A stretch of 64,000 nucleotides of DNA from Candidatus Dormibacteria bacterium (GTDB lineage Bacteria; Chloroflexota; Dormibacteria; Aeolococcales; Aeolococcaceae): assembly GCA_050734185.1 (NCBI GenBank), contig JBOHUE010000157.1, positions 1,430 through 65,429 of the forward strand, in the 5' to 3' direction. The notes below the pieces were generated by a model that was not told where the DNA came from, did no database searches, and saw nothing but the letters and a program-made list of their open reading frames with translations. This document shows, one piece after another, positions 1-64,000 of this stretch; positions within the stretch are counted from its first letter, which is position 1, and each line of letters opens with the position of its first letter. Both the position numbers and the translations under genes were made by a program.

Positions 1-931
1 GCGGGTAGCCGTCGGCGTCCACCTCGATCTGGCGGAACAGCCGGTTGTCCCTGACATCCTCGATCCAGCTCGGCAGCTGTGGCTGCCAGATGGTGCCGTA
101 CACCGCGTCCTCGCCCCACGTGGGCACATTGGCAAACACGAAGCCGCCAGATGCGGTCAGCTCCGCGACCCGGCCGATGTATGCGTCGAGGCGGTTGGGG
201 TTGAAGTGCTCGAAGATGTCGAGCCCGAACACGAGGTCATACGGCTGCTGCAGATCGAGGGTGAGCAGATCGCCGCGGTGAATGTTCGAGCGAACCGTGG
301 CCGGCGCGCGGCGAATCGCAGCCGCGCTGATCTCGACACCCTCGGCACGTACTCCGCGGTCATGGAGGCACGCCAGCACCGCGCCGCTCGAGCATCCGAT
401 CTCGAGCGCGCGGCGCGCGTTGAATGACGACAGAAGCTCCGCCATCGTTCGCTTGTCATCGTCGATCGCCAGAGTCCAGATCCCTGGCTTCTCGTAATAG
501 TCGTATTCGAGGATGCACTGCTCGAGCCAGTCGAAGTCGCTCGCCTCGTGCACGGTGAACACGCGCGTCGTGCCGCCGGCGGCGCCGATGTCCTCGTAGC
601 TCTCGGGCCGGAGTTCGCGCAGGTTCTGTATGACGAACGCGCCGGCGAGTGCGCGATTCATCGACTCCTCTGACAGCGCCAGGCGCACCAGCAACTCGTC
701 GCGCGTGACGCCGGCGTCGAGCATCGCTCCGTAGAACGCGGTCCCGCTGGCGTCGGCGGGGCGGTGAAGCACCAGCTGGTAGGCATCGTCGATGAACGCG
801 TCATCTGAGCGCACGTCGGCTCGTCGGAGCGCAACTATCCGGTCTCGCACGCGAGGGATGACCTGCGCAAGCCCGGCTGTGGCGGACCGGCGAGTGAGCT
901 GATGGCGCGCGGCGCCGGCGCTGGTGCGCAT
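1..931 (-). CDS. DUF4214-like / class I SAM-dependent methyltransferase (partial; 3' end beyond window start)
   Basis: Hand translation of minus strand: ATG at 931..929, open frame to position 1 with high GC3 (absent from ORF track because no in-window stop). N-terminal DUF4214-like segment (DDAYQLVLHRPADASGTAFYGAML), MTase motif I LEIGCSSGAVL and post-I DLVFGLDIFEHF. Confidence 0.55.
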   Translation of the reverse strand, partial: MRTSAGAARHQLTRRSATAGLAQVIPRVRDRIVALRRADVRSDDAFIDDAYQLVLHRPADASGTAFYGAMLDAGVTRDELLVRLALSEESMNRALAGAFVIQNLRELRPESYEDIGAAGGTTRVFTVHEASDFDWLEQCILEYDYYEKPGIWTLAIDDDKRTMAELLSSFNARRALEIGCSSGAVLACLHDRGVRAEGVEISAAAIRRAPATVRSNIHRGDLLTLDLQQPYDLVFGLDIFEHFNPNRLDAYIGRVAELTASGGFVFANVPTWGEDAVYGTIWQPQLPSWIEDVRDNRLFRQIEVDADGYP

Positions 932-1215
932 GCGGACCCGACTCTACGCGTCTCGTCAGCACGCGCGGTCCGAAGCGTTCGGCCCGGCGGTAGCAGCACG
1001 TGGTCGCCGTGACGTGGCGGCCGTGCAACAACGCGTCCCACATCGGCGCGACAGGTCGTCGGACTGCGCTCCACGACGGTGCCGCTGCACGGTCACGAAG
1101 CGGTTGCCCATCGAGGGCGAGCGCCGCCGCGACTCGAAGCTAGGTCCATCGCCGCGGGTGTTGTCGAGGAAGGCCTCGCGGATCCCAACCATCGATCACG
1201 ACGTGAGGAACCCTG

Positions 1216-3402
1216 ATGCCCGCAGGCCGCGACGCCCGCACACGGAAACGCAGAGACACGATCAGCATCGGCGCATCACTGCTTGCGGTCGCGGCGGCCG
1301 TCGTATCGGGACTGTCGAGCACGGCGCTCAGCGCGCACGCGGCGGCGAATGCGAACACCCCTGCGAGCCCGGCGCACGACTCGCCGGCGATCCCGGCGGA
1401 ATGCCAGACCGGGACGGACTTTGTCAGCGTCGCGTGGCAGGGCCCGACGTGTCAGGCGCACGGTAAGTTCGTTGTCCGGTTGCGCAGCGGCCACGCCCTG
1501 ACGGTGGCACCACCCGACACCATTGCGGCGTTCGCCAGTGCTGCCCCGCCGGCCGCGGCAAACCCCGCACCCGCGAGCGGTTCGCTGGCGTGCGTCAACC
1601 CGTCGACGCATACGCACATCGAGCTCTGGTACGCGCACTTCGCCGGTCAGGCCGACAACATCGGCGGGCACGCGAGCGACGTGCAGACGATGTTCCAGCA
1701 GGTCGATTCGAGCTACGTCGACTACGACTCTCGCTACTACAACGGTCCGGACATGCACCTGTACGTGGAGTGCGATTCCTTCGGCAACCCCATCGTCCAC
1801 GACATCGGTCTGTCGACGACACTCAACGGCAGTGACTACTCCACGATCGTGAGTGACATGGAGGGCCAGGGACACTCGAGCAACCTCGCGCACTACTGGG
1901 TGTGGACCGACGGCAATCCCACGTCGGGCTACGCAGGGCAGAGCAGCGTGGTCGGCGACGACTCGGCGGGGTCGGGCAACGCGATCAACTCCACCAACGC
2001 ATATTCGATCAACTACGGATACACCGCGGGCTCCGGAGGCGCGTCGATCTTCGCGCACGAAAACGGCCACGCCATGGGCGCCGTGCAGCTGAGCGCACCT
2101 GACTCCACCGGAGCCTGGCACTGCACCGACGGCCAGGATGTCATGTGCTACAACGACGGCGGTCCCAGCGCGAACGCATTCACCACCGGTGACTGCGCCA
2201 ATTCGCCAATCGGCACTGCACTGCTCGACTGCCATCGCGACAACTACTTCAATCCGTGTCCCGCACCGGGAACCTACCTCTCCGGCCACTGGGACGTCGC
2301 GAGCACCAACAACGCCTGGGTCTCGGTGAACGCGCTGCCGAGTCAAACGGGATTCCAGGGCACGCCACAGAGCGTCATCCACGGGACCAACGCGCTCCTG
2401 ACCGTGTATGTCTACGGGGCGAGCTGCGGCGGCGGCACCGTCACGTTCACGTATGGCGGTGGCACGCTGGGTACGTCAACAGTCGGCAGCAATGGACTGG
2501 CGGCGGTGTCGCTGGCGTCATTGCCGTTGGGCCATTACTCGGTCACCGCGCAGTTCAGCGGCTCTGCATATGCGGCGGCGAGCTCCACGTCATCGCCCGC
2601 GACGTTCGACGTCGTTGCCTCCCCCTTCAAATCCCTCGTGGTCGCGGACGCGTATGGCGGCGTGTTCCCGGCTCAGGCGTCGGCGCTGGGTGTACAGGCC
2701 GACATGTGGCCGGGGTGGGGAATGGCGCGCGGCATGGCCCTGAGCTCTGACGGGAAGGGCGGGTACGTGGTCGACGCCTGGGGCGGTGTGCACCCGTTCG
2801 GCACTGCGCCGCCCGTCACCGGCACCGGCTTCTGGCCTGGGTGGGACATCGCTCGTGGGATTGCGCTTCGCGCTGACGGGAAGAGTGGCTACGTGCTCGA
2901 CGCCTGGGGCGGCCTGCATCCGTTCGGCGCCAGCGGCGACATGCCGCCGTACGTCACCGGGACCACCGGATACTGGGCCGGCTGGGACATCGCACGCGGC
3001 GTGGTCCTGCGGTCGGACGGCGTGAGCGGCTACACGCTCGACGGGCTGGGCGGCGTGCACGCCTTCGGTGGCGCTCCCACCCTGGGCATCTCGGCGTACT
3101 GGCCGGGTTGGACGATCGCGCGCGGATTCACGCTTGACCCGGATGGAGCCGGCGGCTATGTGCTCGACGGTCTCGGCGGGCTGCATCCGTTCGGCAATGC
3201 CACCACTGTCAGCATCTCGGCCTACTGGTCGAGCTGGGACATCGCACGGTCGGTGGTGTCAGTGCCCGGGAACGGATCACAGGGCTGGGTGGTCGATGGA
3301 TTCGGCGGCCTTCATCAGTACGGCGGCGCGCCGTCGCCGGCGGGCTCCCCGGCCGGATACTGGCCTGGCCAGGACACAGCCCGGGCCGTCGCGGCCAGCT
3401 AG
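1216..3402 (+). CDS. secreted metzincin-like zinc metalloprotease with Ig-like domain and C-terminal 42-aa tandem repeats
   Basis: GAGGAA Shine-Dalgarno 6 nt upstream of ATG; signal-peptide-like N-terminus (basic n-region, hydrophobic core, AHA). HENGH zinc motif at nt 2056-2070 followed by Met-turn-like DVMCY; Ig-like TVTFTYGGG...YSVTAQFSG segment; about 5.5 copies of the GYVLDxWGGxHPFG...YWPGWDIARG repeat at the C-terminus. Confidence 0.75.
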   Translation: MPAGRDARTRKRRDTISIGASLLAVAAAVVSGLSSTALSAHAAANANTPASPAHDSPAIPAECQTGTDFVSVAWQGPTCQAHGKFVVRLRSGHALTVAPPDTIAAFASAAPPAAANPAPASGSLACVNPSTHTHIELWYAHFAGQADNIGGHASDVQTMFQQVDSSYVDYDSRYYNGPDMHLYVECDSFGNPIVHDIGLSTTLNGSDYSTIVSDMEGQGHSSNLAHYWVWTDGNPTSGYAGQSSVVGDDSAGSGNAINSTNAYSINYGYTAGSGGASIFAHENGHAMGAVQLSAPDSTGAWHCTDGQDVMCYNDGGPSANAFTTGDCANSPIGTALLDCHRDNYFNPCPAPGTYLSGHWDVASTNNAWVSVNALPSQTGFQGTPQSVIHGTNALLTVYVYGASCGGGTVTFTYGGGTLGTSTVGSNGLAAVSLASLPLGHYSVTAQFSGSAYAAASSTSSPATFDVVASPFKSLVVADAYGGVFPAQASALGVQADMWPGWGMARGMALSSDGKGGYVVDAWGGVHPFGTAPPVTGTGFWPGWDIARGIALRADGKSGYVLDAWGGLHPFGASGDMPPYVTGTTGYWAGWDIARGVVLRSDGVSGYTLDGLGGVHAFGGAPTLGISAYWPGWTIARGFTLDPDGAGGYVLDGLGGLHPFGNATTVSISAYWSSWDIARSVVSVPGNGSQGWVVDGFGGLHQYGGAPSPAGSPAGYWPGQDTARAVAAS
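2638..3399 (+). repeat. in-frame coding tandem repeat, about 126-bp (42-aa) period, about 5.5 copies
   Basis: Repeated protein motif DIARGxxLRxDGxSGYVLDxWGGxHPFGxAP....YWPGW read directly from the translation of 1216..3402; copies differ at DNA level. Confidence 0.8.
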
Positions 3403-3431
3403 GGGCTCCTGAGGGCGGCATACTCCGCCTC

Positions 3432-4838
3432 ATGGCTACCGGCGAGGCCACAGTCCCGGTGCGCCGGGTTGGCCTGCGCGTACGCCTCAGCCCCTCTGCC
3501 GCGGTGCCGGTGCTCGTCATCGTCCTCGGCCTGCTCGCCTACCACCAGATCTACACGGTCTACCGGTTCGACACCCCGGTGCACGGTGACGGCGAGGGCT
3601 ACTACGCGTACCTCCCGGCGTGGTTCTTGTTCCACGACGCGGGCTTCAACTCTCTGATTCGTGATCACCTGCTGCCGGCGTACGCCGCGCTCGGCCATCA
3701 GCAGGCGTCGCAGTTCGGCTTCTCGCTGCAGGCGACCGGCAACTGGCTCGACAAGTACGGGGTCGGCGAAGCACTGCTGCTGCTGCCCTTCTTCGGCATC
3801 GGTCACGCGGTGGCGGTGTTCGCGGGCACGGCGGCGGACGGGTACACGAACGCCGAGGTCTACACGGTCGGTGCCGCGGCACTCGTCTACATGGCGGCGG
3901 GGCTGTTTGCGCTTCGCGCTGTGCTGCGGCGCTGGTTCCCCGAATGGGTGATCGTCACGACGCTGCTCGCGATCACGCTGGGCACGAGCCTCTTCGACTT
4001 CGCCACGTGGGAGTCGTTGGGCAACCATGCCTTCAGCTTCTTCGTGGTCGCGCTGCTGATGCTGGAGGCGTTCCGCTGGTACGAGCGGCCGCGGTCGTGG
4101 ACCGCTCCGCTGCTCATGGGCGCCCTCGCCGGACTGCTGCTCGACATCCGGCTGACCAATGCGGTGCTCCTCATCGCCGTGCCGCTCCTCGGAGTCGGGT
4201 CGGTGAAGCAGCTCCGCACACGCGGGCGGTTGCTGTGGGAGCAGCGTCTCAAGGTTGCAGCGGGGGCCGGCGTTGCGGTGCTGGTGTTCGTGCCGCAGAG
4301 CGTCGCGTGGTACATCGCGACCGGTCATGTGTTCGTCCGGTCGTATCCCGGCGAGTCATTCGACTTCCTGCACCCGCACCTGCTCGAGTCGCTGTTCTGG
4401 TTGCAACCGCACGGGCTGCTGCCGTACGCGCCGGTTCTCACGCTCGCGTTCGCCGGCCTCGTGTGGGCCTGGGTCAAGCGTCGCGACATCGCGCTGCCCG
4501 TCACGGCTGCGTTTCTCCCATTCTGGTACCTGGTGAGCTCGTGGTACGACTGGTCGTATTCGCAGTCATTCGGGCAGCGTGGCTTCATCGACGTGCTGCC
4601 GTTCCTCGCGCTGCCGCTCGCGTTTCTGCTCGCATCACTGCGCGCGCGCTGGGTGCGCGTCGCCGCCGTCGCCGTCACCGGTGTCATGGTGGGAGCAACG
4701 ACCGTGCTGATGGTCGCGTACTGGCAATACCGCGTGGCCGGCAACGGGCTCAACTGGACCGACTACGCGGCCATATTCCGGCACCCGCACCTGCTGTTCG
4801 GCCCGCCGCAGTTCCCCTCGTGGATGCCGCATCCATAG
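3432..4838 (+). CDS. polytopic membrane protein, GT-C superfamily glycosyltransferase-like (PMT/ArnT-like, presumably polyprenyl-phosphate-sugar dependent)
   Basis: About 11 predicted TM helices. First extracytoplasmic loop has acidic motif DTPVHGDGEGYYAYLPAWFLFHD resembling the DE/DEx loop-1 motif of GT39/GT83 enzymes. High GC3. Sits in the glycosylation cluster. Confidence 0.55.
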   Translation: MATGEATVPVRRVGLRVRLSPSAAVPVLVIVLGLLAYHQIYTVYRFDTPVHGDGEGYYAYLPAWFLFHDAGFNSLIRDHLLPAYAALGHQQASQFGFSLQATGNWLDKYGVGEALLLLPFFGIGHAVAVFAGTAADGYTNAEVYTVGAAALVYMAAGLFALRAVLRRWFPEWVIVTTLLAITLGTSLFDFATWESLGNHAFSFFVVALLMLEAFRWYERPRSWTAPLLMGALAGLLLDIRLTNAVLLIAVPLLGVGSVKQLRTRGRLLWEQRLKVAAGAGVAVLVFVPQSVAWYIATGHVFVRSYPGESFDFLHPHLLESLFWLQPHGLLPYAPVLTLAFAGLVWAWVKRRDIALPVTAAFLPFWYLVSSWYDWSYSQSFGQRGFIDVLPFLALPLAFLLASLRARWVRVAAVAVTGVMVGATTVLMVAYWQYRVAGNGLNWTDYAAIFRHPHLLFGPPQFPSWMPHP

Positions 4839-4854
4839 CTACACTCCCACGCCG

Positions 4855-6600
4855 ATGGCCGACGCGCGGCGCGTGAGCCCCGTGCTCATGCGACTTGTCA
4901 GGACGCTGCTGCCGATAGCGCTCTACCTCGGTGTCGCCTTCGCCCTCACCGCAGGCGTCTGGCATGACCCGGCGCACACATGGCCGGGACCGCAGGGAGA
5001 CGTCTACAAGTTCATCGACTTCATGTCGTGGGTGCCGCACGCAATCGCGCACGGCAAGGACCCCTTCTTCATGGGTGTGATCGACTATCCCGACGGCGTC
5101 AACCTGACATGGGAGACGCCCGCGTTGCTCGGCGACGTGCTGATCTGGCCGTTCACCGCGCTCCTCGGGCCGCTTCCCGCATACAACGTGTTCATCCTCC
5201 TGAGCATCACCCTCGACGGGTGGTGCACGTATCTCTGGCTGCGCCGGCATGTGCGCTCACCGTGGGCAGCCGCCCCGGCTGCGCTGCTCATCGCGCTCGG
5301 GCCCTGGGTGGCCGTGCACGCGCAGCAGCTCAACCTCATCTCGTTCTGGCCTCTCCCGCTGATCTTCATGGCGGCCGAGGATCTCCTCCGCGGGGAACGA
5401 AGCCGGGTGTGGACGGGGCTCGTGCTCGGCGTGCTGTTCGCGGTGCAGCTGTACCTCGCCGAAGAGCTCGCGGTCCTGGCCGCCATCGGCCTCGCGCTGG
5501 CGATCGTCGCCACCGTCCTCGCACTCGGCGCGAGCATCCGGCCCGCGATCCCCCGCGTCGTGGCGTCTGGAGCGATCGCGATTGCCACCGCGGTCGTGCT
5601 CACGGCGCCGCTGTTGATCTACCAGTTCAGAGGCCCGCGGCGCATCCACGGCATCATCCACCCCCCTGGTTTTTACGTCACCGACCTGCAGAACTTCCTC
5701 ATTCCCACGGGAGTCACGTGGGCGTGGCCGCAGTCGGTCACCGCGGCGGACGTGGGCGCGTGGAGCGGTCCGAGTGAGGCGGTCGGGTACATCGGCATCC
5801 CGCTGCTGCTGATTGCTCTGTACGCGGTGGTCCGATGGTGGCGCGAACCACTCGTCAGGATCGCCGGCCTGACCATCGCCGCGGCCGCAATCCTGAGCCT
5901 GGGGCCACATCTGCACATCGGCGGGGTCGACACCGGCATCCGCCTGCCGGGCGTGATCTTCAGCCGCCTGCCGCTGCTCGAGAACCTCATCCCGTCGCGC
6001 ATTGCGCTCATCACGGCGTTCGGGCTCGCGTTCCTGCTCGCGATCACGCTGGACCGCACGCTGCTGCGCAATCCGCTGCGCAGCGTGAGCACCGCGCTGG
6101 TGTCGGTTGTCGGCCTCGCCGCCATCGTCTCGATGGTGTCGCAGCTTCCGCTGCCGGCGTCGTCGACATCGATCCCGGCGTACTTCCAACCCGGCGGTGG
6201 CGCGACGCGACTCCCGGCGGGAACCGTCGCGCTGGTCGCACCGTATATCGATGACGGCGCCGTCTCACCCGTCGTCATGCTGTGGCAAGCTGAGAGTGAC
6301 TTTCACTTCGCGCTCACCGACGGTCTCGCCATCACCGCGGATGCGAATGGCAACGCAGCGTTTCTGCCGACGACGCCACTACGTCTGGCGTTCGACCAGA
6401 TCCAGCTCGAGGGCCATCTGCCCGCCGAGACCGCGGCGCTGCGAGAGAGCCTTCTGGCCACGATGCACGCCGACAACGTCAGCGTCATCATCGTCGGCCC
6501 CATGCAGCAGCGCGAGCTCGCGGTGGAATTCATCGACTGGCTCACCGGCCGTACCCCGGTGGACGGGGAGGACGTCAGCGTCTGGAGCGGGCCACCATAG
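4855..6600 (+). CDS. polytopic membrane protein with C-terminal soluble domain, YfhO/GT-C-like putative glycosyltransferase
   Basis: Multiple TM helices over about 400 aa, then a soluble C-terminal domain of about 150 aa. This architecture resembles YfhO-type polyprenyl-P-sugar-dependent glycosyltransferases. Family assignment not verified. Confidence 0.5.
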   Translation: MADARRVSPVLMRLVRTLLPIALYLGVAFALTAGVWHDPAHTWPGPQGDVYKFIDFMSWVPHAIAHGKDPFFMGVIDYPDGVNLTWETPALLGDVLIWPFTALLGPLPAYNVFILLSITLDGWCTYLWLRRHVRSPWAAAPAALLIALGPWVAVHAQQLNLISFWPLPLIFMAAEDLLRGERSRVWTGLVLGVLFAVQLYLAEELAVLAAIGLALAIVATVLALGASIRPAIPRVVASGAIAIATAVVLTAPLLIYQFRGPRRIHGIIHPPGFYVTDLQNFLIPTGVTWAWPQSVTAADVGAWSGPSEAVGYIGIPLLLIALYAVVRWWREPLVRIAGLTIAAAAILSLGPHLHIGGVDTGIRLPGVIFSRLPLLENLIPSRIALITAFGLAFLLAITLDRTLLRNPLRSVSTALVSVVGLAAIVSMVSQLPLPASSTSIPAYFQPGGGATRLPAGTVALVAPYIDDGAVSPVVMLWQAESDFHFALTDGLAITADANGNAAFLPTTPLRLAFDQIQLEGHLPAETAALRESLLATMHADNVSVIIVGPMQQRELAVEFIDWLTGRTPVDGEDVSVWSGPP

Positions 6601-6652
6601 CCGCGACCCTTTCCTATAATTCGCTGCCAATCGCCGGAGCGCAGGAGGCGCA

Positions 6653-7846
6653 ATGACTTTCCCCAACGACATCGTGATCATGGGTGGCTGCGGACACGTC
6701 GGCCTGCCGCTCGGGATCGCGTTCGCCTGCCGCGGTCTTCGCGTGGAGCTGTTCGACACCAATGCCGACGTCGTGCAGATGGTCAACGGCGGGCAGATGC
6801 CGTTTCGCGAGAATGGAGCCGATGGGGCGCTCGCCACCGTGCTGCGCGAGGGTCGTCTGACCGCCACCAGCGATCCCGCGTCGATCGCGCGTGCGGAGAA
6901 CGTGGTCGTGGTGGTCGGCACGCCGGTCAACCGCTATCTCAGCCCCGACATCGAGGCGGTGCCGCGCGCGCTGATGTCCGTCGCGGAACATCTCGTCGAC
7001 GGTCAGCTCATCGTGCTCCGCAGCACGGTGTACCCGGGTGTCACAGCGCTGGTCGAACGGCAGTTGCGCGATGCCAGCGCGTCAGTCGAGGTCTGTTTCT
7101 GCCCCGAACGGATCGCTGAGGGCCACGCGCTGGAGGAGCTGCACCAGCTGCCCCAGATCGTTGCCGCGCGCAGCCCGCACGCGATCGATCGCGCGAGCGC
7201 GCTGTTTCGCCAGCTCACCGATCACATCGTCGAGCTGTCGCCGGAGGAGGCGGAGCTGGCCAAGCTCTTCACGAACACCTGGCGTTACGTGAAGTTCGCG
7301 GCGGCCAACCAGCTGTTCATGATCGCCAACGACCGCGGCCTCGACTTCGAGCGCATCCGCGGTGCGATCACGCACATGTATCCGCGTGCGGCGGACATGC
7401 CCGGCCCCGGATTCTCCGCCGGCCCCTGCCTGTTCAAGGACACGATGCAGATCGCTGCATTCTCGGAAAACACGTTCACGCTGGGTCATGCCAGCGTCAT
7501 GATCAACGAGGGACTGCCGCTGTACGCCGTGGGTAAGCTGGAGCAGCGCTTCGACCTGTCGACGATGACGATCGGCATCCTCGGGATGGCGTTCAAGGGC
7601 GGCTCGGACGACACACGGGCGAGCCTCAGCTACAAGCTGAAGCGGCTGCTCAAACTCAAGGCTCTCGAAGTCCTCTGCACGGATCCCTACGTGTCGTCGG
7701 ACGACGACCTGACGCCGCTCGACGACGTGCTCGCGCGGGCGGACCTGCTCATCGTCGCGACGCCACACCCGGAGTACGCGGCGCTGCAGCCGGGCGTTCC
7801 CGTCGTCGATCTCTTCAACATTCTGGGACAGGGCGTCGTCATTTGA
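6653..7846 (+). CDS. nucleotide-sugar dehydrogenase (UDP-glucose/GDP-mannose dehydrogenase family)
   Basis: N-terminal Rossmann IVIMGGCGHVGLPLG; catalytic-region motifs FCPERIAEG and GFSAGPCLFKDT (equivalents of NPEFLxEG and GGSCFPKD); C-terminal UDP-binding domain. Confidence 0.85.
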   Translation: MTFPNDIVIMGGCGHVGLPLGIAFACRGLRVELFDTNADVVQMVNGGQMPFRENGADGALATVLREGRLTATSDPASIARAENVVVVVGTPVNRYLSPDIEAVPRALMSVAEHLVDGQLIVLRSTVYPGVTALVERQLRDASASVEVCFCPERIAEGHALEELHQLPQIVAARSPHAIDRASALFRQLTDHIVELSPEEAELAKLFTNTWRYVKFAAANQLFMIANDRGLDFERIRGAITHMYPRAADMPGPGFSAGPCLFKDTMQIAAFSENTFTLGHASVMINEGLPLYAVGKLEQRFDLSTMTIGILGMAFKGGSDDTRASLSYKLKRLLKLKALEVLCTDPYVSSDDDLTPLDDVLARADLLIVATPHPEYAALQPGVPVVDLFNILGQGVVI

Positions 7847-8598
7847 AGCCGCGCGTCTCGGTGGTCGTTCCCGTGCACAACGAGGGCGACGGCGTCACTG
7901 CGTTTCTCGAGCGACTGTTCGAGGCGCTGTCGCTTCCGGCTGAGGTGCTGTGCGTGTACGACGGCCCCGAGGACACCACGCTGCCGACGCTGCACCATGT
8001 TGCGCAACGCGAGCCGCGCTTGCGCGCCGTGCACAACACGTACGGGCGCGGCCCGGCGAACGCCATCCGCTTCGGCATCGACAACGCCATCGCGGATGTG
8101 GTTGTGGTCACGATGGCGGACGGCAGTGACGATCCGATGCAGATCGACCCCCTCACGCGGCTCGTCGAACGTGGCGTCGTGGTGGCGTGCGCCTCACGCT
8201 ACATGCGCGGGGGGCAGCAGGTGGGCGGCCCGTGGCTCAAGGGACGCATCTCGCGCACCGCAGGCGTCTCACTGCGGGTGTTCGGCAGAGTCGGGACGCA
8301 CGACGCCACCAACTCGTTCAAGGCGTATTCGCGAGCGTTCGTGCGCAAGGTCGGCATCGAGTCGGATGCGGGGTTCGAGATGGGACTCGAGATGGTCGCC
8401 AAGGCACGCCGGCTCCGGCTCCCGGTTGCCGAGCTGCCCACCATCTGGCTGGACCGTACGGGCGGTGTGTCCAACTTCAAGGTGCGCGCGTGGATGCCCC
8501 GCTACCTGCGCTGGTACTTGTATGCACTGGGGATGGGCAGGACGGACGCGCGCCGCGGCACGCAGCCGGACAGTTCTCTGGAGGCGGCGTCAGAGTGA
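7843..8598 (+). CDS. GT2 glycosyltransferase, polyprenol-monophosphate-sugar synthase (Ppm1/DPM1/CsbB-like)
   Basis: ATGA overlap with upstream gene; VSVVVPVHNE start and DGSDD (DxD-type) motif; about 250 aa, typical of the Ppm1 catalytic domain. Confidence 0.8.
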   Translation: MKPRVSVVVPVHNEGDGVTAFLERLFEALSLPAEVLCVYDGPEDTTLPTLHHVAQREPRLRAVHNTYGRGPANAIRFGIDNAIADVVVVTMADGSDDPMQIDPLTRLVERGVVVACASRYMRGGQQVGGPWLKGRISRTAGVSLRVFGRVGTHDATNSFKAYSRAFVRKVGIESDAGFEMGLEMVAKARRLRLPVAELPTIWLDRTGGVSNFKVRAWMPRYLRWYLYALGMGRTDARRGTQPDSSLEAASE

Positions 8599-9620
8599 GC
8601 ACAGTCCTTGTCACGGGATCGTCCGGGTTCATCGGCGGGTACGTCGTCGAGGAGCTGCTGGCCCGCGGCCACAGTGTGATCGGCATCGACAACGAGTCGA
8701 AGTACGGTCCGGTGTCCCGCTCCTACGACCAGCACAGCAACTACCGCCTCATCCGCGGCGATGTCCAGGACACAGCGCTGATGCGCGACGCGCTCGCCGG
8801 CTGCGATCACCTCATCGCCGGTGCTGCGATGATCGGCGGGATCTCGTACTTCCACACGTACGCGTATGACCTCCTCGCAACCAACGAACGAGTGATCGCG
8901 TCGACGTGTGACGCAGCCATCGACGCCCATCGGAACGGCAGGCTGCAGAAGGTCACCTACCTCAGCTCGTCGATGGTCTTCGAGTCCGCCGACCGCTGGC
9001 CCTCGTACGAAGGCCAGGAGCTCGAGGTCCCGCCGCCGAAATCGTCGTACGGCTTTCAGAAGCTTGCGGTCGAGTTCTTCGCGCGCGCGGCGCACCGTCA
9101 GTACGAGGTGCCGTTCACGATCGTGCGCCCCTTCAACTGCGTCGGCGTGGGCGAGGGACGGGCGCTCGGCGAGGTCGAGATCCTGAGCGGCAACGTGAAG
9201 CTGGCGATGAGCCACGTCGTGCCCGACCTGGTGCAAAAGGTGTTGAAGGGGCAGGATCCGCTGCACCTCCTCGGCGACGGCAGCCAGGTGCGTCACTACA
9301 CGTACGGCGGCGACCTGGCCAAGGGCATCGTCACCGCGATGGAGAGTCCTGCGGCGCTCAACGAGGACTTCAACCTCTCGACGCGCGACTCGACGACGGT
9401 GCTCGAGTTGGCCGAACAGATCTGGCGGCGGGTCCGGGGTGACGCGGTGCCGTTTCGCTACGTGTCGGATCCACCGTTCGAGTACGACGTGCAGCGCCGC
9501 GTCCCCGCGGTGGACAAGGCGGAGCGTGTCCTGGGGTTCGAGGCCACCACCACGCTCGATGAGATGCTCGACGAGGTGGTGCCGTGGATCGAGAGCGCCG
9601 TGGCAGCCGGCGCCATCTGA
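8595..9620 (+). CDS. NAD-dependent epimerase/dehydratase (extended SDR, UDP-sugar 4-epimerase/decarboxylase-like)
   Basis: GTG start at 8595 overlapping the upstream TGA (GTGA). The track ORF 8187..9620 is a 5' over-extension that overlaps the GT2 gene. Motifs VLVTGSSGFIGGYV (GxxGxxG) and SSYGFQK (YxxxK). Confidence 0.8.
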   Translation: MSTVLVTGSSGFIGGYVVEELLARGHSVIGIDNESKYGPVSRSYDQHSNYRLIRGDVQDTALMRDALAGCDHLIAGAAMIGGISYFHTYAYDLLATNERVIASTCDAAIDAHRNGRLQKVTYLSSSMVFESADRWPSYEGQELEVPPPKSSYGFQKLAVEFFARAAHRQYEVPFTIVRPFNCVGVGEGRALGEVEILSGNVKLAMSHVVPDLVQKVLKGQDPLHLLGDGSQVRHYTYGGDLAKGIVTAMESPAALNEDFNLSTRDSTTVLELAEQIWRRVRGDAVPFRYVSDPPFEYDVQRRVPAVDKAERVLGFEATTTLDEMLDEVVPWIESAVAAGAI

Positions 9621-9621
9621 T

Positions 9622-10911
9622 TCAGGCCGGCTGTGCGCTGCCGATGACCGCGTCGTCGGCCCGCGGCGCCTGGGTCGCGAACACCTCCCAGTCGAGACCC
9701 AAATCGTACTGGCCGGGCCGTCCCAGGTCATCGTTGACGCGGAACTCGAAGGATTGGTCCAGCCAGTCGTAAACGGTGGAGCCGGACTCGTTGTGCAGTC
9801 CGATGGTGGCGCGGTAGGTCCCCGTGAGGAACCGCAGTGCGTCGAGCTTGAACCGGAACACCGCGCCCTGGCCCGCCCGCAGCTGCGGCACCACGACGTT
9901 CGCCAGCTTCGTGTTGATGCCGCCGATGATCGAACCGTCGGCGCGATGCAGGCCGATGCCGACAATGGTGTCAGACACGTCGCGGTTGGCCTCGGCGGTG
10001 ATCTGGATCGTCATCGGCTCACCGGTGGTGAAGCTGACGTGCGGTTCGCCGTCGGCGCCGAGAAACCGCACGCTCTGCACGCGAATATCGCCGCTGCCCC
10101 AACGGCTGTCGCTGGGGCGGACATCGCTCAGGTCGACCAGGCTGCCACCGGACTCACGCCGCTCGTCGTCCTGCAGCTGGCCGATCAGCCGGTGATACCG
10201 AGCGGTCACGTCGGCGGCGTGCCCGTCCTCGACCACCTTGCCGTGCTCGAGCATGATCGCGCGGTCAGCGTAGAGCTCGACCGAGCTGAGGTCATGCGTC
10301 ACCAGGACGATGGTGCGTCCCTGGCGGCGGTAGTCGTTGAAGACGTCAAGGCATTTCGCCTGAAACCGCGCATCACCGACGGCGAGCACCTCGTCCATCA
10401 GAAGAATGGCCGCGTTCGCCTGGATGGCGACAGTGAACGCGAGGCGTACATGCATGCCCGATGAGAAGTTCTTCAGCTTCGTGTCGGCGAACTGATCGAG
10501 CTCGGCGAAGTGCAGCATCTCCTCCATGCGAGCCGAGAGGTCGCGTCGCGCGAGGCCGAGGATCGCGCCGTTGAGGAGCACGTTCTCGCGCGCCGTGAGC
10601 TCGGGATTGAAGCCCACGCCGAGCTCGAGAAAGGGCGACAGCTTGCCGTTGATTACCACTTTTCCGGTGGTCGGACGGTAGATGCGTGCCAGCATCTTCA
10701 GCAGCGTCGACTTGCCGGAGCCGTTGCGCCCGATGATGCCCATGAACTCGCCCTCGTGCACGTCGAAGCTCACGTCGTCGACCGCCAGAAGCGGGCGATA
10801 TCGCGAGGTGCTGCGCATGTGCACCACGCGGTGCTTGAGGGTGGCGCTCTTGTCGAGCGGTATGCGAAACCGCTTGGTCACGTGGCTGGCGGAGAGGGCG
10901 AGGTCGCTCAC
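9622..10911 (-). CDS. wzt: ABC transporter ATP-binding protein Wzt with C-terminal Wzt_C-like carbohydrate (chain-terminus) binding domain
   Basis: GTG start at 10911 overlaps the permease stop (GTGA). Walker A GIIGRNGSGKSTLL, signature FSSGMHVRLAF, Walker B ILLMDEVLAVGD. About 170-aa C-terminal beta-rich extension typical of Wzt/TagH. The upstream part of track ORF 9622..11865 is an out-of-frame artefact over the permease gene. Confidence 0.85.
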   Translation of the reverse strand: MSDLALSASHVTKRFRIPLDKSATLKHRVVHMRSTSRYRPLLAVDDVSFDVHEGEFMGIIGRNGSGKSTLLKMLARIYRPTTGKVVINGKLSPFLELGVGFNPELTARENVLLNGAILGLARRDLSARMEEMLHFAELDQFADTKLKNFSSGMHVRLAFTVAIQANAAILLMDEVLAVGDARFQAKCLDVFNDYRRQGRTIVLVTHDLSSVELYADRAIMLEHGKVVEDGHAADVTARYHRLIGQLQDDERRESGGSLVDLSDVRPSDSRWGSGDIRVQSVRFLGADGEPHVSFTTGEPMTIQITAEANRDVSDTIVGIGLHRADGSIIGGINTKLANVVVPQLRAGQGAVFRFKLDALRFLTGTYRATIGLHNESGSTVYDWLDQSFEFRVNDDLGRPGQYDLGLDWEVFATQAPRADDAVIGSAQPA

Positions 10912-11738
10912 AGGCTTTCGGCGAACGTCGGTGATAGCCAGCGGAACGTGAAGAGGCCCAGGACCAATAGCCCGATCGACAATGCAACCGGCACGGCGGC
11001 GAGAGCGTGGACCGACGCGATGCTGGACGCTGCGTCGGGCACGACGATGACGTGGCGCACGTCCTCGATGATCTGTGCGACCGGGTTGATGAAGAACAGG
11101 CCGTGGAAGCGCACCGGGACCAGCGTGATGGGGTACACGATCCCCGACGCGTAGAAGATGACCTGCGTGAGGATCTCCCAGATGTGTCCCAGATCGCGAT
11201 AGAACACGAACAGCGAAGCGAGCAAGAGCGAGAGTCCGAGCGAGAGCACGTAGAGCTCGAGCACGAGCGGAATCGCAAACAGTGAGCGAAGCCCGAGCTG
11301 GAGATGCCCCAACGGTGCAGCCACGACGACGATGAGCGTGAGGTTGATGACGAACGTCATCGCGGCGGTCATCGACGAGGCCACCACCAGTACCCAGCGC
11401 GGGAAAAACGCCTTCTGGATGAGACCGGGGTTGCCGGCGATCGAGCTCATCGCGGTGCCCGTGCACTCGGTGAAGAACGTGAAGATGACGATGCCGACCA
11501 GAAGTTGCACGGCAAACTCGTGCGCACGCTGTTTGAACAGCACCACGAAGATTGCGTACATGATGCTGAACAGCATCGCCGGCTTCAGCAGCGACCAGAG
11601 ATAGCCCAGCACGGACCCCGTGTACTTGAGCTTGAACTGCGTCCAGGCGAGCTCTCGAATCAGCGCGGCGTTGCGGGCGAAATCCGAGAAGCGGTCCGCC
11701 ACCGGTGGGCGCGCGCCCACTCGTGCGAGCACACTCAT
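10908..11738 (-). CDS. wzm: ABC-2 type polysaccharide exporter permease Wzm
   Basis: 276 aa with 6 TM helices; ABC-2 signature region FKLKYTGSVLGYLWSLLKP; translationally coupled to wzt. Confidence 0.85.
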   Translation of the reverse strand: MSVLARVGARPPVADRFSDFARNAALIRELAWTQFKLKYTGSVLGYLWSLLKPAMLFSIMYAIFVVLFKQRAHEFAVQLLVGIVIFTFFTECTGTAMSSIAGNPGLIQKAFFPRWVLVVASSMTAAMTFVINLTLIVVVAAPLGHLQLGLRSLFAIPLVLELYVLSLGLSLLLASLFVFYRDLGHIWEILTQVIFYASGIVYPITLVPVRFHGLFFINPVAQIIEDVRHVIVVPDAASSIASVHALAAVPVALSIGLLVLGLFTFRWLSPTFAESL

Positions 11739-11762
11739 GGCGGGCCAAGTGTACCAGGCAGG

Positions 11763-12974
11763 CTATTCGGGAGCAGCCGGCGCATGAGCGATCACCGCGT
11801 AGTCCTGCGGACCGAACAACACGTCGTTGAGCCGCGACAGCGCGACATTGATGTTCGTCGCCCACTCGGGAACGTCGCCGTCCGGCAGCAGCGGCAGATG
11901 GTATGCGGACGCCGGCGCGAAGTACCGAATCTCGACGTCGCGAAAGCCGGCTCGCTCGCAGAGAAAGATCAACAGCAGCGGGTGCAGCGGGCGCACGTGC
12001 GTGGGGTCGAGCACATACGAGTTGCCGAGCACGATGAGCGACGAAGGATTCGGTGTCTCGGCGATGAAGACGCCGCCGGGCTTGAGCCGCGAGACGGCGA
12101 GCTCGAGCAGCTCGAGCAGCTGCTCGAGCTGGAGATGCTCCACCACCTGCATGGAGACGACTGCACCGTACGTGTTCGGCGGAGCCATGCGCAGAGTGTC
12201 CACCGCGTCTGCCAGGCGAACGTTGCGGCCGAGCGCTGTCGCTTCGGCAACTGCGTCCGCACTCAGGTCGACACCTTCGGCGTCGATTCCTTCCGCCGCG
12301 AGCAGAGCCACGAGCTCACCCCGGCCGCATCCGACATCAATGACCGGGGCGTGATTGCGCAACACGCTGAGATAGCGTTCGCGCTGCGCGCCGGTGATCG
12401 TGTCCGAGTCGCCGCGGAACCGCCGCTCGAAGCCGGCGTAATCGAACCCGCTCGATCCCGCAGGCATCGGGGCAGCCGCCGCCGCGGCCGGAGCCGTCGC
12501 ACTCGGAGGCTCCGGCGTGGATTGCATGATCCGCCGCGTCCGCCGGTCGATGTCGTTGATGCGCTGGCGCAGCTCGCCCATGCGCACGCTCGCCCCCGAG
12601 AGCCCAGCGGTGGGCGCTATCGCGTCGCCGAGGTCGTTGAGAACGGCGAGCAGCGACCGCATCTCGGCCTTGTGCAGCTCCTGGTTGATCGTCAGCTCGC
12701 GCACCTGTCGCTCCGAGTCGCGCAGCGAGGCCCCGAGCTCCTGCTCGGCACTCGCCACCGCGGTGTGCGCTGCTGCCTCAGCTGCGCCGTCGACGTACCA
12801 CGCGATGCCGCGCCGGATTACACGCTTCAGCTGCGTCTTGGCAGCACCCAGTGGGGGCAGCGGCCGGCGCGCCGGGACCACATCGGGCGCGGCGTCGGTG
12901 GGACGGGTGACCGCCATGCGTTGCCGCAGGCGTTCGAACGCCTCGGGGTCGAGATACGCGGGCCGTCTTCGCAT
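11763..12974 (-). CDS. class I SAM-dependent methyltransferase with N-terminal coiled-coil (candidate WbdD-like chain terminator)
   Basis: N-terminal approximately 130 aa heptad/coiled-coil-like; C-terminal MTase motif I VIDVGCGRGELV and post-I VVSMQVVEHL; immediately upstream of wzm-wzt. Confidence 0.7.
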   Translation of the reverse strand: MRRRPAYLDPEAFERLRQRMAVTRPTDAAPDVVPARRPLPPLGAAKTQLKRVIRRGIAWYVDGAAEAAAHTAVASAEQELGASLRDSERQVRELTINQELHKAEMRSLLAVLNDLGDAIAPTAGLSGASVRMGELRQRINDIDRRTRRIMQSTPEPPSATAPAAAAAAPMPAGSSGFDYAGFERRFRGDSDTITGAQRERYLSVLRNHAPVIDVGCGRGELVALLAAEGIDAEGVDLSADAVAEATALGRNVRLADAVDTLRMAPPNTYGAVVSMQVVEHLQLEQLLELLELAVSRLKPGGVFIAETPNPSSLIVLGNSYVLDPTHVRPLHPLLLIFLCERAGFRDVEIRYFAPASAYHLPLLPDGDVPEWATNINVALSRLNDVLFGPQDYAVIAHAPAAPE

Positions 12975-13838
12975 TCAGGACGCGACCACAAACGGTTTGA
13001 GCGCGAGGCGAGCACGTCGACGGACCATCGCCGATTCCGGGGTGTTCAATGCGTCGAGCGCTGACTCGACGCGCATCAGCGAAAGCAATTCGGGCGAGCC
13101 GAGCAGGCCGAGCGCGGTCGCGACCCGGGCGCCGACGTTGCGGCGACCGCGACTCGACTCGATCAACCGCCGCCCCGAGCGGCTGAGCGCGGCGGCCCGA
13201 GGCATATCGCCCGCGACGTGCAGCGCGAGGTCGGCGAGCTGGTCGTCGAACCCGACCTCGACGTCGACACCCGGGCGCGCCCCGATGCGCTCGGCCGAGA
13301 GGCTGTCGGTGACGGTCGGCGCGGCCCACGCCAGCGCCTGCGTGAGCCCCTCGCCGATCGCAATGCATGCAGAACAGACGGTCAGCGCCGGCGCCAGCCC
13401 GCCGGCGGGGATGCTGTCCGTGCGCAGATCGACGACCATGCGCTCGGGCAGGCCCTCGCGGCGGCGGATTCGCGCCCGGACAAACGGGGCCACCGGAGGG
13501 ATCGCGTCGACATCGATGCCGCCGTCCGGGGGGATCAGGACGGCGCTGCGGTCGCGGGCAAGGTCGGCGTCGCCCGTGAGGAGCAGCGTCGCGGGCACCC
13601 CCACGGCACTGTCGGGATCCTCGTCGTCGATCCACATGGCAACGGGCTTGCCCGAACTCAGCGCCGCCGCCAGGCCGAGCGCGCGTGGTGAGGAGGCGAT
13701 GTAGGCAGCCGGGACACTCTCAGGCTCGACGAACAGCGGTGTCGCCCAGCGGCCGAGCTCGCGCAGCAGCCAGGCGAAATTCGGAGGGGGATCGGGCGCC
13801 GCGAGCACGCCGAGCAGCGGCAGCTGCGGGGAGCTCAT
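12975..13838 (-). CDS. hypothetical protein (possible degenerate GT-B C-domain)
   Basis: Strong GC3 bias in this frame; ATGA overlap with the upstream GT4 gene and abuts the methyltransferase start. No confident domain recognised; alternate-frame ORFs 12517..13704(+) and 12778..13635(-) judged artefacts. Confidence 0.45.
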   Translation of the reverse strand: MSSPQLPLLGVLAAPDPPPNFAWLLRELGRWATPLFVEPESVPAAYIASSPRALGLAAALSSGKPVAMWIDDEDPDSAVGVPATLLLTGDADLARDRSAVLIPPDGGIDVDAIPPVAPFVRARIRRREGLPERMVVDLRTDSIPAGGLAPALTVCSACIAIGEGLTQALAWAAPTVTDSLSAERIGARPGVDVEVGFDDQLADLALHVAGDMPRAAALSRSGRRLIESSRGRRNVGARVATALGLLGSPELLSLMRVESALDALNTPESAMVRRRARLALKPFVVAS

Positions 13839-14875
13839 CCGGCCAGCCGGCCCGCTGCCCGCGAAGCTCCCAGGAGCGCGTCGACGACGTCGTCCCAGTT
13901 GAGTCCGTTGGCGCGCCGCCGTCCCGCCTCGCCCAGGCGGCGCGCCAGATCGCGATCCGCGTCCAGACGCGCGATCGCCTCGGCAACGTGGTCAGGGCTC
14001 CCGTCGGTCACCAGGCCGGTCACGCCGTCCTCGACCCACTCGAGGACACCGCCGGAGTCGCGAGCGGTGATCACCGGCTTGCCGGAGAGGAACGCCTGCA
14101 GCGTCACGTAGCCGTAGTCCTCCTCGTGAGGCAGGTAGACGACGGCGAGCGCGCCGGCAAATCGAGCGATGAGATCCTCGTCGTCGAGAAAGCCGGTGAT
14201 CTCCAGCCGGGGTCCAAGCCGCAGGCGCTCGGCGGCGGCGCGGATCGCGGGTTCCAGCGACCCGGGACCGGTGAGCACGCCGCGGACGCCCGAGGGACAC
14301 CGCGCCAGCGCCTCGACCAGCAGCTGCGGGCGCTTGTTGCGCTCGAGGCGCATCGGGGCGAACACGTAGTCGCCAAAGGGCCCGGAGTGCAGTCGATCGG
14401 ACAGGGGTGGCGGATGGTACAGGGGTGTCGAGCCGAGCCCGTTGAAACGCAGCAGCCGCTCGCTGACGACGTGCGAGGTGGTGAACACGCGCTCCGCCTC
14501 CTCGAGGGCTCGCGTGTCCCAGTCCGTCATCACCTGCTGCGCCTCGAGCGAGTCGTCGTCGGTGCCGATGTCCGACCACGACGAATCGGCCGCGTCATAG
14601 AGCGCCCGATGTTGGTGAAAGAGCCACACAACCTTGTCGGGATGCGTCGCGAAGTACGAGGGAAAGTTCGTGCAGATGACGAGGTCGGCGTCAAGTGGGA
14701 GCAGACGCCACGCAAGCGCAGCGTCAAAGATCCGCACTCTGTCCCACGCGACCGGCAGTCTGACAAGCTCCGCCTCATGCCGGGCCCTGCCGAGCGCGGT
14801 CACGAGGTTCTCCATGTGCATCTCGGCGCCACCGCGCATGAACGGCTTTTGCGCCCCGCAAACGAGAATCCGCAT
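13835..14875 (-). CDS. GT4-family glycosyltransferase
   Basis: Real start taken at the internal ATG (MRILVCG, nt 14875; alternative ATG at 14902). The 407-aa track ORF start at 15058 would overlap the divergent gene. GT-B C-domain with FLSGKPVITARDSGGVLEWVEDGVTGL. Confidence 0.75.
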   Translation of the reverse strand: MRILVCGAQKPFMRGGAEMHMENLVTALGRARHEAELVRLPVAWDRVRIFDAALAWRLLPLDADLVICTNFPSYFATHPDKVVWLFHQHRALYDAADSSWSDIGTDDDSLEAQQVMTDWDTRALEEAERVFTTSHVVSERLLRFNGLGSTPLYHPPPLSDRLHSGPFGDYVFAPMRLERNKRPQLLVEALARCPSGVRGVLTGPGSLEPAIRAAAERLRLGPRLEITGFLDDEDLIARFAGALAVVYLPHEEDYGYVTLQAFLSGKPVITARDSGGVLEWVEDGVTGLVTDGSPDHVAEAIARLDADRDLARRLGEAGRRRANGLNWDDVVDALLGASRAAGRLAG

Positions 14876-14922
14876 CCTGCTCTCTGTACTCGCGGGCATC
14901 ATAGAGACTTTCCGCGTCAGCG

Positions 14923-16188
14923 GTGCACAATCCAGAGGAACCAGTGGTGAACGAATCTCGCCCCTACGGCCGCATCGGCTTCGTGGCCCCGCGGTTCGGC
15001 GAACGCGTCGTGGGCGGCGCCGAAGCCGTGCTGCGCGAGGTGGCGCAGGGCTTTGCACGCCGGGGCTGGGATGTCGAGGTCCTCACCACCTGCGCGCGAG
15101 ACCACTTCACGTGGGCAAACGAATACGCGCCGGGGACGGAGCGAGTCGGAGATCTCACGGTGCGGCGATTTCCCGCGGTGGTGTCAACCGCTCGCAGGGA
15201 CCGCGCGCGCATCGAAGCGGCCATCCTCGCTGGCGACACGGTGAGCGTCGAGGACCAGCAGTGCTGGGTGAACGACGACCTGCGAGTCCCCGAGCTGTTC
15301 CATCATCTCGTCGACCACGCTCAGGACTATCGCGCGCTCGTGTTCGCTCCGTACATGTTCTGGACGACGTTCGCGGGCGCGCAGGTGGCTCCCGAACGCA
15401 GCATCTTGATGCCCTGTCTGCACGATGAGGCCTATGCCCGGCTCGACATCTTCCAGCCGGTGTTCTCCGGATGCGCAGGCGCGTGGTTTCTCTCCGACCC
15501 CGAGCATGCGCTCGCGCATCGTCTGTTCACCGTCCCCGGCCGCCATGAGGTCGTGGGCTCGGGCGTGCGCGTGCCTGCGACCTATCAGCCGGAACGCTTT
15601 CGCGAGCGACACGGCATCCGCGACCGCTTCGTGCTGTTCGCAGGGCGCCGCGAGGGTGGTAAGGGCTGGGAGCTGATGCTCGACGCATTCGCCCGCGCCG
15701 TGCAACGGCATTCGCTTCCCTTCTCGCTGGTGACGATGGGCACCGGCATCGTGCATCCACCGGAGTCGATCCGCGACCGGGTGATCGATCTGGGATTCCT
15801 CGACGACGAGGACCGCGACGACGCCTTCGCGGCGGCCGATGCATACATTCAGCCCTCACCGCATGAGAGCTTCTCGCGAACCATCATGGAGGCCTGGCTG
15901 GCGGGAACGCTGGTCATCGCCAACGGCGCCAGTGAGGTTGTTCGCTGGCACTGTGATCGGTCCGGAGCGGGGCTGACGTACGACGACGACGTTGAGCTCG
16001 GTCAGTGTCTCGCGTTCGCCGCAGAGTCACCGCAGAGCGCAGCGGCACTGGCCGGCCGCGGACGCGCATACGTCCTGGCGCATTACGCGCCCGACGCGGT
16101 GTTGCAGCGGCAGGAGGACACAATCCTCAGCTGGTTTCCCGCGACCGGCTCGGTGCCGGCCCAACGGCCCGATGAGGCGATTGCGTGA
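14923..16188 (+). CDS. GT4-family glycosyltransferase
   Basis: EX7E motif region ESFSRTIMEAWLAG; N-terminal RIGFVAP. The start may instead be the GTG at about 14948 (GAGGAA SD upstream), which would leave a roughly 70-bp divergent promoter region. Confidence 0.75.
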   Translation: MHNPEEPVVNESRPYGRIGFVAPRFGERVVGGAEAVLREVAQGFARRGWDVEVLTTCARDHFTWANEYAPGTERVGDLTVRRFPAVVSTARRDRARIEAAILAGDTVSVEDQQCWVNDDLRVPELFHHLVDHAQDYRALVFAPYMFWTTFAGAQVAPERSILMPCLHDEAYARLDIFQPVFSGCAGAWFLSDPEHALAHRLFTVPGRHEVVGSGVRVPATYQPERFRERHGIRDRFVLFAGRREGGKGWELMLDAFARAVQRHSLPFSLVTMGTGIVHPPESIRDRVIDLGFLDDEDRDDAFAAADAYIQPSPHESFSRTIMEAWLAGTLVIANGASEVVRWHCDRSGAGLTYDDDVELGQCLAFAAESPQSAAALAGRGRAYVLAHYAPDAVLQRQEDTILSWFPATGSVPAQRPDEAIA

Positions 16189-17609
16189 CCCGCATCCTGG
16201 TCATCGCGCCATATCCGCCGGTGCGTGACGGCATTGCCGCGTACACGGTGCAGTCGGTGGCCCGCCTGCGTCACGCGGGCAATCACGTTGAGGTGCTGTC
16301 TCCGTACCCGTCCGCGGCACACCACCACCTGCCGCTCAACACCATCAACGGAGTGCTGCGGCTGATCCCGTACGTTCGCCGTTTCGACACGGTCCTCGTG
16401 CAGTACCACCCGGACATCTTCTTCCCGCGCTCGAGCAGCGCAGCGGAACGCGAGCGCATCGCCGCGGCCCTCACGCTCGTGTGGCGCAGCGCAGCGCACG
16501 TCGAGATTCGAGTCCACGAAGCTGATTACGCGCGGGCGCATCGCGGGCCGGCGTGGCTGGCGACGCGCGCGATGTGGCGCGCCGCGTCCCGGATAACGGT
16601 GCACACCGGCACCGAGCGGACACTGTTCCATCGAGCGTACGGCCTCCCGCTCGCACGCATCGAGGTGGAGCGTCACGGCAGCGACTTCGCCGTGCGCAGT
16701 GGCGACAGCCGTGATGACGCGCGTGCTCGGCTCGCGCTGCCGCGCGACCAGCTCATGTTTCTGTCGATCGGTTTCATCCAGCCGCACAAGGGCTTCGACC
16801 GGGCGATCCGGGCGTTCATCGCGAGTGGCGCCGCCGGATCGAGGGGGGCACGACTCGATGTCGTCGGTTCCGTGCGCGTCGAGGAACCGGCGTATGTCGC
16901 TCACCTGGAGGAGCTGCAGCGGCTCGCCGACGCGACCAGCGACGTGCATCTGCACGTGGGCTTCATCGGCGATGAGGAGTTCGATACCTGGATCGTCGCC
17001 GCGGACGTCATCGTGCTGCCGTATCGCCACATCTGGTCATCGAGCGTGATGGAGCGCGCCGCACTGTACGGCCGGCCCGTCCTCGCCGCAAGGGTTGGCG
17101 GCCTCGCCGACCAAGCGCGGCCGAACACCACCCTGTTCGACGACGACGCCGAGCTGGCAGCCGCCATGCGGCACATCGTTGCGGAGCGCGGCGTCGCCCT
17201 CGACACGAGTCCGGCGCCGCGCATCCCCTGGCCGGACCCCGAAACGGCCACGCGCGCCATCGTCGAAGACGAGGTGCGGAGCCGCGCGGCCGCCGAGCGC
17301 CGCGCTCTGTTCCCGAGTGACCGAAACGGCGCTGCGCCGCCCACCTCCACAAACGGCACGGCCCTCACCGGCGTGAGCGCACGGCTGCGCCGGCTCCCGC
17401 CACTGCAGCTGCCCGCCCCCGAGTCACCCCGGCCCGGCGCGACTCCGCTCAAGCGGTTGATCCAGCGTCTCACGCGCTGGCAGCTGGAGCCGATCGTGCA
17501 TCAGGTCAACGAGCTGCAGCGGGTCGTCGCCAGCACACTGGAGGACCGCCCGCTCGGGGAATCGGATCAGGCGCCCGACAGCCCGCGGACGCTGGTGTCG
17601 CCCCCGTAG
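16185..17609 (+). CDS. GT4-family glycosyltransferase with about 120-aa low-complexity C-terminal extension
   Basis: GTG start overlapping the upstream TGA; ILVIAPYPP N-terminus; C-domain motif VLPYRHIWSSSVMERAALYGRPVL. Confidence 0.75.
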   Translation: MTRILVIAPYPPVRDGIAAYTVQSVARLRHAGNHVEVLSPYPSAAHHHLPLNTINGVLRLIPYVRRFDTVLVQYHPDIFFPRSSSAAERERIAAALTLVWRSAAHVEIRVHEADYARAHRGPAWLATRAMWRAASRITVHTGTERTLFHRAYGLPLARIEVERHGSDFAVRSGDSRDDARARLALPRDQLMFLSIGFIQPHKGFDRAIRAFIASGAAGSRGARLDVVGSVRVEEPAYVAHLEELQRLADATSDVHLHVGFIGDEEFDTWIVAADVIVLPYRHIWSSSVMERAALYGRPVLAARVGGLADQARPNTTLFDDDAELAAAMRHIVAERGVALDTSPAPRIPWPDPETATRAIVEDEVRSRAAAERRALFPSDRNGAAPPTSTNGTALTGVSARLRRLPPLQLPAPESPRPGATPLKRLIQRLTRWQLEPIVHQVNELQRVVASTLEDRPLGESDQAPDSPRTLVSPP

Positions 17610-20113
17610 TTCGGAGAGAACACCGGCGGAGCCCCCGCGAACGAGTGGAACCCGCCGTAGTAGTCAACGACCCACCCCTGGGTGCTTGACCCCGGCACGA
17701 ACACGATGCCGCGGGCGATGTCCCAGGCGGGCCAGTAGCCGGTGATCTGCTGCGGGGTGAGCTGCGGCGGCGCGCTGCCGGGCACGCCGAAGGGATGCGG
17801 CCCGCCGAGGCCGTCCATCACATAGCCGCCGGTTCCGGCCGGATCGAGGGCGAACCGGTGGGCGATGTCCCAGCCGGGCCAGTACGCGGTCACGGCGGCG
17901 TTCGCCGGGATGTCGCCGCTCACGCCGAACGCGTGCACTCCCCCGAGACCGTCCAAGACGTAGCCGCTGACGCCATCCGACCGAAGCTGCACGTCGCGCG
18001 CGATGTTCCATCCCTGCCAGTACGCGGTCACCTGCACGCTCGGAGGCATGTCACCCGGCACGCCGAACGGATGCAGGCCACCGAGACCGTCGAGGACGTA
18101 GCCGCTCTGGCCGTCGGGGCGCACCGCGATGCCGCGAGCGATGTCCCAGCCGGGCCAATAGGCGGTCGCGGCAACCGGCGGCGCGGTGCCGAATGGGTGC
18201 ACCCCGCCGAAGGCGTCGAGCGTGTATCCGCCCGCGCCACCGGCGGCGACCGCGATGCCGCGGACGATGTCCCAGTTGGGCCATTCCGTGGCGCCGTACA
18301 TCGGCGCGGACGACCCGGGATCGAGGATGCCCGTCGCTGAAACGGCGTACAAGCCCTTGAAGGGAGTGCTGTACAGCGCCGCCGACGCGATGGTCGTCGT
18401 CGCCGTGTTGGTCGAGAACCCCGCATCCTGGGTCGCAGCCCGGGTGGCCGCCTGCACGGTGAAGGCATACGAGTGCCCGGGCACGCCGTTGAAGGGCATG
18501 CTCGTCTGGTTCGTCGTGCCGTAGCGAATCCAGCCGCCCGCAGCCTGGTCCCTGACCCAGACGATGTACGAGCTGGCGGGGACGCTCGACGGGTCGAGAC
18601 TCCAGGTGAGGGTGATCCCGGTCGTCGCCTGCAGCGGGGACAGCGCGCCCATCGTCGCGCTCGGCGCCATCTGACCGCTCAGCTGGGCGTTCCCGTGGAA
18701 GCCGGTCCACGATCCGGGCAAGATCTTCGTCGTTCCCGGGATGGGGAACGCCCGCACTGTCCAGGCGGTGCGCGCGCTGTTCGCCTGGCTGAGCGTGATG
18801 ACGCTCACCTTGCCGGCGCCCAGGTCCGCGAACGTCGGCGCCGCGAAGCCGCCGACGTCCAGCGGCCCTGCCGTCAGCGCCACCTGTCCCGCGTTGTTGT
18901 AGGCCCGCAGCGTCGCCCCGGCGATGATCCAGACGCCGTTGCTCGAGCCACTGCCGATCGGGCCGATTGCCGGATTCGACTCCAGGCTGCCCACGCCAGG
19001 ATGCGCCGGCCAGCCGGCGAGTGCGTTGCCGGTCCAGTCCCACGCGTAGAGCGAGCCGTCCTCGCTCGCCTCGACGACGTCGCGGCTCCCGTTGCCGAAG
19101 AGATCGCCGAGCGCGGGTGACGCAATGTTCATCGCCCCCGTTGACGCGGGCCAGCCGCCGAACGAGGACCCCGCACCGGTGAACCCATGCACCTGGTCGC
19201 CCGCGGGCCCGCTGTAGAGATTGCCGGTGCCCGCATAGATGGCGACGTTGTGGCCGTCGAGGTCCACAGCGGCGCTCGAGGACCAGGGAACCTGGTCGAT
19301 CGTGTGGGGCCAGCCCGGGATGACGCAGTTCGATTGGTTCGCGTAGCTGTTGGCCACGCACCCGGTCGGTCGGAAGGCCCAGTACACGCCGCCCGTCGGG
19401 TACGGCTCGTACAGCGGTCCGGAGGAATCGAAGCCGACCACGATGTCGAGCTGCCCGTGATGCTCGAGGTCGACCAGCGTGGGTGTATCGAACGCCGTGT
19501 CCCAGACGTGGAGCGGAAAGCCCGACAGCACGTTGCCGTAGCGATCCCACGCCCAGAGATGCTGGTCCCACGCAGCCGCCACCAGCTCCTTGTGGCCGTC
19601 ACCAAAGAGGTCACCCACGGCGACACCACCGAACACACCGGGATTCACGCCGGGTCCAGGTGGGTCGGTGTGCTGCGGCCATCCCGGGAACACCGATCCG
19701 TCGCCGTTGAAGACATAGATGTAGCCCGCCTCGGAGGTGGCGATCACCTCGTCACGCCCGTCGCCGGTGAGGTCGGCGACTGTTGGAGTGCTGTGGATGG
19801 GGCCACCGATGTACTGGGGCCAGCCCGGGAGCACCGCGCCGGTGACGCCATCGAACGCCCACACGCTGCCGTCGGGGAAGCCGGCCACGACCTGCTTGCG
19901 CCCGTCACCGAAGAGGTCGGCGACCGTTCCTCCGCCGAACGGCTCCGACGAGATCCCCGACGGCGGGCTCGACTTACCGGGCGCGACGTGGACGGTGGCG
20001 GACCAGCTCGCGGTCAGCGTCGGCGGCGCTGCAGGGGCCGGCGTGCTGCCACCAGCGCCGGTTGCGAACACGTAGGCCGACAGGACTGCGGCACTCCACG
20101 AAAACGCCCCCAT
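17567..20113 (-). CDS. secreted FG-GAP-repeat beta-propeller / FN3 / 42-aa-repeat protein
   Basis: Signal peptide; seven FG-GAP-like Ca-loop repeats (VADLFGDGRKQVVAG, VADLTGDGRDEVIAT, VGDLFGDGHKELVAA ...), each followed by a GWP motif; fibronectin-III-like segment (ITLTWSLDPSSVPASSYIVWVRD...YAFTVQA); six C-terminal copies of the 42-aa repeat. Confidence 0.8.
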   Translation of the reverse strand: MGAFSWSAAVLSAYVFATGAGGSTPAPAAPPTLTASWSATVHVAPGKSSPPSGISSEPFGGGTVADLFGDGRKQVVAGFPDGSVWAFDGVTGAVLPGWPQYIGGPIHSTPTVADLTGDGRDEVIATSEAGYIYVFNGDGSVFPGWPQHTDPPGPGVNPGVFGGVAVGDLFGDGHKELVAAAWDQHLWAWDRYGNVLSGFPLHVWDTAFDTPTLVDLEHHGQLDIVVGFDSSGPLYEPYPTGGVYWAFRPTGCVANSYANQSNCVIPGWPHTIDQVPWSSSAAVDLDGHNVAIYAGTGNLYSGPAGDQVHGFTGAGSSFGGWPASTGAMNIASPALGDLFGNGSRDVVEASEDGSLYAWDWTGNALAGWPAHPGVGSLESNPAIGPIGSGSSNGVWIIAGATLRAYNNAGQVALTAGPLDVGGFAAPTFADLGAGKVSVITLSQANSARTAWTVRAFPIPGTTKILPGSWTGFHGNAQLSGQMAPSATMGALSPLQATTGITLTWSLDPSSVPASSYIVWVRDQAAGGWIRYGTTNQTSMPFNGVPGHSYAFTVQAATRAATQDAGFSTNTATTTIASAALYSTPFKGLYAVSATGILDPGSSAPMYGATEWPNWDIVRGIAVAAGGAGGYTLDAFGGVHPFGTAPPVAATAYWPGWDIARGIAVRPDGQSGYVLDGLGGLHPFGVPGDMPPSVQVTAYWQGWNIARDVQLRSDGVSGYVLDGLGGVHAFGVSGDIPANAAVTAYWPGWDIAHRFALDPAGTGGYVMDGLGGPHPFGVPGSAPPQLTPQQITGYWPAWDIARGIVFVPGSSTQGWVVDYYGGFHSFAGAPPVFSPNYGGDTSVRGLSGA
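17570..18386 (-). repeat. in-frame coding tandem repeat, 42-aa period, about 6 copies
   Basis: Same GYVLDGLGGxHPFG...AYWPGWDIARG unit as in 1216..3402, read from the translation. Confidence 0.8.
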
Positions 20114-20250
20114 ACGACCCTGAGCCTATGGACCCCCTGCACCCGCCATCCGCGTCGCTACAGGCTCGTCGCAGCGCGGTCATCGATTGCGAAAGACGCC
20201 GCGGAACGCGACACGACGCGCCTGCCATGCCCACTACCATGTGATCGCAC

Positions 20251-21408
20251 ATGGCGGATACGCCCTTGCGGCTCTGCGTCGAAGCAAACGTCATCTGCGC
20301 GACACATCAAAGTGGCGTCGGCCACGCGGCCCAGGGGTTGATCACCGCGCTGGTGCGCGACACCGAAGCGCAACAGCATGTGCACGTCGTGCTGATCGTA
20401 CCGCTGCGCGGTGCTGCACGACTGCAGCGCGTGGGACTCGGCTCTGTGTCGCGACTCACGATACCGCTGCCGCTCCGTGGCTACGAGCGGTGGGCGGCAG
20501 TGCCGGTGTTGCCACCACTGGACGTGTTGTTCGGCCGCGGCACATACCTCTTCACGAACTACGGCAACTGGCCGTTGCTGCGCTCGAGATCGTTGACGAT
20601 CATTCACGACGTCGCATTTCTCCGCCACCCTGCGACCGTCGAGGAGCGCACCGGCGCCAGGCTGCGTCACAACGCACGGCGATGGGCGCACCGCACGTCG
20701 ATGGTGCTCGTGCCCTCGGAGTTCTCGCGCACCGAGCTGAGCGCATGCCTCGATCTCGATCCGGCGCGCATTGCGGTGATGCCGCTCGGCGTCGACACCA
20801 CGATCTTCTTCCCGCGCCGTGCCGACGAGGTGCACGCGACGCTGCGCCGCCTCGGGCTGTCTCCGGGGTACGTGCTGTATTTCGGCAACATCGAGCCGCG
20901 CAAGAACCTGGCACGGCTTGTGCGCGCCTACGGCGCTGTCGATCGCGAGCTGCAGCAGCAGCACCCCCTGGTGCTCGCCGGCAGCACCAGCTGGAGAGCG
21001 GAGGAGATCGAGCGCGAGATCGCGAACGCGCAATCGCGCGGATACAGAGTCGAGCGGCTTCCGGGCCGCATCAGCGACACGGATCTCCCGGCGCTGCTCA
21101 GCGGCGCGGCGATGCTGGCGCATCCGTCGCTGTACGAGGGGTTCGGACTGGTACCGCTGCAGGCGATGGCGTGCGCCACGCCGGTGCTCGTCTCCAATCG
21201 TGCAGCCATGCCCGAGGTCGCCGGCGGCGCCGGGTTGTACGTCGATCCCCTGCAGGAGGACGACATCACGCGCGGCATCGAGACGTTGTTGACCGACGCC
21301 GGCCTGCGCGCATCGCTGAGCGCCGCCGGCCGGTTACGCGCGTCCACCTTCACGTGGCAGCGCACGGCCACCAGCTTTCTGGACGCCGTGCGGACCCTCA
21401 ACACGTAG
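20251..21408 (+). CDS. GT4-family glycosyltransferase
   Basis: C-domain motifs GYVLYFGNIEPRKN and SLYEGFGLVPLQAMACATPVLVSN (EX7E); track ORFs 20187..21923 and 20158..21123 are overlapping artefacts. Confidence 0.8.
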   Translation: MADTPLRLCVEANVICATHQSGVGHAAQGLITALVRDTEAQQHVHVVLIVPLRGAARLQRVGLGSVSRLTIPLPLRGYERWAAVPVLPPLDVLFGRGTYLFTNYGNWPLLRSRSLTIIHDVAFLRHPATVEERTGARLRHNARRWAHRTSMVLVPSEFSRTELSACLDLDPARIAVMPLGVDTTIFFPRRADEVHATLRRLGLSPGYVLYFGNIEPRKNLARLVRAYGAVDRELQQQHPLVLAGSTSWRAEEIEREIANAQSRGYRVERLPGRISDTDLPALLSGAAMLAHPSLYEGFGLVPLQAMACATPVLVSNRAAMPEVAGGAGLYVDPLQEDDITRGIETLLTDAGLRASLSAAGRLRASTFTWQRTATSFLDAVRTLNT

Positions 21409-21507
21409 CCCACCATCCGCAACGACGTTGTTACGACGCCATCATTTCGTTCAGGCGGTTCACACCGACCATGCAACGGGCGGTATCGATAATCGCAGGA
21501 GCATGGT

Positions 21508-23730
21508 GTGGCGCAGCACGGCGGTACAGGTCGCAGTTGGCACAAACTGGCTGCGCTCGCACTCGCCGGCGCGGTGGTCACCGTCCTTGCGCCCACCGGT
21601 ATCACCGCGCACGCCGACACCGCACACTCACTCGTCACCGCTGGGGCGCCGCTGGCCATCGCCGGCGCCGTGGCGCCGGGCATCATCGACAACAACCTGT
21701 GCTCGAGTCATCCGTACGGGACGGTGATGATCAGTGGCGCGTCGTGGGCCGGCGGCCTGGGACATCCGCCGTCGTCGGGTGGCGCGACGTTCGATGTGTC
21801 CAGCAACTGGGACGGCTCGTCGTGCTGGCGCAGCGAGGAGCCGACCGACGGCAGGGACAGCTACGGAACGCAGTACCAGTGCACCGAACTGGCGATGCGT
21901 GTTGCCGACCTCGAGTGGGGTGAGGGCAGCGAGAGAGCGTGGTCGGCGGCAGGCTGGACCGGCGACGGTTACAGCATGTTCGACGCCGGCCCCAGGCTTG
22001 CTGTCCCGCTCGTGGCGACGCCCAACGGCTCAGGATCGCTGCCGAGTCCAGGCGACATCATGGTGTGGGACGCAACGCCGAGTGACACCACCGGCCACGT
22101 TGCGGTGGTCGAGCGAGTCGACACGGTGGCGCAGCGGGTCTGGGTCGTCAGCCAGAACAGCTACGCCGCCGAATATGGTCTTCCCTACTCCGGCACCACC
22201 ATCGATCCGACAGCTCAGTTTGGTCTTCCGCTGCGCGGTTGGCTCGGCAGTCCGCGGCCGACGCGCGGTGTCGCGCTGCGCAGCGACGGTGTATCGGGAT
22301 ACGCGCTCGACGGTTGGGGTGGCGTGCTCCCGTTCGGCGGTGCACCGCCGCTGAGCGTCAGCGCGTACTGGCCCGACTGGGACATCGCACGCGGGATGGC
22401 AATGCGCGCCGACGCGTCCGGCGGATACGTCCTCGACGCCTTCGGGGTCCTGCATCCCTTTGGCAGCGCGCCGGATGTCGCCATCAGCGCGTACTGGCCC
22501 GGGTGGGACATCGCCCGCGCCGTCGTGCTTCGATCCGACGGTGTGAGCGGGTACGTTCTCGATGGTCTCGGCGGCCTGCATCCCTTCGGCGGCGCGCCCT
22601 CGGTGGCGATCAGCGCGTACTGGCCGGGCTGGGACATCGCGCGTGCCGTCGTACTCCGGCCGGACGGCGTGAGCGGCTACGTTCTCGACGGACTCGGCGG
22701 CCTCAATCCATTCGGCGGCGCGCCGTCGGTCGGCGCCACCGCGTACTGGCCGTCGTGGGACATCGCCCGTGCCGTGACGCTGGTGACCGACAACAGCAAT
22801 CCACATGTGCCGGCGAACTCCGGCTGGACGCTCGACGGCTGGGGCGGCGTGCACCCGTTCGGCGGTGCGCCGGCCGTCGACTTCCCAGCAAATCCGTACT
22901 TTTCCGGTCGCGACGTCGCCCGCGGCATCGCCTTTCAACCGTTGATGGACGCCGGTGTGACGGTCGACGGCCGGTCGACCCCCGCAGCGTTTCGCGTCAC
23001 ACCGCCTGTCCGTGCACTCGCGTACAAACCCGGGACGAGCAGCGGCTACCTGCTGGATGGCTACGGAGGCCTCACGCCGTTTGCCGGAGCGCCCGCTCTC
23101 TCGGCTGCGTCGGCGAAACCGCGCTGGCCGGAGTGGGACATCGCGCGCGGCGTCGCTCTTCGCGCCAACGGGACGAGCGGTTACGTGCTCGACGGCTTCG
23201 GCGGCCTGCACCCGTACGGCGGGGCGCCGAACGTGGTCATCACCGGGTACTGGCAGGGCCACGATCTCGCACGCGGAGTGGTGCTCCGGGCTGATGGCGT
23301 GAGCGGCTACGTGCTGGACGCGCACGGCGCGCTGTGGCCGTTCGGCGGCGCACCCGCGATCGCGACGACGACCACCTGGTCGACCGACGTCGCCCGCGGA
23401 GTCGTGCTGACGTCGAATGGGACGGGTGGCTACGTGCTCGACGCATATGGTGGCGTGAATCCGTTCGGCTCTGCGTCGGCGAGTGCAGCGCCCATGTGGC
23501 CCGGATGGGACCTGGCCCGCAGCATCGCGCTCCTCACCGATACGAGTGGATACATCCTCGACAGCTGGGGCGGCGTGCACCCGTTCGGCGGCGCGCCACT
23601 CCTGCCCGGCGCCCGCTACTGGCCGGGGTCCGACGCCGCGCGAGGCATCGCGCTCTCCGGGTCATCGACCGCACAGTCGCCGTCGGGCACCGTCGCCTAC
23701 CTCAACGGAGCGACGAGCAGCGTCTCGTAG
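21508..23730 (+). CDS. secreted CHAP-domain amidase/peptidase with 12 C-terminal 42-aa repeats
   Basis: Signal peptide; CHAP catalytic Cys context YQCTELAMRVADL (aa about 125) and His context GHVAVVERVD (aa about 197); then about 12 tandem copies of the 42-aa repeat. Confidence 0.8.
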   Translation: MAQHGGTGRSWHKLAALALAGAVVTVLAPTGITAHADTAHSLVTAGAPLAIAGAVAPGIIDNNLCSSHPYGTVMISGASWAGGLGHPPSSGGATFDVSSNWDGSSCWRSEEPTDGRDSYGTQYQCTELAMRVADLEWGEGSERAWSAAGWTGDGYSMFDAGPRLAVPLVATPNGSGSLPSPGDIMVWDATPSDTTGHVAVVERVDTVAQRVWVVSQNSYAAEYGLPYSGTTIDPTAQFGLPLRGWLGSPRPTRGVALRSDGVSGYALDGWGGVLPFGGAPPLSVSAYWPDWDIARGMAMRADASGGYVLDAFGVLHPFGSAPDVAISAYWPGWDIARAVVLRSDGVSGYVLDGLGGLHPFGGAPSVAISAYWPGWDIARAVVLRPDGVSGYVLDGLGGLNPFGGAPSVGATAYWPSWDIARAVTLVTDNSNPHVPANSGWTLDGWGGVHPFGGAPAVDFPANPYFSGRDVARGIAFQPLMDAGVTVDGRSTPAAFRVTPPVRALAYKPGTSSGYLLDGYGGLTPFAGAPALSAASAKPRWPEWDIARGVALRANGTSGYVLDGFGGLHPYGGAPNVVITGYWQGHDLARGVVLRADGVSGYVLDAHGALWPFGGAPAIATTTTWSTDVARGVVLTSNGTGGYVLDAYGGVNPFGSASASAAPMWPGWDLARSIALLTDTSGYILDSWGGVHPFGGAPLLPGARYWPGSDAARGIALSGSSTAQSPSGTVAYLNGATSSVS
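22234..23727 (+). repeat. in-frame coding tandem repeat, 42-aa period, about 12 copies
   Basis: Read from the translation; the antisense 516-aa ORF 22030..23580 is an artefact of this GC-rich repeat. Confidence 0.8.
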
Positions 23731-23815
23731 CGGATCCCAGCCTCAGCCGCGGCACGACTGCCGGCGGCGCCGAAGCACGGACATACTATCGGTGCATCGG
23801 GTAAATCCCGACACC

Positions 23816-23886
23816 GCCCCCTTAGCTCATCGGTAGAGCAGCCGGCTTTTAACCGGTTGAGGGAGGTTCGATTCCTCCAGGGGGCA
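23816..23886 (+). tRNA. tRNA-Lys (anticodon UUU)
   Basis: Hand-folded cloverleaf: 7-bp acceptor GCCCCCT/AGGGGGC, D-arm GCTC-ATCGGTA-GAGC, anticodon arm GCCGG-CTTTTAA-CCGGT, T-arm GGAGG-TTCGATT-CCTCC, discriminator A; CCA not encoded. Confidence 0.8.
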
Positions 23887-25638
23887 TCAGCGACGGTGCG
23901 CGGCGCGCACCTGCTCCGCTGCAGCGATGTATCGCTGTGCCGCGTAACGCCTATACCGCTTGCTGCGGTACCACGGGCGCAACTGCAGCAGCATCGGTGG
24001 CCGGCCGCGGTACAGCGCGACAGCGCTCGACGAGTCCAGCTGGCGCAGCGCATCGGGTGGCGCGATGTTGTCGTTGCGCACCGAGTACGCGCGGCTGACG
24101 CGACCATCGGCTCTGCTGACCTGCACGTCGGTGACCGCGTGACGGCCGACGAGCCGGGAGAGCAGGTCGACGGTCTCGGGATCGGTGATGCCCGGAAGAA
24201 TCAGCTTCGCCGGGTGGTTGTTGAGGATCGAGTGCGCGCGATCCGCACCATAGCGCGCACGCAGTTGCGACAGGTCCTGCACGATCGACAGCAGCAGCAC
24301 GCCGCGACCTGCGCCCTGTGACGCGAGACCGGGAAGGTCCTCGATGGGGACGACGTTGGCGAGCTCGTCGAGAAACAGACCGAGCGCGTGATCGAGCCTG
24401 CCCCGCGGTGACTCCTCCGCGATGGTGTATGCCTCGGTCACGACGGTCATCAGAATGCCGACGAAGAGGCCGGCGATGCGCTCCGGCGCGAGTCGCGGCG
24501 TGCAGAGGTAGAGGGTGCCGCCACGTTCGAGGAAGGCTCGCGGATCGAACCTGCTCGACTCGGCCGATGCCGCGGCTGCCCGCTCGTTGAACACGTTGAA
24601 GATGCGCATCACCGTGGAGAACACGGTGCCGCGCTCACGTTCCGGGCGCTGATCCACCGACGCGACCATCGACAGCGCGCGCGCTGCATCCGCGTGGTGC
24701 GGCCGCGAGTCGTCGCTCTGCAGATCCTCCAGCAATGCCATCGGTGTCGCGAGGTCGAAGCCGTGGATCCAGGTGTGCACGTCGACGACGGTGCATCCCG
24801 CGTTGGCCGCAGCGAACAGCAGCGGTGCGATGAGCAGCTTGCCCGACTCCGCCCAGTGCGCCCAGTCGTTGTCGCCACGGCTGGAGCCCTGCTGCAGCCC
24901 GGCGCAGAGCCATGCAGCCACAAGCCATGCGCGGTCGAGGTCCTCACACCCGGCAAGGGGCGACCACGTGACCGACGGCGCGCGCTCGCCCAATTCCCCG
25001 GTGGGGTCGTACACATACACGGGTCCGACGCGTTGCCGGCGTGCCGCGGTCAGCGCGAGCAGCTCGCCCTTGGTGCTGGTAACGACCGCGGGCCCACGCC
25101 AGTCGAGCAGGTTCGGCACCACCAGGCACGTCGTCTTCCCCGACCGCGTGGGTCCGACGACGAGCACGCTGGTCTCGCGTTCGGTGAGGACGAGACGGCG
25201 CCACGCGCGACCGAGCACGAAGCGACCAGGGCGCGCGGAGCGTGCACGGAGACCGCGCATGTCGCGGGCGCGTGCCCACCGTGAGATCGCGCGGATGCGC
25301 CGCGGTGAGCGCGGAACGAGGAGTCGTATCACCAACACGGCGCCGGCCGGCGGCACCGCGCACAACACGGCGAACGCGGTGAAGAACACCGCCGCGTGCG
25401 TGTGCGCGCCGGCTCCCACCAGGTCCCATGCGGCGATGCCGCCGCCGGACCGCACGAGCGCCACGATGCGTGCGGGGTCGGCGTAGCGCAACAGGCCGAC
25501 GGTGGGGTGGCCACCGGCGACCACCGAGGCGACGGTGAGCACCACCCACGCCGCGCACCACAGCATTGCAAGCGCGGCGACGAGCGCAAGCTCGGCGTGA
25601 GCGGATCGGCTCGAGCCGCGCGGAGTGCTCGCTATCAC
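23887..25638 (-). CDS. type IV secretion coupling protein-like ATPase (TraG/TraD/VirD4 family), orphan
   Basis: Two N-terminal TM helices; Walker [12 protein letters not shown]; [21 protein letters not shown] and YVYDPTGE motifs typical of T4CP. Stop codon directly abuts the tRNA-Lys 3' end. Confidence 0.7.
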
Positions 25639-25697
25639 GCCCCGAGTGTTCGCCGTCGAGACGGACGCGAGCCGGACGATCTTCCCTTACGGGAGCG

Positions 25698-26573
25698 CTA
25701 CCTCTTCGCGAGGCCCTCTGCGGTGAGACGCACGACGTCCTCGAGCGTGTCGGCGATGCGTGCCCCCGCCGCGCGCAGCGCGTCGATCTTGCTCTGCGCG
25801 GTGCCGGTGTTTCCGCTGATGATCGCGCCCGCGTGCCCCATGCGCTTGCCCTCCGGCGCGGTGCGTCCGGAGATGAACGCGACGACCGGGCGATCAAAGC
25901 TCGACTCCCGCATCCACGCTGCCGCCGCCTCCTCGTCGGATCCGCCGATCTCGCCGATCAGCACCACGGCGTGGGTCTCAGGATCGTCCCCGAAGAGTCG
26001 CAACACGTCGGTGAAGCCGAGGCCGAGCACCGGGTCGCCACCGATGCCGACCGATGTCGTCTGCCCCATCCCCGCCTGCCCGAGCCCCTGGATGACCTCG
26101 TAGGTGAGCGTGCCACTGCGCCCGACGATGCCGACCGGGCCAGGCCGGTTGATGTGGTTCGGAATGATCCCCACCTTGCACTCATCCGGCGTCACGACGC
26201 CGGGGCAGTTCGGTCCGACCAGCCGCGCACCGTGCACGGAGACGAACTCGCGTGCGCGCACCATGTCGAGCACGGGGATGCCCTCTGTGATGCAGATGAC
26301 GAGCGGCAACGCCGAGGACGCCTCCATGATCGCGTCGGCGGCGAATGCGGGTGGCACAAACACCCCGGCGACGTTCGCGCCGGTCGCCGCCACAGCGGTG
26401 GCGACGGTGTCGAACACGGGCACGCCGTCGACGTCGCTGCCACCCTTTCCGGGAGAGACACCGGCGACGACGTTCGTACCGAACTCGCGCATCTGCGCTG
26501 TGTGAAACCGGCCCTCGCGTCCCGTGATGCCCTGCACCAGGACGCGGCTCTCACGGTCGAGCAGCACGCTCAT
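25698..26573 (-). CDS. sucD: succinyl-CoA ligase (ADP-forming) subunit alpha
   Basis: Full-length match by eye to SucD (CoA-binding, phosphohistidine region MGHAGAII); 4-bp overlap with sucC. Confidence 0.95.
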
Positions 26574-27748
26574 GCCTTCGTGAGCTCCACGATGGTCCGC
26601 GCCGCCTCGGTCGCGCTCGTGGCCGGCACGATGCCTGCTTCACGCAGCAGCGCGCGCCCCTCCTCCTCCATGGTGCCGGTCATGCGCACGACCAGCGGCT
26701 TGGTCAGGTGCAGCTCGTCGCGGGCGGCGATGACGCCGCGCGCCACCTCGTCACCGCGGGTGATGCCGCCGAAGACGTTGATGAACACACCGCGCACCTT
26801 GGGGTCGAGCAGCACCATCTCGAGCGCATTGCGCACCTTGTCGGCGCCGGCGCCGCCGCCGATGTCGAGGAAGTTGGCCGGCTCGCCGCCGTGCTGCTTG
26901 ACGAGGTCGACCGTGTTCATCGTCAGCCCGGCGCCGTTGCCGATGACGCCGACCGTGCCGCCGAGGTGGACGTAGGTGAGCCCCCGCAGCCGTGCCTCCA
27001 CCTCCAGCGGGTCGTCGCCACCGGCCGCGTTGTCAGCCGGGTCGTCCTCGCGCAGCTCCTCGACCAGGTCGCGGTGCCGGAACTCGGCGTTCTCGTCGAC
27101 TTCCAATTTGCCGTCTGCGGCCACCAGCAGCCCGCCGGCCGTGAGCGCCAGCGGGTTGATCTCACACGTGACGGCGTCGAGCGAGATGGCGAGCGCGTAG
27201 AGCTTCTCTCCGATGACCGCCAGCTGCGTTGCCAACTGGCCGGCCCGCCGTGCGAGGTCCCCCGCGCCGGTGAGCCCGGAGAACGCCAGCCGGCGGAGCT
27301 CGAACGGCAGCGGTCCGGCAAACGGATCGGGCCAGAGCTTGGCGATGCGCTCCGGGGTTTCGGTCGCAACCTGCTCGATCTCCATGCCGCCCGCGGCGGA
27401 GAAGATCACCGCCATGCGCCGCCGGTCGCGGTCGAGCGTGATGCCGAGGTAGAGCTCGTTGGCGATGTCCAGGCCCGTCTCGCACCACACGCTGCGGACC
27501 GGGTACCCGCGGATGCTCATCGCAAGGATCCGGGCCGCCTCGCGCTCCGCCTCGTCGGGGGTGTGGACCACGGCGATGCCGCCGGCCTTGCCCCGGCCGC
27601 CGATCGGCACCTGCGCCTTGATCGCCACGGTGCCGAGCTCGCGAGCAGCCTGCGCCGCCTCTGCCGGGGTGCGCGCCAGCCGCCCCTGGGGAACAGCGAT
27701 CCCGGCGGCCGCGAAGCGCTGCTTGGCCTGGTATTCGAGCAGCCTCAT
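26570..27748 (-). CDS. sucC: succinyl-CoA ligase (ADP-forming) subunit beta
   Basis: ATP-grasp N-domain (M)RLLEYQAKQ; ATG with an AAGGTG SD preferred over the upstream GTG of the track ORF. Confidence 0.95.
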
Positions 27749-27771
27749 CGGCGGCACCTTACTCTGCAGAG

Positions 27772-28983
27772 GTGAGCGCTACCGGGCCCGGCGCCGGCGA
27801 CAGCAGCGAGTCCGAGCCGTCCGGGTTCATGGAGCGGCGGCGGCGACGGTCGACCGACCGCTCGGCGATCGGCGTCCGCACGCTGGTTGTCGCAGCGCTG
27901 ATCGTCCTTAGCATCGTCGCGCTGGTCTTCCTACTCAGCCACCTCATCAGCATCCTGCTGGTCATCCTGGTGGCGATCGTCTTCGCGGAGGGCATCCGGC
28001 CGCTGGTGAAGCTGCTTGGAGAACGCCGGGTCCCCGAACCGCTGGCGATCGTATTGATCTACATCGTCATCCTCGGCGCGATCGTCGGGCTGGCCGCGCT
28101 GCTCGTCCAGCCACTCGTCTCGGAGGCGCAGAACCTCGCCAACAACTTCCCGACGTACCAGCGGCACTTCCTCGACTTCTTCAACGGCCTGGAGCAGCAG
28201 TTTCACTTCAGCGCGAACATCAACTCGTTCGTCTCGGGAGCGCTGGGCACCGCGCAGCAGGTGCTGATCACAATCGGCGCGACGACCTTCTCGGTGGTGA
28301 TCAACTTCGCCCTGGTGCTGGTCATCGGCTTCATGTGGCTCGTGAGCACAGACCGGCTCAAAGCGTTCGTGGTCGACCTGATCCCGGTGCGCCATCAGGA
28401 GCTGGCGCGCGACGTGATCCGCGAGATCGGGTTCCGCATGGGCGGATTCGTGCGGGCGACGATCATCAACGGCATCGCAGTCGGCGTGGCAACGGGGCTC
28501 GCCAGCTGGATCCTGGGACTGCCGAGTCCGATCCTGCTCGGCGTCTTCTCCGGTCTGATCGCGCTCATCCCGGTGGTCGGGGCGGTGGCCGGGGTGATTC
28601 CGCCGACGCTGCTCGCGTTCACCATCGGCCCCGCATACCCGATAGTGGTGCTAGCAGTTATGCTGGTAATCCAAATGGTCGATGCAAATACAGTAGTGCC
28701 GTTGGTTATGAACCGGGTTGTGGCGCTGCCCGCCCTCGTGGTGGTGCTGGCGCTGCTCATCGGTGGTGCGCTGGCGGGCGTCATCGGCGCGCTGCTCGCC
28801 GTGCCGGTTGCGGCGGCACTCCAGGTGCTCGTTCTGCGGGTCGCCGTGCCTGCGATCCATCACGCCCAGGGCCGAGACGATCCCATCTGGGACGAGTATC
28901 ACCCTGAGCCCGCGCCGGCCAAGGAGGGAACACGCCGCCGCGGCTCGGCCCTCCGCTGGGTGCCCAGGCTCAAGCGTCAGTGA
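27772..28983 (+). CDS. AI-2E family transporter (PerM/YdiK-like)
   Basis: 8 TM helices with conserved AI-2E region; contains an anomalous 45%-GC patch at 28641-28715. Confidence 0.85.
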   Translation: MSATGPGAGDSSESEPSGFMERRRRRSTDRSAIGVRTLVVAALIVLSIVALVFLLSHLISILLVILVAIVFAEGIRPLVKLLGERRVPEPLAIVLIYIVILGAIVGLAALLVQPLVSEAQNLANNFPTYQRHFLDFFNGLEQQFHFSANINSFVSGALGTAQQVLITIGATTFSVVINFALVLVIGFMWLVSTDRLKAFVVDLIPVRHQELARDVIREIGFRMGGFVRATIINGIAVGVATGLASWILGLPSPILLGVFSGLIALIPVVGAVAGVIPPTLLAFTIGPAYPIVVLAVMLVIQMVDANTVVPLVMNRVVALPALVVVLALLIGGALAGVIGALLAVPVAAALQVLVLRVAVPAIHHAQGRDDPIWDEYHPEPAPAKEGTRRRGSALRWVPRLKRQ

Positions 28984-30122
28984 CGGCGGGCGCGGGGGTG
29001 CGCCCTATCCGCGCGCGCCTGCTCGGCGCCGACGCCGTGCGCGCGGTTGCGATGCTCGGCGTGATCGGCGTTCACGCGGCGGCGTGGGGGCCGTCGGCGA
29101 CCTTCCACTCCATCGACGTGATCACCAGGTATTCGGTGCCGGCGTTCGTGCTACTCACCGGCGTGGTGATCGCCTACAGCCACACGGGCCGGCGACTCGG
29201 CACCGGGTTCGCCCGCCGTCGCCTGGCGCGGACGCTGCTGCCATGGGTGGCCTGGGCGCCGGTGTTCGTCGCGTTCAGCGTGTTGACGGGCACGCTTCGC
29301 CTCACCGTCCCCGATATCGGCGGGTTCGTAGTTCAGGGTGGGGGGCACCTCTGGTTCTTGCTGCTCGTGCCCCAGCTGTATCTGCTGTTCGTGGTCTGGC
29401 CGCGCAATCACCGCTGGGCACTGGCCGCGGCCGCGATGCTAGTGCAGATCGGCCTCTGCGTCATGCGCCTGTATGCCGTTCTCCCCGGGTGGCAGTCGCA
29501 GCTGGTCCTCAACTACGCAGCGGAGATCTTCCCGTTCTGGGTCGGCTACTTCGCCGTCGGTCTCGCGATGGGAACCTCGTTGCGGCGACCCGGCGGGCTG
29601 CGCCGCGCGCTCAACGTGTGGCGGTTGCAGCTGACGATCGGTGCCGCCGCGGCAACGGTCGTGTCCGGCGCGGCCCTTCTGCTCGTGCGCTATCCGGGGT
29701 CGCCGTACGCGGCCACGTACCTCACCGGAACCGGTGCGTTCCTCAACCCGGCGCTGCCGCTGCTCGTGCTGAGCGCCGTTGCCACGATCGCTACGGTGGT
29801 CCCGCCGCTGCTGCGTCGCTCGCGGTTGCTGACGCGCGCCGTCACTTCTGTCAGCGAGCAGTCGCTCGCCGTGTACATCGTGCACCCGGTGCCGCTGTTC
29901 TTTCTCGGGACCTACCTGCTCGAGGAGCGCATGGCGGTGCGAGGCGTGAGCGCGCTCATGGCATTCGCCGCGCTGGTGCTGTTCACGCTCATCAGCTCAC
30001 TGGTCGTGGTGCGTTTGCTCCGCACAACGCGCGCCGCCACGACGCTGGGTCTGTCGCAGCGACCGCTCACGCTGCCCTTCGCGGCTCGTTCGCGCGTCCC
30101 GCAACGCGAAGAGGCGGCATAG
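28980..30122 (+). CDS. acyltransferase family 3 membrane protein
   Basis: About 10 TM helices, N-terminal AVAMLGVIGVHAA and YSVPAFVLLTG motifs of Acyl_transf_3; ATGA/TGA-type overlap with the upstream gene. Confidence 0.7.
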   Translation: MTAGAGVRPIRARLLGADAVRAVAMLGVIGVHAAAWGPSATFHSIDVITRYSVPAFVLLTGVVIAYSHTGRRLGTGFARRRLARTLLPWVAWAPVFVAFSVLTGTLRLTVPDIGGFVVQGGGHLWFLLLVPQLYLLFVVWPRNHRWALAAAAMLVQIGLCVMRLYAVLPGWQSQLVLNYAAEIFPFWVGYFAVGLAMGTSLRRPGGLRRALNVWRLQLTIGAAAATVVSGAALLLVRYPGSPYAATYLTGTGAFLNPALPLLVLSAVATIATVVPPLLRRSRLLTRAVTSVSEQSLAVYIVHPVPLFFLGTYLLEERMAVRGVSALMAFAALVLFTLISSLVVVRLLRTTRAATTLGLSQRPLTLPFAARSRVPQREEAA

Positions 30123-30133
30123 CGGCGTGCGCC

Positions 30134-31801
30134 TTAGAGCGGAATGTTTCCGTGCTTACGCTTCGGCCGCTCGACCTGCTTGCTGCGGGCCATGCGCAGC
30201 GCGTTGATCAGCGACCAGCGCGTGTTGCGCGGCTCGATCACATCGTCGATGTAGCCCCGCTCGGCCGCGTAGTACGGGTTGGCGAACTGCTCGCGGTACC
30301 CCTCGATCAGCTCCTCCCGGCGCCTCGCCGGGTTGTCTGCGTCAGCTATCTCCTTCTTGAAGATGACGCTGACGGCGCCCTGCGGGCCCATGACCGCGAT
30401 CTCCGCGGTCGGCCACACCACGTTGTAGTCCGCGCGGATGTGCTTCGAGCACATGACGTCGTACGCGCCGCCGTACGCCTTGCGTGTGATCACCGTCAGC
30501 TTGGGCACCGTCGCCTCGCAGTACGCGTACAGCAGCTTGGCGCCGTGGCGAATGATGCCGCGGTACTCCTGGTCGGTGCCCGGCAGGAATCCGGGCACGT
30601 CGACGAACGTCACCAGCGGGATGTTGAAAGCGTCGCAGAAGCGCACGAAGCGCGCCGCCTTGGTGGATGCGTCGATGTCCAGCGCACCGGCGAGCACGCG
30701 TGGCTGGTTGCCGACGACTCCGACCGTGTCACCGTCGAGACGGGCGAACCCGCAGATGATGTTCTGCGCGTGGAACGGCATCACCTCGAGGAACCTCGCC
30801 TCATCGACGACGCGCGTCACCACCTCGCGCATGTCGTACGGCTGGTTGGGGTTGTCCGGGATCACCTGCTGCAGCTCGGGGTCGGCACGATGCGGCGAGT
30901 CGTTCGTCTCGCGATGCGGCGGCCGCTCGCGGTTGCTCGCCGGCAGGTACGAGAGCAGCTCGCGCATTTGACCGAACGCGTCGTCCTCCGTGTCGGCGAT
31001 GAAGTGTGCGACGCCACTTCGCTGGTTGTGCACGTCGGAACCGCCCAGGTCCTCGAAGCTGACCTGCTCGCCGGTGGTCACCTTGATGACGTCGGGGCCG
31101 GTGATGAACATGTACCCGATGCGCCGCACCATGAAGACGAAGTCGGTCATCGCCGGTGAGTACACGGCGCCACCGGTGCACGGCCCAACGACGAGCGACA
31201 GCTGCGGTATCACGCCGCTCGACGTGACGTTGCGAAAGAAGATCTCGGCATAACCGGCAAGCGAGACGACGCCCTCCTGGATGCGCGCGCCCCCGGAGTC
31301 GTTGATCCCGATGCATGGACAGCCCGTCTGCTCGGCGAGGTCCATGATCTTCACCACCTTCTCGGCGAACACCTCGCCGAGCGAGCCGCCGAACACCGAC
31401 GCGTCGTGGCTGAAGACGAACACCTGGCGGCCCTCGATCGTTCCCCACCCGGTCACGACACCGTCGCCACGGATGCGACGCTCCTCCATGCCGAAATTGG
31501 TGGAGCGATGCATCGCAAAGAGATCGAGCTCGGTGAACGATCCGGGGTCGAGCAACCGGTCGATGCGCTCGCGCGCGGTGAGCTTGCCCTTGGCGTGCTG
31601 CGAACGTTCTGCAGCTCCGCCACGACGAATCGCGTCGTAGCGCCGCTTTCGCAACACGTTGACCGCGTGTTCGCTGGCGCTGCCGCCCGTCCGCGCGCCA
31701 TTGTTGGCGTCCGGCGTGCGTTCCTCGAGTTCGTCGGCTGCGAGCTTGGCGGCGTCGGTCGCGCCTGCGGGAGGCACGGGCTTCCGCGTGTTGCGTGGCA
31801 T
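30134..31801 (-). CDS. pccB: acyl-CoA (propionyl-CoA) carboxylase carboxyltransferase beta subunit
   Basis: Full-length carboxyl-transferase (two crotonase-like halves); genomic context with methylmalonyl-CoA epimerase/mutase supports propionyl-CoA specificity. Confidence 0.9.
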
Positions 31802-31834
31802 CGAAGAACAGGCTACCTCACCCGCGACCCGTTT

Positions 31835-33405
<1,571 letters not shown>

Positions 33406-33409
<4 letters not shown>

Positions 33410-33837
33410 GAGCTCGGCGACGGCGCCTCAGGATCCGGCTGGCACAGCTCGGTGAGCACCCCGGCACCGGCGGACGGATGCAGGAAAGCGACCAGACGGC
33501 CCGCGGCGCCGTGACGCGGGCACGTGTCGAGCAGGCGCAACCCGAGTCCGGCGAAGCGATCGAGACTCTGCTGCACGTCATCGACGGCATACGCGACGTG
33601 GTGCAGACCGCCGCCCCGCTTGGCGACAAAGTTGGCGATCTTGGAGTCGGGACGTGTGCTGCCGAGGAGCTCGATTCGCGATTCGCCCACCTGGAACATC
33701 ACGGCCTCGATGCCGTCACTCTCGACCCGATCTCGGTGAGACGGGGCTGAATCGGTGAGCTCCGCGTACGCCGCCACCGCGGCGTCCAGATCCGCGACAG
33801 CGATGCCGATGTGATCAATACCGTTGAACGAGGCCAT
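33406..33837 (-). CDS. methylmalonyl-CoA epimerase (VOC/glyoxalase fold)
   Basis: 143 aa, HIGIAV...ELL...GGGLHHVAY metal-ligand pattern; only the last 143 codons of track ORF 33406..35157 are real. Confidence 0.85.
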
Positions 33838-33930
33838 CCTCGACCGAGTATAGGCAGCCGCTGTTTGACGGGGCTGCAACGATCCGGCCCGGCGAATCCC
33901 CGCGCGAGCGCCGCTCAATACGATCGTCCC

Positions 33931-35358
33931 GTGGCTCTGCGCAGGCTGCTCCTGGGCGGCCTTCTCGTGTTCACGATCGGGTTCGCGGTGTTCGCGCTGG
34001 AGCACATGTTCCCGCCGCAGCCGTATGGCATCGCCGACGACTGGCGCGTGTTCTACGCCGCTGCGACCGTGGTGCAGCACGGCGGCAACCCCTACGACGC
34101 GACGACGATCCACGCCGCCGAACAGGCGGCGCAGCACTATCAGAACGTGCAGCCGTCGCTCGACGACTTCACCGATCTCCCGATCATCGCGCTCGTGCTG
34201 CGCGCTGTCACGTGGCTGCCGTACTGGGCGAGCTACGCCGCGTTCAGCGCCGCCGGGATCGTCATCGTCATGGCGTCGCTCTTCGCATGGATGCGTGCGT
34301 GGGGCTGGCGCCGACCCGCGCTCTGGCTCCTCGGCGGCCTGGCGTCGTGGCCCGTGCTGCTCGGCCTGTTCTCGGGTCAGTTCGACGCGGTGCTGCTCGG
34401 CGCAACCATCGCCGCGCTCCTGCTGATGCGCCGGCATCGACCCGTGGCCGCGGGGCTGTGCATGGCCGCGGTGCTGTTGAAACCGCACCTGCTCTGGCCA
34501 CTGCCGCTGCTGCTGTTCGTCGTGTGGCTGGACGATCCGCGTCAGGCGTGGCGGTTCGCGGCGTCGGCGGCCGCCGTGATCCTGAGCGGCACGCTGATCG
34601 GATTCCTGCTCGTCCCGAATTCGTCGGGATTCGTCGGACACCTCCTTGGATTCGGGTCGCGGGTGGCCGACGTGCAGCCGGACCTCGCCGGCGTTCCGGG
34701 CATGCTCCTGCACCTGCCGGGAGGCAGAACCATTGCAGTGGCGGTCGCAGCCATTGGAGTGGCGGCGGTGTTCGCGCTGGCAGCATGGATCGCGGTGCGC
34801 GGACGGCGTCGCGAGATGGGAGAGCACGCACGCGCGTTGATCCCGCTTGCCGGGCTCGCGGTCTGGCTTGCGCTGACGCCATACGCCCACCCCAACGACG
34901 ACGTCCTGCTGTTCCCGCTCGTCGTGCTCATGGTGGGTCGCGATGCCGCCGCGCTCGAGGGGCGCGCCCTCGGCGCCGGTCTCGTCGCCGCGGCAGTCGT
35001 GGCCGCGGCCTTCATCGCCGCGCCGGCAATCGGCTTTCTCGCCGTCATCGGGGGCGCGAGCTGGCTGGTCGTGCAGCGGCATCGCGTCACCGCGCCGCTT
35101 GTGGCAGCACTCGCGTTCGCAGCCGTGGCGGTGCTCCCCACCGTCTGGCCGTTCCACGTGCTGACCGTTCCCGTGACACCCATCGCCGTGGTGCTCACCG
35201 CGCTGGCAGGGCTGCTCAGCGTCCGGGAGACCCTCGGGCCGCCGCAGCCAGGCTCAGTGAGAGAGCGCGTCGGGGAGCGCGAGCGGAGTGGGGGGATCGG
35301 TGGCGTAGTCGTAGAAACCACGCCCGCTCTTGCGGCCGAGGCGTCCGGCCGCAACTAG
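33931..35358 (+). CDS. membrane protein, DUF2029 / GT87-like (polyprenyl-P-mannose-dependent mannosyltransferase family)
   Basis: Start placed at the in-frame GTG at 33931 to avoid overlap with the divergent epimerase gene (track ORF starts at 33811); about 10 TM helices. The C-terminal 105 bp overlap the convergent dehydrogenase gene. Confidence 0.6.
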   Translation: MALRRLLLGGLLVFTIGFAVFALEHMFPPQPYGIADDWRVFYAAATVVQHGGNPYDATTIHAAEQAAQHYQNVQPSLDDFTDLPIIALVLRAVTWLPYWASYAAFSAAGIVIVMASLFAWMRAWGWRRPALWLLGGLASWPVLLGLFSGQFDAVLLGATIAALLLMRRHRPVAAGLCMAAVLLKPHLLWPLPLLLFVVWLDDPRQAWRFAASAAAVILSGTLIGFLLVPNSSGFVGHLLGFGSRVADVQPDLAGVPGMLLHLPGGRTIAVAVAAIGVAAVFALAAWIAVRGRRREMGEHARALIPLAGLAVWLALTPYAHPNDDVLLFPLVVLMVGRDAAALEGRALGAGLVAAAVVAAAFIAAPAIGFLAVIGGASWLVVQRHRVTAPLVAALAFAAVAVLPTVWPFHVLTVPVTPIAVVLTALAGLLSVRETLGPPQPGSVRERVGERERSGGIGGVVVETTPALAAEASGRN

Positions 35359-36120
35359 GCGGTCCAGCACCTCGACCGTCGCCTCGTCGCCCGGTTCGCG
35401 CTCGCGCTGCATGCGATCCCGGCGGACGCCGAGCACGGTGTCCAGCCCGGAGAAATCGGCGAGCTCGAATGGTCCCATGGGCCAGTTGAGCCCGGTGCGC
35501 ACCGCGGTGTCGATGTCCTCCGCCGTTGCCACCTCAGCGGCGAGCAGCGTGAACGCCTCGCGCGACGCGGCGCCGAGGATTCTGTTCACGATCAGCCCGT
35601 CGAGCTCGCGTTCGACGACGATCGCGGTGCGCCCGATGCGCCGCGCCCACGCGAGCGCGCGCTGCACCGTGTCATCGCTGGTTGCGGGGCCGCGCCCCAC
35701 CTCGCACATGTCCATGACCAGCACCGGGTGGAAGAAGTGCATGTTGCAGCACAGTTCGGCGCGTTGCGTCTCGCTCGCAAGCCGGGACACCACGATGTTG
35801 CTCGAGTTGGTGGCGATGCCGGCGCCCGCGGGCAGCGCGCGATCCAGCTCGGCGAACACCACGCGTTTGGTGCTCTCGTCCTCGACCACGGCCTCGATCG
35901 CCCATGCGGCGCCCGCCGCAGCCGCTGACAGGTCCGACGTGCTGCCGACTCGCTCGAACGCGGCCTCCGCGTGTTCGGAGTCGAGCTTGCCGCGTTCCAC
36001 GCGGCGCTCGAGCCACTGGCGATTGCCAGCCGACGCTCGCTGCAGCTGAGCCCGGCTGACGTCGACCAGTGAGACGTCGACGCCGTGCAGCGCCGCCTGC
36101 AGCGCGATCTGCGCACCCAT
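35254..36120 (-). CDS. 3-hydroxyacyl-CoA / 3-hydroxybutyryl-CoA dehydrogenase
   Basis: C-terminal GRKSGRGFYDY. The Rossmann loop IVGAGTMGAQIA straddles the annotated ATG, so the true start lies upstream (about 36144) with no canonical start codon in frame. Confidence 0.85.
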   Translation of the reverse strand: MGAQIALQAALHGVDVSLVDVSRAQLQRASAGNRQWLERRVERGKLDSEHAEAAFERVGSTSDLSAAAAGAAWAIEAVVEDESTKRVVFAELDRALPAGAGIATNSSNIVVSRLASETQRAELCCNMHFFHPVLVMDMCEVGRGPATSDDTVQRALAWARRIGRTAIVVERELDGLIVNRILGAASREAFTLLAAEVATAEDIDTAVRTGLNWPMGPFELADFSGLDTVLGVRRDRMQREREPGDEATVEVLDRLVAAGRLGRKSGRGFYDYATDPPTPLALPDALSH

Positions 36121-36176
36121 GGTGCCCGCGCCGACGATGAGCAGCCGCTCGTCAGGACTCGTGCGAGCCCTCCGGC

Positions 36177-36608
36177 CTACTCATCGGGCCATTTGACCGG
36201 AACACGTGTCGTGCACTCCACGAGTTCCTGGGACGCCTTGGTGTAGCGCACGATCGTGGGGAAGTTGCCACGCAGCTTCAGCTGCCCGAGCATGATTCCC
36301 TTGACGGCGTCGAGCTGCTTCGTCGCCACCTTCTTCCAGCGCGAGTACGAGGCGGTGATGACGAACGCTGCCTTCTCGGCTTCCTCGCGGCCGACGGCCT
36401 TGACGTCGCGCGCCTCTCCGTGCCAGAGGTCGAGAAAGATGCCGTTGTCGTTGGGCACGTTCTTGTCCGGCTCGGCAAGCACCACAAGCCCCACGGTTCC
36501 CTCCCAGCCGGCGGCCGCCTGCTTGTAGACCGAGGACTTGTTGATCTCATCCTTGAACGCCTGCGCCCACTCCGGGCTGTAGGGCTCGTACACCACGACA
36601 TCCACCAC
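36177..36608 (-). CDS. SCP2 sterol-carrier-like domain protein
   Basis: 143 aa; C-terminal MLGQLKLRGNFPTIVRYTKASQEL resembles the SCP2 fold; lies within the beta-oxidation operon. Confidence 0.5.
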   Translation of the reverse strand: MVDVVVYEPYSPEWAQAFKDEINKSSVYKQAAAGWEGTVGLVVLAEPDKNVPNDNGIFLDLWHGEARDVKAVGREEAEKAAFVITASYSRWKKVATKQLDAVKGIMLGQLKLRGNFPTIVRYTKASQELVECTTRVPVKWPDE

Positions 36609-36663
36609 CGCTGGACCTCCTTTGTTTCGGCGTGCGGCCCATTCAGGCGGCCGGCGCCCGTGG

Positions 36664-38859
36664 TCAGTGTGCCTCGCGGACCTCTGCTACTGCTTTGTCG
36701 TCCTCGGAATCCGCGAGCGAACGCGCCACGTACACCGCGACGTCGTCCACCGCGATCTTCTCGCCGAGGTCCTTGCTGGAGATGCCCTCGTCGAACATCG
36801 CCAGGCAGTACGGGCACGCGGTCGCCACCTTCGATGCCTCGGTGTCCACCGCCTGCTGCACTCGGGCGTGGTTGACGCGCGGCTGCTCCTCCTCCATCCA
36901 CATGCGCCCGCCGCCCGCGCCGCAGCACATGCCCTCGCTGCGACTGCGCGCCATCTCCACGATGCGCAGCCCGGGGATGCGTTCGAGGATGTCTCGCGGC
37001 GGCGCGAAGATGTCGTTCCAGCGCCCGATGTAGCAGGAGTCGTGGTACGTGATCGTCTCCTGCTGCGCCTTCGACTCGTCCAGCCGCAGACGCCCCGACT
37101 TCAGCAGCGCATCGATCACCTGCGTGTGGTGCTGCACCTCGTAATGGCCGCCGAAGTCCGGATACTCATTGAGCAGCGTGTTGAAGCAGTGCGGGCACGA
37201 CGCGATGATCTTGCGCACGTGGTGCTGCTCCAGCACCTCGACGTTCGCCCGCGCGCGCTCCTGGAACAGGTACTCGTTGCCGATGCGCCGCGCCACCTCG
37301 CCGGTGCAGCGCTCCTCGGTGCCGAGGATGGCGAAGTCAACCCCGGCAGCGCGCAGGATCTTCACCATCGCCTCGGCGATGGTGCGCGCGCGCTCGTCGA
37401 ATGACGACGCGCAGCCCACCCAGTACAGGTATTCGGCGTCGGGCTTCTCGTGCAGGAACTGAACGTCGAGGTCCTTTGCCCAGTCGGCACGTGTCTGATG
37501 CGACAGGCCGTACGGATTGGAGACGTTCTCGATGTTGCGCAACGCCGTCTCCGCCTGACGCGGCATGCGCGACTCGTCGAGCACCAGGTGACGGCGCATC
37601 TCGACGATCTTGGGCACGTGCTCGATGAGCACCGGGCACTGGTCCATGCACGCGCCGCACATCGTGCAGGCCCACAGCGTCTCGTCGCTCATGGTGCCGC
37701 CGAATAGCGGACGCGTGCCGCCGTTGCTCTCCACCGCCTGCGCCACCTGATCGGGTGCGAGCCACGAGGGCTGGAACTCACCGGGCAGGTCGTGCTGCGC
37801 GCCTTCCTCGTGGTCGCCGGTGACCCACATGCCCTCGTCCTCGTGCGCGTCGTGCGTCGTCGCCGCGTACCCGCCGGCGAGGTTCTCGTACGCGTGATCA
37901 CGCAGGTCGGTGATCAGCGTCTTGGGTGACAGCGGCTTGCCCGTGTTCCATGCCGGGCAGTGCGTCTGGCAGCGACCGCACTCGGTGCACGTGTACAGGT
38001 CGAGCATGTCCTTCCACGAGAAGTGCTCGATGGCCGCGGGACCGAAGTGCTGGTCGGCCTCGTCGGGGGCGGTCATCACCGCGTCGATGTCGAGTGTCGG
38101 CAGCGCTCCCTTGGGCTTCTCGCTGCGGAAGAACACGTTGAAGACCGCGGTGATGATGTGCAGGTGCTTGCTGTATCCGAGGTACACGAGGAAGCCGAAC
38201 ACCAGCGTCAGGTGCAGCCAGAAGAAGATGCCGTGGAACACCACGAGCGCCTCGCTGTTCGCGCCCAGCGGCCGGAAGATGCTGGAGAAAGCCGACGCCA
38301 CCGGGCGCCACTGGGCAACCGCCTCGGGCGACCGCTCGGCGATGCGCGTCGCGTAGTTGAGCTCCATCGCCAGCAGCAGGGTGCCGATCCACGCGAGGAT
38401 CAGGAGCGCGTCGCGGCGATGGCTGCCGCGGAACCGGATGGGATTGATGAACAGCCGGTTGACCAGCGCCATGACGACGCCCGCTTCGACCACCAGGAAG
38501 AACAGGTCCTGCAGGAACGCGATGGCGCCGCTGCCGGGCAGCAGATCGAAGCGGAATCCCTGCCACAGCGCCTCGATGATGCCCTGCACGATCGCGGTGA
38601 GCAGCACCACGAAGCCCCAGAAGATGAACGCGTGCAGGATGCCCGCGTAAGGCCAGCGCAACAGGCGAGCCTGCGCCAGCACGTAGACGCCGACCGCGCG
38701 CATGCGATCGGCGATGCGATCGAATCGAGCATCGCGCCGCTGCGAGCGGCGCATCAACCCCAGCAGCTTGTTCCAGCGCAAGCCCGCTGCGGCGGTCGCG
38801 GCGCCCGCGATCAGCACGAGCGCGATGGGACTAAGGAGTGCGGTCAACGGCCCTTCCAC
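36664..38859 (-). CDS. membrane-anchored Fe-S oxidoreductase (NarI-like cytochrome b domain + 4Fe-4S ferredoxin + CCG-domain, HdrD/GlpC-like)
   Basis: N-terminal 5-TM domain; CxxCxxCxxxCP motifs (CTECGRCQTHCP, CTMCGACMDQCP); two CCG cysteine-rich domains. Confidence 0.8.
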   Translation of the reverse strand: MEGPLTALLSPIALVLIAGAATAAAGLRWNKLLGLMRRSQRRDARFDRIADRMRAVGVYVLAQARLLRWPYAGILHAFIFWGFVVLLTAIVQGIIEALWQGFRFDLLPGSGAIAFLQDLFFLVVEAGVVMALVNRLFINPIRFRGSHRRDALLILAWIGTLLLAMELNYATRIAERSPEAVAQWRPVASAFSSIFRPLGANSEALVVFHGIFFWLHLTLVFGFLVYLGYSKHLHIITAVFNVFFRSEKPKGALPTLDIDAVMTAPDEADQHFGPAAIEHFSWKDMLDLYTCTECGRCQTHCPAWNTGKPLSPKTLITDLRDHAYENLAGGYAATTHDAHEDEGMWVTGDHEEGAQHDLPGEFQPSWLAPDQVAQAVESNGGTRPLFGGTMSDETLWACTMCGACMDQCPVLIEHVPKIVEMRRHLVLDESRMPRQAETALRNIENVSNPYGLSHQTRADWAKDLDVQFLHEKPDAEYLYWVGCASSFDERARTIAEAMVKILRAAGVDFAILGTEERCTGEVARRIGNEYLFQERARANVEVLEQHHVRKIIASCPHCFNTLLNEYPDFGGHYEVQHHTQVIDALLKSGRLRLDESKAQQETITYHDSCYIGRWNDIFAPPRDILERIPGLRIVEMARSRSEGMCCGAGGGRMWMEEEQPRVNHARVQQAVDTEASKVATACPYCLAMFDEGISSKDLGEKIAVDDVAVYVARSLADSEDDKAVAEVREAH

Positions 38860-39617
38860 ATCGGCTGGCGCTTCTGCAGGAACGCGCTGATGCCCTCGGC
38901 CGCGTCCTCGGTGCCGAACAGCTCGGCGAACTCGCGCTGCTCCAGTGCGAGCGCATCGGCGATGGGCAGATGCAGGCCGTCGTTCATGACGCGCTTGATC
39001 GCGGCCAGCGCGCGCGGCGCACGCGATCCCAGAAGCTCGGCCCAGCGCGCCGCGGCCTCGGTCAGGCCGCCGTCCTCGACCACCTCGGCCACGAGGCCGA
39101 GCTGCAGCGCCGAGTCGGCGTCGATGGGATCTCCGGTGAGCAGGAGCTCGCTGGCCCGCGCCCGCCCGATCAGGCGCGGCAGCCGCTGGGTGCCGCCCCA
39201 GCCGGGCATGATCCCGAGTTTGATCTCGGGCTGACCGAAGCGCGCGCTGCGCGTGGCGATGCGAACGTCGCAGGCGAGGCTGAGCTCGCAGCCGCCGCCG
39301 AACGCGACCCCGTTGACCGCGGCGATGATCGGCAGCCGGGAGCGCTCCAGGCGCAGGGTCAGGTCGACGGCGCCCCCGAGGCTGTCGTCGCCGGAGCCGA
39401 ACTCGGTGATGTCCGCCCCGGCGGAGAAGAACTTCGGGCCGGCACCGGTGATCACCAGCGCGCGGCAGGTGTCGTCCGCCTCGGCGCGCTCCAGCCCCTC
39501 AGCCAGGCCACCGACCACGGCGCTGCTGATCGCGTTGGCCGGGGGATGGTCGATGGTGAGCGTGCTCGTTCCACCCTCCCGCTCCTCACGCACCACGTCG
39601 TGCAGCACTTGGGCCAT
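38844..39617 (-). CDS. enoyl-CoA hydratase/isomerase (crotonase family)
   Basis: Oxyanion-hole motifs FSAGADI and AVNGVAFGGGCELSLACD. Confidence 0.9.
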   Translation of the reverse strand: MAQVLHDVVREEREGGTSTLTIDHPPANAISSAVVGGLAEGLERAEADDTCRALVITGAGPKFFSAGADITEFGSGDDSLGGAVDLTLRLERSRLPIIAAVNGVAFGGGCELSLACDVRIATRSARFGQPEIKLGIMPGWGGTQRLPRLIGRARASELLLTGDPIDADSALQLGLVAEVVEDGGLTEAAARWAELLGSRAPRALAAIKRVMNDGLHLPIADALALEQREFAELFGTEDAAEGISAFLQKRQPMWKGR

Positions 39618-40422
39618 GCGTCAGCCTCCTACGATCCTCGCGTCCGGGCCACGCGGTCGGTCATACCGCAAACGATCGTCCCTGCGTCAGCGCCATCGGG
39701 CCTGGCCCTGAGCTTGTGGCCCGTGCGGACTCGGCGTTAGTGGGCTCGAAGCGTGGTATCGGGAGGGACCATCGCAAGCTTGCGATCTGGGGATCGACTG
39801 AGCGAGTGGAGGATGAGCACGGCCGTACCGCCGCTGGGCCGTCCTGACGGCGCCGGCAAAGCTGCTGTCGTCGATGTCTGGGAGAAACGCACCAGGTTGT
39901 TCAATCCGCTAAACGGACGCCGCTGAAAAGGCCCAGGAGGCTCGGAACGAGGACGAGTCCATGTCACAGACCTTGGCTCGGCGGGCCCTGTCCGCTCGCG
40001 CCGGACAAGCGGTCAGCATCCGCGATGACACGGCACTGGGTGGAACCATCACGTAGTCGTGGGTGGGCCTATCGGCTGGCGCTCGACATTGCTGCGTGAG
40101 CTGGCGGAGCTCTACTCCGGCCTCGACCGTAAATCCGCACCGCCTCCCGCTATAGGAAGAATTCGCTTCTTTTCCATTAGTCGACCCTCCGAGGCGAGAA
40201 TCCATAGCGGGGCGGTCGCAGGGAGACCAGACTCCCTCCACTGGGGGCTGTTTGCGCCGCGCAACAGTGGCCCTGGCAAGCCGGCCCGCCAACCAGGCCA
40301 TCCACACCCAGGCGGGCGCCCAGGACCTGCGCGACCACAAAAGAAGCGTTGCTACACGAACGGGTGTTCGCTTATCCTAGCGGTGCCTAGCATCCAGCTT
40401 TGGAGACGTCACTTTTCTTGCC

Positions 40423-41997
40423 ATGACCCCGCTTCCGCCTAACTACTCGCCAGAACTAATCTTCGGAGTAATCGGACCTGCTGGCGCGGACCTGGGTGGA
40501 GTCAGCACAGCTCTTGAGAATGAGTTGCAGCGATACCGATACAAGGCGAAGATCCTGCTGGTAAGTGACCTTTTTAGGTCGCTTCCTGGCTTTGATCACC
40601 TGGGTGGAATCACTCGACCACGAGGCCTGAACGACTATGAGGTCCTGATGTCGGCGGGCGATGCCATAAGACGTCGAGCGAACCGGAAAGACGCCGCAAT
40701 TCTCATGGCCCTAACTAGCATCATCGATTCGCACGGCGATTGGACGAAGGAGCCGCGAGACACTGCCTGGATTCTGAACTCAATCAAAACTCCTCAGGAA
40801 GCGGACCTACTCAATGTCGTATACGGTGGACGCTGCTGGCTGTTATCAGTGTTTACGAAGCGAGAGAGCCGTATTCAGCAAATAGCCGACGAACTCGCGA
40901 GGCAGCGCGGAGGCACCGTCGGGAGAGTGGAGACTCAAGAAGCGGCCGACCTTGTGGAACGCGACGAGGGCGGTGTCACCATCGACGAATTCGGTCAGAA
41001 CGTCGGGGAAGCCTTCCCGCTCGGCGACTACTTCATAGACGTCGACAGAGACGACTTACAGGCACAGTTGCAAAGGTTTCTTCGCCTTGTCTTTGCTGAC
41101 CCATTTATGACGCCACAGCGCGATGAACAACTCATGTTTGTCGCGTACGGAGCTGCAATGCGTTCGGCATCGCTTTCCAGGCAGGTGGGGGCGGCGATCT
41201 CGGTCGAAGACGGCGCCATCGTCGCCATTGGGGCAAACGAAGTACCTAAGGCCGGAGGTGGTCAATATTGGGCTGAAGACTCCAATGCGAAGGCGACTGA
41301 TGATGGCAGGCAATTTCGACAGGCAGAGGATCTGAGCGAGACAACGAAGGACGCAATGGTCCGCGAGCTGCTGGCCTCAATTGAAGAACTACTCAAGGAT
41401 CCGGTTGATTCAGTTTTCGCGTCGCTTGATCGCAAGAAGCTTCGGGTGTTTGATCTCCTCGAGTTCTATCGTGAGATGCATGCGGAGATGGCCGCGGTCA
41501 TCGACGCGGCTCGCCGAGGGGTGTCAATTCGCGAGGGCACGTTAGCCACTACAACCTTCCCCTGCCACGACTGCGCTAAGCACATTATCGGGGCGGGCAT
41601 TAGACGCGTGCTCTTCATACAGCCATACGTGAAGAGCCGAGCGGCTGAACTCCATCGCGACGCACTAGTTATAGGTCATGAGCGCCCGATAGACGTTATA
41701 TTTCAGGGCAACCCCGTGACCTTCGAGACGTACCGCGGGATAGCCCCCAAACGCTACATCGAAGTCTTTCGAATGCCGGCCCGAAAGGTGGCTGGGACTC
41801 AGGTCACCTGGCGCGAAGGCGTTGCCGAGCCACGCACTGGGTTGCTGGGATCGAAGCTAACGCAGTTTGAGGTTGTAGAGGCAGAGCGTGCTGGACAGTG
41901 GTCAGGAGTTGTGGTGCGCGAGCAAGTTTTGGGAAAGAGACTACCCACAATAATCAAGGCCTTAGAGGAGGCTATCAATGCAGAACGGACCACATGA
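40423..41997 (+). CDS. AvcD/DCD-like anti-phage deoxycytidylate/dCTP deaminase (N-terminal CMP-kinase-like domain with degenerate P-loop + C-terminal zinc deaminase)
   Basis: C-terminal CDA/dCMP-deaminase zinc motifs HAE (aa 353-355, nt about 41479) and PCHDC (aa 380-384) preceded by VGAAISVEDGAIVAIGANEV. N-terminus IFGVIGPAGADLGGVSTAL resembles the cytidylate-kinase P-loop IxGPAGxGKST but lacks the Lys. Lower GC than flanks. Confidence 0.65.
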   Translation: MTPLPPNYSPELIFGVIGPAGADLGGVSTALENELQRYRYKAKILLVSDLFRSLPGFDHLGGITRPRGLNDYEVLMSAGDAIRRRANRKDAAILMALTSIIDSHGDWTKEPRDTAWILNSIKTPQEADLLNVVYGGRCWLLSVFTKRESRIQQIADELARQRGGTVGRVETQEAADLVERDEGGVTIDEFGQNVGEAFPLGDYFIDVDRDDLQAQLQRFLRLVFADPFMTPQRDEQLMFVAYGAAMRSASLSRQVGAAISVEDGAIVAIGANEVPKAGGGQYWAEDSNAKATDDGRQFRQAEDLSETTKDAMVRELLASIEELLKDPVDSVFASLDRKKLRVFDLLEFYREMHAEMAAVIDAARRGVSIREGTLATTTFPCHDCAKHIIGAGIRRVLFIQPYVKSRAAELHRDALVIGHERPIDVIFQGNPVTFETYRGIAPKRYIEVFRMPARKVAGTQVTWREGVAEPRTGLLGSKLTQFEVVEAERAGQWSGVVVREQVLGKRLPTIIKALEEAINAERTT

Positions 41998-42286
41998 GAC
42001 TCTGTCGACCCCGGACGCGGGTGGCGAAGCGGTAACTCGAGTAGGAACGCGAGCGCAACAGGCCAGCGAATCGTGGCCCGATTGGTTGAAACGTGCGGTT
42101 GAGTCACACGAGAAAGCATTCGAGAGTGAGAAGAAGCGCAATGGCGACGGAGATAGCTCGGGAATGGCTTAAATGTTGCCCGTTTGCTTCCCTTACATAG
42201 AGAGACCGCCCCATCGGAGCGCCTTCGTCCGGTTACGCGGCGCGGATCGCTGCTGAGCCGCTAGGCGTGCACCGGGAGAGAGAAGA

Positions 42287-43729
42287 ATGCGATTTAGCGA
42301 GTACTTCGGCGTCGCTGCCGCCGGCGTGGAGTGGTACGACCCAGTACTCACTGAGGACACTCCACTATATGTGGACCCGTTTCTTGTCTACGAAGATGCT
42401 GATCCTTTTTGGGCCAGCTCACATGACATCGTTGTCGAGTTCTTTGCGACCGCGCTGGGGCTGGTCCGCCGTGCGCCCGATAGGCGCCAGTCCGTGCATT
42501 GGCGCAAGGCGGAAAGACTTCTCACGTTCCCGGAACCCAAGGAGTTCGCGCTCGGCCTCGCTATGGGGACACCGGTTGGGTCAGGCACGGGAAGGGAATT
42601 CGCGCATGTCATGGCAGGGGCGTTGGGCGTCGTCGCCGGAAGCGGCATCAGTCAGGTCGAGTTTGTAGAGCTGTTCACGCTCTTTGCGCAGGGGCTGGGC
42701 CCCGATCGGATCAGCGATATCCTCTGTAACATCCTCAAGGCGCAGTTCATCGGCTACACACAGTCGATTGCGAAAGAGTTGGGGATTCAGTTATCGCCGA
42801 TACCGACCCGACACGTCAGGTGGAGCGCTGCGAGCACGCGGTGGGAGGACGGACTGTGTCTTCTGCCGCTAAGCCCGGTCACCAACGCAGGTATCCTCTT
42901 AACGCCGCATCGCTTCCTCAAGAACATCCCAACCGTAACGGCTCTGGGCTTCTGGAATTGGGCTGAGACGAGTGCCAGCCAAATTCTCCGCGACGACCTC
43001 AACTACGACCTCGCCGAGCATCTAAGCCGAAGCGAGCGGGAGAGGCGCGCCCGCGAGCTTGCGCATCTACGGCCGCCCCTGGCGCTTAGCTATCTGCAGC
43101 ACGTGGCGGAGGATGTCGAGCACGCTCCATACAATGTTGAAGACGATCCCGACCTACTAGTTGGTTGGCACGAGGCCGGTCGGCTCGCATTCGATCCTGG
43201 CTTGGCGCCAGATGGAGATCCACCGGAGGCTGACTTCTGCATTTGGGTAGGTGATCTGCTGGATCGCTTTCGGCATGCCGTAGAGGAAACGGATTTGTGG
43301 CGCGTGCTATGGAATGACGCTTTGACGAAGCCTCGAGCTGAGAAGATTGTCCAGGCGGTTGCAGGAAGTGTTCTGGCTCCCTACTGCGAAGCCGCTGATG
43401 TTGACCTATCGCGTGAGGCGAATATCGGTCGCGGCGCGGTCGATTTCAAGTTCGCTCGAGGCTGGAAGAAGCGCGCTCTCACGGAAGCTAAGTTGATATC
43501 AAGCAGTCATTTCGACAAGGGAGCCGGAAAGCAACTACCTCAGTATCTGAAAAGTGAACGCATCGAGTGCGGGTACTATTTGTGTGTTGGATTCTTCAAC
43601 GGCGATTTCGAAGGCGATCGCCTATCCAGAGTTACTGAAACGTGTCGGGTGTTATCCGAGCAAATGGGACGTCCGATAGCTCCAGTCATCGTTGATGCTA
43701 GACCCAAGGAATCCGCCTCAAAGTTGTAG
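42287..43729 (+). CDS. hypothetical protein, possible C-terminal PD-(D/E)xK nuclease fold
   Basis: 480 aa, no recognised family; C-terminal GAVDFKF...ALTEAKLIS fits a D...ExK nuclease core; island codon usage. Confidence 0.5.
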   Translation: MRFSEYFGVAAAGVEWYDPVLTEDTPLYVDPFLVYEDADPFWASSHDIVVEFFATALGLVRRAPDRRQSVHWRKAERLLTFPEPKEFALGLAMGTPVGSGTGREFAHVMAGALGVVAGSGISQVEFVELFTLFAQGLGPDRISDILCNILKAQFIGYTQSIAKELGIQLSPIPTRHVRWSAASTRWEDGLCLLPLSPVTNAGILLTPHRFLKNIPTVTALGFWNWAETSASQILRDDLNYDLAEHLSRSERERRARELAHLRPPLALSYLQHVAEDVEHAPYNVEDDPDLLVGWHEAGRLAFDPGLAPDGDPPEADFCIWVGDLLDRFRHAVEETDLWRVLWNDALTKPRAEKIVQAVAGSVLAPYCEAADVDLSREANIGRGAVDFKFARGWKKRALTEAKLISSSHFDKGAGKQLPQYLKSERIECGYYLCVGFFNGDFEGDRLSRVTETCRVLSEQMGRPIAPVIVDARPKESASKL

Positions 43730-43758
43730 TCCTCCACACGGAGCTCTCCGTATCCATA

Positions 43759-43802
43759 CCGCGTTGGCCATTACATCGCACCGCGTTGGCCATTACATCG
43801 CA
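43759..43802. repeat. perfect 22-bp tandem direct repeat x2 (CCGCGTTGGCCATTACATCGCA)
   Basis: Seen directly, 30 bp after the stop of 42287..43729. Confidence 0.8.
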
Positions 43803-43980
43803 GCGGGATGCTGCGATAACGGGCTCGCAAGTTTGATGGGGCTTGGCTACTTTGGCGTTGGTCGAGGCCACAAGTGCCACCACGGCGTCGGTTAGCTGAG
43901 CTCCTCGGTTGTCCACGGGCCTGCTCGTCGAGACGCTCGACGCACTCTCTGGGCTCGGCTAGATTCAGCTAGAGGAGGCT

Positions 43981-44010
43981 GTGTGATAAGGCCGCGGCGC
44001 CTCATCACAC
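43981..44010. promoter_or_regulatory. 30-bp near-perfect palindrome GTGTGATAAGG-CCGCGGCG-CCTCATCACAC (candidate operator or terminator)
   Basis: 11-bp arms with 1 mismatch around an 8-bp CG loop, about 100 bp upstream of the first HNH gene. Confidence 0.4.
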
Positions 44011-44107
44011 CCATGTTCGTCGATTGGCCCCTCTAACCCATCACGAATGAGGCGCCGGGAATCCGTCGTAGGCGTTCGGGAGGGGCCCGTTTGCCGTCGC
44101 GTCATCC

Positions 44108-45082
44108 ATGACGCTTGACCAGCTTCGGTGGCATAGTTGCGCATACTTCGGGATGGCCGCTCAATTCGCTGACGAGCCGGTGCGCTCCGCCGCCTTTGCA
44201 TTCCTCGCCGACCAGGCGCGGATCCGCGATCAGCCGTGGCCGCCTGTACTTCCACGGTCCCTCCTGCAAGCTGGCTTTGAGTTTGGCGGTCAGCGGGTTC
44301 CGCTCGTCGGCCCGCAGGGGATCTTCAAGCCGGCGGCGCTCCCCGGAACGATCCCACTCAGCATCACCACGGCTCCACCGGTGCTGCATCACGATGCCCC
44401 ATACGACGACGAGTTCGGGTACGGCCACCTCGTCTATCGCTATCGCGGCATCGATCCAAGCCATCACGAGAACGTGGGGCTGCGATCCGCGATCAAAACG
44501 CAGACGCCGCTGATCTACTTCCACGGCATCGTTCCCGGTTCCTACCTCGCGACGTGGCCGGTGTATATCGTGGGAGATCGTCCCGAGCAGTTGGCGTTTA
44601 CGGTTGCTTTCGAGCCGGGCGCTGTCGAACGGCTTCCTGAGGCGCAGCTCATGGAAGAAGACGCGAGGAGGGCATATGCAGAGCGCCTCGTCTTGCAGCG
44701 CCTCCACCAGGCTGGGTTTCGTGAGCGAGTACTGACTGCGTATCGGCGGTGCTGCGCACTGTGTCGGTTACGACACGCACCGTTGCTCGACGCGGCCCAC
44801 ATCATTGCGGACGGCCGGCCACGCGGAGAGCCGGTAGTGAGCAACGGCCTGGCGCTTTGCAAACTCCATCACGCGGCATTCGACGCGAACATCATCGGGA
44901 TCCGGCCGGATCGCGTTGTCGAAGTCAGGCAGGAGGTCCTTAGTGAGACGGATGGCCCGATGCTCGTCCACGGCTTGCAAGAGGTCCACGGGTCGCGGAT
45001 CTGGACGCCGCGTTCACCGGAGCTGCAGCCAACCGCGGCCCGACTTGAGGAACGCTATGAAGAGTTCCAGAAGGCCGGGTGA
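44108..45082 (+). CDS. HNH endonuclease (PF13391-like) with N-terminal reader-like domain; type IV restriction candidate
   Basis: HNH motif CALCRLRHAPLLDAAHIIA...NGLALCKLHHAAFD; N-terminal about 190 aa of unknown or PUA-like fold. Confidence 0.7.
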   Translation: MTLDQLRWHSCAYFGMAAQFADEPVRSAAFAFLADQARIRDQPWPPVLPRSLLQAGFEFGGQRVPLVGPQGIFKPAALPGTIPLSITTAPPVLHHDAPYDDEFGYGHLVYRYRGIDPSHHENVGLRSAIKTQTPLIYFHGIVPGSYLATWPVYIVGDRPEQLAFTVAFEPGAVERLPEAQLMEEDARRAYAERLVLQRLHQAGFRERVLTAYRRCCALCRLRHAPLLDAAHIIADGRPRGEPVVSNGLALCKLHHAAFDANIIGIRPDRVVEVRQEVLSETDGPMLVHGLQEVHGSRIWTPRSPELQPTAARLEERYEEFQKAG

Positions 45083-46020
45083 CAATGGGGCGCGTGTTCG
45101 TCGCCGTCACCGACTACGACTGGTATCGGAAGCTGCGGCAGATCCCCGATGTCGACGAGGTGAACTTCTGGCAGCCCAGCGGTGGTCGGAGATTCGGCGC
45201 AATCGGGGTTGGCGAGATGTTCCTCTTCAAGCTGCACGCGCCCTACAACGTCATCATTGGTGGTGGTTTCTTCGCACGCCACACAACGCTTCCGCTCCAT
45301 TTGGCCTGGGAATTCTTTGGGCTCAAGAATGGCGCAAGCAGCGAGGAGGAAATGGTCGTCAGGGTGGCACGCTACGTTGATAGCCTCAAGGGCGTGTCGG
45401 CGCTGCAGCGGAGCAAACACCCGATCGGCTGCGTGCTCCTCGAGCAACCGTTTTTCTTCCCAGAGACCGAATGGATTCCCCAACCCGCAGATTGGGCCCG
45501 GAACATCGTGCAGGGCCGCGGTTACGACCTCGCCGAGGCGACGGGCCAGAGCCTGCTAACAAGCGTCAGCGAGCGCTTGGCAGGTGAGTCCGTTGTGCTG
45601 CTTGATGAGGCGACCGGCCGGTACGGAGCACCAACTCTGGTGCGCCACCGCCTCGGACAGGGATCGTTCCGCGCTGCCGTGACTGACGCCTACCACCGTC
45701 AATGTGCCGTCACCGGAGACCGGGTCCTCTATGTGCTCGACGCGGCTCACATCCGGCCGTTCGCTCGGGGTGGTGAGCACAGCGTGAACAACGGGTTGCT
45801 TCTTCGGAGCGACCTTCACACGTTGTTCGATCGCGGGTATCTGGCGGTCGACCCACAACATAGGGTCCAGGTGAGTCGCCGGCTGCGCGAGGAGTTCGAC
45901 AACGGGAGAGAGTACTACGCACTGGAAGGCCGTCGCCTGCTCCTGCCGGCGGAGCGCGTCGACCTCCCCGATTCCGGTTTGCTGGCTTGGCATCGGCACG
46001 AGGTCTTCGTCGCTGCGTGA
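45079..46020 (+). CDS. EVE/PUA-like-domain HNH endonuclease (PF13391-like); type IV restriction candidate
   Basis: ATGA overlap with the upstream HNH gene; N-terminal EVE-like FWQPSGG...GEMFLFKLHAPYNVIIGGGFFA; HNH motif CAVTG...LDAAHIRPF...NNGLLLRSDLHTLFDRGYLAV. Confidence 0.7.
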   Translation: MTMGRVFVAVTDYDWYRKLRQIPDVDEVNFWQPSGGRRFGAIGVGEMFLFKLHAPYNVIIGGGFFARHTTLPLHLAWEFFGLKNGASSEEEMVVRVARYVDSLKGVSALQRSKHPIGCVLLEQPFFFPETEWIPQPADWARNIVQGRGYDLAEATGQSLLTSVSERLAGESVVLLDEATGRYGAPTLVRHRLGQGSFRAAVTDAYHRQCAVTGDRVLYVLDAAHIRPFARGGEHSVNNGLLLRSDLHTLFDRGYLAVDPQHRVQVSRRLREEFDNGREYYALEGRRLLLPAERVDLPDSGLLAWHRHEVFVAA

Positions 46021-46102
46021 CGTGCACACCTTCCGCGATGTGGAGGCACTTGGGAGGATTTTCCAGGCTCGTCCCGACTTTAGTGGAGTCACATTCTTGG
46101 AC

Positions 46103-46411
46103 TCACGCTGCCGTCGTAGGCTGATGCTGAGCCTCGAACTCGACTGGCGTCAGCAAAACCAGTGACATATCGTGGCGCTGGCGGTTGTGGAAGATCTCCA
46201 GGTACTCGAAGATCACGCTTGCGAGCTCAACCGGCGTCGACCAACCTGGCCAGGTCGCTTGAGCTGGTGCAACTCCGGCCGTGCGGACCCAGCAAGTGCG
46301 GGGTGTTACGCGTTCTCCAGCGCCGGGAGTGTTTCCACCACCACCTCCGTCGACCGTTGCGTCAGCTTGGCCACTGACCCGCCGCTGAAGTAGCGGCGAC
46401 GAACGGCACAT
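46103..46411 (-). pseudogene. IS3-family transposase (integrase core) C-terminal fragment
   Basis: IFEYLEIFHNRQRHDMSLVLLTPVEFEA matches the conserved C-terminal tail of IS3 OrfB (IFEYIEvFYNRxRRHSxLGYxSPxEFE); no upstream catalytic region present. Confidence 0.5.
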
Positions 46412-46775
46412 TCATCGTGCTGCTCCTTGAGCACGGCACGGACCAAGCGCAGCAACGAGTGGCGGTTGGAAACATGCCGACCACGTCGCAGCGTCGGCTG
46501 ACCTCCTAGTTAAGCCGCTCCGGGAGTTCGTGGACCAGATCACGCGGCGGTGCCCGACCGGGAACCCGTAATACGCGAGCACGTCGTCCTGGGCTGCCCC
46601 GGGGCACGTCACGAGCTTGGCGAAACGCTTCTCGAAGAGCCTGCACACGCGACCAACGGCGGCTTTTGGCTGTGACGCGATCGGGTGGGCAAAGAGGGTG
46701 CGAATCGTGGCGGCCGACATCCGGTGCGCAGCCTTCCGAACGGTGGCCAACGCGTTTCTCATGACGTGCACGGCC
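46412..46775 (-). pseudogene. IS256/Mutator-family transposase internal fragment
   Basis: VHVMRNALATV...LAYYGFPVGHRRVIWSTNSRSGLTRR matches the IS256 conserved block (CxVHxxRN...FPxxHWxxxRTTNxIE); truncated at both ends. Confidence 0.5.
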
Positions 46776-46857
46776 GCTCGGCCACCTGGCCCCGACGAAC
46801 ACCTACCGAGAGACGACCTGTTGACCCTGAACGAGCACTCTGGAAACATCCCGTCCG

Positions 46858-47452
46858 AATGGACATTGACGAAGTTCAACGATCGAGAGCGATCGCACGA
46901 CTTGGCAAGCTTGGCGGGTTCGCTCCCCCGGCTGGCGAAGCCCTCGTCGATGCCGCCATCGCCGGCGCTATCGACCATGCATTTGAGTTGATTAATGGCT
47001 CGGGCGCTGTTCCGACGAGCATGACAACTAGTAAGGCTGACCAGCTGCGTTTCATCTGCGAGCGCGCGGGGCGCCTCTTGTCCCAACGGGAGGTGGAAAT
47101 TCTGTTCCGCGTGACAGCGACAGCAGCACGAACGATCCTGACGACAATGCTCGCCACGTACGAGGAGGCTCTGCGTGAGAAGTTCGTGGCGCGCATGCGT
47201 AGCGATGCGCTGGTAGAACCCAGCGGCAGCGACGATGCTGGACTAAGCTGGACGCTGCGATTTACTGAGTCGGGCACTCTCGATACCGCCTGGAGTGAAG
47301 TCGTTCGACTTGGCATCGCAAGTCTTGGTGACATCAGCTCGTCACGGCGAACACTGACGATTCCTCGTAGCGCCACCATCCAGGGTGAGTCTATTGACGT
47401 TCTCGCCGCGCTTGGGCTGGAGCAACCAGCGACGCGTCCATCAAGGCGGTGA
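46858..47452 (+). CDS. hypothetical protein (island cargo)
   Basis: 198-aa ORF from ATG at 46858 with island-like (lower GC) codon usage; no recognised domain; partly overlaps the upstream part of the IS256-fragment ORF, which is non-homologous. Confidence 0.35.
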
Positions 47453-47793
47453 ATTCTCTCGCTGACCAGATCGGGCAGGCCGGTAGTCTGCTAGGTTTGC
47501 TGTTGGCGCTCGACACGCTATTTACCGCTGTCCAAGCACAGGCGCTCGCTGACGAACGGAACCACGAGGGTGGGGCAAGGCCTAAGCGCGTGAGAACCAT
47601 TCGTACTATTGCTATCGGTCTTGCAGTCGTTACGGTTTCAGCACTCGTCGCGCTATTTCCCCTCGTTCGAGATGTCTTGGCTACGATTGGCACCGGCAAT
47701 TGGGAGCCCGTGCTAGGCGTTTTCGATCTCACATGGCTCCTCCTCGCCGCACTCGCTATCTGGCAAGGGTGGATTGCATTGAGAAGCGGGTAG
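47449..47793 (+). CDS. small two-TM membrane protein
   Basis: GTG start overlapping the upstream TGA; two hydrophobic helices (LLGLLLALDTLFTAV, IAIGLAVVTVSALVALFPLV). Confidence 0.35.
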   Translation: MNSLADQIGQAGSLLGLLLALDTLFTAVQAQALADERNHEGGARPKRVRTIRTIAIGLAVVTVSALVALFPLVRDVLATIGTGNWEPVLGVFDLTWLLLAALAIWQGWIALRSG

Positions 47794-48314
47794 GCGTGGA
47801 TCCCGCCAGAGCCGATCGATGCCACTCCACAGCCCGAGACGCACGCCGCTCGGAGAGGTTGAGTTCTCCCGCGCGGACCACGGCTCACGCCGGCGGGTCG
47901 GGCTCACAAGTTGGCCCGTGCTACCTCGCGCAGTACCTCAAGGTCGAGCGCCTGGTCGCGACAGCTTGCGCAACCAATCGGCGTCGTCCGCCTTCATGCC
48001 GCCGTATTAGTTGCGCCAAGTGAAAAGTCTGCTCGCTGATCTCCAGCGTCGTCGTCACACCCGCAAATGACACGAGCGTCGGCCAGCAGCCGGTCACGCC
48101 TCCCTGAGTCTGCGCACGATCTGTTGTGTTGTGTGCTTGCGCCCTTTACAAGTGGTTTCTGCTTGCCCTTGTGGGCCTACGAGAACTCTCGTATCAGGTG
48201 GACCGACGTCAGGGGTCGGGCCACAGGGTCCAATGCATGCAAGTGACTGGGCTATCGTAGCGTGAGGGTGTCGCACCCCGAACGTTGCGTGTGTGAGCGC
48301 GCAACGCCGCGCGA

Positions 48315-48715
48315 ATGGATGATTGGCTCAGGAGAGTCGGAATGACTGGTCTGGAATGGCAGCGAGAGCCGGGCGTCTATTTCATTTACGACGTAGGGAA
48401 CGATCGCGTGAAGATTGGATATGCGACGGATCCGTACGACCGCATGACGACGCTGAAGACCGGAAATTCACAACAGCTCTTGCTCCTTGCTGTTGCAGTG
48501 CGAGAACGAAACACGATGAGCGTGCTTACCACGCTCAGTTCGCTGGCGATCTGGTCGAGGGGTCGCGCGAGTGGTTCAAGCCCAGTGGGCGGCTGAAGGC
48601 GCTCATCGAAGCCGTACAGCACAATTACGGCAACCATGGCGCCTATCCAGCCCCGTCCGGCGGGTTGCTTCGCTATCGCGTGCGGGGCGGCCCCGACGGA
48701 AGGCAGCGTCGCTAA
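48315..48715 (+). pseudogene. T5orf172 / GIY-YIG-like domain protein, frameshifted
   Basis: N-half in the frame of 48315 (GVYFIYDVGNDRVKIGYATDPYDRMTTLKTGNSQQLLLLAV). C-half (ERAYHAQFAGDLVEGSREWFKPSGRLKALIEAV) continues in the frame of track ORF 48323..48715. Shift lies at about 48490-48510. Confidence 0.55.
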
Positions 48716-49332
48716 GCATGGCCGGGATGGTTTCGAATCACCTCAGGCGCGTTTGGTACCGCGAGGCCGGGAAAATGTCCTCTGAACCTCCCGGGCAATA
48801 CTGGGACTCCTTCACGCCAGGAGGAGGATCTCGCGAGCGGACCGCATGCTTGCCGGTCCGCTCGTCCTTGAGAACCCCGCCCGGTATCGGGCAGCGCTCA
48901 TTGCGCTCCTCACACCCAACCAGGTCGAACCGGATGCCACCCTTGCACAGGCCGAGTCATCACAGCTGTATGCGCAGACGGCCGCGCTGACCGCGGCGGC
49001 AACTAGGACGCCCGCGTACGACACCTGCGTGCCCCTTGCAAACCGCGTCGAATCTGCCGCGCCCGAACAGATGGCTGCGGTCGAAGGCAGCTTCGCTCCA
49101 GCGGCGGCGTACGGCACCGAGACGCTAGACATGTTCTGGAGGGCCGGTGGTAGAAGCTCAAGTCGACCCAGTTGTTGGACACGCGGTGGGCGCTAGCGCC
49201 TCTGGAGTCGCGCGGTAGCGGTTGGCCAAGGTGCGTGGGCTGGTCGCTTCGTGTTACCGACGAGCATGCCAAGGTACGCTGCTTCACGGCCACCACGATC
49301 CAGATGGGAGTCGCGAGGCGGCTTGACCATCG

Positions 49333-52300
49333 CTACCCGGCGTTGAGATTACCGTGAGTCTGGCGACGGCCGAACGTCGCGTGATCTCGCTTGCTGGCCG
49401 CCCGCCAGCCAGACACTCGCATCTTCCCCACCGGCGCTTGACGAAGCTGTGGGTCGCGCACCGGATTGAAGACTGCCGTTAATTCGGGAATCCCGCCGTC
49501 GGTGAGGTGCTCAACGACGTAGACCCAGTAGTCGGCACCGAGCTTGGGATCTAGCGCAACCTCCCACTCACTCGTCTCCAGGATGAAAGCGTCCGCTGCG
49601 AGTCCTCCGGACGCTTTCAGTTCGATGTAGCGGCCATCGCTCGCCACGAAATCGGCTCCCACCAAGGGCCCCTGTCGGTGCACGACGAAGCCGCCGCGCG
49701 TTGCCTCGAACATCTCGACGTATGGACGAGCGGCATCCTCGACAGCAGTGTTCGGAGGGATTGGAGTAGCGTCATCGCGGGCTTGACTCGGTCGGTCGGA
49801 CTCCGGGCGCGGCTTCCGGCGACGCGCAGTCCTTGGGAGCTCCCGCACCGCCTGAGACCCCAGAGCGTCATGCTCGGTGCTCTCGATCGACAACAACTCG
49901 AAGGAGGAAGGGTCGGCAAACGTACGCTCCACATGTGATGGTCGCCTAGTTTCCGTGGACGTCCGTGAGGAGCCTGGGGCTGGCCGTGTTGCCTGTCGGA
50001 TCGCATCAATAGCAGCCTCAACATCGTCTGCATCGTCATGATCGCCCTCCGCTCCACCGAAGCCCGCTTCGACTGAGAGCACGCCTACGCTGGTCTCGTA
50101 GCGCTCGATCCGCTTAGCGAAAGCCTCGGGCGATCGGAAAGCTTCTCCAAGCAGCGCCGCCAGCGCGTTCGTCGCGGCGAGTTGTCGCCGCTGAACGAGG
50201 GAACCGAGTATTTCTGCGGCTGTGTGACCGAATACGTCAGCTGATTCCACCCCGACAAGTACTCCGTCTCGAAGCAGCACCCGCGGCTCGGTGTGCAGTC
50301 GAATGTTTCCCTGGTCGGGGAGGCGAAGGACCAATCGGCCTTCAATCTTCAGTGCAGTTGCCGGCTGAAGACCCGCCGCCCCTGCGGCGAGATTGGCAAT
50401 CACGGCGCGATCCCAGCCCCCTTCGGACCGAAGCAACTCTGGCCATGCGCGGACGGCAGCCAGCCATCGACCTCTGAGATCCGCGCTGAGGTCTCCTCCG
50501 GCCACGACCAGCCACTGTTCCTCAAGGACCTCTCCCGGTGTCAACTCCCTGACGGCGAGCCAACGGGCTGCGGTTCCCACGACGGAGGCGTCGTACGTGC
50601 CGGGCAACCACCACGCAAGGTGAGTCTGGAGGGCGGACCGAATCTCCGGCCGGGCAGTCCACCAAGCCTGGTCGGCATCAAGCCAGCCGCGGTCTGTCAG
50701 TGCCGGCACGCCTGCGGGTCCGGCGCTCCCATGCGACACGACAGACTCTAGTCTCACGACCAATTCCCCATAGAAGTGGCGTGCGATCTCATCAACTGGG
50801 CTAGCCGCCATTTCGTAGCGAATGATGTCCGCCATCATCTGCGGATCGAGGTCCGCTCGCACGCCCAACGCGTCCCAAAGTGTGGCGGATCTCGGATAAC
50901 GTCCGGCGAGCTGCCCAACGAACGGGCCGGCGACAGCAGACACGTCCGCTCGCACCGTACGAACCGGTGACCACCATTCGTTGCCGATAAAATCACCCGG
51001 GGGCGGGGCGAAGATGAGGCCGACGCGGCCATTCCCGTGGAACTTAGGCCGGATAAGCAGACGAACCAGATCGGCACGCGCGGAGTTCGGCAGTGCTGTA
51101 AGTTCGCCAGCTATGAGCTCGTAACAAGCCCCGGCTGCGCGCCGACGCTGATCGACTGTGAGTTCTGGAGCTGTATCGCGGAGCCGCTGCAAGGTTGAGA
51201 TAAGGCGGTGCGGCGCGGGTCGTTCGGCGATGCCGATGTCATCGAGCATCGCGTCTGGCTGACTAGGCCAACCTAGGACCGATGCGGCTTCGCTCGCCAA
51301 GGCGAGCTTCGTTGCAGGACTACTGCGAACGAGATCCTTGGGCTTCTGCAAGGATCGGTCCAGCGCGCCGACCCAAGCGATCGACTCGAGCAGTCCCACC
51401 CACGACGACGCTACCTGAGGCGGGTCAGGGATCCAGTTGTAATAGAAATGCGCCGGCGTGGTCTTGCTGGTCGGCGCGATTCGGCCCCAATCCGCCTGGA
51501 GTACAGTCCACAGGGCTCGAGCTCGTCGCCCGCGTTGACGCGTCGACAGTGATGGCCACCGATCTACCAACCACGTGAGGTCGTCGGAAACCCAATCGTC
51601 GATGACACCGGTGGGTCGGGTCATCGCGCTTGAAGGCCAGACAATCCACGGCATCGTCCCGCGTGCGATCCTCGTCACGCGGCGTCCGTCACCGACGGCT
51701 TCGCCGATTCGCGGGCTGATGTAGGGACCAACCAAGCCCCCCAGGAATCGCAAGAACTCGGGAGGGGACATCTGCGCTCGAGCCCCCCGCTGGATACCTC
51801 GACCTCTCGGCACCGGGATCGCGTGAGTGTGGATCTCGTCGACAATCGCTCGGTCAGGCTTTCCGTTTGTCACGGCTTCCATGCCGTCCTGGCTGAGCAT
51901 GGCCGAGCTCAAATATGTTCTTGTGAGCGGTCGAGCGACAAGTCGTCGCGATCGCCCTTGACCAACGACGGCAGCGACGCGGAGACTGTCGCCCAACTGG
52001 CGCGCGATCATGGCTTCGTCTTGAGCGCGATGTGCCCGGCGATAGTCGTTCACGAAGCCTCGCCATCGATGCCTGATGAACTCGACCATCCGAAAGAGCT
52101 GTTCCCGCTGCGATTCATCGATGTGATCAAGCTTCGCTAAGGCGGCCATCCGGGGAACGACCAGGTCTGTGACGACGTGGTATGGGCCAGCCTGAAGCGC
52201 TACTCGGAAGGGCTCCTGCGACAACATATCGCGGACCCGCACGCGCATATCGCCTTGGTCCCGTCCGCGGCGCCGAGCCGCAAGCACACCCGGGGCTGGA

Positions 52301-54051
52301 TCGAGGAACGGATCGACAAGGTGGATCTCAGACTCATTGAAGTACCGCCGCAAGTCGGTGAGAGTTGCGGAGCGTGAGTACCCAAGCAGGTAGCCAGTGA
52401 GCGCAATACGTGGAGAAGGCCGGATCCGACCGCCATGCTCGATTGGTATGCATGCCGTCGATGCGATGGACGCGCGCTCCTCTTGAGTCGCCGTGGTCGC
52501 AACTAGGTCCAGCGCTCGAAGCCACCACCGTCCGTCGCGACGACCGAAACGGAGGTCATCGAGCCTGAGCAGAGCGAGCAGGTCTGGGAGCGCCACTGCG
52601 CGACCTCCCAGGGTGCCAACGACCGAATGCATCCTGCGCTCGTCACTTGACCCAGTGGCTGGTGCAGTTGCGGGAGCGACATACGAGACAGCCGTGCCTG
52701 TCGCCAAATGCAGGTCCGTTTCTCGGATGACTTCACGGAACGCCTCGTCTGGAGCCCACACAGCGGCAGAGGGTACCCGCCAACCCGCGACCGTGCGAAC
52801 GAATCGACGGTCGCGAAGCTGGCTCATCGCTACGTCAAACGCACGGTGCTGGAGGGAGCCGGGAGCAACCTCTGACGCGAGAGGGATGAGTGGCCACGGG
52901 GGTTGACCGGAACGGGATTCAGCTTCTATCGCCTTGGCGATGACATTGCCGATCTCAGTCAACAGCCAGCGATTCCAGTCATTCTCACGGAGTCGTTCGC
53001 GTCCAGGTGTTGGGTCGAAATCGGCTTGCACAAGCCAACGCAGTTCCGATGTGACATCTAGGGGCAGAAAACAGTGCAGCTTCGTGGGGCCGACCGAGCG
53101 ATCAATGGGCCGTGCGAGAACGATTGTCGACGTCTCGCCCGCCTGAACTTCCCGGCCTTGGCGTGCCAATCCGCGCGGGACCGCAGACGTCGAGTACCGA
53201 TATCGTCGCCAAGCCTGTTGCTCACAGCCAGGCCACGATCCGCCGATGCGACACTCGTCCCAGCCGCGCGTCCGGTTTGAAACGCCTGAGCGCCGATAGA
53301 ACTGGCCGCGGCCGCGTCCGGTGACTCGATCAATAATGACGATAGATTCCAGGCTGTCGAGCGTCAACAACAGGTGCAGGAATTCAGGCCTGGTTAAGTC
53401 CTCGATGATCGACGCCAATCGACCACGCTCCGAGGGTCGTACATGCAGCGTGAAATGAGCGCCACGAGGCCGGCGCGGCGGGAGCGGAAGCGGATCGGGA
53501 TAGATCTTGTCCTCAATACGAAAGGCGTACGAGCCTGACTCAATCTGCGGCGAATCAGTCAGCTTAAACACGGACTTGAAACCGATCCCGAAGAATCCGA
53601 TCTTGTTCTTCTTGGGACTATGCCCGGCCGAGCAGATTGCCCATACGTCTGGGGCCGAGAATGCCTGACCATCGTTGTGTACGCGGACCTCATCAGGCTC
53701 AAATAGAAAGAGTATTCGCCGCGCTCCTGCGTCTTCGGCGTTCTGGATCAATTCCAGCGCCCAATGGATGTCGCGCCCGTACAGCTGCTCGGACGCGATC
53801 GACAGGAGCGGACCAAGGTCGGGACTGCCGCGAAATTCTTCTTTTAGCGACCGAACTGCGCCGACGAACGTCTCATTCCAGTTCGGGTCGTCCTCCGGCA
53901 ACGATTCGACAGGGAGCCGCCGAGCCAGGCGCTCGACGGCATTGGCGGCGGCAGCCCGAAGTGAATCCACACCGGGAGAGGGTTCATGGACACCGCGGAT
54001 ACTGGCGCTCTTGGAGCGATTCGGGTCGATCAGCGTGGCGGTGGCCTCCAA
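49333..54051 (-). CDS. giant (1572 aa) sacsin/MORC-like GHKL ATPase with C-terminal DUF3883 / PD-(D/E)xK-like nuclease domain; defense-island protein candidate
   Basis: N-terminal HATPase_c_3-type N-box ELIQNAEDAGA and G-boxes KIGFFGIGFKS; C-terminal GADFVASDGRYIELKASGG...FILETSEWEVA...YWVYVV fits the DUF3883 GYDIxS...IEVKxT...lSxNE pattern. Confidence 0.75.
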   Translation of the reverse strand: MEATATLIDPNRSKSASIRGVHEPSPGVDSLRAAAANAVERLARRLPVESLPEDDPNWNETFVGAVRSLKEEFRGSPDLGPLLSIASEQLYGRDIHWALELIQNAEDAGARRILFLFEPDEVRVHNDGQAFSAPDVWAICSAGHSPKKNKIGFFGIGFKSVFKLTDSPQIESGSYAFRIEDKIYPDPLPLPPRRPRGAHFTLHVRPSERGRLASIIEDLTRPEFLHLLLTLDSLESIVIIDRVTGRGRGQFYRRSGVSNRTRGWDECRIGGSWPGCEQQAWRRYRYSTSAVPRGLARQGREVQAGETSTIVLARPIDRSVGPTKLHCFLPLDVTSELRWLVQADFDPTPGRERLRENDWNRWLLTEIGNVIAKAIEAESRSGQPPWPLIPLASEVAPGSLQHRAFDVAMSQLRDRRFVRTVAGWRVPSAAVWAPDEAFREVIRETDLHLATGTAVSYVAPATAPATGSSDERRMHSVVGTLGGRAVALPDLLALLRLDDLRFGRRDGRWWLRALDLVATTATQEERASIASTACIPIEHGGRIRPSPRIALTGYLLGYSRSATLTDLRRYFNESEIHLVDPFLDPAPGVLAARRRGRDQGDMRVRVRDMLSQEPFRVALQAGPYHVVTDLVVPRMAALAKLDHIDESQREQLFRMVEFIRHRWRGFVNDYRRAHRAQDEAMIARQLGDSLRVAAVVGQGRSRRLVARPLTRTYLSSAMLSQDGMEAVTNGKPDRAIVDEIHTHAIPVPRGRGIQRGARAQMSPPEFLRFLGGLVGPYISPRIGEAVGDGRRVTRIARGTMPWIVWPSSAMTRPTGVIDDWVSDDLTWLVDRWPSLSTRQRGRRARALWTVLQADWGRIAPTSKTTPAHFYYNWIPDPPQVASSWVGLLESIAWVGALDRSLQKPKDLVRSSPATKLALASEAASVLGWPSQPDAMLDDIGIAERPAPHRLISTLQRLRDTAPELTVDQRRRAAGACYELIAGELTALPNSARADLVRLLIRPKFHGNGRVGLIFAPPPGDFIGNEWWSPVRTVRADVSAVAGPFVGQLAGRYPRSATLWDALGVRADLDPQMMADIIRYEMAASPVDEIARHFYGELVVRLESVVSHGSAGPAGVPALTDRGWLDADQAWWTARPEIRSALQTHLAWWLPGTYDASVVGTAARWLAVRELTPGEVLEEQWLVVAGGDLSADLRGRWLAAVRAWPELLRSEGGWDRAVIANLAAGAAGLQPATALKIEGRLVLRLPDQGNIRLHTEPRVLLRDGVLVGVESADVFGHTAAEILGSLVQRRQLAATNALAALLGEAFRSPEAFAKRIERYETSVGVLSVEAGFGGAEGDHDDADDVEAAIDAIRQATRPAPGSSRTSTETRRPSHVERTFADPSSFELLSIESTEHDALGSQAVRELPRTARRRKPRPESDRPSQARDDATPIPPNTAVEDAARPYVEMFEATRGGFVVHRQGPLVGADFVASDGRYIELKASGGLAADAFILETSEWEVALDPKLGADYWVYVVEHLTDGGIPELTAVFNPVRDPQLRQAPVGKMRVSGWRAASKRDHATFGRRQTHGNLNAG

Positions 54052-54908
54052 GCGATATGCGCGAGTGCTAGGGCCTTTCGATGAGAGATGTCAAGCGATC
54101 ACACAACAAGCCCTCGCCCTCCGCATCCGCCACATTCGTCGCCAAGTTCAGGAGCGTTATACCGTCCGCGGCTCGGTCGGTGCGCGCGGGGCAGCCCACG
54201 GCTCTAAGCGCGCACCAAATAGTGCACAGAGTTGAGCACGGAAAGTCCACAGCTCTGATTGACGGGGACCATAGCCTTCCCCCGGTGCCCCGCTGAGCCG
54301 TGCACATCGCGCGACCAGTAGCGGTCCGTTGTTGGTCGACGTACTTGCTCATCGCGGTTGCCGCGGGTCGAGCTCCCGCGCGGAGAAAGCTGACGCCGAC
54401 TTGAGGATCTCCTTGGCTCGGGTGCAAATCGCTGTTCTCTCGCTCGAACTGTGCGATGCGGAGGTCTCTTCCGTCGTGGTCCCGGTGCGCTTCCCATCAT
54501 CCATCTCGGCTTCGTTAACCCAGGTGCTCGACGACTCAGCGTCAGGGCCCCATTAATTGGCGACGCGGCTGACACTCCCGAAGCGCTCACGGGACTGCTC
54601 ATATGCCTGGTGGGACCATCCGGATCCCCCCTCTCTGAGCTTAGTGATGCGTCCGCGCGCTCCGAAGTATTGGAGCTCACCTAACCTTCGGGGCCAAGGC
54701 ATCGCGAATCTCCGTATCGCGCCAGTTCCAGAGCTTGGTGGCCGACGCGCACCTAGCTCCGATGCCAGCAATCCTTATGCCGCGATTTGGCCGCACCCTC
54801 TACGTGACGGGCCAGCGACCGCTGAAGACGCCCCAGGCTTCCGGCGTCCCGCGAGCATAGACTCGCATCCTGGGCGGAGCGGGACGTCCGAAGACGAGGA
54901 GTGTCGCG

Positions 54909-55778
54909 ATGGCAGCTGTTGCACCGGTTGAGGGCATCGACGCAATGTCGTACGTCACGGTCGGGGTCGAGAACAGCACCCCGATTCGGATCCACTACGA
55001 GGATCACGGCAGCGGTCAGCCGATCGTCCTGATCCACGGTTATCCGCTCAATGGGGAGTCCTGGGAGAAGCAGGAGCGTGCGCTGCTGCCCGCCGGCTAC
55101 CGCGTCATCACGTACGACCGCCGCGGCTTCGGCGCGTCGAGTCACCCCACCGTGGGCTACGACTACGACACGTTCACCGCCGACCTCGACGCGCTGCTCG
55201 ACCACCTGCATCTCGACAATGTCGTCCTCTGCGGGTTTTCCATGGGCACCGGTGAGGTGACGCGCTACCTCGGCACCCACGGATCAGCGCGCGTGCGCAA
55301 AGCCGTGCTCATGGGCGCGATCCCGCCCTTCCTGCTGAAGACTGCGGACAACCCAGAGGGCGTCGACGCTTCGGTCTTCGACGGCATCAAGGCACTGGTC
55401 CTCAAGGACCGCTACCTGTGGTTCAAGAACTTCTTCGACAACTTCTACAACACGGACGTGCTGATGCCCGAGCGCATCACCGAACAGGCATGGCAGGCAA
55501 GCTTCAACCTCGCGTGCACCGCGTCGCCGTACGCCAGCTACGCGTGCGTCGACACATGGCTCACCGACTTCCGCAGCGACCTGCCGAAGATCGACGTGCC
55601 CACGCTCGTGGTGCACGGCACTGCCGACCGGATCCTTCCATTCGAGGCGACGGCGAAACGCCTGCCGGCGCTGATCAGGGGCGCGCGTCTGGTCGCGGTC
55701 GACGGCGGCCCGCACAACATCGCATGGACACACCCCGATGAGGTCAACGACGCGCTGTTGACGTTCCTCGCGGAGTAG
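54909..55778 (+). CDS. alpha/beta hydrolase (non-haem haloperoxidase/esterase-like)
   Basis: HGYPLNG and GFSMGTG (GxSxG nucleophile elbow); C-terminal His/Asp region VVHGTADRILP. Start may be the internal ATG at 54945. Confidence 0.9.
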   Translation: MAAVAPVEGIDAMSYVTVGVENSTPIRIHYEDHGSGQPIVLIHGYPLNGESWEKQERALLPAGYRVITYDRRGFGASSHPTVGYDYDTFTADLDALLDHLHLDNVVLCGFSMGTGEVTRYLGTHGSARVRKAVLMGAIPPFLLKTADNPEGVDASVFDGIKALVLKDRYLWFKNFFDNFYNTDVLMPERITEQAWQASFNLACTASPYASYACVDTWLTDFRSDLPKIDVPTLVVHGTADRILPFEATAKRLPALIRGARLVAVDGGPHNIAWTHPDEVNDALLTFLAE

Positions 55779-55878
55779 CAGGTTAACGCCCGGCGAAGGT
55801 GCCGGAGGGCGCGAGTGGCTGTGCTAGCGTCGCTGCTCGCTGCCCCTGCAGCGGTGGACGGTAATGAGGAGCGTTGTC

Positions 55879-56682
55879 ATGGCTGAAACCCAGACGGTGA
55901 CCATGAACAAGCCGGGGTGGCTCGATCTCAGCAGCACCGACGCCGCGGCGTCGCGTGACTTCTACTCGAAGCTCTTCGGCTGGGAAGCGACTGTCATCCC
56001 GGACCCGGCCGCCGGCGGGTACGCGATGGCCGTGCTCGACGGCAAGGAGGTCGGTGGCATCGGGCCTGTGCAGAACCCGGAGCAACCCAGCGCCTGGACG
56101 ATCTACATCCTGGTCGAGAACGCCGACGACGCCGTGACGCGCAGCCGCGACGCCGGCGCCACCGTACTCATGGAGCCGATGGAGGTCATGGGCCAGGGGC
56201 GCATGGCGATCATCGGCGACCCATCCGGAGCGGCCATCGGCCTGTGGCAGCCGATGGGGCACGCCGGGTGGGAGGTCGAGGGCGTCCCGGGATCGGTCTG
56301 CTGGGTGGAGCTGACCGCGCGCAACTTCCCGGCTGCGAGGAAGTTCTATGCCGACGTCTTCGGCTGGACGGCCGTGAAGTTCGATGCGCCCGACGGTCAG
56401 GCTCAGCCCGGACTGCCCGAGTACTTCACGTTCAAGCTTGGCGACGCCGACGCGTTCGGCGGTGGGCTCGAGACGCCGGCCGATGTGCCCGCGGAGGTGC
56501 CGTCGTACTGGCAGCCGTATTTCCTCGTCACCGATACCGACGCGATGACGGAGAAGGCGAAGGAGCTCGGCGCCACCGTCCTGATGGGGCCGGCTGAGGC
56601 GCCGAATGTCGGGCGCTGGTCGATCCTGCACGACCCGCAGGGCGCGATCTTCGCCGTTCTGCAGGCACCCGAGGGCACTTAA
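55879..56682 (+). CDS. VOC family protein (two glyoxalase/bleomycin-resistance modules)
   Basis: Tandem beta-alpha-beta-beta-beta modules; start taken at MAETQT (track ORF starts 15 nt upstream). Confidence 0.8.
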   Translation: MAETQTVTMNKPGWLDLSSTDAAASRDFYSKLFGWEATVIPDPAAGGYAMAVLDGKEVGGIGPVQNPEQPSAWTIYILVENADDAVTRSRDAGATVLMEPMEVMGQGRMAIIGDPSGAAIGLWQPMGHAGWEVEGVPGSVCWVELTARNFPAARKFYADVFGWTAVKFDAPDGQAQPGLPEYFTFKLGDADAFGGGLETPADVPAEVPSYWQPYFLVTDTDAMTEKAKELGATVLMGPAEAPNVGRWSILHDPQGAIFAVLQAPEGT

Positions 56683-56795
56683 CGACGGAGCTGCCGCCGC
56701 TCCCCGACGCGGTCGACGCTGCGACGCTGCAGTCGCTGGCCGAGCCCGACCTCGAGGGCGTCGAACGCGACCTGCGCTCCGCCGAACGAGCCACG

Positions 56796-57254
56796 GTGGC
56801 GGCGATGTCGCCGTGGGACCAGCAGCTGCGCGAGATCCGGGCCCGGCTGGCGGAGCTGTCCACGGAGCGGCGGCGGCGTGAACGCGCCGCGCACATCGCG
56901 CAGCGCGCGAGCGTCCGCGATATGGCCAAGTCCGGCACGATGCCGAGCCTCGCCGACGCGCTCGCCGCCCCGGACGATCTCTTCGACGCTGCCACCGCGC
57001 TTACAGCAGTGAAGGTGTTTCTCAAGAGCGGCGGCGAGGTGGGTCTTGGGTTCGCCCAGCGGCCGGGGACGATCGCGTTCAGTGACGGCCGCCGCCAGCA
57101 GCAGGCGAAGACCTGGGGCGAGGCGCGTGGCCTGGTCGCGGCCGGCTGGGAGCCGGGCTCCGCAGGCATCGCCGGCGTGCGGATCCACCTCAGCGGAAGC
57201 CGGGTGGAGCGTGTGGTGAGCGCCGATGAAGTGGTGGTCGAGCCCGTCGCTTAG
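56796..57254 (+). CDS. hypothetical protein
   Basis: High GC3 in frame; the frame stays open upstream to the VOC stop, so the start is uncertain (the GTG at 56787 is also possible). Confidence 0.4.
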   Translation: MAAMSPWDQQLREIRARLAELSTERRRRERAAHIAQRASVRDMAKSGTMPSLADALAAPDDLFDAATALTAVKVFLKSGGEVGLGFAQRPGTIAFSDGRRQQQAKTWGEARGLVAAGWEPGSAGIAGVRIHLSGSRVERVVSADEVVVEPVA

Positions 57255-58648
57255 GTGCTGCCACGCTGGAACTGGCGCGGTAGCTGCACGCGGAACACCG
57301 TGGCGCCGGGGCGCGAATCGATGTCGATGCTGCCGTGGTGCCGGTCGACCACGATGCGGCGCGCGATGTCAAGGCCAAGGCCGGTCCCCTTGCCGACGTC
57401 CTTGGTCGTGAAGAAGGGATCGAAGGCGCGATCCCGCACCTCCGACGGCATTCCGGGCCCCGTGTCAGTCACGTCGACGATCACGTCGTCGGTGCCCGCG
57501 CGGGCCGAGAGGCGCAGCGTGCCGCTGCCGCCCATGGCATCGATTGCATTGACGATGAGGTTGGTCCATACCTGGTTCAACTCTCCCGGAATTGCCTCGA
57601 TGCTCGGCAGGTCGCGCTCGTAGTCGCGGACAACGGTCACCCCGCGCAGCCGGTCCTTCAGCATCACAACCGTGCTGTCGAGTCCCTCGGTGACGTCGAT
57701 GATCTGGTGCGGCGCCCTGTCCAACTGCGTGTACGAACGCATGTCGTTGACGAGCGCCGAGATGCGGCCGGTCGATTCCTTGACCTCGGTGATCAGCGAC
57801 TCCATCGTGAGCGCGTTCGCCACCCAGTCCAGCCCGAGCGTGAGCAGCGATCGCGGTAACACCGCGGCAGCGCGCTCGCACCACGCGATGTCGGCGCCCG
57901 CGGCAGCCAGCGATGGCGCCACTCGCCATGCGGAGTCGACGCCACGCTCCTCGAGCCATGACGTGAGCTCATCCTCTCGCGCTGCAAGCCGCACGGAATC
58001 GCCCGCCGCAATCGGCAGGCCGATGTCGAGGCGCAGGTCATCCAGAACCGCGAACTGCTCTGCGCTCATCGACTCCCGCGCCAGCGCGCGGGTCGATTGC
58101 AGCAGGTCTGCCGTGGTGGTCTGCAGGGCTTCGACGGAGCGAGTTGCTGCCGACGCGGGATTGTTGAGCTCGTGCGCGAGCCCCGCGGCGAGCTGGCCGA
58201 GCGCAGCCATCGCCTGCTGCTGACGGGATGTCGCCTCGAAGTTGATGATCGTCTGAAACATCCCGTCGAGCAGGTGCGCGCCGAGCGGGAAGAGTGCGAG
58301 GGTGAGGTCGCGCAGCGCGGCTGAGGGAACCCGAAGTACCCGCCCGGGAATCGCCCCCCGGCCGCTGGTGAAGTAGCCCCCAGCCGGTGACCAGGCGCGG
58401 AAGCCACCTCCCCAATCGCCGGGGTGTTCCAGCAGCGCGGCAACCGTCGGCTCGCTGTGAGGCGTGCGGCGCATCAGCTCGATCCGGCCCTCGAGCAGCA
58501 CCCACCAGTACTCTGCAGGCGTCCCCTCGTGCCACAACACGTCGCCCGTCGCAAAGGCGACCTCGGTGCTCGCGCGGATCAGCGTTGCAAGCTGCTCCTG
58601 AGGGAGGCCCGCGAACACATAGACGCTCCGTAGCGCGTCGAGATCCAT
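57251..58648 (-). CDS. sensor histidine kinase with N-terminal cNMP-binding-like domain
   Basis: Start at the internal ATG 58648, 5 nt after the tmk stop (the 791-aa track ORF upstream part is antisense of tmk); cNMP/CAP-like VFAGLPQEQLATL...GDVLWHEG; HisKA H-box LAHELNNP; HATPase_c G-boxes DTGPGMP and GKGTGLGL. Confidence 0.8.
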   Translation of the reverse strand: MDLDALRSVYVFAGLPQEQLATLIRASTEVAFATGDVLWHEGTPAEYWWVLLEGRIELMRRTPHSEPTVAALLEHPGDWGGGFRAWSPAGGYFTSGRGAIPGRVLRVPSAALRDLTLALFPLGAHLLDGMFQTIINFEATSRQQQAMAALGQLAAGLAHELNNPASAATRSVEALQTTTADLLQSTRALARESMSAEQFAVLDDLRLDIGLPIAAGDSVRLAAREDELTSWLEERGVDSAWRVAPSLAAAGADIAWCERAAAVLPRSLLTLGLDWVANALTMESLITEVKESTGRISALVNDMRSYTQLDRAPHQIIDVTEGLDSTVVMLKDRLRGVTVVRDYERDLPSIEAIPGELNQVWTNLIVNAIDAMGGSGTLRLSARAGTDDVIVDVTDTGPGMPSEVRDRAFDPFFTTKDVGKGTGLGLDIARRIVVDRHHGSIDIDSRPGATVFRVQLPRQFQRGST

Positions 58649-58653
58649 TTCGC

Positions 58654-59310
58654 CTAACGGCGCGCGCCCGCGAGCAGCCCCAGTGACTCGGGCAGCCGCG
58701 CTGCCACCGTGTCGGCGATGGTCTGCGCCACCTCCAGAGCCGGCATGGTGGCGTCGATTGCCACCACGCGGTGCTCGCTCAGCGCCGCGATGTCCTCGAA
58801 GGCTGCGGCCACGGCAGCGTGGAAGTTCTCCGGCGCGCCCTCGATCCGGTCGAGCGGCAGCTGCTGCGCGTGTTGCCGGGTGACGGCCACCTCGATCGGG
58901 ATGCGCAAATACAGCGTGAGGTCGGGCCAGATGTCGCCGCACGCCTGGCGGTGCAGCTCGAGCAGTGGTTCGACGGGCAGGCCGCGACCACCACCCTGGT
59001 AGGCGATCGTCGAGTCCGTGTAGCGATCGGCGAGCACGAGCGCACCACGGTCCAGCGCGGGGACGATCACCTCGTGCAGCAGCTGCACGCGCTCGGCGAA
59101 GAACAGCAGCGCCTCCGACCATGGTTGCAGCGCCGGACCGCGCTGGTGCTGCAGCACGAAGCTGTGCAGCAGCTCGCCGAGCAGTGTCCCGTTGGGACGC
59201 ACGGTCACCACGTCGAGCCGCTGCTTGCGCAGCCACGCCGCGAGCGCCGCGACCTGCGTGCTCTTGCCGGCGCCGTCGAGCCCTTCGAGCGAAATGAAGT
59301 AGCCGCTCAC
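58654..59310 (-). CDS. tmk: thymidylate kinase
   Basis: P-loop [13 protein letters not shown]-type motif ADRYTDST, lid region. Confidence 0.9.
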
Positions 59311-60965
59311 TCCTCGGGCCGCAGTATGACCAGCCGCCGGTTGGGTTCGTCGCCGGTGCTGCGCGCCGACATGTCGTGCTGCTCGACGAGCTGATGCTGC
59401 AGCCGGCGCACGAACGAGTTCTGCGGCGCCAGCTCCACCTCGGCGCCCGTCTGCTGCGCGCGGTCGATCCCCTCGCGCGCCTCCTGCAGCGCGATCTCGG
59501 TGGGGTCGGGCTCCTCCAGGTCGAACACCTTCGCCAGCGCTCCCTTGATCTGCGCCACCGTGTTGCTCCGGAGCACCTGGATCGGGATCCCGCTCGACTC
59601 CGCGGTGCGCACCGGGGAGTCACCACGGCGGTAGTAGTTCTTCAGAGTCAGCACGACGTCTGCCTCTTCGACGTGTTGCTGGATGCGCGCCGGGACGCGC
59701 ATCTCGCGCAGCGATTGCTCGAGGTACGTGCGCGACACGCCGTAGGGAAAGATCGAGAGCGGATGGCCGGCTCGCACGACGGGGAGCGCGTCGCCGTCGC
59801 CGCCGCGGTCGCGATCGCGCCGCTGCGTCGACAGGTAATCGTCCACGTCAAAACGGCGGCGACGCTCACGCCCGCGGCGGCGCGCCGTGCCCGTGCCGGT
59901 GCCAGGGAACGGCGCCGTCTCGAACTGCGACGGTTGCAACACGCGTGGGCTCGTGTCGATGCGGCTCACGACCTGTCCCGCCTCGCCGCGCAGGCGCAGC
60001 TGCGGCGGGCGCACGCGGCCACGGAGCGCCTCGTCAACCGTCTCGGCCACGGGCTGATGCACCGCCACGCGGTCGCGCTCCTGGATCTCGACGAGGACGT
60101 CGAACGTCGGCGGCGATTTGCGCTCCAGCACCGACTTCTGCGTGCCGCGGCGGCGCGCCTCCTCGTCGGACAGCGTCACCGTCTGGATGCCGCCCACCAG
60201 GTCGTTCAGCGTGGGGTTGACCAGCAGGTTGTCGAGGTTGGTGCCGTGCGCGGTGGCCACCAGCTGCACGCCGCGCTCGGCGATGGTGCGCGCCGCCATC
60301 GCCTCGAGCTCGATGCCGATCTCGTCGATGACGATGCACTGGGGCATGTGGTTCTCCACCGCCTCGATCATCACCGCGTGCTGCAGCGCCGGCGTGCGCA
60401 CCTGCATGCGCCGTGCCCGGCCGATACCGGGATGCGGGATGTCGCCGTCGCCGGCTATCTCGTTCGAGGTGTCGACAATGACCACGCGCTTGCCCATCTC
60501 GTCGCTGAGCACCCGCGCGCATTCGCGCAGCATCGTCGTCTTGCCGATGCCGGGAGGCCCGAGCAGCAGGATGGACTGTCCGCTGACAACGATGTCCTTG
60601 ATGATGTCGATCGTGCCGGTGACGGCACGGCCGACGCGGCAGGTGAGCCCGACGATGTCGCCCGCGCGGTTGCGAATGGCGCTGATGCGATGCAGCGTCC
60701 GTTCGATACCGGCGCGGTTGTCGTCGCCGAAATCGGCGACGTGCTGCGCCACATAGTCGAGGTCGGCGTGACTCACCTGCGATGAGTCGAGCACCACCTC
60801 GGCATCGGTGAAGCGCGCCTCGGGTTCGCGGCCGAGGTCGAGCACGATCTCGAGCAGGTCGCCGCGGCCCAGCGAGCGTCGCTGTGCAGCGTCGGCGATG
60901 CGGGGTGGAAGCGCTTGGAGGAGCAGGTCGAGCTCCTCTTCCCACGAGGGACCAAAGGGCATCAT
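59307..60965 (-). CDS. SpoIIIAA/ycf45-like P-loop ATPase with C-terminal nucleic-acid-binding (R3H-like) region
   Basis: Walker [12 protein letters not shown], Walker B CIVIDEIG; overall layout like the ycf45 family; R3H assignment tentative. Confidence 0.6.
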
Positions 60966-62059
60966 GTTCGCGACGATCTCTTTTTCCTCGGTGGCCGGCT
61001 GACAAGGACGTGGAGCGAGACCGGTGATTCGACTGCAGGCACGCTCTGAGCGACACCTGCGCGCACGAGGATCGGTTTCTTCTGCTTGTCACGCGCTGTG
61101 TCACGCAGCCGCACGCGCTGGCCCAACTCACGCACCAGCAGCAGCTGCGCGCCGTAGACGGCGAAGCCTCGCTGTTGCAGCGATCGGATCAGCTCGGAGT
61201 CGTAGTGACGCAGCACGCACGCCGCCGGGCCCGAGGGCAGCTCGGCCAGCACCGCGTCGATGAAGGCGTCGCGCAGCTCGGCGTCGTGCCCGTCGCACAT
61301 GAGCACCAGCTGCGCGGGCCGCGTCGCCGACGGCTGGCGCACCTCCGCCCACGCAACGACTCCGGGACGCTCGAGCACGAAGTGACGCGCGTCGTCGCGC
61401 CCCAGGCGGGCCACGTCGCCCTGGGCGAATCCCGCGAGCCACGCGTTTAGGGTTGGTGCTTCGATCTCCACCACCTGCGACGGCGTGGTGCGCAGATAGA
61501 GCAGGTGGATCGCGGGGATGTCCTCGCGTTTGGCGAGGCGCAGCAGCGCGTCGCCGCCCGCCGGCGGTTCGCCGTGCCCGTCGTCGCGGTACAGGATCTG
61601 CTCGGTGGCGAACTGCGTGAAGTGCTCCTGCAGGAACACGGGGAGCAGCGCATGTCCCTGCGGCAGGCGCACGTGGAAGCGATGCACGCCGCGCTCGAGG
61701 CCGGCGTTGCACAGCGCAGCGATCAGCTGCTGGCGTGCGAAGTGACCCGCGGCCGTCGCGGAAGCGCAGAGGTTCAGGATCTGCCAGGCCTTGGTGCGGC
61801 CGGGCGGCGCCTGCGCCTGGATGAACGCGACCACTCCCTCCGACGGATCGTCGGCGACGAGCAGCGCATCGCTGGTGTCGGTGATGGGCACGAGCGAAGT
61901 GATCGACTTGGTCAGCGCCGACCAGATGCGCAGCAGCGTCGCCTGGGGCACGGGGCTGTCCTGCGACACCTGCGCGGGCGAGTCCTCGTCCTCCACGGCC
62001 TTGCGGTACAGCAGCTCGATGCGCCCCATGTCACGGAACGACGCCGGCCGGATGTTCAT
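60962..62059 (-). CDS. GNAT-like acetyltransferase-fold protein
   Basis: Start at ATG 62059 overlapping the pdxT stop (ATGA); the track ORF 5' extension to 62146 overlaps pdxT. Confidence 0.5.
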
Positions 62060-62640
62060 GCCACGCTCCGCTCGCGAAGCTCGTCGACGCGCTCGACGAA
62101 GTACCGGTGCAGCCGGATGTCGTCGGTCATCTCGGGGTGGAAGCACAAGCCCAGATGCGGACCCTGCTCCACCGCCACCGGCATGCCGTCGAGCTCGGCG
62201 ATGACGGTGACATCACGCCCCACGTCCACGATCTGCGGCGCGCGGATGAACACACCGCGCAGCGGCACGACACCGAGCGGCTCGACCTCGAGGTCGGCCT
62301 CGAAGGAGTCGACCTGACGTCCGAACCCATTGCGCCGCGTCACGACGTCGAATGTTCCCAGTGTGAGCTGGTCGCTGCGGCCGTCGAGAACCGCGCGGCT
62401 GAGCACGATGAGTCCGGCGCACGTCGCCATCACCGGCATCGCATCATCCAGGCGCGCGCGCAGCGCCGGCTCCAGGCCGAAGACGCGGAGCAGCCGGCTC
62501 ATGGTCGTGGACTCCCCCCCGGGCAGCACCAGCGCGTCGACCGTGGCGAGCTCGTCGGCGGTGCGCACGATCACCGGCTCGGCGCCGGCAAGCGAGAGAG
62601 CGACCACGTGCTCACGCACATCGCCCTGCAAAGCGAGCAC
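62056..62640 (-). CDS. pdxT: pyridoxal 5'-phosphate synthase glutaminase subunit
   Basis: GVLALQGD N-terminus, class I GATase Cys in MATCAG, His/Glu near the C-terminus; GTG start. Confidence 0.9.
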   Translation of the reverse strand: MLALQGDVREHVVALSLAGAEPVIVRTADELATVDALVLPGGESTTMSRLLRVFGLEPALRARLDDAMPVMATCAGLIVLSRAVLDGRSDQLTLGTFDVVTRRNGFGRQVDSFEADLEVEPLGVVPLRGVFIRAPQIVDVGRDVTVIAELDGMPVAVEQGPHLGLCFHPEMTDDIRLHRYFVERVDELRERSVA

Positions 62641-62751
62641 GCCTATCCGCGCGATGGTGCTCGACCTCTCAGCGGACGCGACGCCTCCCTACCCTGCGTC
62701 CGCCGAAACTGAACCGCACCTCTCGAGTGTACCCCCGGCGTGGCCCCTTGG

Positions 62752-63669
62752 TCACCAGCCGCGACTGGCGAGCAACTCCTCCGGGGCCATGCTCGCGATG
62801 TCGAGGCCGCGCATCGCACCGCCGAGGCCGTCGCTCGCCTGTGCAACGACCTCCGGCTTGTCGAAGAACGTGGTGGCGGCGACGATCGCCTTGGCGTAGG
62901 CGGCCGGGTCGTCGCTCTTGAAGATGCCGCTGCCGACGAAGTTGCCCTCGGCGCCGAGCTGCATCATCAGCGCGGCGTCGGCGGGTGTCGCGATACCGCC
63001 CGCCGAGAAGTTCACCACCGGCAGCTTCCCGGTCCGGTGCACCTCCTGTACCAGGTCGAGCGATGCGCCAAGGTGCTTCGCCTCGGCGGCGAGCTCATCG
63101 CCACGCAGCGCCTGCAGGCGGCGGATGCCCCCCTGCATCGCGCGCATGTGTCGCACGGCCTCCACCACGTTGCCGGTGCCCGCCTCGCCCTTGGTGCGGA
63201 TCATCGCGGCGCCTTCGGCGATGCGTCGCAGCGCCTCACCGAGGTCGCGCGCACCGCACACAAAGGGAACGGTGAACTGCCACTTGTCGATGTGATGCTC
63301 TTCGTCCGCTGGCGTGAGCACCTCGGACTCGTCGATGTAGTCGACGCCCAGTGCCTGCAGCACCTGCGCTTCAACGAAGTGACCGATGCGCGCCTTGGCC
63401 ATGACCGGGATCGTGACCGCCGCCATGATCTCCTTGATCAGACCGGCGTCGCTCATGCGCGCCACGCCGCCGTCGCGACGGATGTCCGCGGGGACGCGCT
63501 CAAGCGCCATCACGGCCACAGCACCGGCGTCCTCGGCGATCTTCGCCTGGTCCGGCGTGACCACGTCCATGATCACGCCGCCCTTCAGCATCTCGGCGAG
63601 GCCGCGCTTGACCCGTTCTCCACCTGTGGCGGCGTGATGTCCGTTCGCCGCCGATCGTTCCCTGCTCAT
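62752..63669 (-). CDS. pdxS: pyridoxal 5'-phosphate synthase lyase subunit
   Basis: [18 protein letters not shown], conserved Lys region; start at ATG 63669 with a GGGAG SD (the track ORF starts at 63702). Confidence 0.9.
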
Positions 63670-63718
63670 GATCGATACTCCCGGGGCCGGGTGCGCCTCC
63701 AACAGCCCCGCCCCGATT

Positions 63719-64000
63719 CTACCCGGCCCAGACGCCGGCGGCGAAGCGGCTCAGCAGCCACACGTTGCTTGCCAGACCCAGCACCGATACGGCCACGGTG
63801 ATCGGGATCCAGCCCCGTGGCAGCCGGCTGCGGAGCAGCGCGAGCGCAAGCAGCCACAGCGGCACGAGCGTTGCCAGGTATCGCGATTGCGCACCGAGAT
63901 TGCCGTTCACGAACGCGACGACCATCGCCAGCGCGCAGTACAACGCCGCCGCACGGTGGCGGCGAATCGCGTACAGAAGCGGCACACCGACGAGCAGCAG
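63719..64000 (-). CDS. membrane protein (partial; 5' end beyond window)
   Basis: Hydrophobic C-terminal helices; the frame stays open to the window edge. Confidence 0.3.

Follow-up and report, generated by a model that had tools for sequence, protein, structure and literature searches.

Several modules are known to hold secreted enzymes at the bacterial cell wall. SH3b, LysM, choline-binding, SLH, CWB2 and LGFP domains all act as terminal, non-catalytic, repeated modules on secreted CHAP, M23, GH25, amidase or L,D-transpeptidase proteins, and SH3b, LysM and choline-binding modules often lie C-terminal to such enzyme domains. Beta-propellers are mostly protein-binding platforms. Six-bladed propellers include the NHL family (PF01436; blades of about 40-44 residues), with the sensor domain of the kinase PknD from M. 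tuberculosis (1rwi), and the eukaryotic, protein-binding YWTD/LDL-receptor class B propellers (nidogen 1npe, LRP4/LRP6, LDLR). Propeller lectins such as Ralstonia RSL (4csd), Aleuria AAL (5mxc) and SapL1 (6trv) are stand-alone proteins, and six equivalent sites are a usual trait of lectin propellers rather than of platforms for a single partner. To our knowledge there is no case of a six-bladed propeller serving as the wall-binding domain of a bacterial hydrolase. Full-text searches for such a domain, and for Dormibacterota together with CHAP or propeller, returned nothing relevant.

The window analysed here (the whole stretch of DNA, 64 kb) contains three genes, A, B and C, with a shared repeat of about 42 residues (Table 1). 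A single-repeat HMM was built from 20 hand-cut units and scanned in six frames over the whole 64 kb. The repeat is confined to these three ORFs, in which full units score E 1e-16 to 1e-25 apiece, while none of the remaining ORFs in the window falls below E 0.6. The first-pass annotation had counted about 5.5, 6 and 12 copies in A, B and C, and the HMM located the units accordingly: five full units in A (E 1e-16 to 1e-22), preceded by a partial one (aa 471-501) and followed by a single strand at the C-terminus; five full units and an N-terminal partial unit in B; and ten full units in C (E 1e-16 to 5e-25) with two degenerate ones (aa 469-499 and 714-740). In part of the array the repetition is visible at the DNA level, with a period of 126 nt (3.6 copies) in C and 138 nt (2.3 copies) in B.

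Table 1. Features of the 64-kb window (gene and domain coordinates in nucleotides of the window)
Feature	Position	Strand	Description
Gene A	1216..3402	+	signal peptide, HExxH zinc-protease-like region, Big_3_5 Ig-like domain (aa 383-466), C-terminal propeller
Propeller of A (aa 471-728)	2626..3399	+	six predicted blades: five full units of 42-47 aa, sixth composite
Glycopolymer synthesis/export cluster	3432..17609		between A and B
DUF6541 membrane protein	3432-4838		
Unknown ORF	4855-6600		
UDP-Glc dehydrogenase	6653-7846		
GT2	7843-8598		
Epimerase	8604-9620		
Wzt with Wzt_C	9622-10902	-	
Wzm	10908-11738	-	
Methyltransferase	11763-12974	-	
Unknown ORF	12975-13838	-	
GT4	13835-15058	-	
GT4 (GT4_14923)	14923-16188	+	
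GT4 (GT4_16185)	16185-17609	+	
Gene B	17567..20113	-	weak signal peptide, FG-GAP propeller region, fn3-like domain, C-terminal propeller
Propeller of B (aa 585-848)	17570..18361	-	59% identical to propeller of A
GT4 glycosyltransferase (GT4_20251)	20251..21408	+	directly upstream of gene C; adjacency repeated in L013
Gene C	21508..23730	+	signal peptide, CHAP, two tandem propellers
CHAP peptidoglycan amidase/peptidase domain of C (aa 119-217)	21862-22158	+	E 5e-12
Propeller 1 of C (aa 250-499)	22255..23004	+	five canonical blades and one degenerate; six three-strand sheets (predicted)
Propeller 2 of C (aa 500-740)	23005..23727	+	five canonical blades and one degenerate C-terminal blade (predicted)

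The motif read from the window agrees with the consensus of 1,432 blades in 344 proteins, which is DIARg[IVL][AV]LxPDGx[GS]GYVLDG[WYF]GG[LVI]HPFGgAPxVxxxaYWpGW. Eleven blade positions are more than 90% conserved, including D1, R4, D19, H25, W39 and W42, and each blade carries a near-invariant polar/aromatic set (D1, R4, D19, an aromatic residue at 21, H25, Y38, W39, W42). The identity from blade to blade is unusually high, at about 50%. When A, B and C were run against Pfam-A by hmmscan at E <= 1, none of the LGFP, choline-binding, SH3b, ricin-B and tectonin models appeared, in line with the first reading of the motif as distinct from these families, and NCBIfam was silent on the repeat region. 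The repeat has no match in Pfam-A (2025) or NCBIfam (2026), and neither single-sequence nor profile search found a match among PDB sequences at E <= 10. Where the region is annotated at all, it is mislabelled: members go by “YncE” or “ribosomal protein L24E” in the sources, and spurious RCC1_2 and DUF5818 fragments come from Pfam. We conclude that this repeat, as a predicted propeller blade, defines a genuinely new domain family, absent from the catalogues and of a functional kind already known.

The modules preceding the repeats differ among the three proteins. The CHAP domain proposed for C is confirmed (Table 1), while “metzincin protease” holds only weakly for A: Reprolysin_5 (M12) matches at E 2.5e-4, under the Pfam cut-off, and the zinc motif is HENGHAMGAVQ, with Q in place of the metzincin H or D, yet the orthologue in L001 narrowly clears the cut-off. 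Orthologues of A with the same architecture were found in L001, L004 and L058. For B, described at first as an FG-GAP/FN3 protein, the FG-GAP part is well founded (FG-GAP_3 repeats, E 2.8e-10) and the fn3 part is weak (E 0.014). Signal peptides had been claimed for all three proteins; they are clear by eye in A and C, but in B no charged n-region is present, while the L006 orthologue of B starts with a canonical signal peptide. Downstream of C, a tRNA-Lys adjoins a lone VirD4 gene, but housekeeping metabolism genes follow, and an integrative conjugative element is not supported.

The annotation had also anticipated six-bladed propellers, one or two per protein, and this is what structure prediction gives at high confidence. 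The AlphaFold2 model of A is a closed six-bladed beta-propeller (pLDDT 94.6, pTM 0.91). Its 18 strands make up six sheets, and the ring is closed by a velcro, in which the sixth blade combines the N-terminal strands B-D with the C-terminal strand “ARAVAA”. The repeat region of the C model (pLDDT 85-97) comprises 12 sheets, i.e. two tandem propellers, and its best Foldseek matches are tandem-propeller proteins. B is predicted by homology to form one six-bladed propeller as well; the blades of A and B are orthologous position by position, with 63% identity at the same position against 50% off-position.

The nearest folds are the six-bladed NHL and YWTD propellers. In predicted blade number and blade length this repeat agrees with NHL; however, the NHL profile has no match at E <= 1 in A, B and C, the profile search found no PDB sequence at E <= 10, and NHL repeats lack the WGG-x-HPFG and YWPGW motifs. 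The PknD domain is 18% identical and is borne by a kinase, not by wall hydrolases. Identity to the YWTD propellers is 10-14%, and the repeat does not match their profile (PF00058). Nor is it a Kelch blade, judged by the Kelch profile and by the four strands, GG doublet and conserved Y and W of that repeat. The resemblance to RCC1 blades suggested earlier was not borne out, since the window proteins have no RCC1 match, and short RCC1_2 fragments occur only in a sister family described below; RCC1 membership, which takes seven blades of 51-68 residues and an RCC1 profile (PF00415/PF13540), was rejected for this propeller. No sequence relationship to the propeller lectins was detected; those are stand-alone proteins, whereas this propeller is a module on enzymes.

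The family comprises thousands of proteins from soil and freshwater bacteria. At 50% identity these fall into about 2,000 clusters, for the most part from Dormibacterota and Acidimicrobiia, and a homologue is present in a cultured isolate of the latter, Salinilacustrithrix flava EGI L10123 (L068). A few matches are labelled diderm (Myxococcaceae, Burkholderiales MAGs) and may be mis-binned contigs or genuine. Among 117 proteins from 78 genome loci, arrays have 5 (n=41), 6 (n=55), 10 (n=7) or 15 (n=2) units, and the pattern is similar in the 344 database proteins, where the array is C-terminal in most cases (281 of 344). The partner enzyme domains, to which the propeller is C-terminal, are mostly peptidoglycan enzymes: CHAP, M23, GH25, Amidase_2, Polysacc_deac_1 (PG deacetylase), YkuD L,D-transpeptidase and YaaH-like GH18. 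Further partners are YvpB-like C39, Rv2525c, CAP, GH114, phosphodiester glycosidase, FG-GAP and proteases; the proteases, GH5, GH43, LCAT and cohesin are not obviously wall enzymes.

Since the propeller stands beside cell-wall-cutting enzymes in thousands of proteins, it probably represents a novel type of module for anchoring to the cell wall or its sugars, and the anchoring idea of the first-pass annotation fits this partner census. Partners, C-terminal position and signal peptides together give the architecture of a wall-targeting module, a terminal module on secreted peptidoglycan-active enzymes. The role would be that of SH3b, LysM, choline-binding, SLH, CWB2 and LGFP domains, whereas fold and sequence are unrelated to theirs and their Pfam models are unmatched. 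On balance we favour, with a fair degree of confidence, a non-catalytic module that would bring enzymes to the cell wall, or to one of its glycans, by multivalent binding; here the fold is predicted and the binding inferred.

In this proposal, all six blades would be passed from protein to protein together, a protein having one, two or three such sets, and the domain would serve to target proteins exported by the Sec pathway in monoderm Terrabacteria, above all Dormibacterota and Acidimicrobiia. From propeller topology, the near-invariant residues are expected on a single face of the disc, within the B-C and D-A loops, and therefore may form six equivalent shallow sites, like those of propeller lectins. 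The propeller would bind a repeating envelope glycan multivalently, either peptidoglycan strands or a secondary wall polysaccharide, and this binding would hold CHAP, M23, GH25, amidase, deacetylase, L,D-transpeptidase, CAP, protease and FG-GAP proteins at the wall, with higher avidity where two or three propellers are present. The conserved D/H/W residues could instead be purely structural, like the hydrogen-bond tetrad of WD40.

Another explanation is that the propeller is a protein-protein, surface-lattice or sensor module, which assembles the enzymes into a proteinaceous layer or complex and binds no glycan, comparable to the NHL sensor of PknD or to the YVTN propeller in an S-layer protein of archaea. 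A YVTN propeller from such an archaeal surface-layer protein (1l0q) is indeed the best Foldseek match, and protein binding is what propellers mostly do. However, the structural matches are all generic (identity <=18%, query-normalised TM-score <=0.64, E no better than 8e-6), the blade identity and the invariant set suggest six equivalent sites, and the partner enzymes act on peptidoglycan; we regard this explanation as improbable.

The same partners raise the idea of secreted bacteriolytic weapons like lysostaphin or LasA, with the propeller targeting the walls of competitors instead of the producer's own. The M23 partners, of which one goes under “LasA protease” in its source, would suit it, as would CHAP, the GH25 lysozymes and the many paralogues per genome, often in tandem arrays (six genes in L050). 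But L,D-transpeptidases, PG deacetylases and CAP proteins have wall functions of a housekeeping type, as do the FG-GAP proteins linked to a locus for glycan biosynthesis, and we consider the weapon idea very improbable. As for phages, there were no matches in 50,697 phage records and one weak match in IMG/VR, and therefore the domain is not a common endolysin module. Endolysins usually borrow the wall-binding modules of the host, and this near-absence from phages speaks against wall binding, although few phages of these phyla are known.

The wall anchoring favoured here leaves the choice of ligand, on which the neighbouring genes bear. The glycopolymer cluster reported around the three genes is real: DUF6541, UDP-glucose dehydrogenase, GT2, epimerase, Wzm, Wzt/Wzt_C, methyltransferase and four GT4 genes were found, with A, B and C all within the cluster or at its edges. 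The propeller may recognise the specific glycopolymer that this neighbouring cluster, dependent on an ABC transporter (GT4 pair, Wzm/Wzt with Wzt_C, methyltransferase), produces and anchor the enzymes to one lineage-specific secondary wall polysaccharide, as SLH does with pyruvylated wall polymer and CWB2 with PSII. The location of the genes agrees with this, and so does synteny: B-like FG-GAP and propeller proteins adjoin the GT4_14923/GT4_16185 pair in at least 11 of 78 loci, which span Dormibacterota, Acidimicrobiia and other Actinomycetota with varying gene order and orientation, and in the Dormibacterota and Acidimicrobiia loci beside B-like proteins the pair is 50-82% identical. Moreover, A adjoins DUF6541 in L001 and L004, and C keeps its GT4 neighbour in another locus (Table 1).

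However, synteny extends across phyla in the FG-GAP class alone; the adjacencies of A and C are limited to close relatives, so they may be merely inherited. More than 80% of the sampled family members are not beside these glycan genes. In reverse synteny from GT4_14923 homologues (>=45% identity), the window-type repeat was present in 3 of 60 metagenome loci within the flanks retrieved, and the propeller as an obligatory part of the GT4 glycan system was therefore ruled out. The partner enzymes, finally, are equally well explained by peptidoglycan itself. Of the earlier suggestion that the module targets the polymer made next door, the tie of B to the GT4 pair across phyla stands, while most members are elsewhere in the genome; we hold a cluster-specific ligand to be possible but doubtful.

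The reverse synteny test from the GT4 gene also led to a second uncatalogued propeller family, found in Acidimicrobiia and peat metagenomes, with 2,146 clusters at 90% identity, comparably large or larger. Its blade is approximately P-[IV]-V-G-I-A-x-x-P-D-G-x-G-Y-W-L-x-x-x-D-G-G-V-[FY]-x-F-G-D-A-x-[FY]-x-G-S, and it has no Pfam model but short RCC1_2, DUF5818 and L24e fragments only. The two families are homologous by hhalign (probability 96-98%, E 2e-9 to 4e-12, 242-245 columns, six blades in register), and direct HMM cross-matches were found between them; with 12 near-identical sister sequences the probability was only 33%, and the result became convincing with a more diverse alignment. They are about 20% identical, and the sister family lacks the DIAR, WGG-x-HPFG and YWPGW motifs. 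Its partners are M23, NlpC/P60, YkuD, 3D, VanY, Rpf-like, CHAP and CAP, the same class of enzymes, but in the members scanned the sister propeller is usually N-terminal to the enzyme domain, whereas the window-type propeller is usually C-terminal. In lineages without the window-type repeat, the FG-GAP protein beside the same GT4 carries the sister propeller in the same place (24 of 75 loci), which also favours a ligand from the cluster.

Dormibacteraeota have been described within a clade of monoderms from which SLH domains and CsaB were lost (bioRxiv 10.1101/2021.05.31.446380), a loss that would leave room for another anchoring module. Tentatively, and as an unlikely extension of wall anchoring, both propeller families might be the main non-covalent surface anchor of monoderm Dormibacterota and Acidimicrobiia, functionally replacing SLH/CsaB, with a conserved secondary wall polysaccharide from the widely conserved GT4-pair/Wzm-Wzt locus as ligand and the FG-GAP and propeller protein beside that locus as the ancestral dedicated partner.

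We know of no cultured representative of Dormibacterota. Acidimicrobiia are poorly studied, and the building and remodelling of the envelope in both groups are almost uncharted. The repeat and sister families would give an annotation handle on a large share of the surface proteome of these organisms, because the domain marks their peptidoglycan hydrolases, transpeptidases and deacetylases, and it merits a Pfam/InterPro entry. With it, the six-bladed propeller would join the known cell-wall-targeting folds, and affinity reagents against the envelope polymers of both groups could be developed from the domain.

An HMM was built from 20 repeat units cut by eye and aligned, and was searched against all stop-to-stop segments in the six frames of the whole window. 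The secreted proteins C (E 2.7e-195, 12 units), A (E 2.3e-94, 6 units) and B (E 3.3e-87, 6 units) were the only scorers, single full units reached E 1e-16 to 5e-25, and no fourth repeat ORF was found in the window (best remaining segment, E 0.6). This bears out the first-pass annotation, which had placed the repeat in these three proteins, and the translations of the three ORFs also match its description. In both A and B a partial unit opens the array on its N-terminal side, five complete units follow, and a single isolated strand ends it at the C-terminus; C contains ten full and two degenerate units. The arrays are partly visible in the DNA to Tandem Repeats Finder, which gives C a period of 126 nt and B one of 138 nt. 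Among 1,432 blades, D1, I2, A3, R4, G15, D19, G22, G23, H25, W39 and W42 are each more than 90% conserved, and Y16, an aromatic residue at 21, F27 and Y38 are likewise strongly conserved.

Features discussed in the text, in window coordinates unless a locus is named
Feature	Position	Strand	Remark
Gene A	1216-3402	+	
DUF6541 membrane protein	3432-4838		just downstream of A
581-aa ORF	4855-6600		no family match
Methyltransferase	11763-12974		
GT4 gene	13835-15058		
GT4_14923	14923-16188		first of GT4 pair
GT4_16185	16185-17609		second of GT4 pair
Conserved GT4/FG-GAP module	13835-17609, 18362-20113		second part: gene B upstream of its propeller
Gene B	17567-20113	-	
GT4_20251	20251-21408		
Gene C	21508-23730	+	
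tRNA-Lys (anticodon TTT)	23816-23886		
VirD4/TraG-type coupling protein	23887-25638	-	
Low-GC island	~40000-56000		GC 0.58-0.64 vs 0.67-0.71 elsewhere
524-aa deaminase-domain protein	40423-41997		in island
Two tandem HNH_2 endonucleases	44108-45082, 45079-46020		in island
1,572-aa sacsin/HATPase-like protein with NOV_C domain	49333-54051	-	in island
Histidine kinase with cyclic-nucleotide-binding domain	57251-59626	-	
AAA/SpoIIIAA-like ATPase with PTPase-like and R3H domains	59307-60965	-	adjoins histidine kinase
Sister-family gene	L100:7523-9922	-	six-blade repeat, no Pfam model; also L095-L150, proteins P0345-P0464

The repeat had been called unrecognised, and the available libraries agree: the repeat regions of A, B and C have no match at E ≤ 1 in Pfam-A (24,736 models) or NCBIfam (2026), and none at E ≤ 10 among PDB chain sequences, with either a single sequence or a 74-sequence profile as query. 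Literature searches found no paper on this repeat domain. None of the Pfam profiles of NHL, YWTD, RCC1, Kelch, LGFP, CW_binding_1, SH3b, ricin-B and tectonin matches, and the suggested analogy to RCC1 blades is not supported. Some pipelines may catch a generic propeller signal, since one relative is named “DNA-binding beta-propeller fold protein YncE” by its source.

The repeat domain of A, aligned with 73 relatives, was modelled by AlphaFold2 (mean pLDDT 94.6, pTM 0.91) as six sheets with eighteen strands in all. Its C-terminal strand (domain aa 252-257, ARAVAA) pairs with two N-terminal strands in a classic velcro closure, which explains the 5.5 repeats counted earlier. Fold matches include the NHL domains of TRIM71 and Brat and Kelch domains. 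The Foldseek matches are weak (best E 8e-6, query-normalised TM-score ≤ 0.64), so the predicted fold class is clear but none of the solved structures is closely related. Full-length C, modelled with 44 homologues, shows twelve sheets in the repeat region (pLDDT 85-97) and a poorly modelled CHAP part, and its top Foldseek matches are tandem two-propeller proteins (Aip1, LRP6 E1E2, UTP proteins). Detectable units among 117 repeat proteins from 78 genome loci number 5 (41 proteins), 6 (55), 10 (7) or 15 (2), with the same pattern in 344 database proteins. These copy numbers independently back the models and point to a six-blade module used once, twice or three times, as the first-pass annotation had proposed for one or two propellers per protein. 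The predicted fold is that of NHL/YWTD six-bladed propellers, but the repeat matches neither sequence profile. As every tested family profile fails while the domain looks like an NHL/YWTD propeller, we class the repeat as a new sequence family of known fold that probably serves a known kind of function, one to which this fold is not known to have been tied before. Blades of A and B are 63% identical at the same position and 50% at different positions, so propellers are passed on and shuffled whole, without blade-by-blade re-amplification.

A second six-blade family, here called the sister family (blade ~PVVGIAxxPDGxGYWLxxxDGGVFAFGDAxFxGS), has 2,146 relatives at E ≤ 1e-5 in a database search. 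Pfam has no model for it either and matches it just in short fragments (RCC1_2, DUF5818, L24e and SH3_YKFC), and sources mislabel its members as RCC1_2, DUF5818 or “ribosomal protein L24E”. Its partners are M23, NlpC/P60, L,D-transpeptidase, 3D, VanY, Rpf-like transglycosylase, PG deacetylase, CHAP and CAP. Given a diverse alignment, hhalign relates the domains of the two families with a probability of 96-98% (E 2e-9 to 4e-12); 242-245 columns align, and the six blades and the velcro closure stay in register throughout. With near-identical sister sequences the probability was only 33%. The sister HMM also directly matches some window-type proteins (E 1e-6 to 1e-8). Such scores can be inflated in repeat proteins, yet fold, position in orthologous proteins and partner set all coincide and point to homology. 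The sister HMM found no sister-type protein in the window.

A profile search of 1.84 billion 50%-identity cluster representatives gave 1,960 proteins at E ≤ 1e-3 (930 at E ≤ 1e-30), and the repeat region of C, used as query in a word-indexed search, gave 2,393 90%-identity clusters at E ≤ 1e-30. At least 530 stretches of species-representative genomes encode a relative. The great majority of the genome matches come from MAGs that carry the labels Dormibacterota, Acidimicrobiia, “Chloroflexota”, other Actinomycetota or Solirubrobacterales, the sole cultured isolate being Salinilacustrithrix flava; mis-binning may explain a handful of contigs assigned to Burkholderiales, Bifidobacterium or Acidiferrales. 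Closest to the window are Dormibacterota contigs (58-82% protein identity to loci L001, L012 and L013). Multiple copies per genome are common, often as tandem genes, for example six in one locus (L050).

Three concordant censuses divide the partner domains into two groups. The first comprises peptidoglycan enzymes: CHAP, M23, GH25 muramidase, Amidase_2, PG/polysaccharide deacetylase, L,D-transpeptidase, YaaH-like GH18, YvpB-like C39 peptidase and Rv2525c-like domains. The second contains CAP, FG-GAP and PQQ-like propellers, fn3, TIG and Big Ig-like spacers, subtilases, HExxH proteases, GH114 and phosphodiester glycosidase. Of the 344 database proteins, 82% have the propeller at their C-terminus. 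Such a place and such enzyme company are typical of SH3b, LysM, choline-binding and similar wall-targeting modules, from which the propeller differs in structure; modules of this type are near-absent from propeller proteins (one SH3_3 co-occurrence). As far as computation goes, the anchoring idea is supported.

The N-terminal modules proposed for the three proteins stood in part. In Pfam searches, CHAP of C (E 5e-12) and FG-GAP of B (E 2.8e-10) are solid, fn3 of B is weak (E 0.014), and the protease match of A (Reprolysin_5, E 2.5e-4) lies under Pfam's cut-off, which the orthologue in L001 narrowly clears. “Metzincin” overstates A because its zinc motif, HENGHAMGAVQ, lacks the third His or Asp of metzincins. 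Signal peptides, claimed for all three, are evident by eye in A and C; B has a hydrophobic core with no charged n-region, though its orthologue in L006 is canonical. The B ORF starts at window 20113 with MGAFSWSAAVLSAYVFATGAGG, and a stop codon lies just four codons upstream. The export signal of B may be atypical, or its start region may be hit by an assembly or sequence error.

The glycan cluster of the window is of the ABC-transporter-dependent type, with Wzm, Wzt with a carbohydrate-binding Wzt_C, a methyltransferase, four GT4 and one GT2 glycosyltransferases, UDP-glucose dehydrogenase, an epimerase and the DUF6541 protein. When its proteins were searched against the 78 genome loci, the GT4 pair (50-82% identity) adjoined a B-like FG-GAP and propeller protein in at least 11. 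Found in Dormibacterota, Acidimicrobiia and other Actinomycetota, these loci vary in gene order and orientation, which argues for selection on this linkage. Outside the window, A next to DUF6541 and C next to GT4_20251 occur only in close relatives (L001, L004, L013). In the reverse test, among metagenome loci encoding a GT4_14923 homologue (≥45% identity), just 3 of 60 contain the window-type repeat; a B-like FG-GAP protein nevertheless adjoins the GT4 gene in 24 of 75 loci, where its C-terminus bears the six-unit repeat of the sister family (~GYWL-x3-DG-x-VYAFGDA). That the ligand is specifically the polymer of the conserved GT4/Wzm-Wzt locus seems doubtful to us.

The module of GT4 pair and secreted FG-GAP protein, often also with the neighbouring GT4 and methyltransferase genes, recurs in Dormibacterota, Acidimicrobiia and peat-metagenome lineages, its GT4 proteins being 50-82% identical between phyla. 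The DUF6541 gene and the 581-aa ORF, which both follow closely downstream of A, are kept beside A-like or cluster genes in four loci (L001, L002, L004, L047), and may encode the cluster's GT-C-type transferase or polymerase/ligase. The tRNA-Lys gene lies directly between the end of C and a lone VirD4 gene, and in L013 the C orthologue, GT4 and VirD4 are arranged in the same way; no obvious conjugative element follows in the window, where the downstream genes are housekeeping. The low-GC island was probably gained by horizontal transfer, as a defence or mobile island.

In the model of A, DSSP assigns blade strands A (ARGIAL), B (GYVLD), C (LHPFG) and a short D. In standard propeller topology, the B-C and D-A loops lie on the same face; here they are G-W-G-G and Y-W-P-G-W-D-I in the blade consensus, which would place conserved Asp, His, Arg and aromatic residues on one disc face, six times over. 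Dormibacterota are reported to lack SLH/CsaB (bioRxiv 10.1101/2021.05.31.446380), and we infer that their envelope is monoderm. Given this envelope, the ~50% identity between blades and the enzyme partners, the propeller most likely binds a repeating wall glycan in a multivalent, lectin-like manner, which would retain exported enzymes at the wall, additional propellers giving higher avidity. We consider a wall or envelope-glycan targeting module the rather likely role, and rate a protein-binding, anti-competitor or catalytic role lower.

Such a role is unsurprising in principle, modular wall-targeting domains being common. The propeller family is large, uncatalogued and structurally distinct from known wall anchors; it deserves a Pfam entry and is informative on the envelopes of poorly known phyla.

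Follow-up and report, generated by a model that had tools for sequence, protein, structure and literature searches.

A predicted lipid-linked-sugar glycosylation module in Candidatus Dormibacteria

We analyzed a 64-kb stretch of DNA (the window) from an uncultured soil-dwelling member of Candidatus Dormibacteria, in which positions 1216 to 9620 form a single co-directional operon. The core of this operon spans 3432 to 9620. Its genes are as follows:

1216..3402, + strand: first operon gene; secreted protein resembling metalloproteases, with a Big_3_5 domain and, at the C-terminus, five repeats of ~43 aa
3432..4838, + strand: A, predicted GT-C fold glycosyltransferase of 468 aa, at the margin of DUF6541
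4855..6600, + strand: B, predicted GT-C fold glycosyltransferase of 581 aa, DUF6311-like and remotely related to YfhO
6653..7846, + strand: DH, nucleotide-sugar 6-dehydrogenase of 397 aa, first cassette gene
7843..8598, + strand: GT2 of the DPM1/GtrB/ArnC class, predicted polyprenyl-phosphate sugar synthase of 251 aa
8595..9620, + strand: EPI, GalE-like extended SDR (epimerase or possibly decarboxylase) of 341 aa, third cassette gene

Packing is tight, with 16 to 52 nt between genes and a 4-nt overlap at both the DH/GT2 junction, where the DH stop codon overlaps the GT2 start, and the GT2/EPI junction, where the GTG start of the SDR overlaps the GT2 stop (GTGA). Translational coupling links the GT2 to both DH (6653–7846) and the SDR (8595–9620). 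The three open reading frames on which the original prediction was built (3432–4838, 4855–6600, and 7843–8598) were all found at their coordinates. They exhibit coding-type codon bias (GC3 of 0.87 to 0.88), and each has a 100% database match on a 71.1-kb Candidatus Dormibacteria contig. Note that the span of that prediction (3432–8598) includes the dehydrogenase gene without mentioning it and ends just short of the SDR gene, which is part of the dehydrogenase-GT2 unit.

The GT2 is predicted from its sequence to belong with the polyprenyl-phosphate glycosyltransferases. It matched PF00535 at 75.1 bits (cutoff of 23.3) across residues 6 to 170. Polyprenyl-phosphate glycosyltransferases account for its five best distinct PDB sequences (PfDPMS at 3e-14, three GtrB at 4e-10, and ArnC at 9e-6), with the first other GT2 following at 7e-5. 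These solved relatives bear out the original description of a DPM1/Ppm1/CsbB-like GT2 of ~250 aa. The alignment to PfDPMS covers GT2 residues 4 to 227 and, on the PfDPMS side, continues past the Pfam GT2 core as far as residue 244. Weaker NCBIfam matches were to PgfS, ArnC, a haloarchaeal dolichyl-phosphate hexose transferase, and AglJ; the GT2 was above no curated NCBIfam cutoff (22 to 33 bits against 325 to 529 for these four). Because a TTG start yields MKPRVSVVVP, which fits the N-termini of homologs, the originally chosen start is better than that of the 245-aa public annotation. No hydrophobic segment was found in the GT2, which hence lacks the C-terminal TM anchor of the GtrB/CsbB/ArnC/PfDPMS subtype and fits the TM-less Ppm1 subtype (PMC3485146). 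At the canonical D-x-D position it has M-A-D, with the second Asp (D93) alone present and invariant. The other invariant residues are D40, D97, R119, D154, K160, R164, GFE177–179, and R205.

Structural models assign both A and B to the GT-C fold. Each is a polytopic protein within the range of 7 to 13 TM helices (~11 hydrophobic segments in A, ~11 to 12 in B), and each has a conserved acidic residue in its first extracytoplasmic loop, D53 in A and D49 in B, which the models place after TM1. The N-termini of both proteins, as read from their sequences, are basic, suggesting an N-in topology that would put the D53/D49 loop outside. The top structural matches include Pmt4, Pmt2, and oligosaccharyltransferases (STT3B, AglB, and PglB among the best for B); identity to solved mycobacterial GT-C enzymes is just 10 to 15% in the structural alignments. 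A DE-like loop motif had been proposed for A, and D53-G-E55 does sit in the loop following TM1: D53 is invariant among 40 homologs (family pattern DGxGYYAY[LI]), and E55 is the majority residue only. Its counterpart in B, D49, shows at least 90% conservation across 45 sequences and no variation across 20. We regard D53 and D49 as candidate catalytic residues. Furthermore, residues ~430 to 581 of B form a mixed alpha/beta domain, placed outside, which agrees with the C-terminal soluble domain originally described.

The suggestion that A and B look like PMT/ArnT- or YfhO-type enzymes was supported, though not as sequence membership in GT39, GT83, or YfhO. Neither PF02366 nor MIR matched A, B, or any of 85 family members at E ≤ 0.1, so we rejected GT39/PMT membership; the likeness is at the fold level only. 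Membership in GT83/ArnT was likewise rejected, as PF13231 (GT83 ArnT/PMT_2) matched neither protein; 2 of 40 A-family and 2 of 45 B-family members matched it weakly. B did not match PF09586 (YfhO), and 4 of its 45 relatives did so weakly (best E of 0.003). We consider B a remote YfhO relative, not a member, because its family profile matches a YfhO-annotated protein at E = 1e-12. DUF6311 (PF19830) gave no match to B in the current library, and many B homologs carry a precomputed PF19830 assignment. A matched DUF6541 at 30 bits (Pfam cutoff of 29), and of 40 relatives just 12 matched it. The A family comprises 5,739 sequence clusters at E ≤ 1e-30, from Bacteroidota, Chloroflexota, Actinomycetota, and other phyla. 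Neither membrane protein classified with transporters or other non-GT families, the outcome named at the outset as contrary to the prediction. The pairing of A with B recurs: one locus (L007) has the five-gene set DH / EPI-GT2-B-like-A in altered order, and natural fusions join a YfhO/B-like domain to an A-like domain (P0320, P0318, and P0413).

The two enzymes flanking the GT2 are assigned to sugar-nucleotide families. DH has three UDPG_MGDP_dh Pfam domains and scores 270.7 bits against TIGR03026 (cutoff of 189.8); among solved structures it is nearest to the UDP-ManNAc dehydrogenases 4r16 and Cap5O. The SDR matched PF01370 at 8e-41, with 8vr2, 6wj9/6wjb, GalE, and 6zl6 as closest solved structures. 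The order DH-GT2-EPI is kept, at 61 to 79% identity, in seven other loci (L004, L167, L168, L169, L170, L171, and L172), and an eighth (L166) has the order DH-EPI-GT2 at 49 to 68% identity. Across the loci sampled, the GT2 is 72 to 77% and the SDR 72 to 79% identical. Recognized GT-C genes of differing families lie within ~5 kb of the cassette in six of the eight loci: two copies of B in L004; B straight after Wzm-Wzt, in one operon, in L166; two GT87 genes each in L168 and L171; one GT87 in L170, which also has a polytopic, unclassified protein bearing DDEG after TM1; and a YfhO protein ~5 kb away in L169. L169 has two further, unconfirmed GT-C candidates, a 515-aa protein that narrowly misses the PMT_2 cutoff and a polytopic, unclassified protein whose gene comes next after EPI. 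No recognized GT-C gene was found near the cassette in L172, which has just one unclassified polytopic protein there, and no GT-C gene was found near that of L167.

This recurrence near differing GT-C genes supports a lipid-linked donor, probably not mannose. The setting of the GT2, between a dehydrogenase and an epimerase gene in one cassette, makes mannose less likely than a uronic-acid-type sugar, and the O-mannosylation once suggested for this locus is unlikely. The use of the lipid-linked donor by A and B is predicted from their synteny with the cassette. A second, paralogous cassette, 23 to 30% identical to that of the window and with D-A-D at the D-x-D position of its GT2, flanks A orthologs in L001, L006, and L007; A may thus use a donor made outside the window. 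DH and the SDR could instead feed cytoplasmic GT4 enzymes. Around most distant members of the A family (27 to 42% identity) and B family (30 to 38%), tblastn at the thresholds applied detected no cassette inside 10 kb, many of their contigs being short. Donor synthases are often unlinked.

The window also holds other genes predicted to act in glycan synthesis and export:

9622..10899, − strand (start approximate): Wzt ABC-transporter ATPase with a C-terminal carbohydrate-binding domain
10908..11738, − strand: Wzm-type ABC-2 permease, 276 aa
11763..12974, − strand: class I methyltransferase with a helical N-terminal half, possibly a chain-terminating cap enzyme
13835–15058, − strand: GT4 glycosyltransferase
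14923–16188, + strand: GT4 glycosyltransferase
16185–17609, + strand: GT4 glycosyltransferase
20251–21408, + strand: fourth GT4
33811..35358, + strand: GT87-family GT-C glycosyltransferase, 515 aa (PF09594 at 1.6e-17)

Wzt matched ABC_tran plus Wzt_C at 1e-26, and NCBIfam models of teichoic-acid/galactan export ATPases at 1e-47 to 1e-51, under their cutoffs. Wzm has ~8 hydrophobic segments and shares 56% identity with the PF01061 (ABC2_membrane) gene preceding Wzt in L166. NCBIfam methyltransferase models matched residues ~200 to 310 of the methyltransferase, a homolog of the methyltransferase domain fused to a GT4 in L166. The first three GT4s, which gave Glycos_transf_1 and Glyco_trans_1_4 hits, are predicted to build a polymer in the cytoplasm. 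They share 72%, 64%, and 52% identity with their counterparts in the homologous cluster L004, where B adjoins GT4, methyltransferase, and rhamnose genes. The secreted protein at 1216..3402 (Big_3_5 at 1e-12; Reprolysin_5 weak) may bind the polymer or be an acceptor of glycosylation, and the same ~43-aa repeat occurs in proteins flanking the homologous clusters in L001 and L166. The GT87 is a possible third user of the module's lipid-linked donor. GT87 genes lie directly upstream of the orthologous cassette in L168, L170, and L171, to which the GT87 of the window has no detectable orthology.

No flippase of GtrA/GtcA, SMR, MATE, or Wzx type was found in the 64-kb window, which has no small 3–4-TM open reading frame with a coding signal; one 88-aa 3-TM open reading frame lies at its edge. 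The polytopic proteins of the window are A, B, the GT87, Wzm, an AI-2E transporter, an acyltransferase_3, a CCG/Fe-S protein, and a type IV coupling protein. The search for a GtrA/GtcA-type flippase nearby, proposed as a check on the original prediction, therefore came back empty, and of the three-component parallel drawn there, two components (the GT2 and the GT-C enzymes) are seen.

We predict that this locus is a lipid-linked-sugar glycosylation module, a variation on a known strategy and not a new kind of system. From their family membership, DH and the GalE-like SDR would turn UDP-hexose or UDP-HexNAc into an unusual nucleotide sugar, most likely a hexuronic or N-acetylhexosaminuronic acid or a 4-epimer thereof. 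The TM-less GT2, judging by its closest relatives and its synteny, would then move this sugar onto polyprenyl phosphate at the cytoplasmic face, attached peripherally to the membrane in the manner of the catalytic domain of mycobacterial Ppm1. A flippase, with no candidate in the window, would carry the lipid-linked sugar across the membrane. Outside, A and B would use the conserved Asp of their first outside loop to glycosylate acceptors, of which we favor the glycan made by the neighboring GT4s and exported by Wzm/Wzt. Its modification would be the addition of side chains after export, or priming, comparable to AftA on mycobacterial galactan and GT136 on Citrobacter O antigen. We consider this account, from the loading of an unusual sugar onto polyprenyl phosphate to its use by A and B, preferably on the exported glycan, to be probable.

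Alternatively, A and B could glycosylate the secreted proteins of the cluster (metalloprotease-like repeat, FG-GAP, and CHAP proteins) rather than a polysaccharide, as in O-glycosylation of the Pgf or Ppm/Pmt type. The genes present resemble those of the pgf operon of S. mutans, the NCBIfam matches of the GT2 include PgfS, and Pmt4, Pmt2, and oligosaccharyltransferases are among the top structural matches. Moreover, the operon opens with a gene for a secreted protein, and secreted ~43-aa-repeat proteins adjoin homologous clusters in three genomes. However, the secreted proteins of the cluster contain no Ser/Thr-rich disordered stretch (maximum S+T of 0.33 to 0.37 per 30 residues), B lies directly behind Wzm-Wzt in L166 and beside GT4, methyltransferase, and rhamnose genes in L004, and the cassette pairs with GT87 in three loci without secreted repeat proteins (L168, L170, and L171). 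We think it unlikely that proteins, not glycans, are the acceptors, although the two readings are not mutually exclusive.

The missing membrane anchor, the missing first Asp of D-x-D, and scores under all curated family cutoffs would also suit a GT2 that simply extends a lipid-linked polymer in the cytoplasm. In that case, A and B would act on a polyprenyl-diphosphate-linked glycan as polymerase, ligase, or oligosaccharyltransferase, with wall, lipid, or protein as target; the STT3B, AglB, and PglB matches of B, and its position directly after Wzt in L166, are consistent with this. Yet all five best distinct PDB sequences of the GT2 are polyprenyl-phosphate glycosyltransferases, one of them aligned as far as PfDPMS residue 244; the cassette occurs with GT-C genes where no polymer-building GT4 or Wzm/Wzt is nearby (L001, L168, L170, and L171); and B lacks a WWDYG-type motif, with MLWQAE as the motif conserved in its C-terminal part. 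We give this arrangement little credence. Less credible by far is that A and B are transporters or scaffolds, non-enzymes sharing a helical-bundle architecture with GT-C proteins, even though no solved structure is a sequence-detectable relative of A, B, or their family profiles.

Candidatus Dormibacteria are abundant soil bacteria, known here from metagenome-assembled genomes alone, and we found no paper on their envelope glycans in the literature searched. The module offers a concrete prediction, that of a conserved lipid-linked sugar donor with enzymes drawing on it outside the membrane. Two large families of unknown function (DUF6541-like and DUF6311-like) thereby gain a likely activity, and the cassette could serve as a marker for GT-C enzymes missed by current family models. 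More tentatively, and with doubt prevailing, the cassette may make a previously undescribed lipid-linked donor of an acidic or unusual sugar, a core, lineage-wide feature of the Dormibacteria envelope that feeds interchangeable GT-C enzymes of at least four families. If so, its role would be comparable to that of decaprenyl-phosphate-arabinose in mycobacteria. Two of the families fed (DUF6541-like and DUF6311-like) are without a characterized member, and this would be the first functional handle on a GT-C family of more than 5,700 sequence clusters.

The predicted module shares its logic with GtrA/GtrB/GtrC, CsbB/GtcA/YfhO, GacI/GacL, and the Citrobacter GT136 system, in which a polyprenyl-monophosphate-sugar is made in the cytoplasm and a GT-C enzyme transfers the sugar outside onto a finished glycan. 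Unlike three-component systems, the window has no visible flippase gene, has two GT-C genes of families without a characterized member, and has a dedicated dehydrogenase and SDR fused into the unit. GtrB and CsbB have one or two membrane helices, whereas this GT2 has none. The Citrobacter system, whose ABC-exported O antigen is the substrate of a GT-C bearing an outside domain (PMC11127046), also shares the ABC-transporter-dependent glycan, the extra outside domain, and an auxiliary epimerase; its donor synthase is, however, a phosphoribosyltransferase rather than a GT2. In mycobacteria, a TM-less Ppm1 catalytic domain with Ppm2 feeds GT-C mannosyltransferases, PpgS/Rv3632/Rv3779 serve polyprenyl-phosphate-GalNAc, and galactan is exported by Wzm/Wzt and then primed by AftA (PMC3485146). 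In contrast, we saw no Ppm2- or Rv3632-like membrane partner gene here, and the cassette suggests a sugar other than mannose or arabinose.

The S. mutans Pgf machinery comprises PgfS, PgfE, PgfM1, and PgfM2 (PMC5856776, PMC12041528), the last two being GT-C enzymes (PMC12041528). In gene content it resembles the present locus: both have a single GT-A/GT2, a single epimerase, and a pair of GT-C enzymes, and in both the genes for candidate secreted substrates lie nearby. PgfM1 and PgfM2 have genuine YfhO domains, whereas B is a remote YfhO relative and A is unrelated in sequence; the Pgf acceptors are Ser/Thr-rich disordered regions, of which none were found in the secreted proteins here; and the dehydrogenase is extra. 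In Rhizobium, a GT2 makes bactoprenyl-phosphate-galacturonic acid, and GT-C-type enzymes use this donor on the outer side of the cytoplasmic membrane (RgtE with RgtA–D/F), the acceptor being the LPS core or lipid A of a diderm bacterium. These Rgt enzymes, named in PMC7663294, are a precedent for a lipid-linked uronic acid donor, which in the Dormibacteria module is suggested by the neighboring genes.

The GT2 gene belongs to a rigid dehydrogenase-GT2-SDR unit, which recurs in other genomes beside changing GT-C genes. The three ORFs of the original prediction (A, B and GT2, with 468, 581 and 251 aa) are present as described. A nucleotide-sugar 6-dehydrogenase that it had not included lies between B and the GT2, and a GalE-like extended SDR directly follows the GT2.

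Genes of the module and of the neighbouring glycan cluster
3432-4838 (+), A, predicted GT-C membrane protein
4855-6600 (+), B, predicted GT-C membrane protein
6653-7846 (+), nucleotide-sugar 6-dehydrogenase (DH)
7843-8598 (+), GT2
8595-9620 (+), SDR
9622-10899 (-), Wzt
10908-11738 (-), Wzm
11763-12974 (-), methyltransferase
13835-17609, GT4 genes

The window DNA is high-GC, and the third-position GC of the A, B and GT2 ORFs (0.87-0.88) is typical of real genes in this genome. Their homologs number from tens to thousands, and proteins of the window have 100% matches in a Candidatus Dormibacteria metagenome-assembled genome. The genes form a tight, co-directional operon from 1216, with gaps of 29, 16 and 52 nt and then 4-nt overlaps at the DH/GT2 (TTGA) and GT2/SDR (GTGA) junctions, the latter setting the SDR start at 8595. 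A TTG start at 7843 gives the GT2 the N-terminus MKPRVSVVVP; because homologs share it, we prefer this start to the public 245-aa call.

The dehydrogenase matches TIGR03026 with 270.7 bits; UDP-ManNAc dehydrogenases are its nearest relatives with a solved structure. The order, sizes and overlapping frames of the cassette are repeated in seven of the compared loci (L004 and L167 to L172), with identities to the window of 61-72% (dehydrogenase), 72-77% (GT2) and 72-79% (SDR). Locus L166 has the order DH-SDR-GT2, with identities of 49-68%. No second copy of the dehydrogenase, GT2, SDR, A or B was found in the window.

The Ppm1/DPM1-like assignment of the GT2 stands at the level of class. By best similarity, the protein belongs with the polyprenyl-phosphate glycosyltransferases: its best match among all PDB sequences is the Pyrococcus dolichyl-phosphate mannose synthase (3e-14, residues 4-227), followed by Synechocystis GtrB (4e-10), ArnC (9e-6) and then an unrelated GT2 at 7e-5. 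It is a member of no curated NCBIfam equivalog, all matches there being sub-threshold (including PgfS, ArnC, the haloarchaeal dolichyl-P hexose transferase and AglJ). The Pfam GT2 match scores 75 bits. At the expected D-x-D site the protein has M-A-D. The residues D93, R119, D154, K160, R164, G-F-E 177-179 and R205 stay invariant even when a paralogous group of 23-30% identity is included. No hydrophobic segments were found in it; a catalytic domain likewise free of TM segments is known from mycobacterial Ppm1 (PMC3485146).

A and B had been proposed as PMT/ArnT- or YfhO-type enzymes. Searches with single sequences and family profiles found no relatives of either among solved structures, and the only informative comparison with these is that of fold. 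AlphaFold models built on 40 (A) and 45 (B) homologs are of high confidence, with pLDDT values of 93.9 and 92.5 and a pTM of 0.92 for both. An invariant D53 in A, within the motif DGxGYYAY[LI], sits where the first helix following TM1 begins, and a near-invariant D49 in B occupies the same relative position. A barely reaches DUF6541 (30 bits versus a cutoff of 29). For B there is no Pfam match, and its relatives are assigned to DUF6311 or DUF2079; our literature search found no paper on these three families. The A family comprises 5,739 sequence clusters at E<=1e-30, and members of both families give only scattered weak matches to PMT_2, YfhO and GT87. The two families show distant kinship (hhalign probability 89.6%, E 2e-6), and the B profile matches a YfhO-annotated protein (E 1e-12). 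On the basis of the models, the conserved aspartate and these sequence results, A and B are predicted to be GT-C enzymes by fold, outside GT39, GT83 and YfhO by sequence. The C-terminal soluble domain anticipated for B is recovered in its model as a soluble alpha/beta domain (residues ~430-581).

Three long predicted proteins (P0320, P0318 and P0413) fuse YfhO/B-like and A-like GT-C domains, in both orders. These are predicted metagenomic proteins in which gene-calling artefacts are possible; if real, they would mean that the A and B GT-C families work as a pair.

The GT-C genes beside the cassette differ between loci. Note that the locus scan for B was built on the closer B sequences, the wide B alignment having no conserved stretch.

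GT-C genes and candidates near the cassette
Window: A and B
L004: two B copies
L166: B, immediately downstream of Wzm-Wzt and in one operon with them
L168 and L171: two GT87 genes
L170: one GT87 gene, plus a polytopic protein, unclassified, in which DDEG follows TM1
L169: a YfhO protein ~5 kb from the cassette; as candidates only, a 515-aa protein (PMT_2 25.5 bits versus a cutoff of 26.1) and a polytopic protein, unclassified, encoded immediately downstream of the SDR
L172: an unclassified polytopic protein only
L167: none recognized

Other polytopic proteins encoded beside cassettes, of 562 aa (L166), 440 aa (L169), 609 aa (L170) and 668 aa (L172), fall outside the A and B families and are treated as unclassified candidates. 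A paralogous trio, only 23-30% identical, flanks A orthologs in loci L001 and L006. In L007 this trio contributes to an SDR-GT2-B-like-A operon with an adjoining, divergently transcribed dehydrogenase gene, which is the five-gene set of the window in another order. Around distant A- and B-family members, a cassette within 10 kb is mostly absent.

The window also has a GT87-family GT-C gene at 33811-35358 (+), 25 kb from the module; its orthology to the cassette-linked GT87 genes was not demonstrable. In three related genomes (L168, L170 and L171), GT87 genes immediately precede the orthologous cassette, with a carboxyltransferase gene on one flank and pdxS/pdxT on the other. Those flanking genes are also present in the window (30134-31801 and 59307-63702), yet its cassette is in the Wzm/Wzt cluster instead, which suggests that the cassette has relocated.

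The recurrence of one cassette with changing GT-C neighbours is the strongest evidence for the GT2 product as the GT-C donor, and the same pattern points to the dehydrogenase and SDR as the source of its sugar. We propose that these two enzymes would supply the sugar and that the GT2 product would be a polyprenyl-phosphate sugar used by the GT-C enzymes; this general mechanism is predicted, and we consider it probable. O-mannosylation is rejected as the default reading because of the translational coupling that ties the GT2 to the dehydrogenase and SDR. The sugar is most likely a hexuronic or N-acetylhexosaminuronic acid or its epimer, rather than mannose; we put the chances of a uronic-type sugar at about even. 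In other genomes A is accompanied by a cassette of its own, so in this one it might draw on another donor.

The original prediction called for a search of the neighbourhood for a GtrA/GtcA-type flippase. The window has no GtrA-, MATE- or Wzx-like gene, and no small ORF qualified in a polytopic-ORF scan of it. The 287-aa gene at 12975-13838 has no Pfam match and was not picked up by that scan. Small ORFs beside the cassette in L004 and L167 have no hydrophobic segment, and were also rejected.

The operon converges on Wzm and on Wzt (the latter ending in a carbohydrate-binding domain); beyond these come the methyltransferase and GT4 genes. This set is orthologous to those of L004 and L166, and in L166 Wzt is immediately followed by B; together, these observations favour the exported glycan as the predicted acceptor for B. 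AftA, which acts on a Wzm/Wzt-exported galactan, offers a parallel. So does the Citrobacter GT136 enzyme, for a GT-C acting on an exported glycan (PMC11127046). The module might instead serve protein O-glycosylation, given the closely parallel Pgf operon of S. mutans (PMC12041528) and given that, in three genomes, the cluster contains or adjoins genes for secreted proteins sharing a ~43-aa repeat. However, these proteins lack Ser/Thr-rich disordered regions. For a polymer as acceptor we put the chances at about even.

The repeat (GYVLDGxGGxHPFG...YWPGWDIARGxxL, no Pfam match) occurs in 5-10 tandem copies on three secreted enzymes; its carriers in the window are metalloprotease-like/Big_3_5, FG-GAP and CHAP proteins.

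Positions of the ~43-aa repeats in the window
2600-3400, in gene 1216-3402 (+)
17567-18300, in gene 17567-20113 (-)
22260-23650, in gene 21508-23730 (+)

Beside homologous glycan clusters in two other genomes (L001:1-4957 and L166:13064-21651), it is also found on GH18, M23, C39-like and Reprolysin-like proteins. The repeat might serve as an anchor module that binds wall glycan, or else as a target of glycosylation.

At 9622-12974 (-), Wzt carries a C-terminal Wzt_C domain, and the N-terminal half of the methyltransferase next to it is long and helical; the L166 counterpart of the latter is fused to GT4. The pair is presumably similar to WbdD and Wzt of E. coli O9a, where capping of the chain end governs both its length and its export. 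The gene that immediately follows the glycan cluster encodes a type IV secretion coupling protein (T4SS-DNA_transf, TraG-D_C; 23887-25638 (-)), which hints at a conjugative element nearby. An Acyl_transf_3 membrane acyltransferase (28980-30122 (+), 380 aa, ~8 TM segments) adjoins an AI-2E family transporter and could O-acetylate a glycan; its gene lies outside the cluster. The stretch 40000-54100 is a low-GC island (58-63% versus ~68-70% elsewhere) with genes for one protein with a cytidine-deaminase domain, two with HNH_2 endonuclease domains and a 1572-aa Sacsin + NOV_C protein. It looks horizontally acquired and is perhaps defence-related.

Our literature search found nothing relevant on a Dormibacterota glycosyltransferase. 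The module would work like the known systems that pair a polyprenyl-phosphate sugar with GT-C enzymes, namely Gtr, CsbB/YfhO, Ppm/PpgS, Pgf and GT136. Unlike these, it has no flippase visible in the window, its synthase lacks TM segments and is locked in a dehydrogenase-SDR cassette, its two predicted GT-C enzymes come from uncharacterized families, and the GT-C neighbours of the cassette are interchangeable between loci.

Follow-up and report, generated by a model that had tools for sequence, protein, structure and literature searches.

In Escherichia coli O8/O9a, a terminal modification halts polymerisation of the O-antigen and is then read by the C-terminal domain of Wzt, with the terminator protein carrying a coiled coil, a logic that the locus described here appears to share. 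GT4-type polymerising enzymes are also common to both, those of E. coli being WbdA, WbdB and WbdC. In the terminator WbdD, an N-terminal methyltransferase (accompanied in O9a by a kinase) is followed at the C-terminus by a long coiled coil together with a region that binds the membrane and WbdA (PMC3482155, PMC11231755). The terminator ORF6 of Klebsiella pneumoniae O7 differs from the protein considered here: it is a multidomain protein in which two GT2 modules are combined with a methyltransferase, a kinase, a CBM and a coiled coil, and its cap is a methyl-phosphate (PMC11231755). For the transporter itself, the best solved homologue is WzmWzt from Aquifex aeolicus (7k2t, 8dku, 8dky, 6o14), which covers both the nucleotide-binding domain and the cap-binding domain (CBD) of our Wzt. 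The Aquifex CBD binds 3-O-methyl-mannose, in a 3-O-methyl-sugar pocket formed by T346, H350 and the lid residue W362, among others (PMC9445017).

Two further systems bear comparison. The CPA “TET” operon of the Pseudomonas syringae complex contains wzm, a wzt with a Wzt_C domain, a “WbdD” O-methyltransferase and a WbdA-like glycosyltransferase (GT), and Tn5 mutants of the wbdD methyltransferase are rough (PMC7820976). In the S-layer system of Geobacillus stearothermophilus, a rhamnan capped by 2-O-methylation, with Wzm/Wzt as its predicted exporter and a methyltransferase domain lodged within WsaE, offers a monoderm precedent for a methyl-capped glycan (PMC2943079).

The window, that is the whole stretch of 64,000 nucleotides that was analysed, comes from a metagenome-assembled genome (MAG) of Candidatus Dormibacteria, in a soil phylum without cultured members. 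The locus it holds probably covers termination and export within an operon of this Dormibacterota genome by which a lipid-linked glycan is made in an ABC-transporter-dependent manner. As such it is a fairly ordinary operon of a known kind for sugar-polymer export, of which this module is an uncharacterised member.

Gene order and the Wzm/Wzt exporter

All seven genes of the module are co-located in the window. The minus-strand operon opens with GT4a (13835–14902), a GT4-family glycosyltransferase (Glycos_transf_1, E 2.4e-21) whose start was placed at MMPAST rather than at the end of the mechanical open reading frame (ORF), which reaches 15058. Its stop overlaps by 4 nt the next gene, U287 (12975–13838, minus strand), and the stop of U287 abuts the ATG of the methyltransferase gene (11763–12974, minus strand, 403 aa) in a TGAATG junction. 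The order is then methyltransferase, wzm, wzt. A gap of 24 nt separates the methyltransferase stop from the ATG of wzm at 11738, and wzm (10908–11738, minus strand) encodes an ABC-2 type permease of 276 aa (ABC2_membrane, E 5.2e-16) with about six transmembrane (TM) segments, six hydrophobic segments having been counted. The wzm stop and a GTG start of wzt overlap (GTGA at 10911–10908), so the true Wzt (9622–10911, minus strand) is a 429-aa ATPase; the 747-aa mechanical ORF lying over it was discarded as a high-GC artefact. On the plus strand are GT4b (14923–16188), a divergently transcribed GT4-family glycosyltransferase with Glyco_trans_1_4 and Glycos_transf_1 domains, and GT1c (16185–17609), a third GT4-type enzyme (Glyco_trans_1_4, E 1.9e-10), the two overlapping by 4 nt.

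Searches of the PDB with the GT4a and GT4b sequences returned only generic GT4 matches (PimA, MshA-like), which point to no particular donor sugar. U287 is a fast-evolving, degenerate GT4-like protein of 287 aa (C-terminal half of GT-B) with no match in Pfam or NCBIfam. A word-based homolog search found only five proteins, and hhalign places its residues 164–245 on residues 266–349 of the GT4a ortholog profile (probability 94%, E 1.3e-7). Of the seven module proteins compared with NCBIfam, six had no equivalog above threshold. The module includes no kinase, which fits a plain methyl cap.

In Wzt, ABC_tran matches residues 45–175 (E 4.5e-24), and the Walker A, signature, Walker B and H-loop motifs are intact at residues 61, 149, 169 and 205. 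The C-terminal CBD (residues 269–393; 9733–10107, minus strand) matches Wzt_C (PF14524) with E 1.2e-26 and 93.9 bits, against a Pfam gathering threshold of 30.4 bits, and the original prediction of a Wzm/Wzt pair whose ATPase is of the Wzt_C type is thus borne out. Residues 40–394 align with full-length Aquifex Wzt (8dku/7k2t) over both domains (E 8e-67). When the CBD is searched alone, that of Aquifex comes first (8dky/6o14, E 4e-9), followed by weaker matches to the CBDs of E. coli O9a (2r5o, E 0.003) and R. terrigena (5hno, E 0.04).

The pocket is partly kept. Aquifex T346, H350 and lid W362 correspond to the identical T369, H373 and W383 of the window protein; A348 is replaced by G371, L300 by G320, H355 by S376 and hinge Y233 by His, and the trap loop is two residues shorter than in Aquifex. 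On this basis, the Wzt C-terminal domain is predicted to bind a modified non-reducing end. In an alignment of 32 CBDs, made up of those of the window and Aquifex and 30 others taken from related loci, 24 have Arg where Aquifex has its lid Trp, so cap recognition may differ even though the methyltransferase is conserved.

The methyltransferase and its N-terminal coiled coil

The catalytic class I SAM-methyltransferase domain occupies residues 179–397 (11784–12440, minus strand; pLDDT >90). Methyltransf_23 matches residues 199–348 (E 6.4e-17), and SAM motif I (VIDVGCGRG, at residue 211) is intact. This C-terminal domain is 3dli-like and carries the motifs ETPNP, DPTH and FGPQDYA, of which ETPNP, DPTH and FGxQ are invariant across the family. 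In NCBIfam its best matches are weak, sub-threshold hits to UbiG and MetW-type models. Some homologs carry the source name “ubiquinone methylase.”

The closest annotated homologue is the coiled-coil methyltransferase of a Pseudomonas wzt-methyltransferase-GT operon, on plasmid pCC1524 of P. asturiensis, with 36% identity over residues 123–401 (294 aa, E 3e-44), an alignment that takes in the catalytic domain and the linker together with the last helix of the coil. That operon encodes, in order, Wzt with Wzt_C (E 8e-31), the coiled-coil methyltransferase, a GT4 enzyme and gmd, and it is by this layout that we liken it to the P. syringae TET operon. As in the window, a Wzt with Wzt_C adjoins GT4 enzymes and a protein with an N-terminal coil and a C-terminal methyltransferase. 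However, the Pseudomonas host is Gram-negative and makes LPS, the gene order is wzt-methyltransferase-GT, and there is no U287-type partner. The protein is also longer (518 aa against 403, with a weak DUF4214 match). It lacks the conserved AIAPxxGL hairpin block of the window protein, and its Q/L/E-rich N-terminal stretch, a putative continuous coiled coil, is much longer, at roughly 110 aa.

With WbdD, the methyltransferase domain has no sequence or structural kinship beyond the generic class I fold; its domains come in the opposite order, its coil is short and broken by a turn, and no kinase is present. Of the “WbdD-like logic” originally proposed, the part that stands is the pairing of a terminator with a cap reader, for which Wzt_C, the Aquifex-like CBD and the Pseudomonas operon argue, while the methyltransferase itself is no WbdD relative.

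The predicted coiled coil upstream of wzm-wzt is real, yet short and interrupted by a turn. In the AlphaFold2 model, helices 43–60, 63–119 and 125–151 make up an N-terminal module (residues 43–151; 12522–12848, minus strand), followed by a disordered, flexible Pro/Ala linker of 27 residues and the Rossmann domain. Over 32 family members, LIVMF residues fill 88% of the heptad a/d positions in helix 88–119 and 80% in helix 125–151, against 17% and 4% of the other positions, and none of 5000 shuffles matched this pattern. The strongly patterned stretch totals about 60 residues. N97, L100, A118, A120, P121, G124, R131 and R136 are invariant in the module, and the invariant AIAPxxGL turn splits helices 63–119 and 125–151, an arrangement more suggestive of an antiparallel hairpin or bundle than of an extended rod. 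A search of 1.84 billion representatives with the N-terminal module alone found only 32 proteins, full-length members of the family of about 310–450 aa, which gives no evidence of a portable docking domain.

Could this coil act as a full WbdD-like ruler, fixing the distance between the methyltransferase and a membrane-bound polymerase so that coil length sets the modal chain length? Besides the strong heptad pattern, several features speak for it: helix 63–119 would span roughly 85 Å, homologs differ in the length of the region that precedes the conserved block (93–234 aa from the N-terminus to the FDY motif, 34–51 aa from AWYVD to N97), the Pseudomonas homologue has its long putative coiled coil at the equivalent position, and coiled coils have been named as a feature that marks terminators (PMC11231755). 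Helix 43–60, which is basic (+5) and contains Trp/Tyr, could bind the membrane, but neither a TM segment nor a clear amphipathic membrane anchor was detected. The heptad core, moreover, is strongly conserved and of fixed spacing: N97 lies 21 aa from AIAP in 110 of 113 homologs, the invariant Ala-x-Ala-Pro-x-x-Gly turn breaks the core, and the flexible linker follows it. The WbdD spacer, at about 140 residues, is much longer. A ruler is on balance unlikely. Of the claim that the coil sets chain length, the heptad-patterned coil survives, but it does not look like an extended, variable ruler; with a short core split at fixed spacing, length control by the coil stays conjectural.

A conserved module and the proposed mechanism

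The synteny set comprised 80 species-level loci holding the methyltransferase, 60 of them with enough flank. GT4a and GT4b are each present in all 60, GT1c in 59 and U287 in 53; a Wzm or Wzt gene is found at no more than 8 kb in 44, and neither is in the other 16. Among 31 co-located Wzt homologs, 29 have a C-terminal extension of 152–185 aa (112 and 303 aa in the other two). The whole seven-gene set recurs in the closest Dormibacterota locus, and carriers of the module include Acidimicrobiia, Cellulomonas and a Bifidobacterium breve MAG, as well as the isolates Cellulomonas fimi, Blastococcus aggregatus and Pseudonocardia acidicola. Synteny of the methyltransferase with the GTs and Wzm/Wzt is thus kept across two phyla, and our literature search turned up no account of the module from Actinobacteria or Dormibacterota, nor of its product. 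Orthologous modules do occur in Gram-positive Actinomycetota; the Gram-positive-type envelope originally suggested for the present host, however, is not supported, as a Candidatus Dormibacteria MAG is no proven Gram-positive.

Taken together, homology and synteny lend good support to a predicted cap-gated export at this locus. In the mechanism that we propose, the three GT4-type glycosyltransferases and their degenerate GT4-like partner would build the polymer on the cytoplasmic face. The methyltransferase, tethered or oligomerised by its heptad-patterned helical hairpin, would O-methylate the sugar at the non-reducing end and so stop elongation; the Wzt C-terminal domain would then bind the methylated end and license export through the Wzm channel, as homology to Aquifex WzmWzt suggests. 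We infer the methyl cap, the methyl acceptor, the termination effect, the chain-length determinant and the destination of the polymer, and we regard the mechanism as a whole as reasonably probable. Counting against the cap and termination explanation, the methyltransferases of a comparable locus, that of P. aeruginosa CPA, did not act like length regulators of the WbdD type (PMC3560663). The 16 loci that show neither wzm nor wzt within 8 kb, and the pocket and trap-loop differences from Aquifex, also weigh against it.

The methyl acceptor could in fact be an internal residue instead of the chain end. The methyltransferase would then decorate internal repeat sugars, Wzt_C would read some other feature or the backbone, and export kinetics would set length. 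Its tighter tie to the three GTs (59–60 of 60 loci) than to wzm/wzt (44 of 60) points this way, as do the change from lid Trp to Arg in most actinobacterial CBDs and a second methyltransferase (DUF4214 plus methyltransferase) in the same cluster. We nevertheless find this doubtful: 29 of the 31 co-located Wzt homologs bear the CBD-sized extension, Thr, His and Trp of the Aquifex pocket are retained in the CBD of the window, and in Pseudomonas the homologous methyltransferases adjoin a Wzt_C-bearing Wzt in loci interpreted as termination operons.

It is still less probable that the exported glycan is destined for secreted proteins, by O-glycosylation of the S-layer type, rather than for a wall or lipid anchor. 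Geobacillus sets the precedent (PMC2943079), the cluster does encode secreted repeat proteins, and two nearby 10-TM proteins (3138–4838, with DUF6541, and 4855–6600) are candidate transferases. In Geobacillus, however, the glycan is passed to the S-layer protein by an oligosaccharyltransferase, none of which is detectable in the window, and the methyltransferase of WsaE, unlike ours, shares its polypeptide with two rhamnosyltransferase modules. Domains of the Wzy_C, O-OTase and PglL types were looked for and not found, and the two polytopic proteins stand beside the module in just 1–2 of 80 loci. Finally, a chance neighbour acting on an unrelated small molecule or lipid, as the UbiG/MetW-type matches and “ubiquinone methylase” names might suggest, is effectively refuted by the synteny with GT4 enzymes and a CBD-bearing Wzt conserved across two phyla, which places the enzyme, as originally supposed, outside the small-molecule methyltransferases. 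Those matches also fall far below cut-offs, and in Sulfitobacter homologous domains occur in fusions with GT4 modules.

Secreted repeat proteins and a possible surface role

Next to GT1c lies the gene of a secreted FG-GAP protein (17567–20113, minus strand; FG-GAP_3), an accessory member whose ortholog sits inside the module in 28–29 of 80 loci, about a third. Its six C-terminal 42-aa repeats (GYxLDGxGGxHPFG...YWxGWDI) form a six-bladed beta-propeller and are common to two other window proteins; all three are secreted, and one is a CHAP protein. CHAP domains typically act as peptidoglycan hydrolases. Homologs of the repeat domain from Dormibacterota, Actinomycetota and Chloroflexota occur in fusion with Peptidase_M23, Amidase_2, CAP, GH43 and Ig-like domains. 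Pfam holds no model for the repeat, and Foldseek places the domain only among generic 6–7-bladed propellers; a likeness to tectonin/PLL lectins was dropped, no methyl-sugar lectin being found among the 50 matches listed. Tentatively, and with low expectation, the module might make a methyl-capped wall glycopolymer on which the propeller, as a cell-wall-targeting domain not described before, would dock; if so, this would amount to a surface-display system for these phyla resembling SLH/SCWP.

Nearly all that has been established on cap-gated Wzm/Wzt export comes from Gram-negative O-antigens, and here the same logic appears in a module that is tightly conserved, both in Dormibacterota and across Actinomycetota. 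The isolates that carry it provide a route to identifying the envelope glycan of these phyla, which is probably methyl-terminated, and would allow one to test whether a short coiled-coil hairpin can do the work of the long ruler of WbdD.

Gene order and conservation of the module

Mechanical ORF lists of the window are full of long spurious frames because its G+C content is about 68%, and the operon genes were defined by GC3 filtering and a reading of the gene junctions. Five of them lie on the minus strand: the GT4-type glycosyltransferase GT4a (13835-14902), the 287-residue protein U287 (12975-13838), a 403-residue methyltransferase or MTase (11763-12974), the transporter Wzm (10908-11738), and its ATPase Wzt (9622-10911). 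The junctions are tight: the GT4a stop and the U287 start overlap by 4 nt, the MTase ATG abuts the U287 stop (TGAATG), 24 nt separate the MTase from wzm, and the GTG start of wzt overlaps the wzm stop (GTGA). The span of the original prediction, 9622-12974, coincides exactly with the last three genes of this operon in the order of transcription, those for MTase, Wzm, and Wzt. Two more GT4-type genes, GT4b (14923-16188) and GT1c (16185-17609), are divergent from this operon and complete a seven-gene module. On its other side, wzt converges with an epimerase/dehydratase gene (8187-9620, plus strand), with a single nucleotide between the stop codons (9620-9622) and so no space for a terminator hairpin.

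Dormibacterota belong to Terrabacteria, as an uncultured sister lineage of Chloroflexota (PMC10608941); the Gram-positive-type envelope originally proposed for the host is no more than plausible. Scanning one genome for each GTDB species yielded 80 related loci, in two Dormibacterota MAGs and many Actinomycetota, including Acidimicrobiia, Frankiales, Mycobacteriales, Cellulomonas fimi, Blastococcus aggregatus, Pseudonocardia acidicola, and a Bifidobacterium breve MAG. Their six-frame ORFs were searched with the window proteins, and presence was counted in the 60 loci whose flank upstream of the MTase reaches 6.5 kb or more. GT4a and GT4b were each present in 60/60, GT1c in 59/60, and U287 in 53/60, with Wzm or Wzt inside the 8-kb flank in 44/60. 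The usual actinobacterial order is Wzm-Wzt-GT4b-GT1c divergent from GT4a-U287-MTase; contrary to most Actinobacteria, the window has wzm-wzt relocated behind the MTase. Judged by this synteny with glycosyltransferases and Wzm/Wzt, the MTase is part of a glycan system.

U287, whose gene always immediately precedes that of the MTase, is fast-evolving (only 5 homologs by word search) and has no family match. It is remotely related to the C-terminal half of GT4a (hhalign probability 94%), and may be a non-catalytic scaffold.

Further genes surround the module. A nucleotide-sugar dehydrogenase is encoded at 6653-7846 and a fourth GT4 enzyme at 20245-21408. Two plus-strand genes adjoining the sugar-nucleotide genes encode proteins of about 10 transmembrane segments, one with a weak DUF6541 match (3138-4838) and one with no family (4855-6600); neither is a conserved neighbour of the module elsewhere, and both may act as extracytoplasmic glycosyltransferases or ligases. 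Between the glycan cluster and succinyl-CoA ligase genes, a lone VirD4/TraG-type type IV coupling protein is encoded (23887-25686, minus strand). Farther away, the low-GC region 40000-54100 (0.58-0.63, vs. about 0.68 elsewhere in the window) has genes for a cytidine-deaminase-domain protein, two HNH_2 endonuclease proteins in tandem, and a 1572-residue Sacsin + NOV_C protein; it resembles an acquired island that may serve defence.

The methyltransferase and its relatives

The MTase matches Methyltransf_23 over residues 199-348 (Pfam, E 6.4e-17, well over the curated threshold), and its SAM motif I is intact. In an AlphaFold2 model computed from 32 homologs (mean pLDDT 78, above 90 in the catalytic domain), helices span residues 43-60, 63-119, and 125-151; residues 152-178 form a disordered Pro/Ala linker, and 179-397 a Rossmann-type domain. 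At the family level, the a/d positions of the two main helices are 88% and 80% LIVMF, against 17% and 4% elsewhere, a heptad pattern matched by none of 5000 column shuffles. The description of the protein as a coiled coil plus SAM methyltransferase was thus correct. The coil is however short, and broken by an invariant A-x-A-P-x-x-G turn (A118, A120, P121, G124). N97 stands 21 residues from the AIAP motif in 110/113 homologs, and AIAP is followed by the FDY motif after 59-64 residues. Used as sole query, the N-terminal module retrieved only 32 proteins, all full-length and of about 310-450 residues.

The family as a whole is large: of the candidates scored, 3614 proteins reach E ≤ 1e-3. Its best solved relative by sequence is 3dli, an uncharacterised Archaeoglobus methyltransferase (E 3e-42, or 1.6e-62 with the family profile), and no WbdD chain appears in the match lists of either search. 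Since the domain order is moreover reversed and there is no kinase, the enzyme is not itself a member of the WbdD family. Nor does the MTase belong to an unrelated small-molecule clade, the outcome that would have spoken against the original prediction, because its synteny with glycosyltransferases and Wzm/Wzt is conserved; its NCBIfam matches to UbiG and MetW are weak and far under the cut-offs.

A closer parallel was found by tblastn of plasmids. Pseudomonas asturiensis pCC1524 encodes a 412-residue Wzt with Wzt_C (E 8e-31), then an overlapping 518-residue protein with a long N-terminal Q/L/E-rich stretch (judged a coiled coil by eye), a weak DUF4214 match, and a C-terminal methyltransferase, followed by a GT4 enzyme and a GDP-mannose dehydratase. 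The two methyltransferases share 36% identity over residues 123-401 of the window protein (E 3e-44), that is, its last coiled-coil helix, linker, and catalytic domain. This layout matches the P. syringae “TET” operon (wzm, wzt, a “wbdD” O-methyltransferase, and a wbdA-like glycosyltransferase), in which chain termination is ascribed to the methyltransferase, whose Tn5 mutants are rough (PMC7820976); the P. asturiensis operon is taken to represent this type. In Sulfitobacter, a methyltransferase domain of the window type is fused to two GT4 modules, recalling WsaE of Geobacillus (PMC2943079). From the Pseudomonas operon and the Sulfitobacter fusion, the catalytic domain is placed by homology in a clade that has been recruited time and again to work with glycan polymerases and Wzt. 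A second methyltransferase, with DUF4214, is cut by the window edge (2-943, minus strand); it shares 29% identity with the MTase across the SAM-binding core and has homologs in 11/80 related loci. DUF4214 also recurs in the Pseudomonas coiled-coil methyltransferase and in adjacent genes of the pCC1524 locus.

Could the N-terminal coil then be a true molecular ruler, as the original claim of a length-controlled polymer implied? The segment upstream of the conserved coil block does vary in length among homologs, and in the Pseudomonas homologue the helical part at the N-terminus is much longer, but the hairpin core of the MTase is of fixed length and a flexible linker separates coil from catalytic domain, so a ruler role seems improbable. 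Most likely, the enzyme oligomerises through the helical module or is docked by it to the glycosyltransferase complex.

Probable cap recognition and export

The transporter genes are clearly assigned, with Pfam matches well over the curated thresholds for Wzm (ABC2_membrane, E 5.2e-16) and Wzt (ABC_tran, E 4.5e-24), and the Wzt ATPase motifs are intact. The predicted cap-binding domain (CBD) is also there: Wzt_C (PF14524) matches Wzt residues 269-393 (E 1.2e-26, 93.9 bits vs. 30.4). In 29 of 31 co-located Wzt homologs the extension after the ATPase domain measures 152-185 residues, the other two having 112 and 303. Wzt residues 40-394 align to the Aquifex aeolicus transporter (8dku/7k2t, E 8e-67), and the last 174 residues alone to the CBDs of Aquifex (8dky, 6o14; E 4e-9), E. 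coli O9a (2r5o; E 0.003), and Raoultella (5hno; E 0.04).

The Aquifex CBD binds 3-O-methyl-mannose or -rhamnose in a pocket made of L300, T346, and A348 with W362 as lid, while H350, H355, and the ATPase-domain residue Y233 contact the chain (PMC9445017). In a HMMER alignment (chain numbering being paper numbering + 1), these correspond to G320, T369, G371, and W383, and to H373, S376, and H240. The window CBD thus keeps the Thr, the His, and the lid Trp; the other mapped residues differ, and the trap loop is two residues shorter. Such residues fit a methyl-sugar pocket, without being proof of one. Among 32 aligned CBDs (30 from related loci, the window, and Aquifex), most members retain the Thr, Ala, and His (24, 27, and 27), and the lid position is Arg in 24, with Trp confined to Aquifex, the window, and two loci. 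Where the lid is Arg, the cap may differ in its chemistry or in how it is bound. The lid Trp, whose Aquifex counterpart stacks on the methyl group, is encoded at about 9763-9765; among the related loci the partner MTase is 45-58% identical even so.

Methyl-capped, CBD-gated export is the reading that we hold to be rather probable. The GT4 enzymes and a non-canonical partner, U287, would build a polyprenol-linked polymer in the cytoplasm; the MTase would methylate the non-reducing terminal sugar and stop growth; binding of this end by the Wzt CBD would then trigger export through Wzm. A plain methyl cap is preferred over methyl-phosphate because no kinase is present. Neither an initiating phosphoglycosyl transferase nor the acceptor of the exported polymer was identifiable within the window. 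The original prediction holds as an observation, and its interpretation is supported in part.

Secreted repeat proteins and the setting of the module

Three secreted proteins encoded nearby have C-terminal arrays of a common 42-residue repeat (GYxLDGxGGxHPFG...YWxGWDIAR) for which there is no Pfam model: a Big_3_5 protein (1207-3402, plus strand; array at 2590-3399), an FG-GAP protein (17567-20113, minus strand; array at 17567-18388), and a CHAP protein (21493-23730, plus strand; array at 22261-23676). AlphaFold2 predicts an all-beta repeat domain (pLDDT 93, pTM 0.90) resembling only generic propellers; from its six 42-residue repeats and strand pattern, the model is read as a six-bladed beta-propeller. 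The 507 repeat homologs are fused to Peptidase_M23, Amidase_2, CAP, GH43, TIG, and fn3 domains. Such diversity of partners is typical of wall-targeting modules, and suggests this role for the array. In 28-29 of the 80 loci, the module itself includes an FG-GAP gene with the repeat, suggesting that the repeat domain may bind the polymer made there.

The reading of a terminal modification by the Wzt C-terminal domain is established in E. coli O8/O9a, Klebsiella O12/O4/O7, and Aquifex, and has been extended to a monoderm with the Geobacillus S-layer glycan (PMC2943079). The coiled-coil-then-methyltransferase architecture is likewise already present in the P. asturiensis wzt-MTase-GT operon. The module itself is undescribed in the literature searched and has no NCBIfam equivalog. 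What is new is its setting, as a conserved seven-gene module of Dormibacterota and Actinomycetota, made distinctive by its own N-terminal hairpin domain and its degenerate glycosyltransferase partner.

Follow-up and report, generated by a model that had tools for sequence, protein, structure and literature searches.

Modular CHAP hydrolases such as LysK, PlyC, Sle1/SsaA and PcsB, which come from Gram-positive bacteria and their phages, combine a Cys-His pair and a downstream Asn with a separate, non-catalytic module on one chain, the bacterial autolysins among them being secreted and the phage endolysins being freed at lysis. The 740-residue protein considered here, encoded in a 64,000-nucleotide stretch of DNA (the window) from a Candidatus Dormibacteria bacterium, has the same organization and a signal-peptide-like N-terminus, but its accessory module, instead of SH3b, LysM, GW, CW_7 or choline-binding repeats, is a predicted pair of beta-propellers of approximately 490 residues. 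The CHAP enzyme by itself is ordinary, and the novelty of the protein lies in its putative targeting module.

Beta-propellers have been described in two relevant settings. The extracellular sensor of PknD from Mycobacterium tuberculosis (PDB 1RWI) is an NHL-type six-bladed propeller whose likeness to our protein is structural only (13% identity), and it is joined to a transmembrane kinase, whereas propellers of the type described here are C-terminal appendages of secreted enzymes. The lectins RSL of Ralstonia and AAL of Aleuria, to which tachylectin-2 and PVL can be added as further lectin propellers, have a similar fold and no sequence similarity to our protein, in which sugar binding would be a matter of analogy; RSL and AAL stand alone, while our propellers are fused to enzymes. 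With respect to distribution, the closer precedents are the SLH and CWB2 families of Firmicutes, whose members are bound non-covalently to secondary wall polysaccharides. As with those families, one module recurs on numerous secreted paralogs within a genome, among them wall hydrolases, proteases, glycosidases and adhesin-like proteins, and the carrier genes cluster with loci for wall-glycan synthesis, in the way that the Clostridium difficile cwp genes adjoin the PS-II locus. The propeller fold is, however, unrelated to the SLH three-helix bundle or the CWB2 trimer, the taxa differ, and no pyruvyl-transferase-type marker was identified. LysM offers another parallel, since its repeats also occur on peptidoglycan hydrolases, chitinases and deacetylases, a distribution consistent with recognition of GlcNAc-containing glycans (properties of LysM summarized in PMC5817068). 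A LysM repeat stands by itself as a beta-alpha-alpha-beta unit of about 45 residues and is often joined to the next by a linker, whereas the 42-residue units of our protein appear to be blades of one closed domain and unable to work singly.

Dormibacterota are ubiquitous, yet-uncultured terrestrial bacteria, and the review that describes them as such counts Chloroflexota among the monoderm Terrabacteria with Dormibacterota as their closest lineage (PMC10608941). Our literature search found no description of the Dormibacterota envelope.

The gene and its CHAP domain

The open reading frame spans 21508..23730 on the forward strand, from a GTG start codon (21508-21510) to a stop codon at 23728-23730. 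A Shine-Dalgarno sequence, AGGAG (21497..21501, +), was read directly six nucleotides before the GTG, and the same start was chosen by gene callers on two public contigs that encode an identical 740-residue product; consensus scans around the gene found no promoter or terminator. Residues 1-36 (MAQHGGTGRSWHKLAALALAGAVVTVLAPTGITAHA/D; 21508..21615, +) have the appearance of a Sec signal peptide in a manual reading rather than one by a dedicated predictor: hydropathy peaks at 1.8 across residues 16-34, and AHA/D resembles a cleavage site; neither a lipobox nor a twin-arginine motif was seen in the same reading. The protein is probably secreted, judging by its N-terminus. An N-terminal extension follows (residues 37-118; 21616..21861, +), which includes Cys65 and Cys106, has no match in Pfam or NCBIfam and is assigned to no family, and is partly retained in orthologs as consensus residues of alignment A1.

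The CHAP domain occupies residues 119-217 (21862..22158, +) and matches PF05257 at E 5e-12, with a score of 46.6 bits that exceeds the gathering cutoff of 26 and covers model positions 4-81 of 81. The Cys/His pair claimed in the initial annotation is real: Cys125 (21880-21882) lies within QCTEL (residues 124-128) and His197 (22096-22098) within GHVAVV (residues 196-201), and with Asn217 (22156-22158), all on the forward strand, they are conserved in 35, 36 and 35, respectively, of 36 related CHAP-propeller proteins. The identity of the domain is further supported by matches to the PHROGs lysis families "amidase" and "endolysin" (E 1.5e-7 to 8e-5). In the PDB, only the CHAP part of the protein found a match, the nearest sequence being the CHAP domain of glutathionylspermidine (Gsp) amidase (E 5e-4), and the corresponding NCBIfam family was matched at E 2e-5 with 22.9 bits, the cutoff being 882.

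The motif of the third, polar residue of CHAP (Glu, Asp or Asn), by which the His is oriented, is E-x-N and reads S215-Q216-N217 in our protein. Among the 36 CHAP-propeller relatives, 26 have Glu at position 215 and nine have Ser, Ser being the residue of the orthogroup to which our protein belongs, and it is Glu147 of Gsp amidase that aligns opposite Ser215. A Ser where most CHAP relatives have Glu is an observation that speaks against murein cleavage. The CHAP region of the full-length AlphaFold2 (AF2) model is of low confidence because the underlying alignment is shallow and mixed, and the linker that follows (residues 218-251; 22159..22260, +) also has low pLDDT and has no repeat match. 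A search for homologs of the CHAP region by itself, made to see whether this CHAP also occurs with known wall-binding modules and limited by a word-index prefilter, returned one 315-residue CHAP-only protein.

A 42-residue repeat and its predicted twin-propeller fold

An HMM trained on six copies of the 42-residue unit and run on the six-frame open reading frames of the window detected ten clear copies in the 740-residue protein (independent E 1.8e-27 to 5.8e-10), and at the DNA level Tandem Repeats Finder reported a period of 126 bp with 3.6 copies and 76% matches at 22321-22775. Two additional copies, at residues 467-501 and 710-740, are degenerate and visible only from their register and the structural model, so that the twelve-copy array of the initial annotation stands in the sense of ten clear and two degenerate copies. 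The same annotation had proposed that the module is common to the CHAP protein, a protease and an FG-GAP protein, and the HMM bears this out, with five to six C-terminal copies in each of two paralogous carriers. One of these (1216..3402, +) has a Reprolysin_5-like (M12) domain, the Pfam match to which is weak (21.8 bits versus a curated cutoff of 27), a Big_3_5 domain and a C-terminal six-blade propeller with five strong copies and one weak one. The other (17567..20113, -) has an FG-GAP propeller, an fn3 domain matched weakly and under the cutoff (E 0.014), and a C-terminal six-blade propeller in which four copies are strong, the fifth scores E 0.0012 and the sixth is weak. No other six-frame open reading frame of the window fell under a full-sequence E of 0.1 with the repeat HMM. 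Chance is excluded as the source of the repeat by its presence in approximately 2,000 representative public proteins.

While the repeats are real, they are predicted to form two closed propellers rather than the linear run of independent units implied by the word array. Propeller 1 would comprise residues 252-501 (22261..23010, +), with blades starting at 252, 294, 336, 378, 420 and 467, an insertion in blade 5 and a degenerate blade 6, and propeller 2 residues 502-740 (23011..23727, +), with blades starting at 502, 546, 588, 629, 670 and 710, the last of which, blade 12, is degenerate. In the full-length AF2 model, the block-mean pLDDT over residues 250-740 is 65-96 and mostly around 90, each predicted domain being a closed toroid of six four-stranded antiparallel sheets, and residues 250-501 modeled alone gave a pLDDT of 91.8 and a pTM of 0.90. 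A single twelve-bladed ring was considered and dropped because one half alone folds with confidence into a closed structure and because family members carry 6, 12 or ~18 blades; the copies per family protein cluster at 5-6 and 10-12, and one protein has 15. The top Foldseek matches are tandem-propeller proteins, and the nearest structural neighbors are the extracellular sensor of PknD and NHL domains at 11-18% identity. Membership in the NHL or YWTD families was nonetheless rejected, as a permissive hmmscan of the propeller halves gave no match to NHL (PF01436) or any other propeller family.

Searches at permissive thresholds placed the propeller in no family of Pfam, NCBIfam or PHROGs, and a PDB sequence search with the propeller profile reached a best E of ~1, as expected by chance, with no sequence-related solved structure. 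Scans of residues 250-740 against Pfam and NCBIfam, with E up to 0.1-10, found no match to the wall modules LysM, SH3b types, GW, SPOR, CW_7, PG_binding_1/2, CW_binding_1/2, SLH, ChW, WXL or LGFP, and the sole hit, MACPF_D3, was below cutoff and attributable to chance. A 2018 catalogue of wall-binding domains of monoderms has no propeller among its entries (PMC5817068), and our search of the literature found neither a propeller-type wall-binding domain nor the 42-residue repeat described. The propeller family formed by this repeat is uncatalogued, being absent from Pfam, NCBIfam and the PDB. Its blades are strongly patterned, with Arg2, Asp17, His23, Trp37, Trp40 and Asp41 each kept in 78-97% of 795 blades, and 4.1% of the residues in the mature protein are tryptophan, a share similar to that in sugar-binding propellers. 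The two propellers are acidic (pI 4.9 and 6.4), whereas many wall-binding modules for anionic polymers are basic, and this counts against wall binding.

Spread of the module and its genomic neighborhood

Clustered at 50% identity, the family falls into approximately 2,000 groups in public data, and the records give as taxa mainly Dormibacterota, Chloroflexota (as metagenome-assembled genomes, MAGs), Acidimicrobiia and Thermoleophilia. Strain EGI L10123 of Salinilacustrithrix flava encodes a family member at 2887-4587 of locus L072. A few matches carry the name of Myxococcota MAGs, including Archangiaceae and Myxococcaceae relatives at 46-47% identity; Myxococcota are diderm, and the existence of such carriers runs counter to an envelope anchor. 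Of 354 family proteins, 315 (89%) have the module at the C-terminus, and a hydrophobic N-terminal segment is present in 205 of the 265 that have an intact start. Most classes of peptidoglycan enzyme are represented among its fusions; the partners in the best 120 matches include CHAP (27), M23 (13), SpoIID (11), polysaccharide deacetylase (9), amidase_2 (7), GH25 (6) and YkuD (1), and the identical two-propeller cassette also follows GH25, M23, SpoIID and deacetylase domains. Beyond the peptidoglycan enzymes, the module is joined to GH18 (5 of 63 representatives), GH5, GH9, CAP, purple acid phosphatase, protease, Ig-like, fn3 and FG-GAP domains, with 75 different Pfam families represented among the 63, and these partners outside the wall hydrolases imply a module that is general to secreted proteins. 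Paralogs are frequent: of the 80 best loci, as many as five come from a single MAG.

In the window, the three propeller genes flank and interrupt a locus for surface-glycan biosynthesis and export (3432..21408, genes assigned by Pfam) that encodes DUF6541, UDP-glucose dehydrogenase, GT2, an epimerase, Wzm/Wzt with a Wzt_C domain, a methyltransferase and five GT4 enzymes, one of them at 14923-16188. In other MAGs, 25 of 78 loci have homologs from this locus (GT4, Wzm/Wzt including Wzt_C, methyltransferase, UDP-glucose dehydrogenase and epimerase) no more than 3 kb from a propeller gene; none was found in the control DNA, which amounted to only 84 kb. The FG-GAP/fn3/propeller architecture has genes of the glycan locus beside it in 10 of 12 related loci. 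The CHAP gene has glycosyltransferases, a tRNA, a type IV secretion system (T4SS) coupling protein and sucCD as neighbors, and it lies directly beside the glycan locus, or beside the FG-GAP gene of that locus, here and in two close relatives (L006 and L007). Because this position is kept only in close relatives, the argument for the ligand rests on the family as a whole and not on the CHAP gene. The CHAP architecture shows glycan linkage in only 3 of 10 loci, and orthologs at 56-60% identity adjoin an OmpR-type two-component system and not a glycan locus, both of which weigh against an envelope anchor.

That the gene might encode a phage endolysin was also considered and rejected, in view of the Sec-type signal peptide, the lack of a lysis cassette and the IMG/VR viral contigs, in which none of 154 pattern matches was confirmed as a propeller; phage endolysins, consequently, lend the module no support.

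Proposed function and competing interpretations

We lean toward the CHAP-propeller protein being a Sec-secreted peptidoglycan hydrolase that is retained on an envelope glycan by its multivalent, lectin-like twin propellers. With Cys125 as nucleophile, His197 as base and Asn217 nearby, the CHAP domain would cleave an amide or peptide bond in the stem or cross-bridge of murein, its lytic activity being deduced from the sequence, and the propellers would tether the enzyme so that it is concentrated and positioned at its substrate. The candidate ligands are peptidoglycan itself or a wall polysaccharide exported by a Wzm/Wzt locus such as the adjacent one. On this interpretation, much of the secreted proteome of Dormibacterota, Acidimicrobiia and Thermoleophilia may share the propeller cassette as a C-terminal module for retention at the surface. 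Envelope targeting, as the initial annotation had suggested, is the best reading of the module, favored through association by its C-terminal position, the signal-peptide-like N-termini and the fusions to wall enzymes; the claim is tempered by the carriers with GH18, GH5, GH9, CAP, phosphatase, protease and Ig-like domains, and the module could have a plain glycan-binding role aimed at substrates.

Such partners are at the heart of an alternative that we regard as rather unlikely, namely that the propellers are a carbohydrate-binding module for foreign or environmental polymers (chitin, cellulose or the walls of other cells), and that the CHAP protein is released for a bacteriolytic or scavenging role on neighbors or necromass. 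A spectrum like that of LysM or carbohydrate-binding modules, with glycoside hydrolases, polysaccharide deacetylases and phosphatases among the partners, would suit it, as would the soil habitat of the organisms, the relatives in Archangiaceae and Myxococcaceae, which are predatory diderms, and the resemblance of the fold to the soluble lectins RSL and AAL. It accounts poorly, however, for the CAP, Ig-like, fn3, FG-GAP and protease partners, which have no polysaccharide substrate, and the several paralogs per genome are more like the SLH/CWB2 families, while the strong linkage to the organisms' own Wzm/Wzt loci is better explained by a self-made ligand.

Two other interpretations would dispense with glycan binding or with murein. 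The propellers could be a platform for protein interaction or sensing, either as a regulatory or autoinhibitory domain or as a scaffold that self-assembles into a surface layer. The analogy is with the nearest structures, PknD and NHL domains, whose ligands are proteins or RNA, and the OmpR-type system next to distant CHAP-gene orthologs is in keeping with it. We consider this improbable, as the near-identical polar and aromatic residues in each blade suggest repeated lectin-like sites rather than one asymmetric interface, and the diversity of partner families is unlike that of a partner-specific regulator. It is more improbable still that the CHAP domain acts on a different amide or thioester-type bond, such as one in a glutathionylspermidine-like conjugate or in a peptide that decorates the wall glycopolymer made by the adjacent locus. 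The Gsp amidase matches, the Ser in place of the usual third catalytic Glu and the position of the gene in the window, L006 and L007 are compatible with such a substrate, but glutathionylspermidine metabolism is cytoplasmic and our protein has a signal peptide, the NCBIfam score is far below its cutoff, the phage lysis families are better matched (E 1.5e-7), and a common substrate, murein, is suggested by the occurrence of the identical cassette after GH25, M23, SpoIID and deacetylase domains.

Compatible with envelope retention, and put forward only tentatively since we find it more doubtful than not, is a broader proposal: that the 42-residue repeat defines a new class of cell-surface anchor, a six-bladed lectin-like propeller that recognizes the wall glycopolymer of the linked Wzm/Wzt-GT4-methyltransferase locus and is the counterpart of SLH/CWB2 in Dormibacterota, Acidimicrobiia and Thermoleophilia, with the FG-GAP-fn3-propeller protein as a conserved component of the locus. 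If so, dozens of enzymes, most autolysins included, would be displayed on the envelope via a propeller.

In Dormibacterota and Acidimicrobiia, an easily recognized C-terminal module that is found on a large share of the secreted enzymes, and whose genes are linked to loci for glycan export, is a handle on the composition of the surface proteome, the positioning of autolysins and the wall polymer carried, and defining the propeller family would improve the annotation of thousands of "hypothetical" metagenomic proteins. Were the ligand to prove specific, engineered lysins might be targeted by means of the propeller, which might also find use as a probe. Few Acidimicrobiia have been cultured; the propeller family does have a cultured carrier, Salinilacustrithrix flava, which makes binding experiments feasible.

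The CHAP protein and its repeat array

ORF 21508-23730 (+) encodes a 740-aa protein with a GTG start and an AGGAG 6 nt upstream of it, and gene calls on two public sequences, an NCBI MAG contig (GCA_975305505.1) and a Logan assembly, give an identical product. The closest whole-protein orthologs have 56-69% identity, and one of them is labelled Candidatus Dormibacteraeota. Residues 1-36 resemble a Sec signal peptide, with a positive n-region, a LAALALAGAVVTVLA core and an AHA|D cleavage-like site. The Pfam CHAP model (PF05257) scores above its gathering threshold over residues 119-217 (E 5e-12), and the two motifs given in the initial annotation as the CHAP Cys/His pair, QCTEL and GHVAVV, lie at residues 124-128 and 196-201. 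Comparison with 36 related CHAP-propeller proteins showed that Cys125, His197 and Asn217 are retained, and the domain is similar to phage lysis amidases and endolysins. Based on these residues, this likeness and the signal peptide, a secreted murein amidase or endopeptidase is the default reading of its activity. Counting against that reading is position 215, which is Glu in 26/36 of the related proteins and Ser in the 740-aa orthogroup, where Cys, His and Asn are kept. The Ser215 codon is at 22150-22152, and S-Q-N replaces E-Q-N in the orthogroup.

A repeat HMM built on six copies of the 42-aa unit and run over all six-frame ORFs of the window found ten copies in the CHAP protein, and five to six copies end each of two further proteins, ORF 1216-3402 (+) and ORF 17567-20113 (-); none of the remaining ORFs reached a full-sequence E below 0.1. 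Twelve copies had been counted in the initial annotation, and its observation is confirmed in that ten are clear and two more (residues 467-501 and 710-740) are degenerate; its claim of a repeat common to a protease and an FG-GAP protein held for both ORFs. ORF 1216-3402 has Big_3_5, and Reprolysin_5 matches it weakly, below the cutoff; ORF 17567-20113 has FG-GAP, with fn3 likewise a weak match under its cutoff. At the DNA level, TRF detected a 126 bp period (76% matches) covering the youngest copies in the CHAP gene, and blades 3 and 4 (22513-22764) are identical at 36/42 residues, which suggests a recent blade duplication or gene conversion inside the propeller.

In the full-length AlphaFold model, residues 250-740 are all-beta (block-mean pLDDT 65-96, mostly about 90), each repeat being three strands and a short fourth, and its Foldseek matches were tandem beta-propeller proteins. 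The number of detectable repeats per protein peaks at 5-6 and 10-12 across 354 family proteins, with one protein at 15, and the degenerate blades of the CHAP protein are the sixth and twelfth; from these peaks and positions, the array is predicted to be two six-bladed propellers in tandem. NHL domains were among the structural matches of the propeller, and its fold is like that of PknD/NHL propellers, but by sequence the unit is not an NHL repeat. The two-propeller cassette with its degenerate sixth blade is conserved in alignments behind CHAP, GH25, M23 or deacetylase N-terminal domains, and appears to transfer between proteins as one unit.

An uncatalogued propeller family

Pfam and NCBIfam scans of the propeller, permissive thresholds included, gave no family match, and neither did the family profile against PDB sequences; at the level of sequence the family is uncatalogued. 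A profile search of 1.84 billion representatives retrieved 1,974 proteins with a cutoff of E ≤ 1e-3, of which 915 passed E ≤ 1e-30, and at least 487 loci in GTDB species genomes encode the propeller. Carriers are mostly Candidatus Dormibacterota, Chloroflexota MAGs, Acidimicrobiia, Thermoleophilia and other Actinomycetota, whose genomes encode several paralogs each. The one cultured carrier, the Acidimicrobiia isolate Salinilacustrithrix flava, offers an experimental handle on the family; its protein (NZ_CP133888.1, L072 2887-4587) has a signal peptide, a six-blade propeller and a C-terminal ~270 aa without a Pfam match, and belongs to the minority with the propeller at the N-terminus. Some members (46-67% identity; proteins P0047 and P0049, loci L008, L032, L046 and L073) come from MAGs labelled Archangiaceae or Myxococcaceae (in one case a 477-kb contig), Burkholderiales, Acidiferrales or Bifidobacterium breve, and represent either horizontal transfer into diderms or binning errors, a distinction that matters for the question of a ligand in the producer's own wall.

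The propeller is C-terminal in 315/354 family proteins, and a hydrophobic N-terminal segment is present in 205/265 of those with an intact start. Among the top 120 matches of the full-length search, its partners were CHAP (27), M23 (13), SpoIID (11), polysaccharide deacetylase (9), amidase_2 (7), GH25 (6), NAGPA (4) and YkuD (1). Searching with the propeller alone, and sampling 63 representatives at random (these matched 75 Pfam families in total), added CAP, GH18, GH5, GH9, TIG/fn3/Big, PQQ-like and FG-GAP propellers, purple acid phosphatase and subtilase. From this range of partners, the C-terminal position and the hydrophobic N-termini, we conclude that the propeller serves secreted proteins in general, and that it is enriched on murein enzymes and found beyond them too.

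Linkage to surface-glycan loci

The window contains a surface-glycan locus of UDP-glucose dehydrogenase, GT2, epimerase, Wzm/Wzt with Wzt_C, methyltransferase and five GT4 genes, and the three propeller genes lie at its borders or within it. In other genomes, homologs of these glycan genes lie within ±3 kb of propeller genes at 25/78 loci, seven of which have full-length Wzt including Wzt_C, whereas 84 kb of control DNA, a small and crude comparison, yielded no such homologs. The linkage varies with architecture: 10/12 loci for FG-GAP-fn3-propeller proteins, 2/2 for M12-Big and 3/10 for CHAP. For the ten FG-GAP-fn3-propeller loci, in Dormibacterota and Acidimicrobiia MAGs, the genes no more than 3 kb away are homologs of GT4, Wzt or methyltransferase. 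This architecture (window 17567-20113 (-); loci L035, L040, L041, L044, L046, L049, L054, L071 and L073) seems to be a conserved part of loci for Wzm/Wzt glycan export.

ORF 9622-11865 (-), of 747 aa, is probably two merged genes: residues ~59-305, presumably the Wzm permease, match a separate ORF adjoining the Wzt gene in locus L015, while the matches of residues ~314-735 are Wzt ATPases that carry Wzt_C, the domain for recognition of glycan ends. Next to this 747-aa ORF, and overlapping its 5' end, is a methyltransferase ORF (11763-12974). The layout is reminiscent of O-antigen or teichoic-acid-type export under chain-terminator control.

In more distant relatives, the CHAP ortholog adjoins an OmpR-type two-component system in place of glycan genes. 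At L003, L004 and L005 (orthologs P0005 and P0007), from other Dormibacterota MAGs, an OmpR-family response regulator and a HAMP-HisKA kinase lie divergently next to the CHAP-double-propeller gene, and beyond them come more response regulators, several in number, and a gene with a guanylate-cyclase domain; such a neighbor recalls WalRK/MtrAB control of autolysins.

A proposed glycan anchor and other features of the window

Six residues per blade (Arg2, Asp17, His23, Trp37, Trp40 and Asp41) are conserved in 78-97% of 795 blades, and the CHAP protein is Trp-rich (4.1%). By standard topology, the YWPGWD loop (strand D to next A) and the DG[WYF]GG turn (strands B-C) would share one propeller face, by analogy the pattern of multivalent lectin propellers. 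From this pattern we propose that the propellers would bind envelope glycan by avidity and so keep the enzyme on the wall; peptidoglycan or the polymer exported by Wzm/Wzt may be what they bind. The CHAP protein would then work as Gram-positive autolysins do, with a catalytic domain and a wall-binding module, and at the family level there is a likeness to the SLH and CWB2 surface-protein systems. Counting against a glycan anchor are the acidity of the propellers (pI 4.9 and 6.4), the many partners outside murein enzymes and the lack of phage-borne copies among IMG/VR viral contigs. The module matches no family in Pfam or a 2018 catalogue of monoderm wall-binding domains, and the searchable literature yielded no precedent for a propeller-type wall anchor; relative to known systems, this is an ordinary CHAP hydrolase with an uncharacterised propeller family, taxonomically restricted but large, as its proposed targeting module.

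Downstream of the CHAP gene by 86 nt, in the interval 23816-25638, a tRNA-Lys (anticodon TTT) directly adjoins a VirD4/TraG-like gene on the minus strand, a type IV secretion coupling protein on its own, and sucD and sucC come next; the arrangement could be what is left of an integrative element inserted at a tRNA. Farther along, ~40000-56000 has a GC of 58-64% versus about 69% elsewhere, and contains a cytidine-deaminase-domain protein (40423-41997), a perfect 22-bp tandem duplication (43758-43802), a pair of HNH_2 endonuclease proteins (44108-46020) and, on the minus strand, a 1572-aa protein that combines a sacsin-type domain with NOV_C (49333-54051). This region looks like a defence or mobile island.
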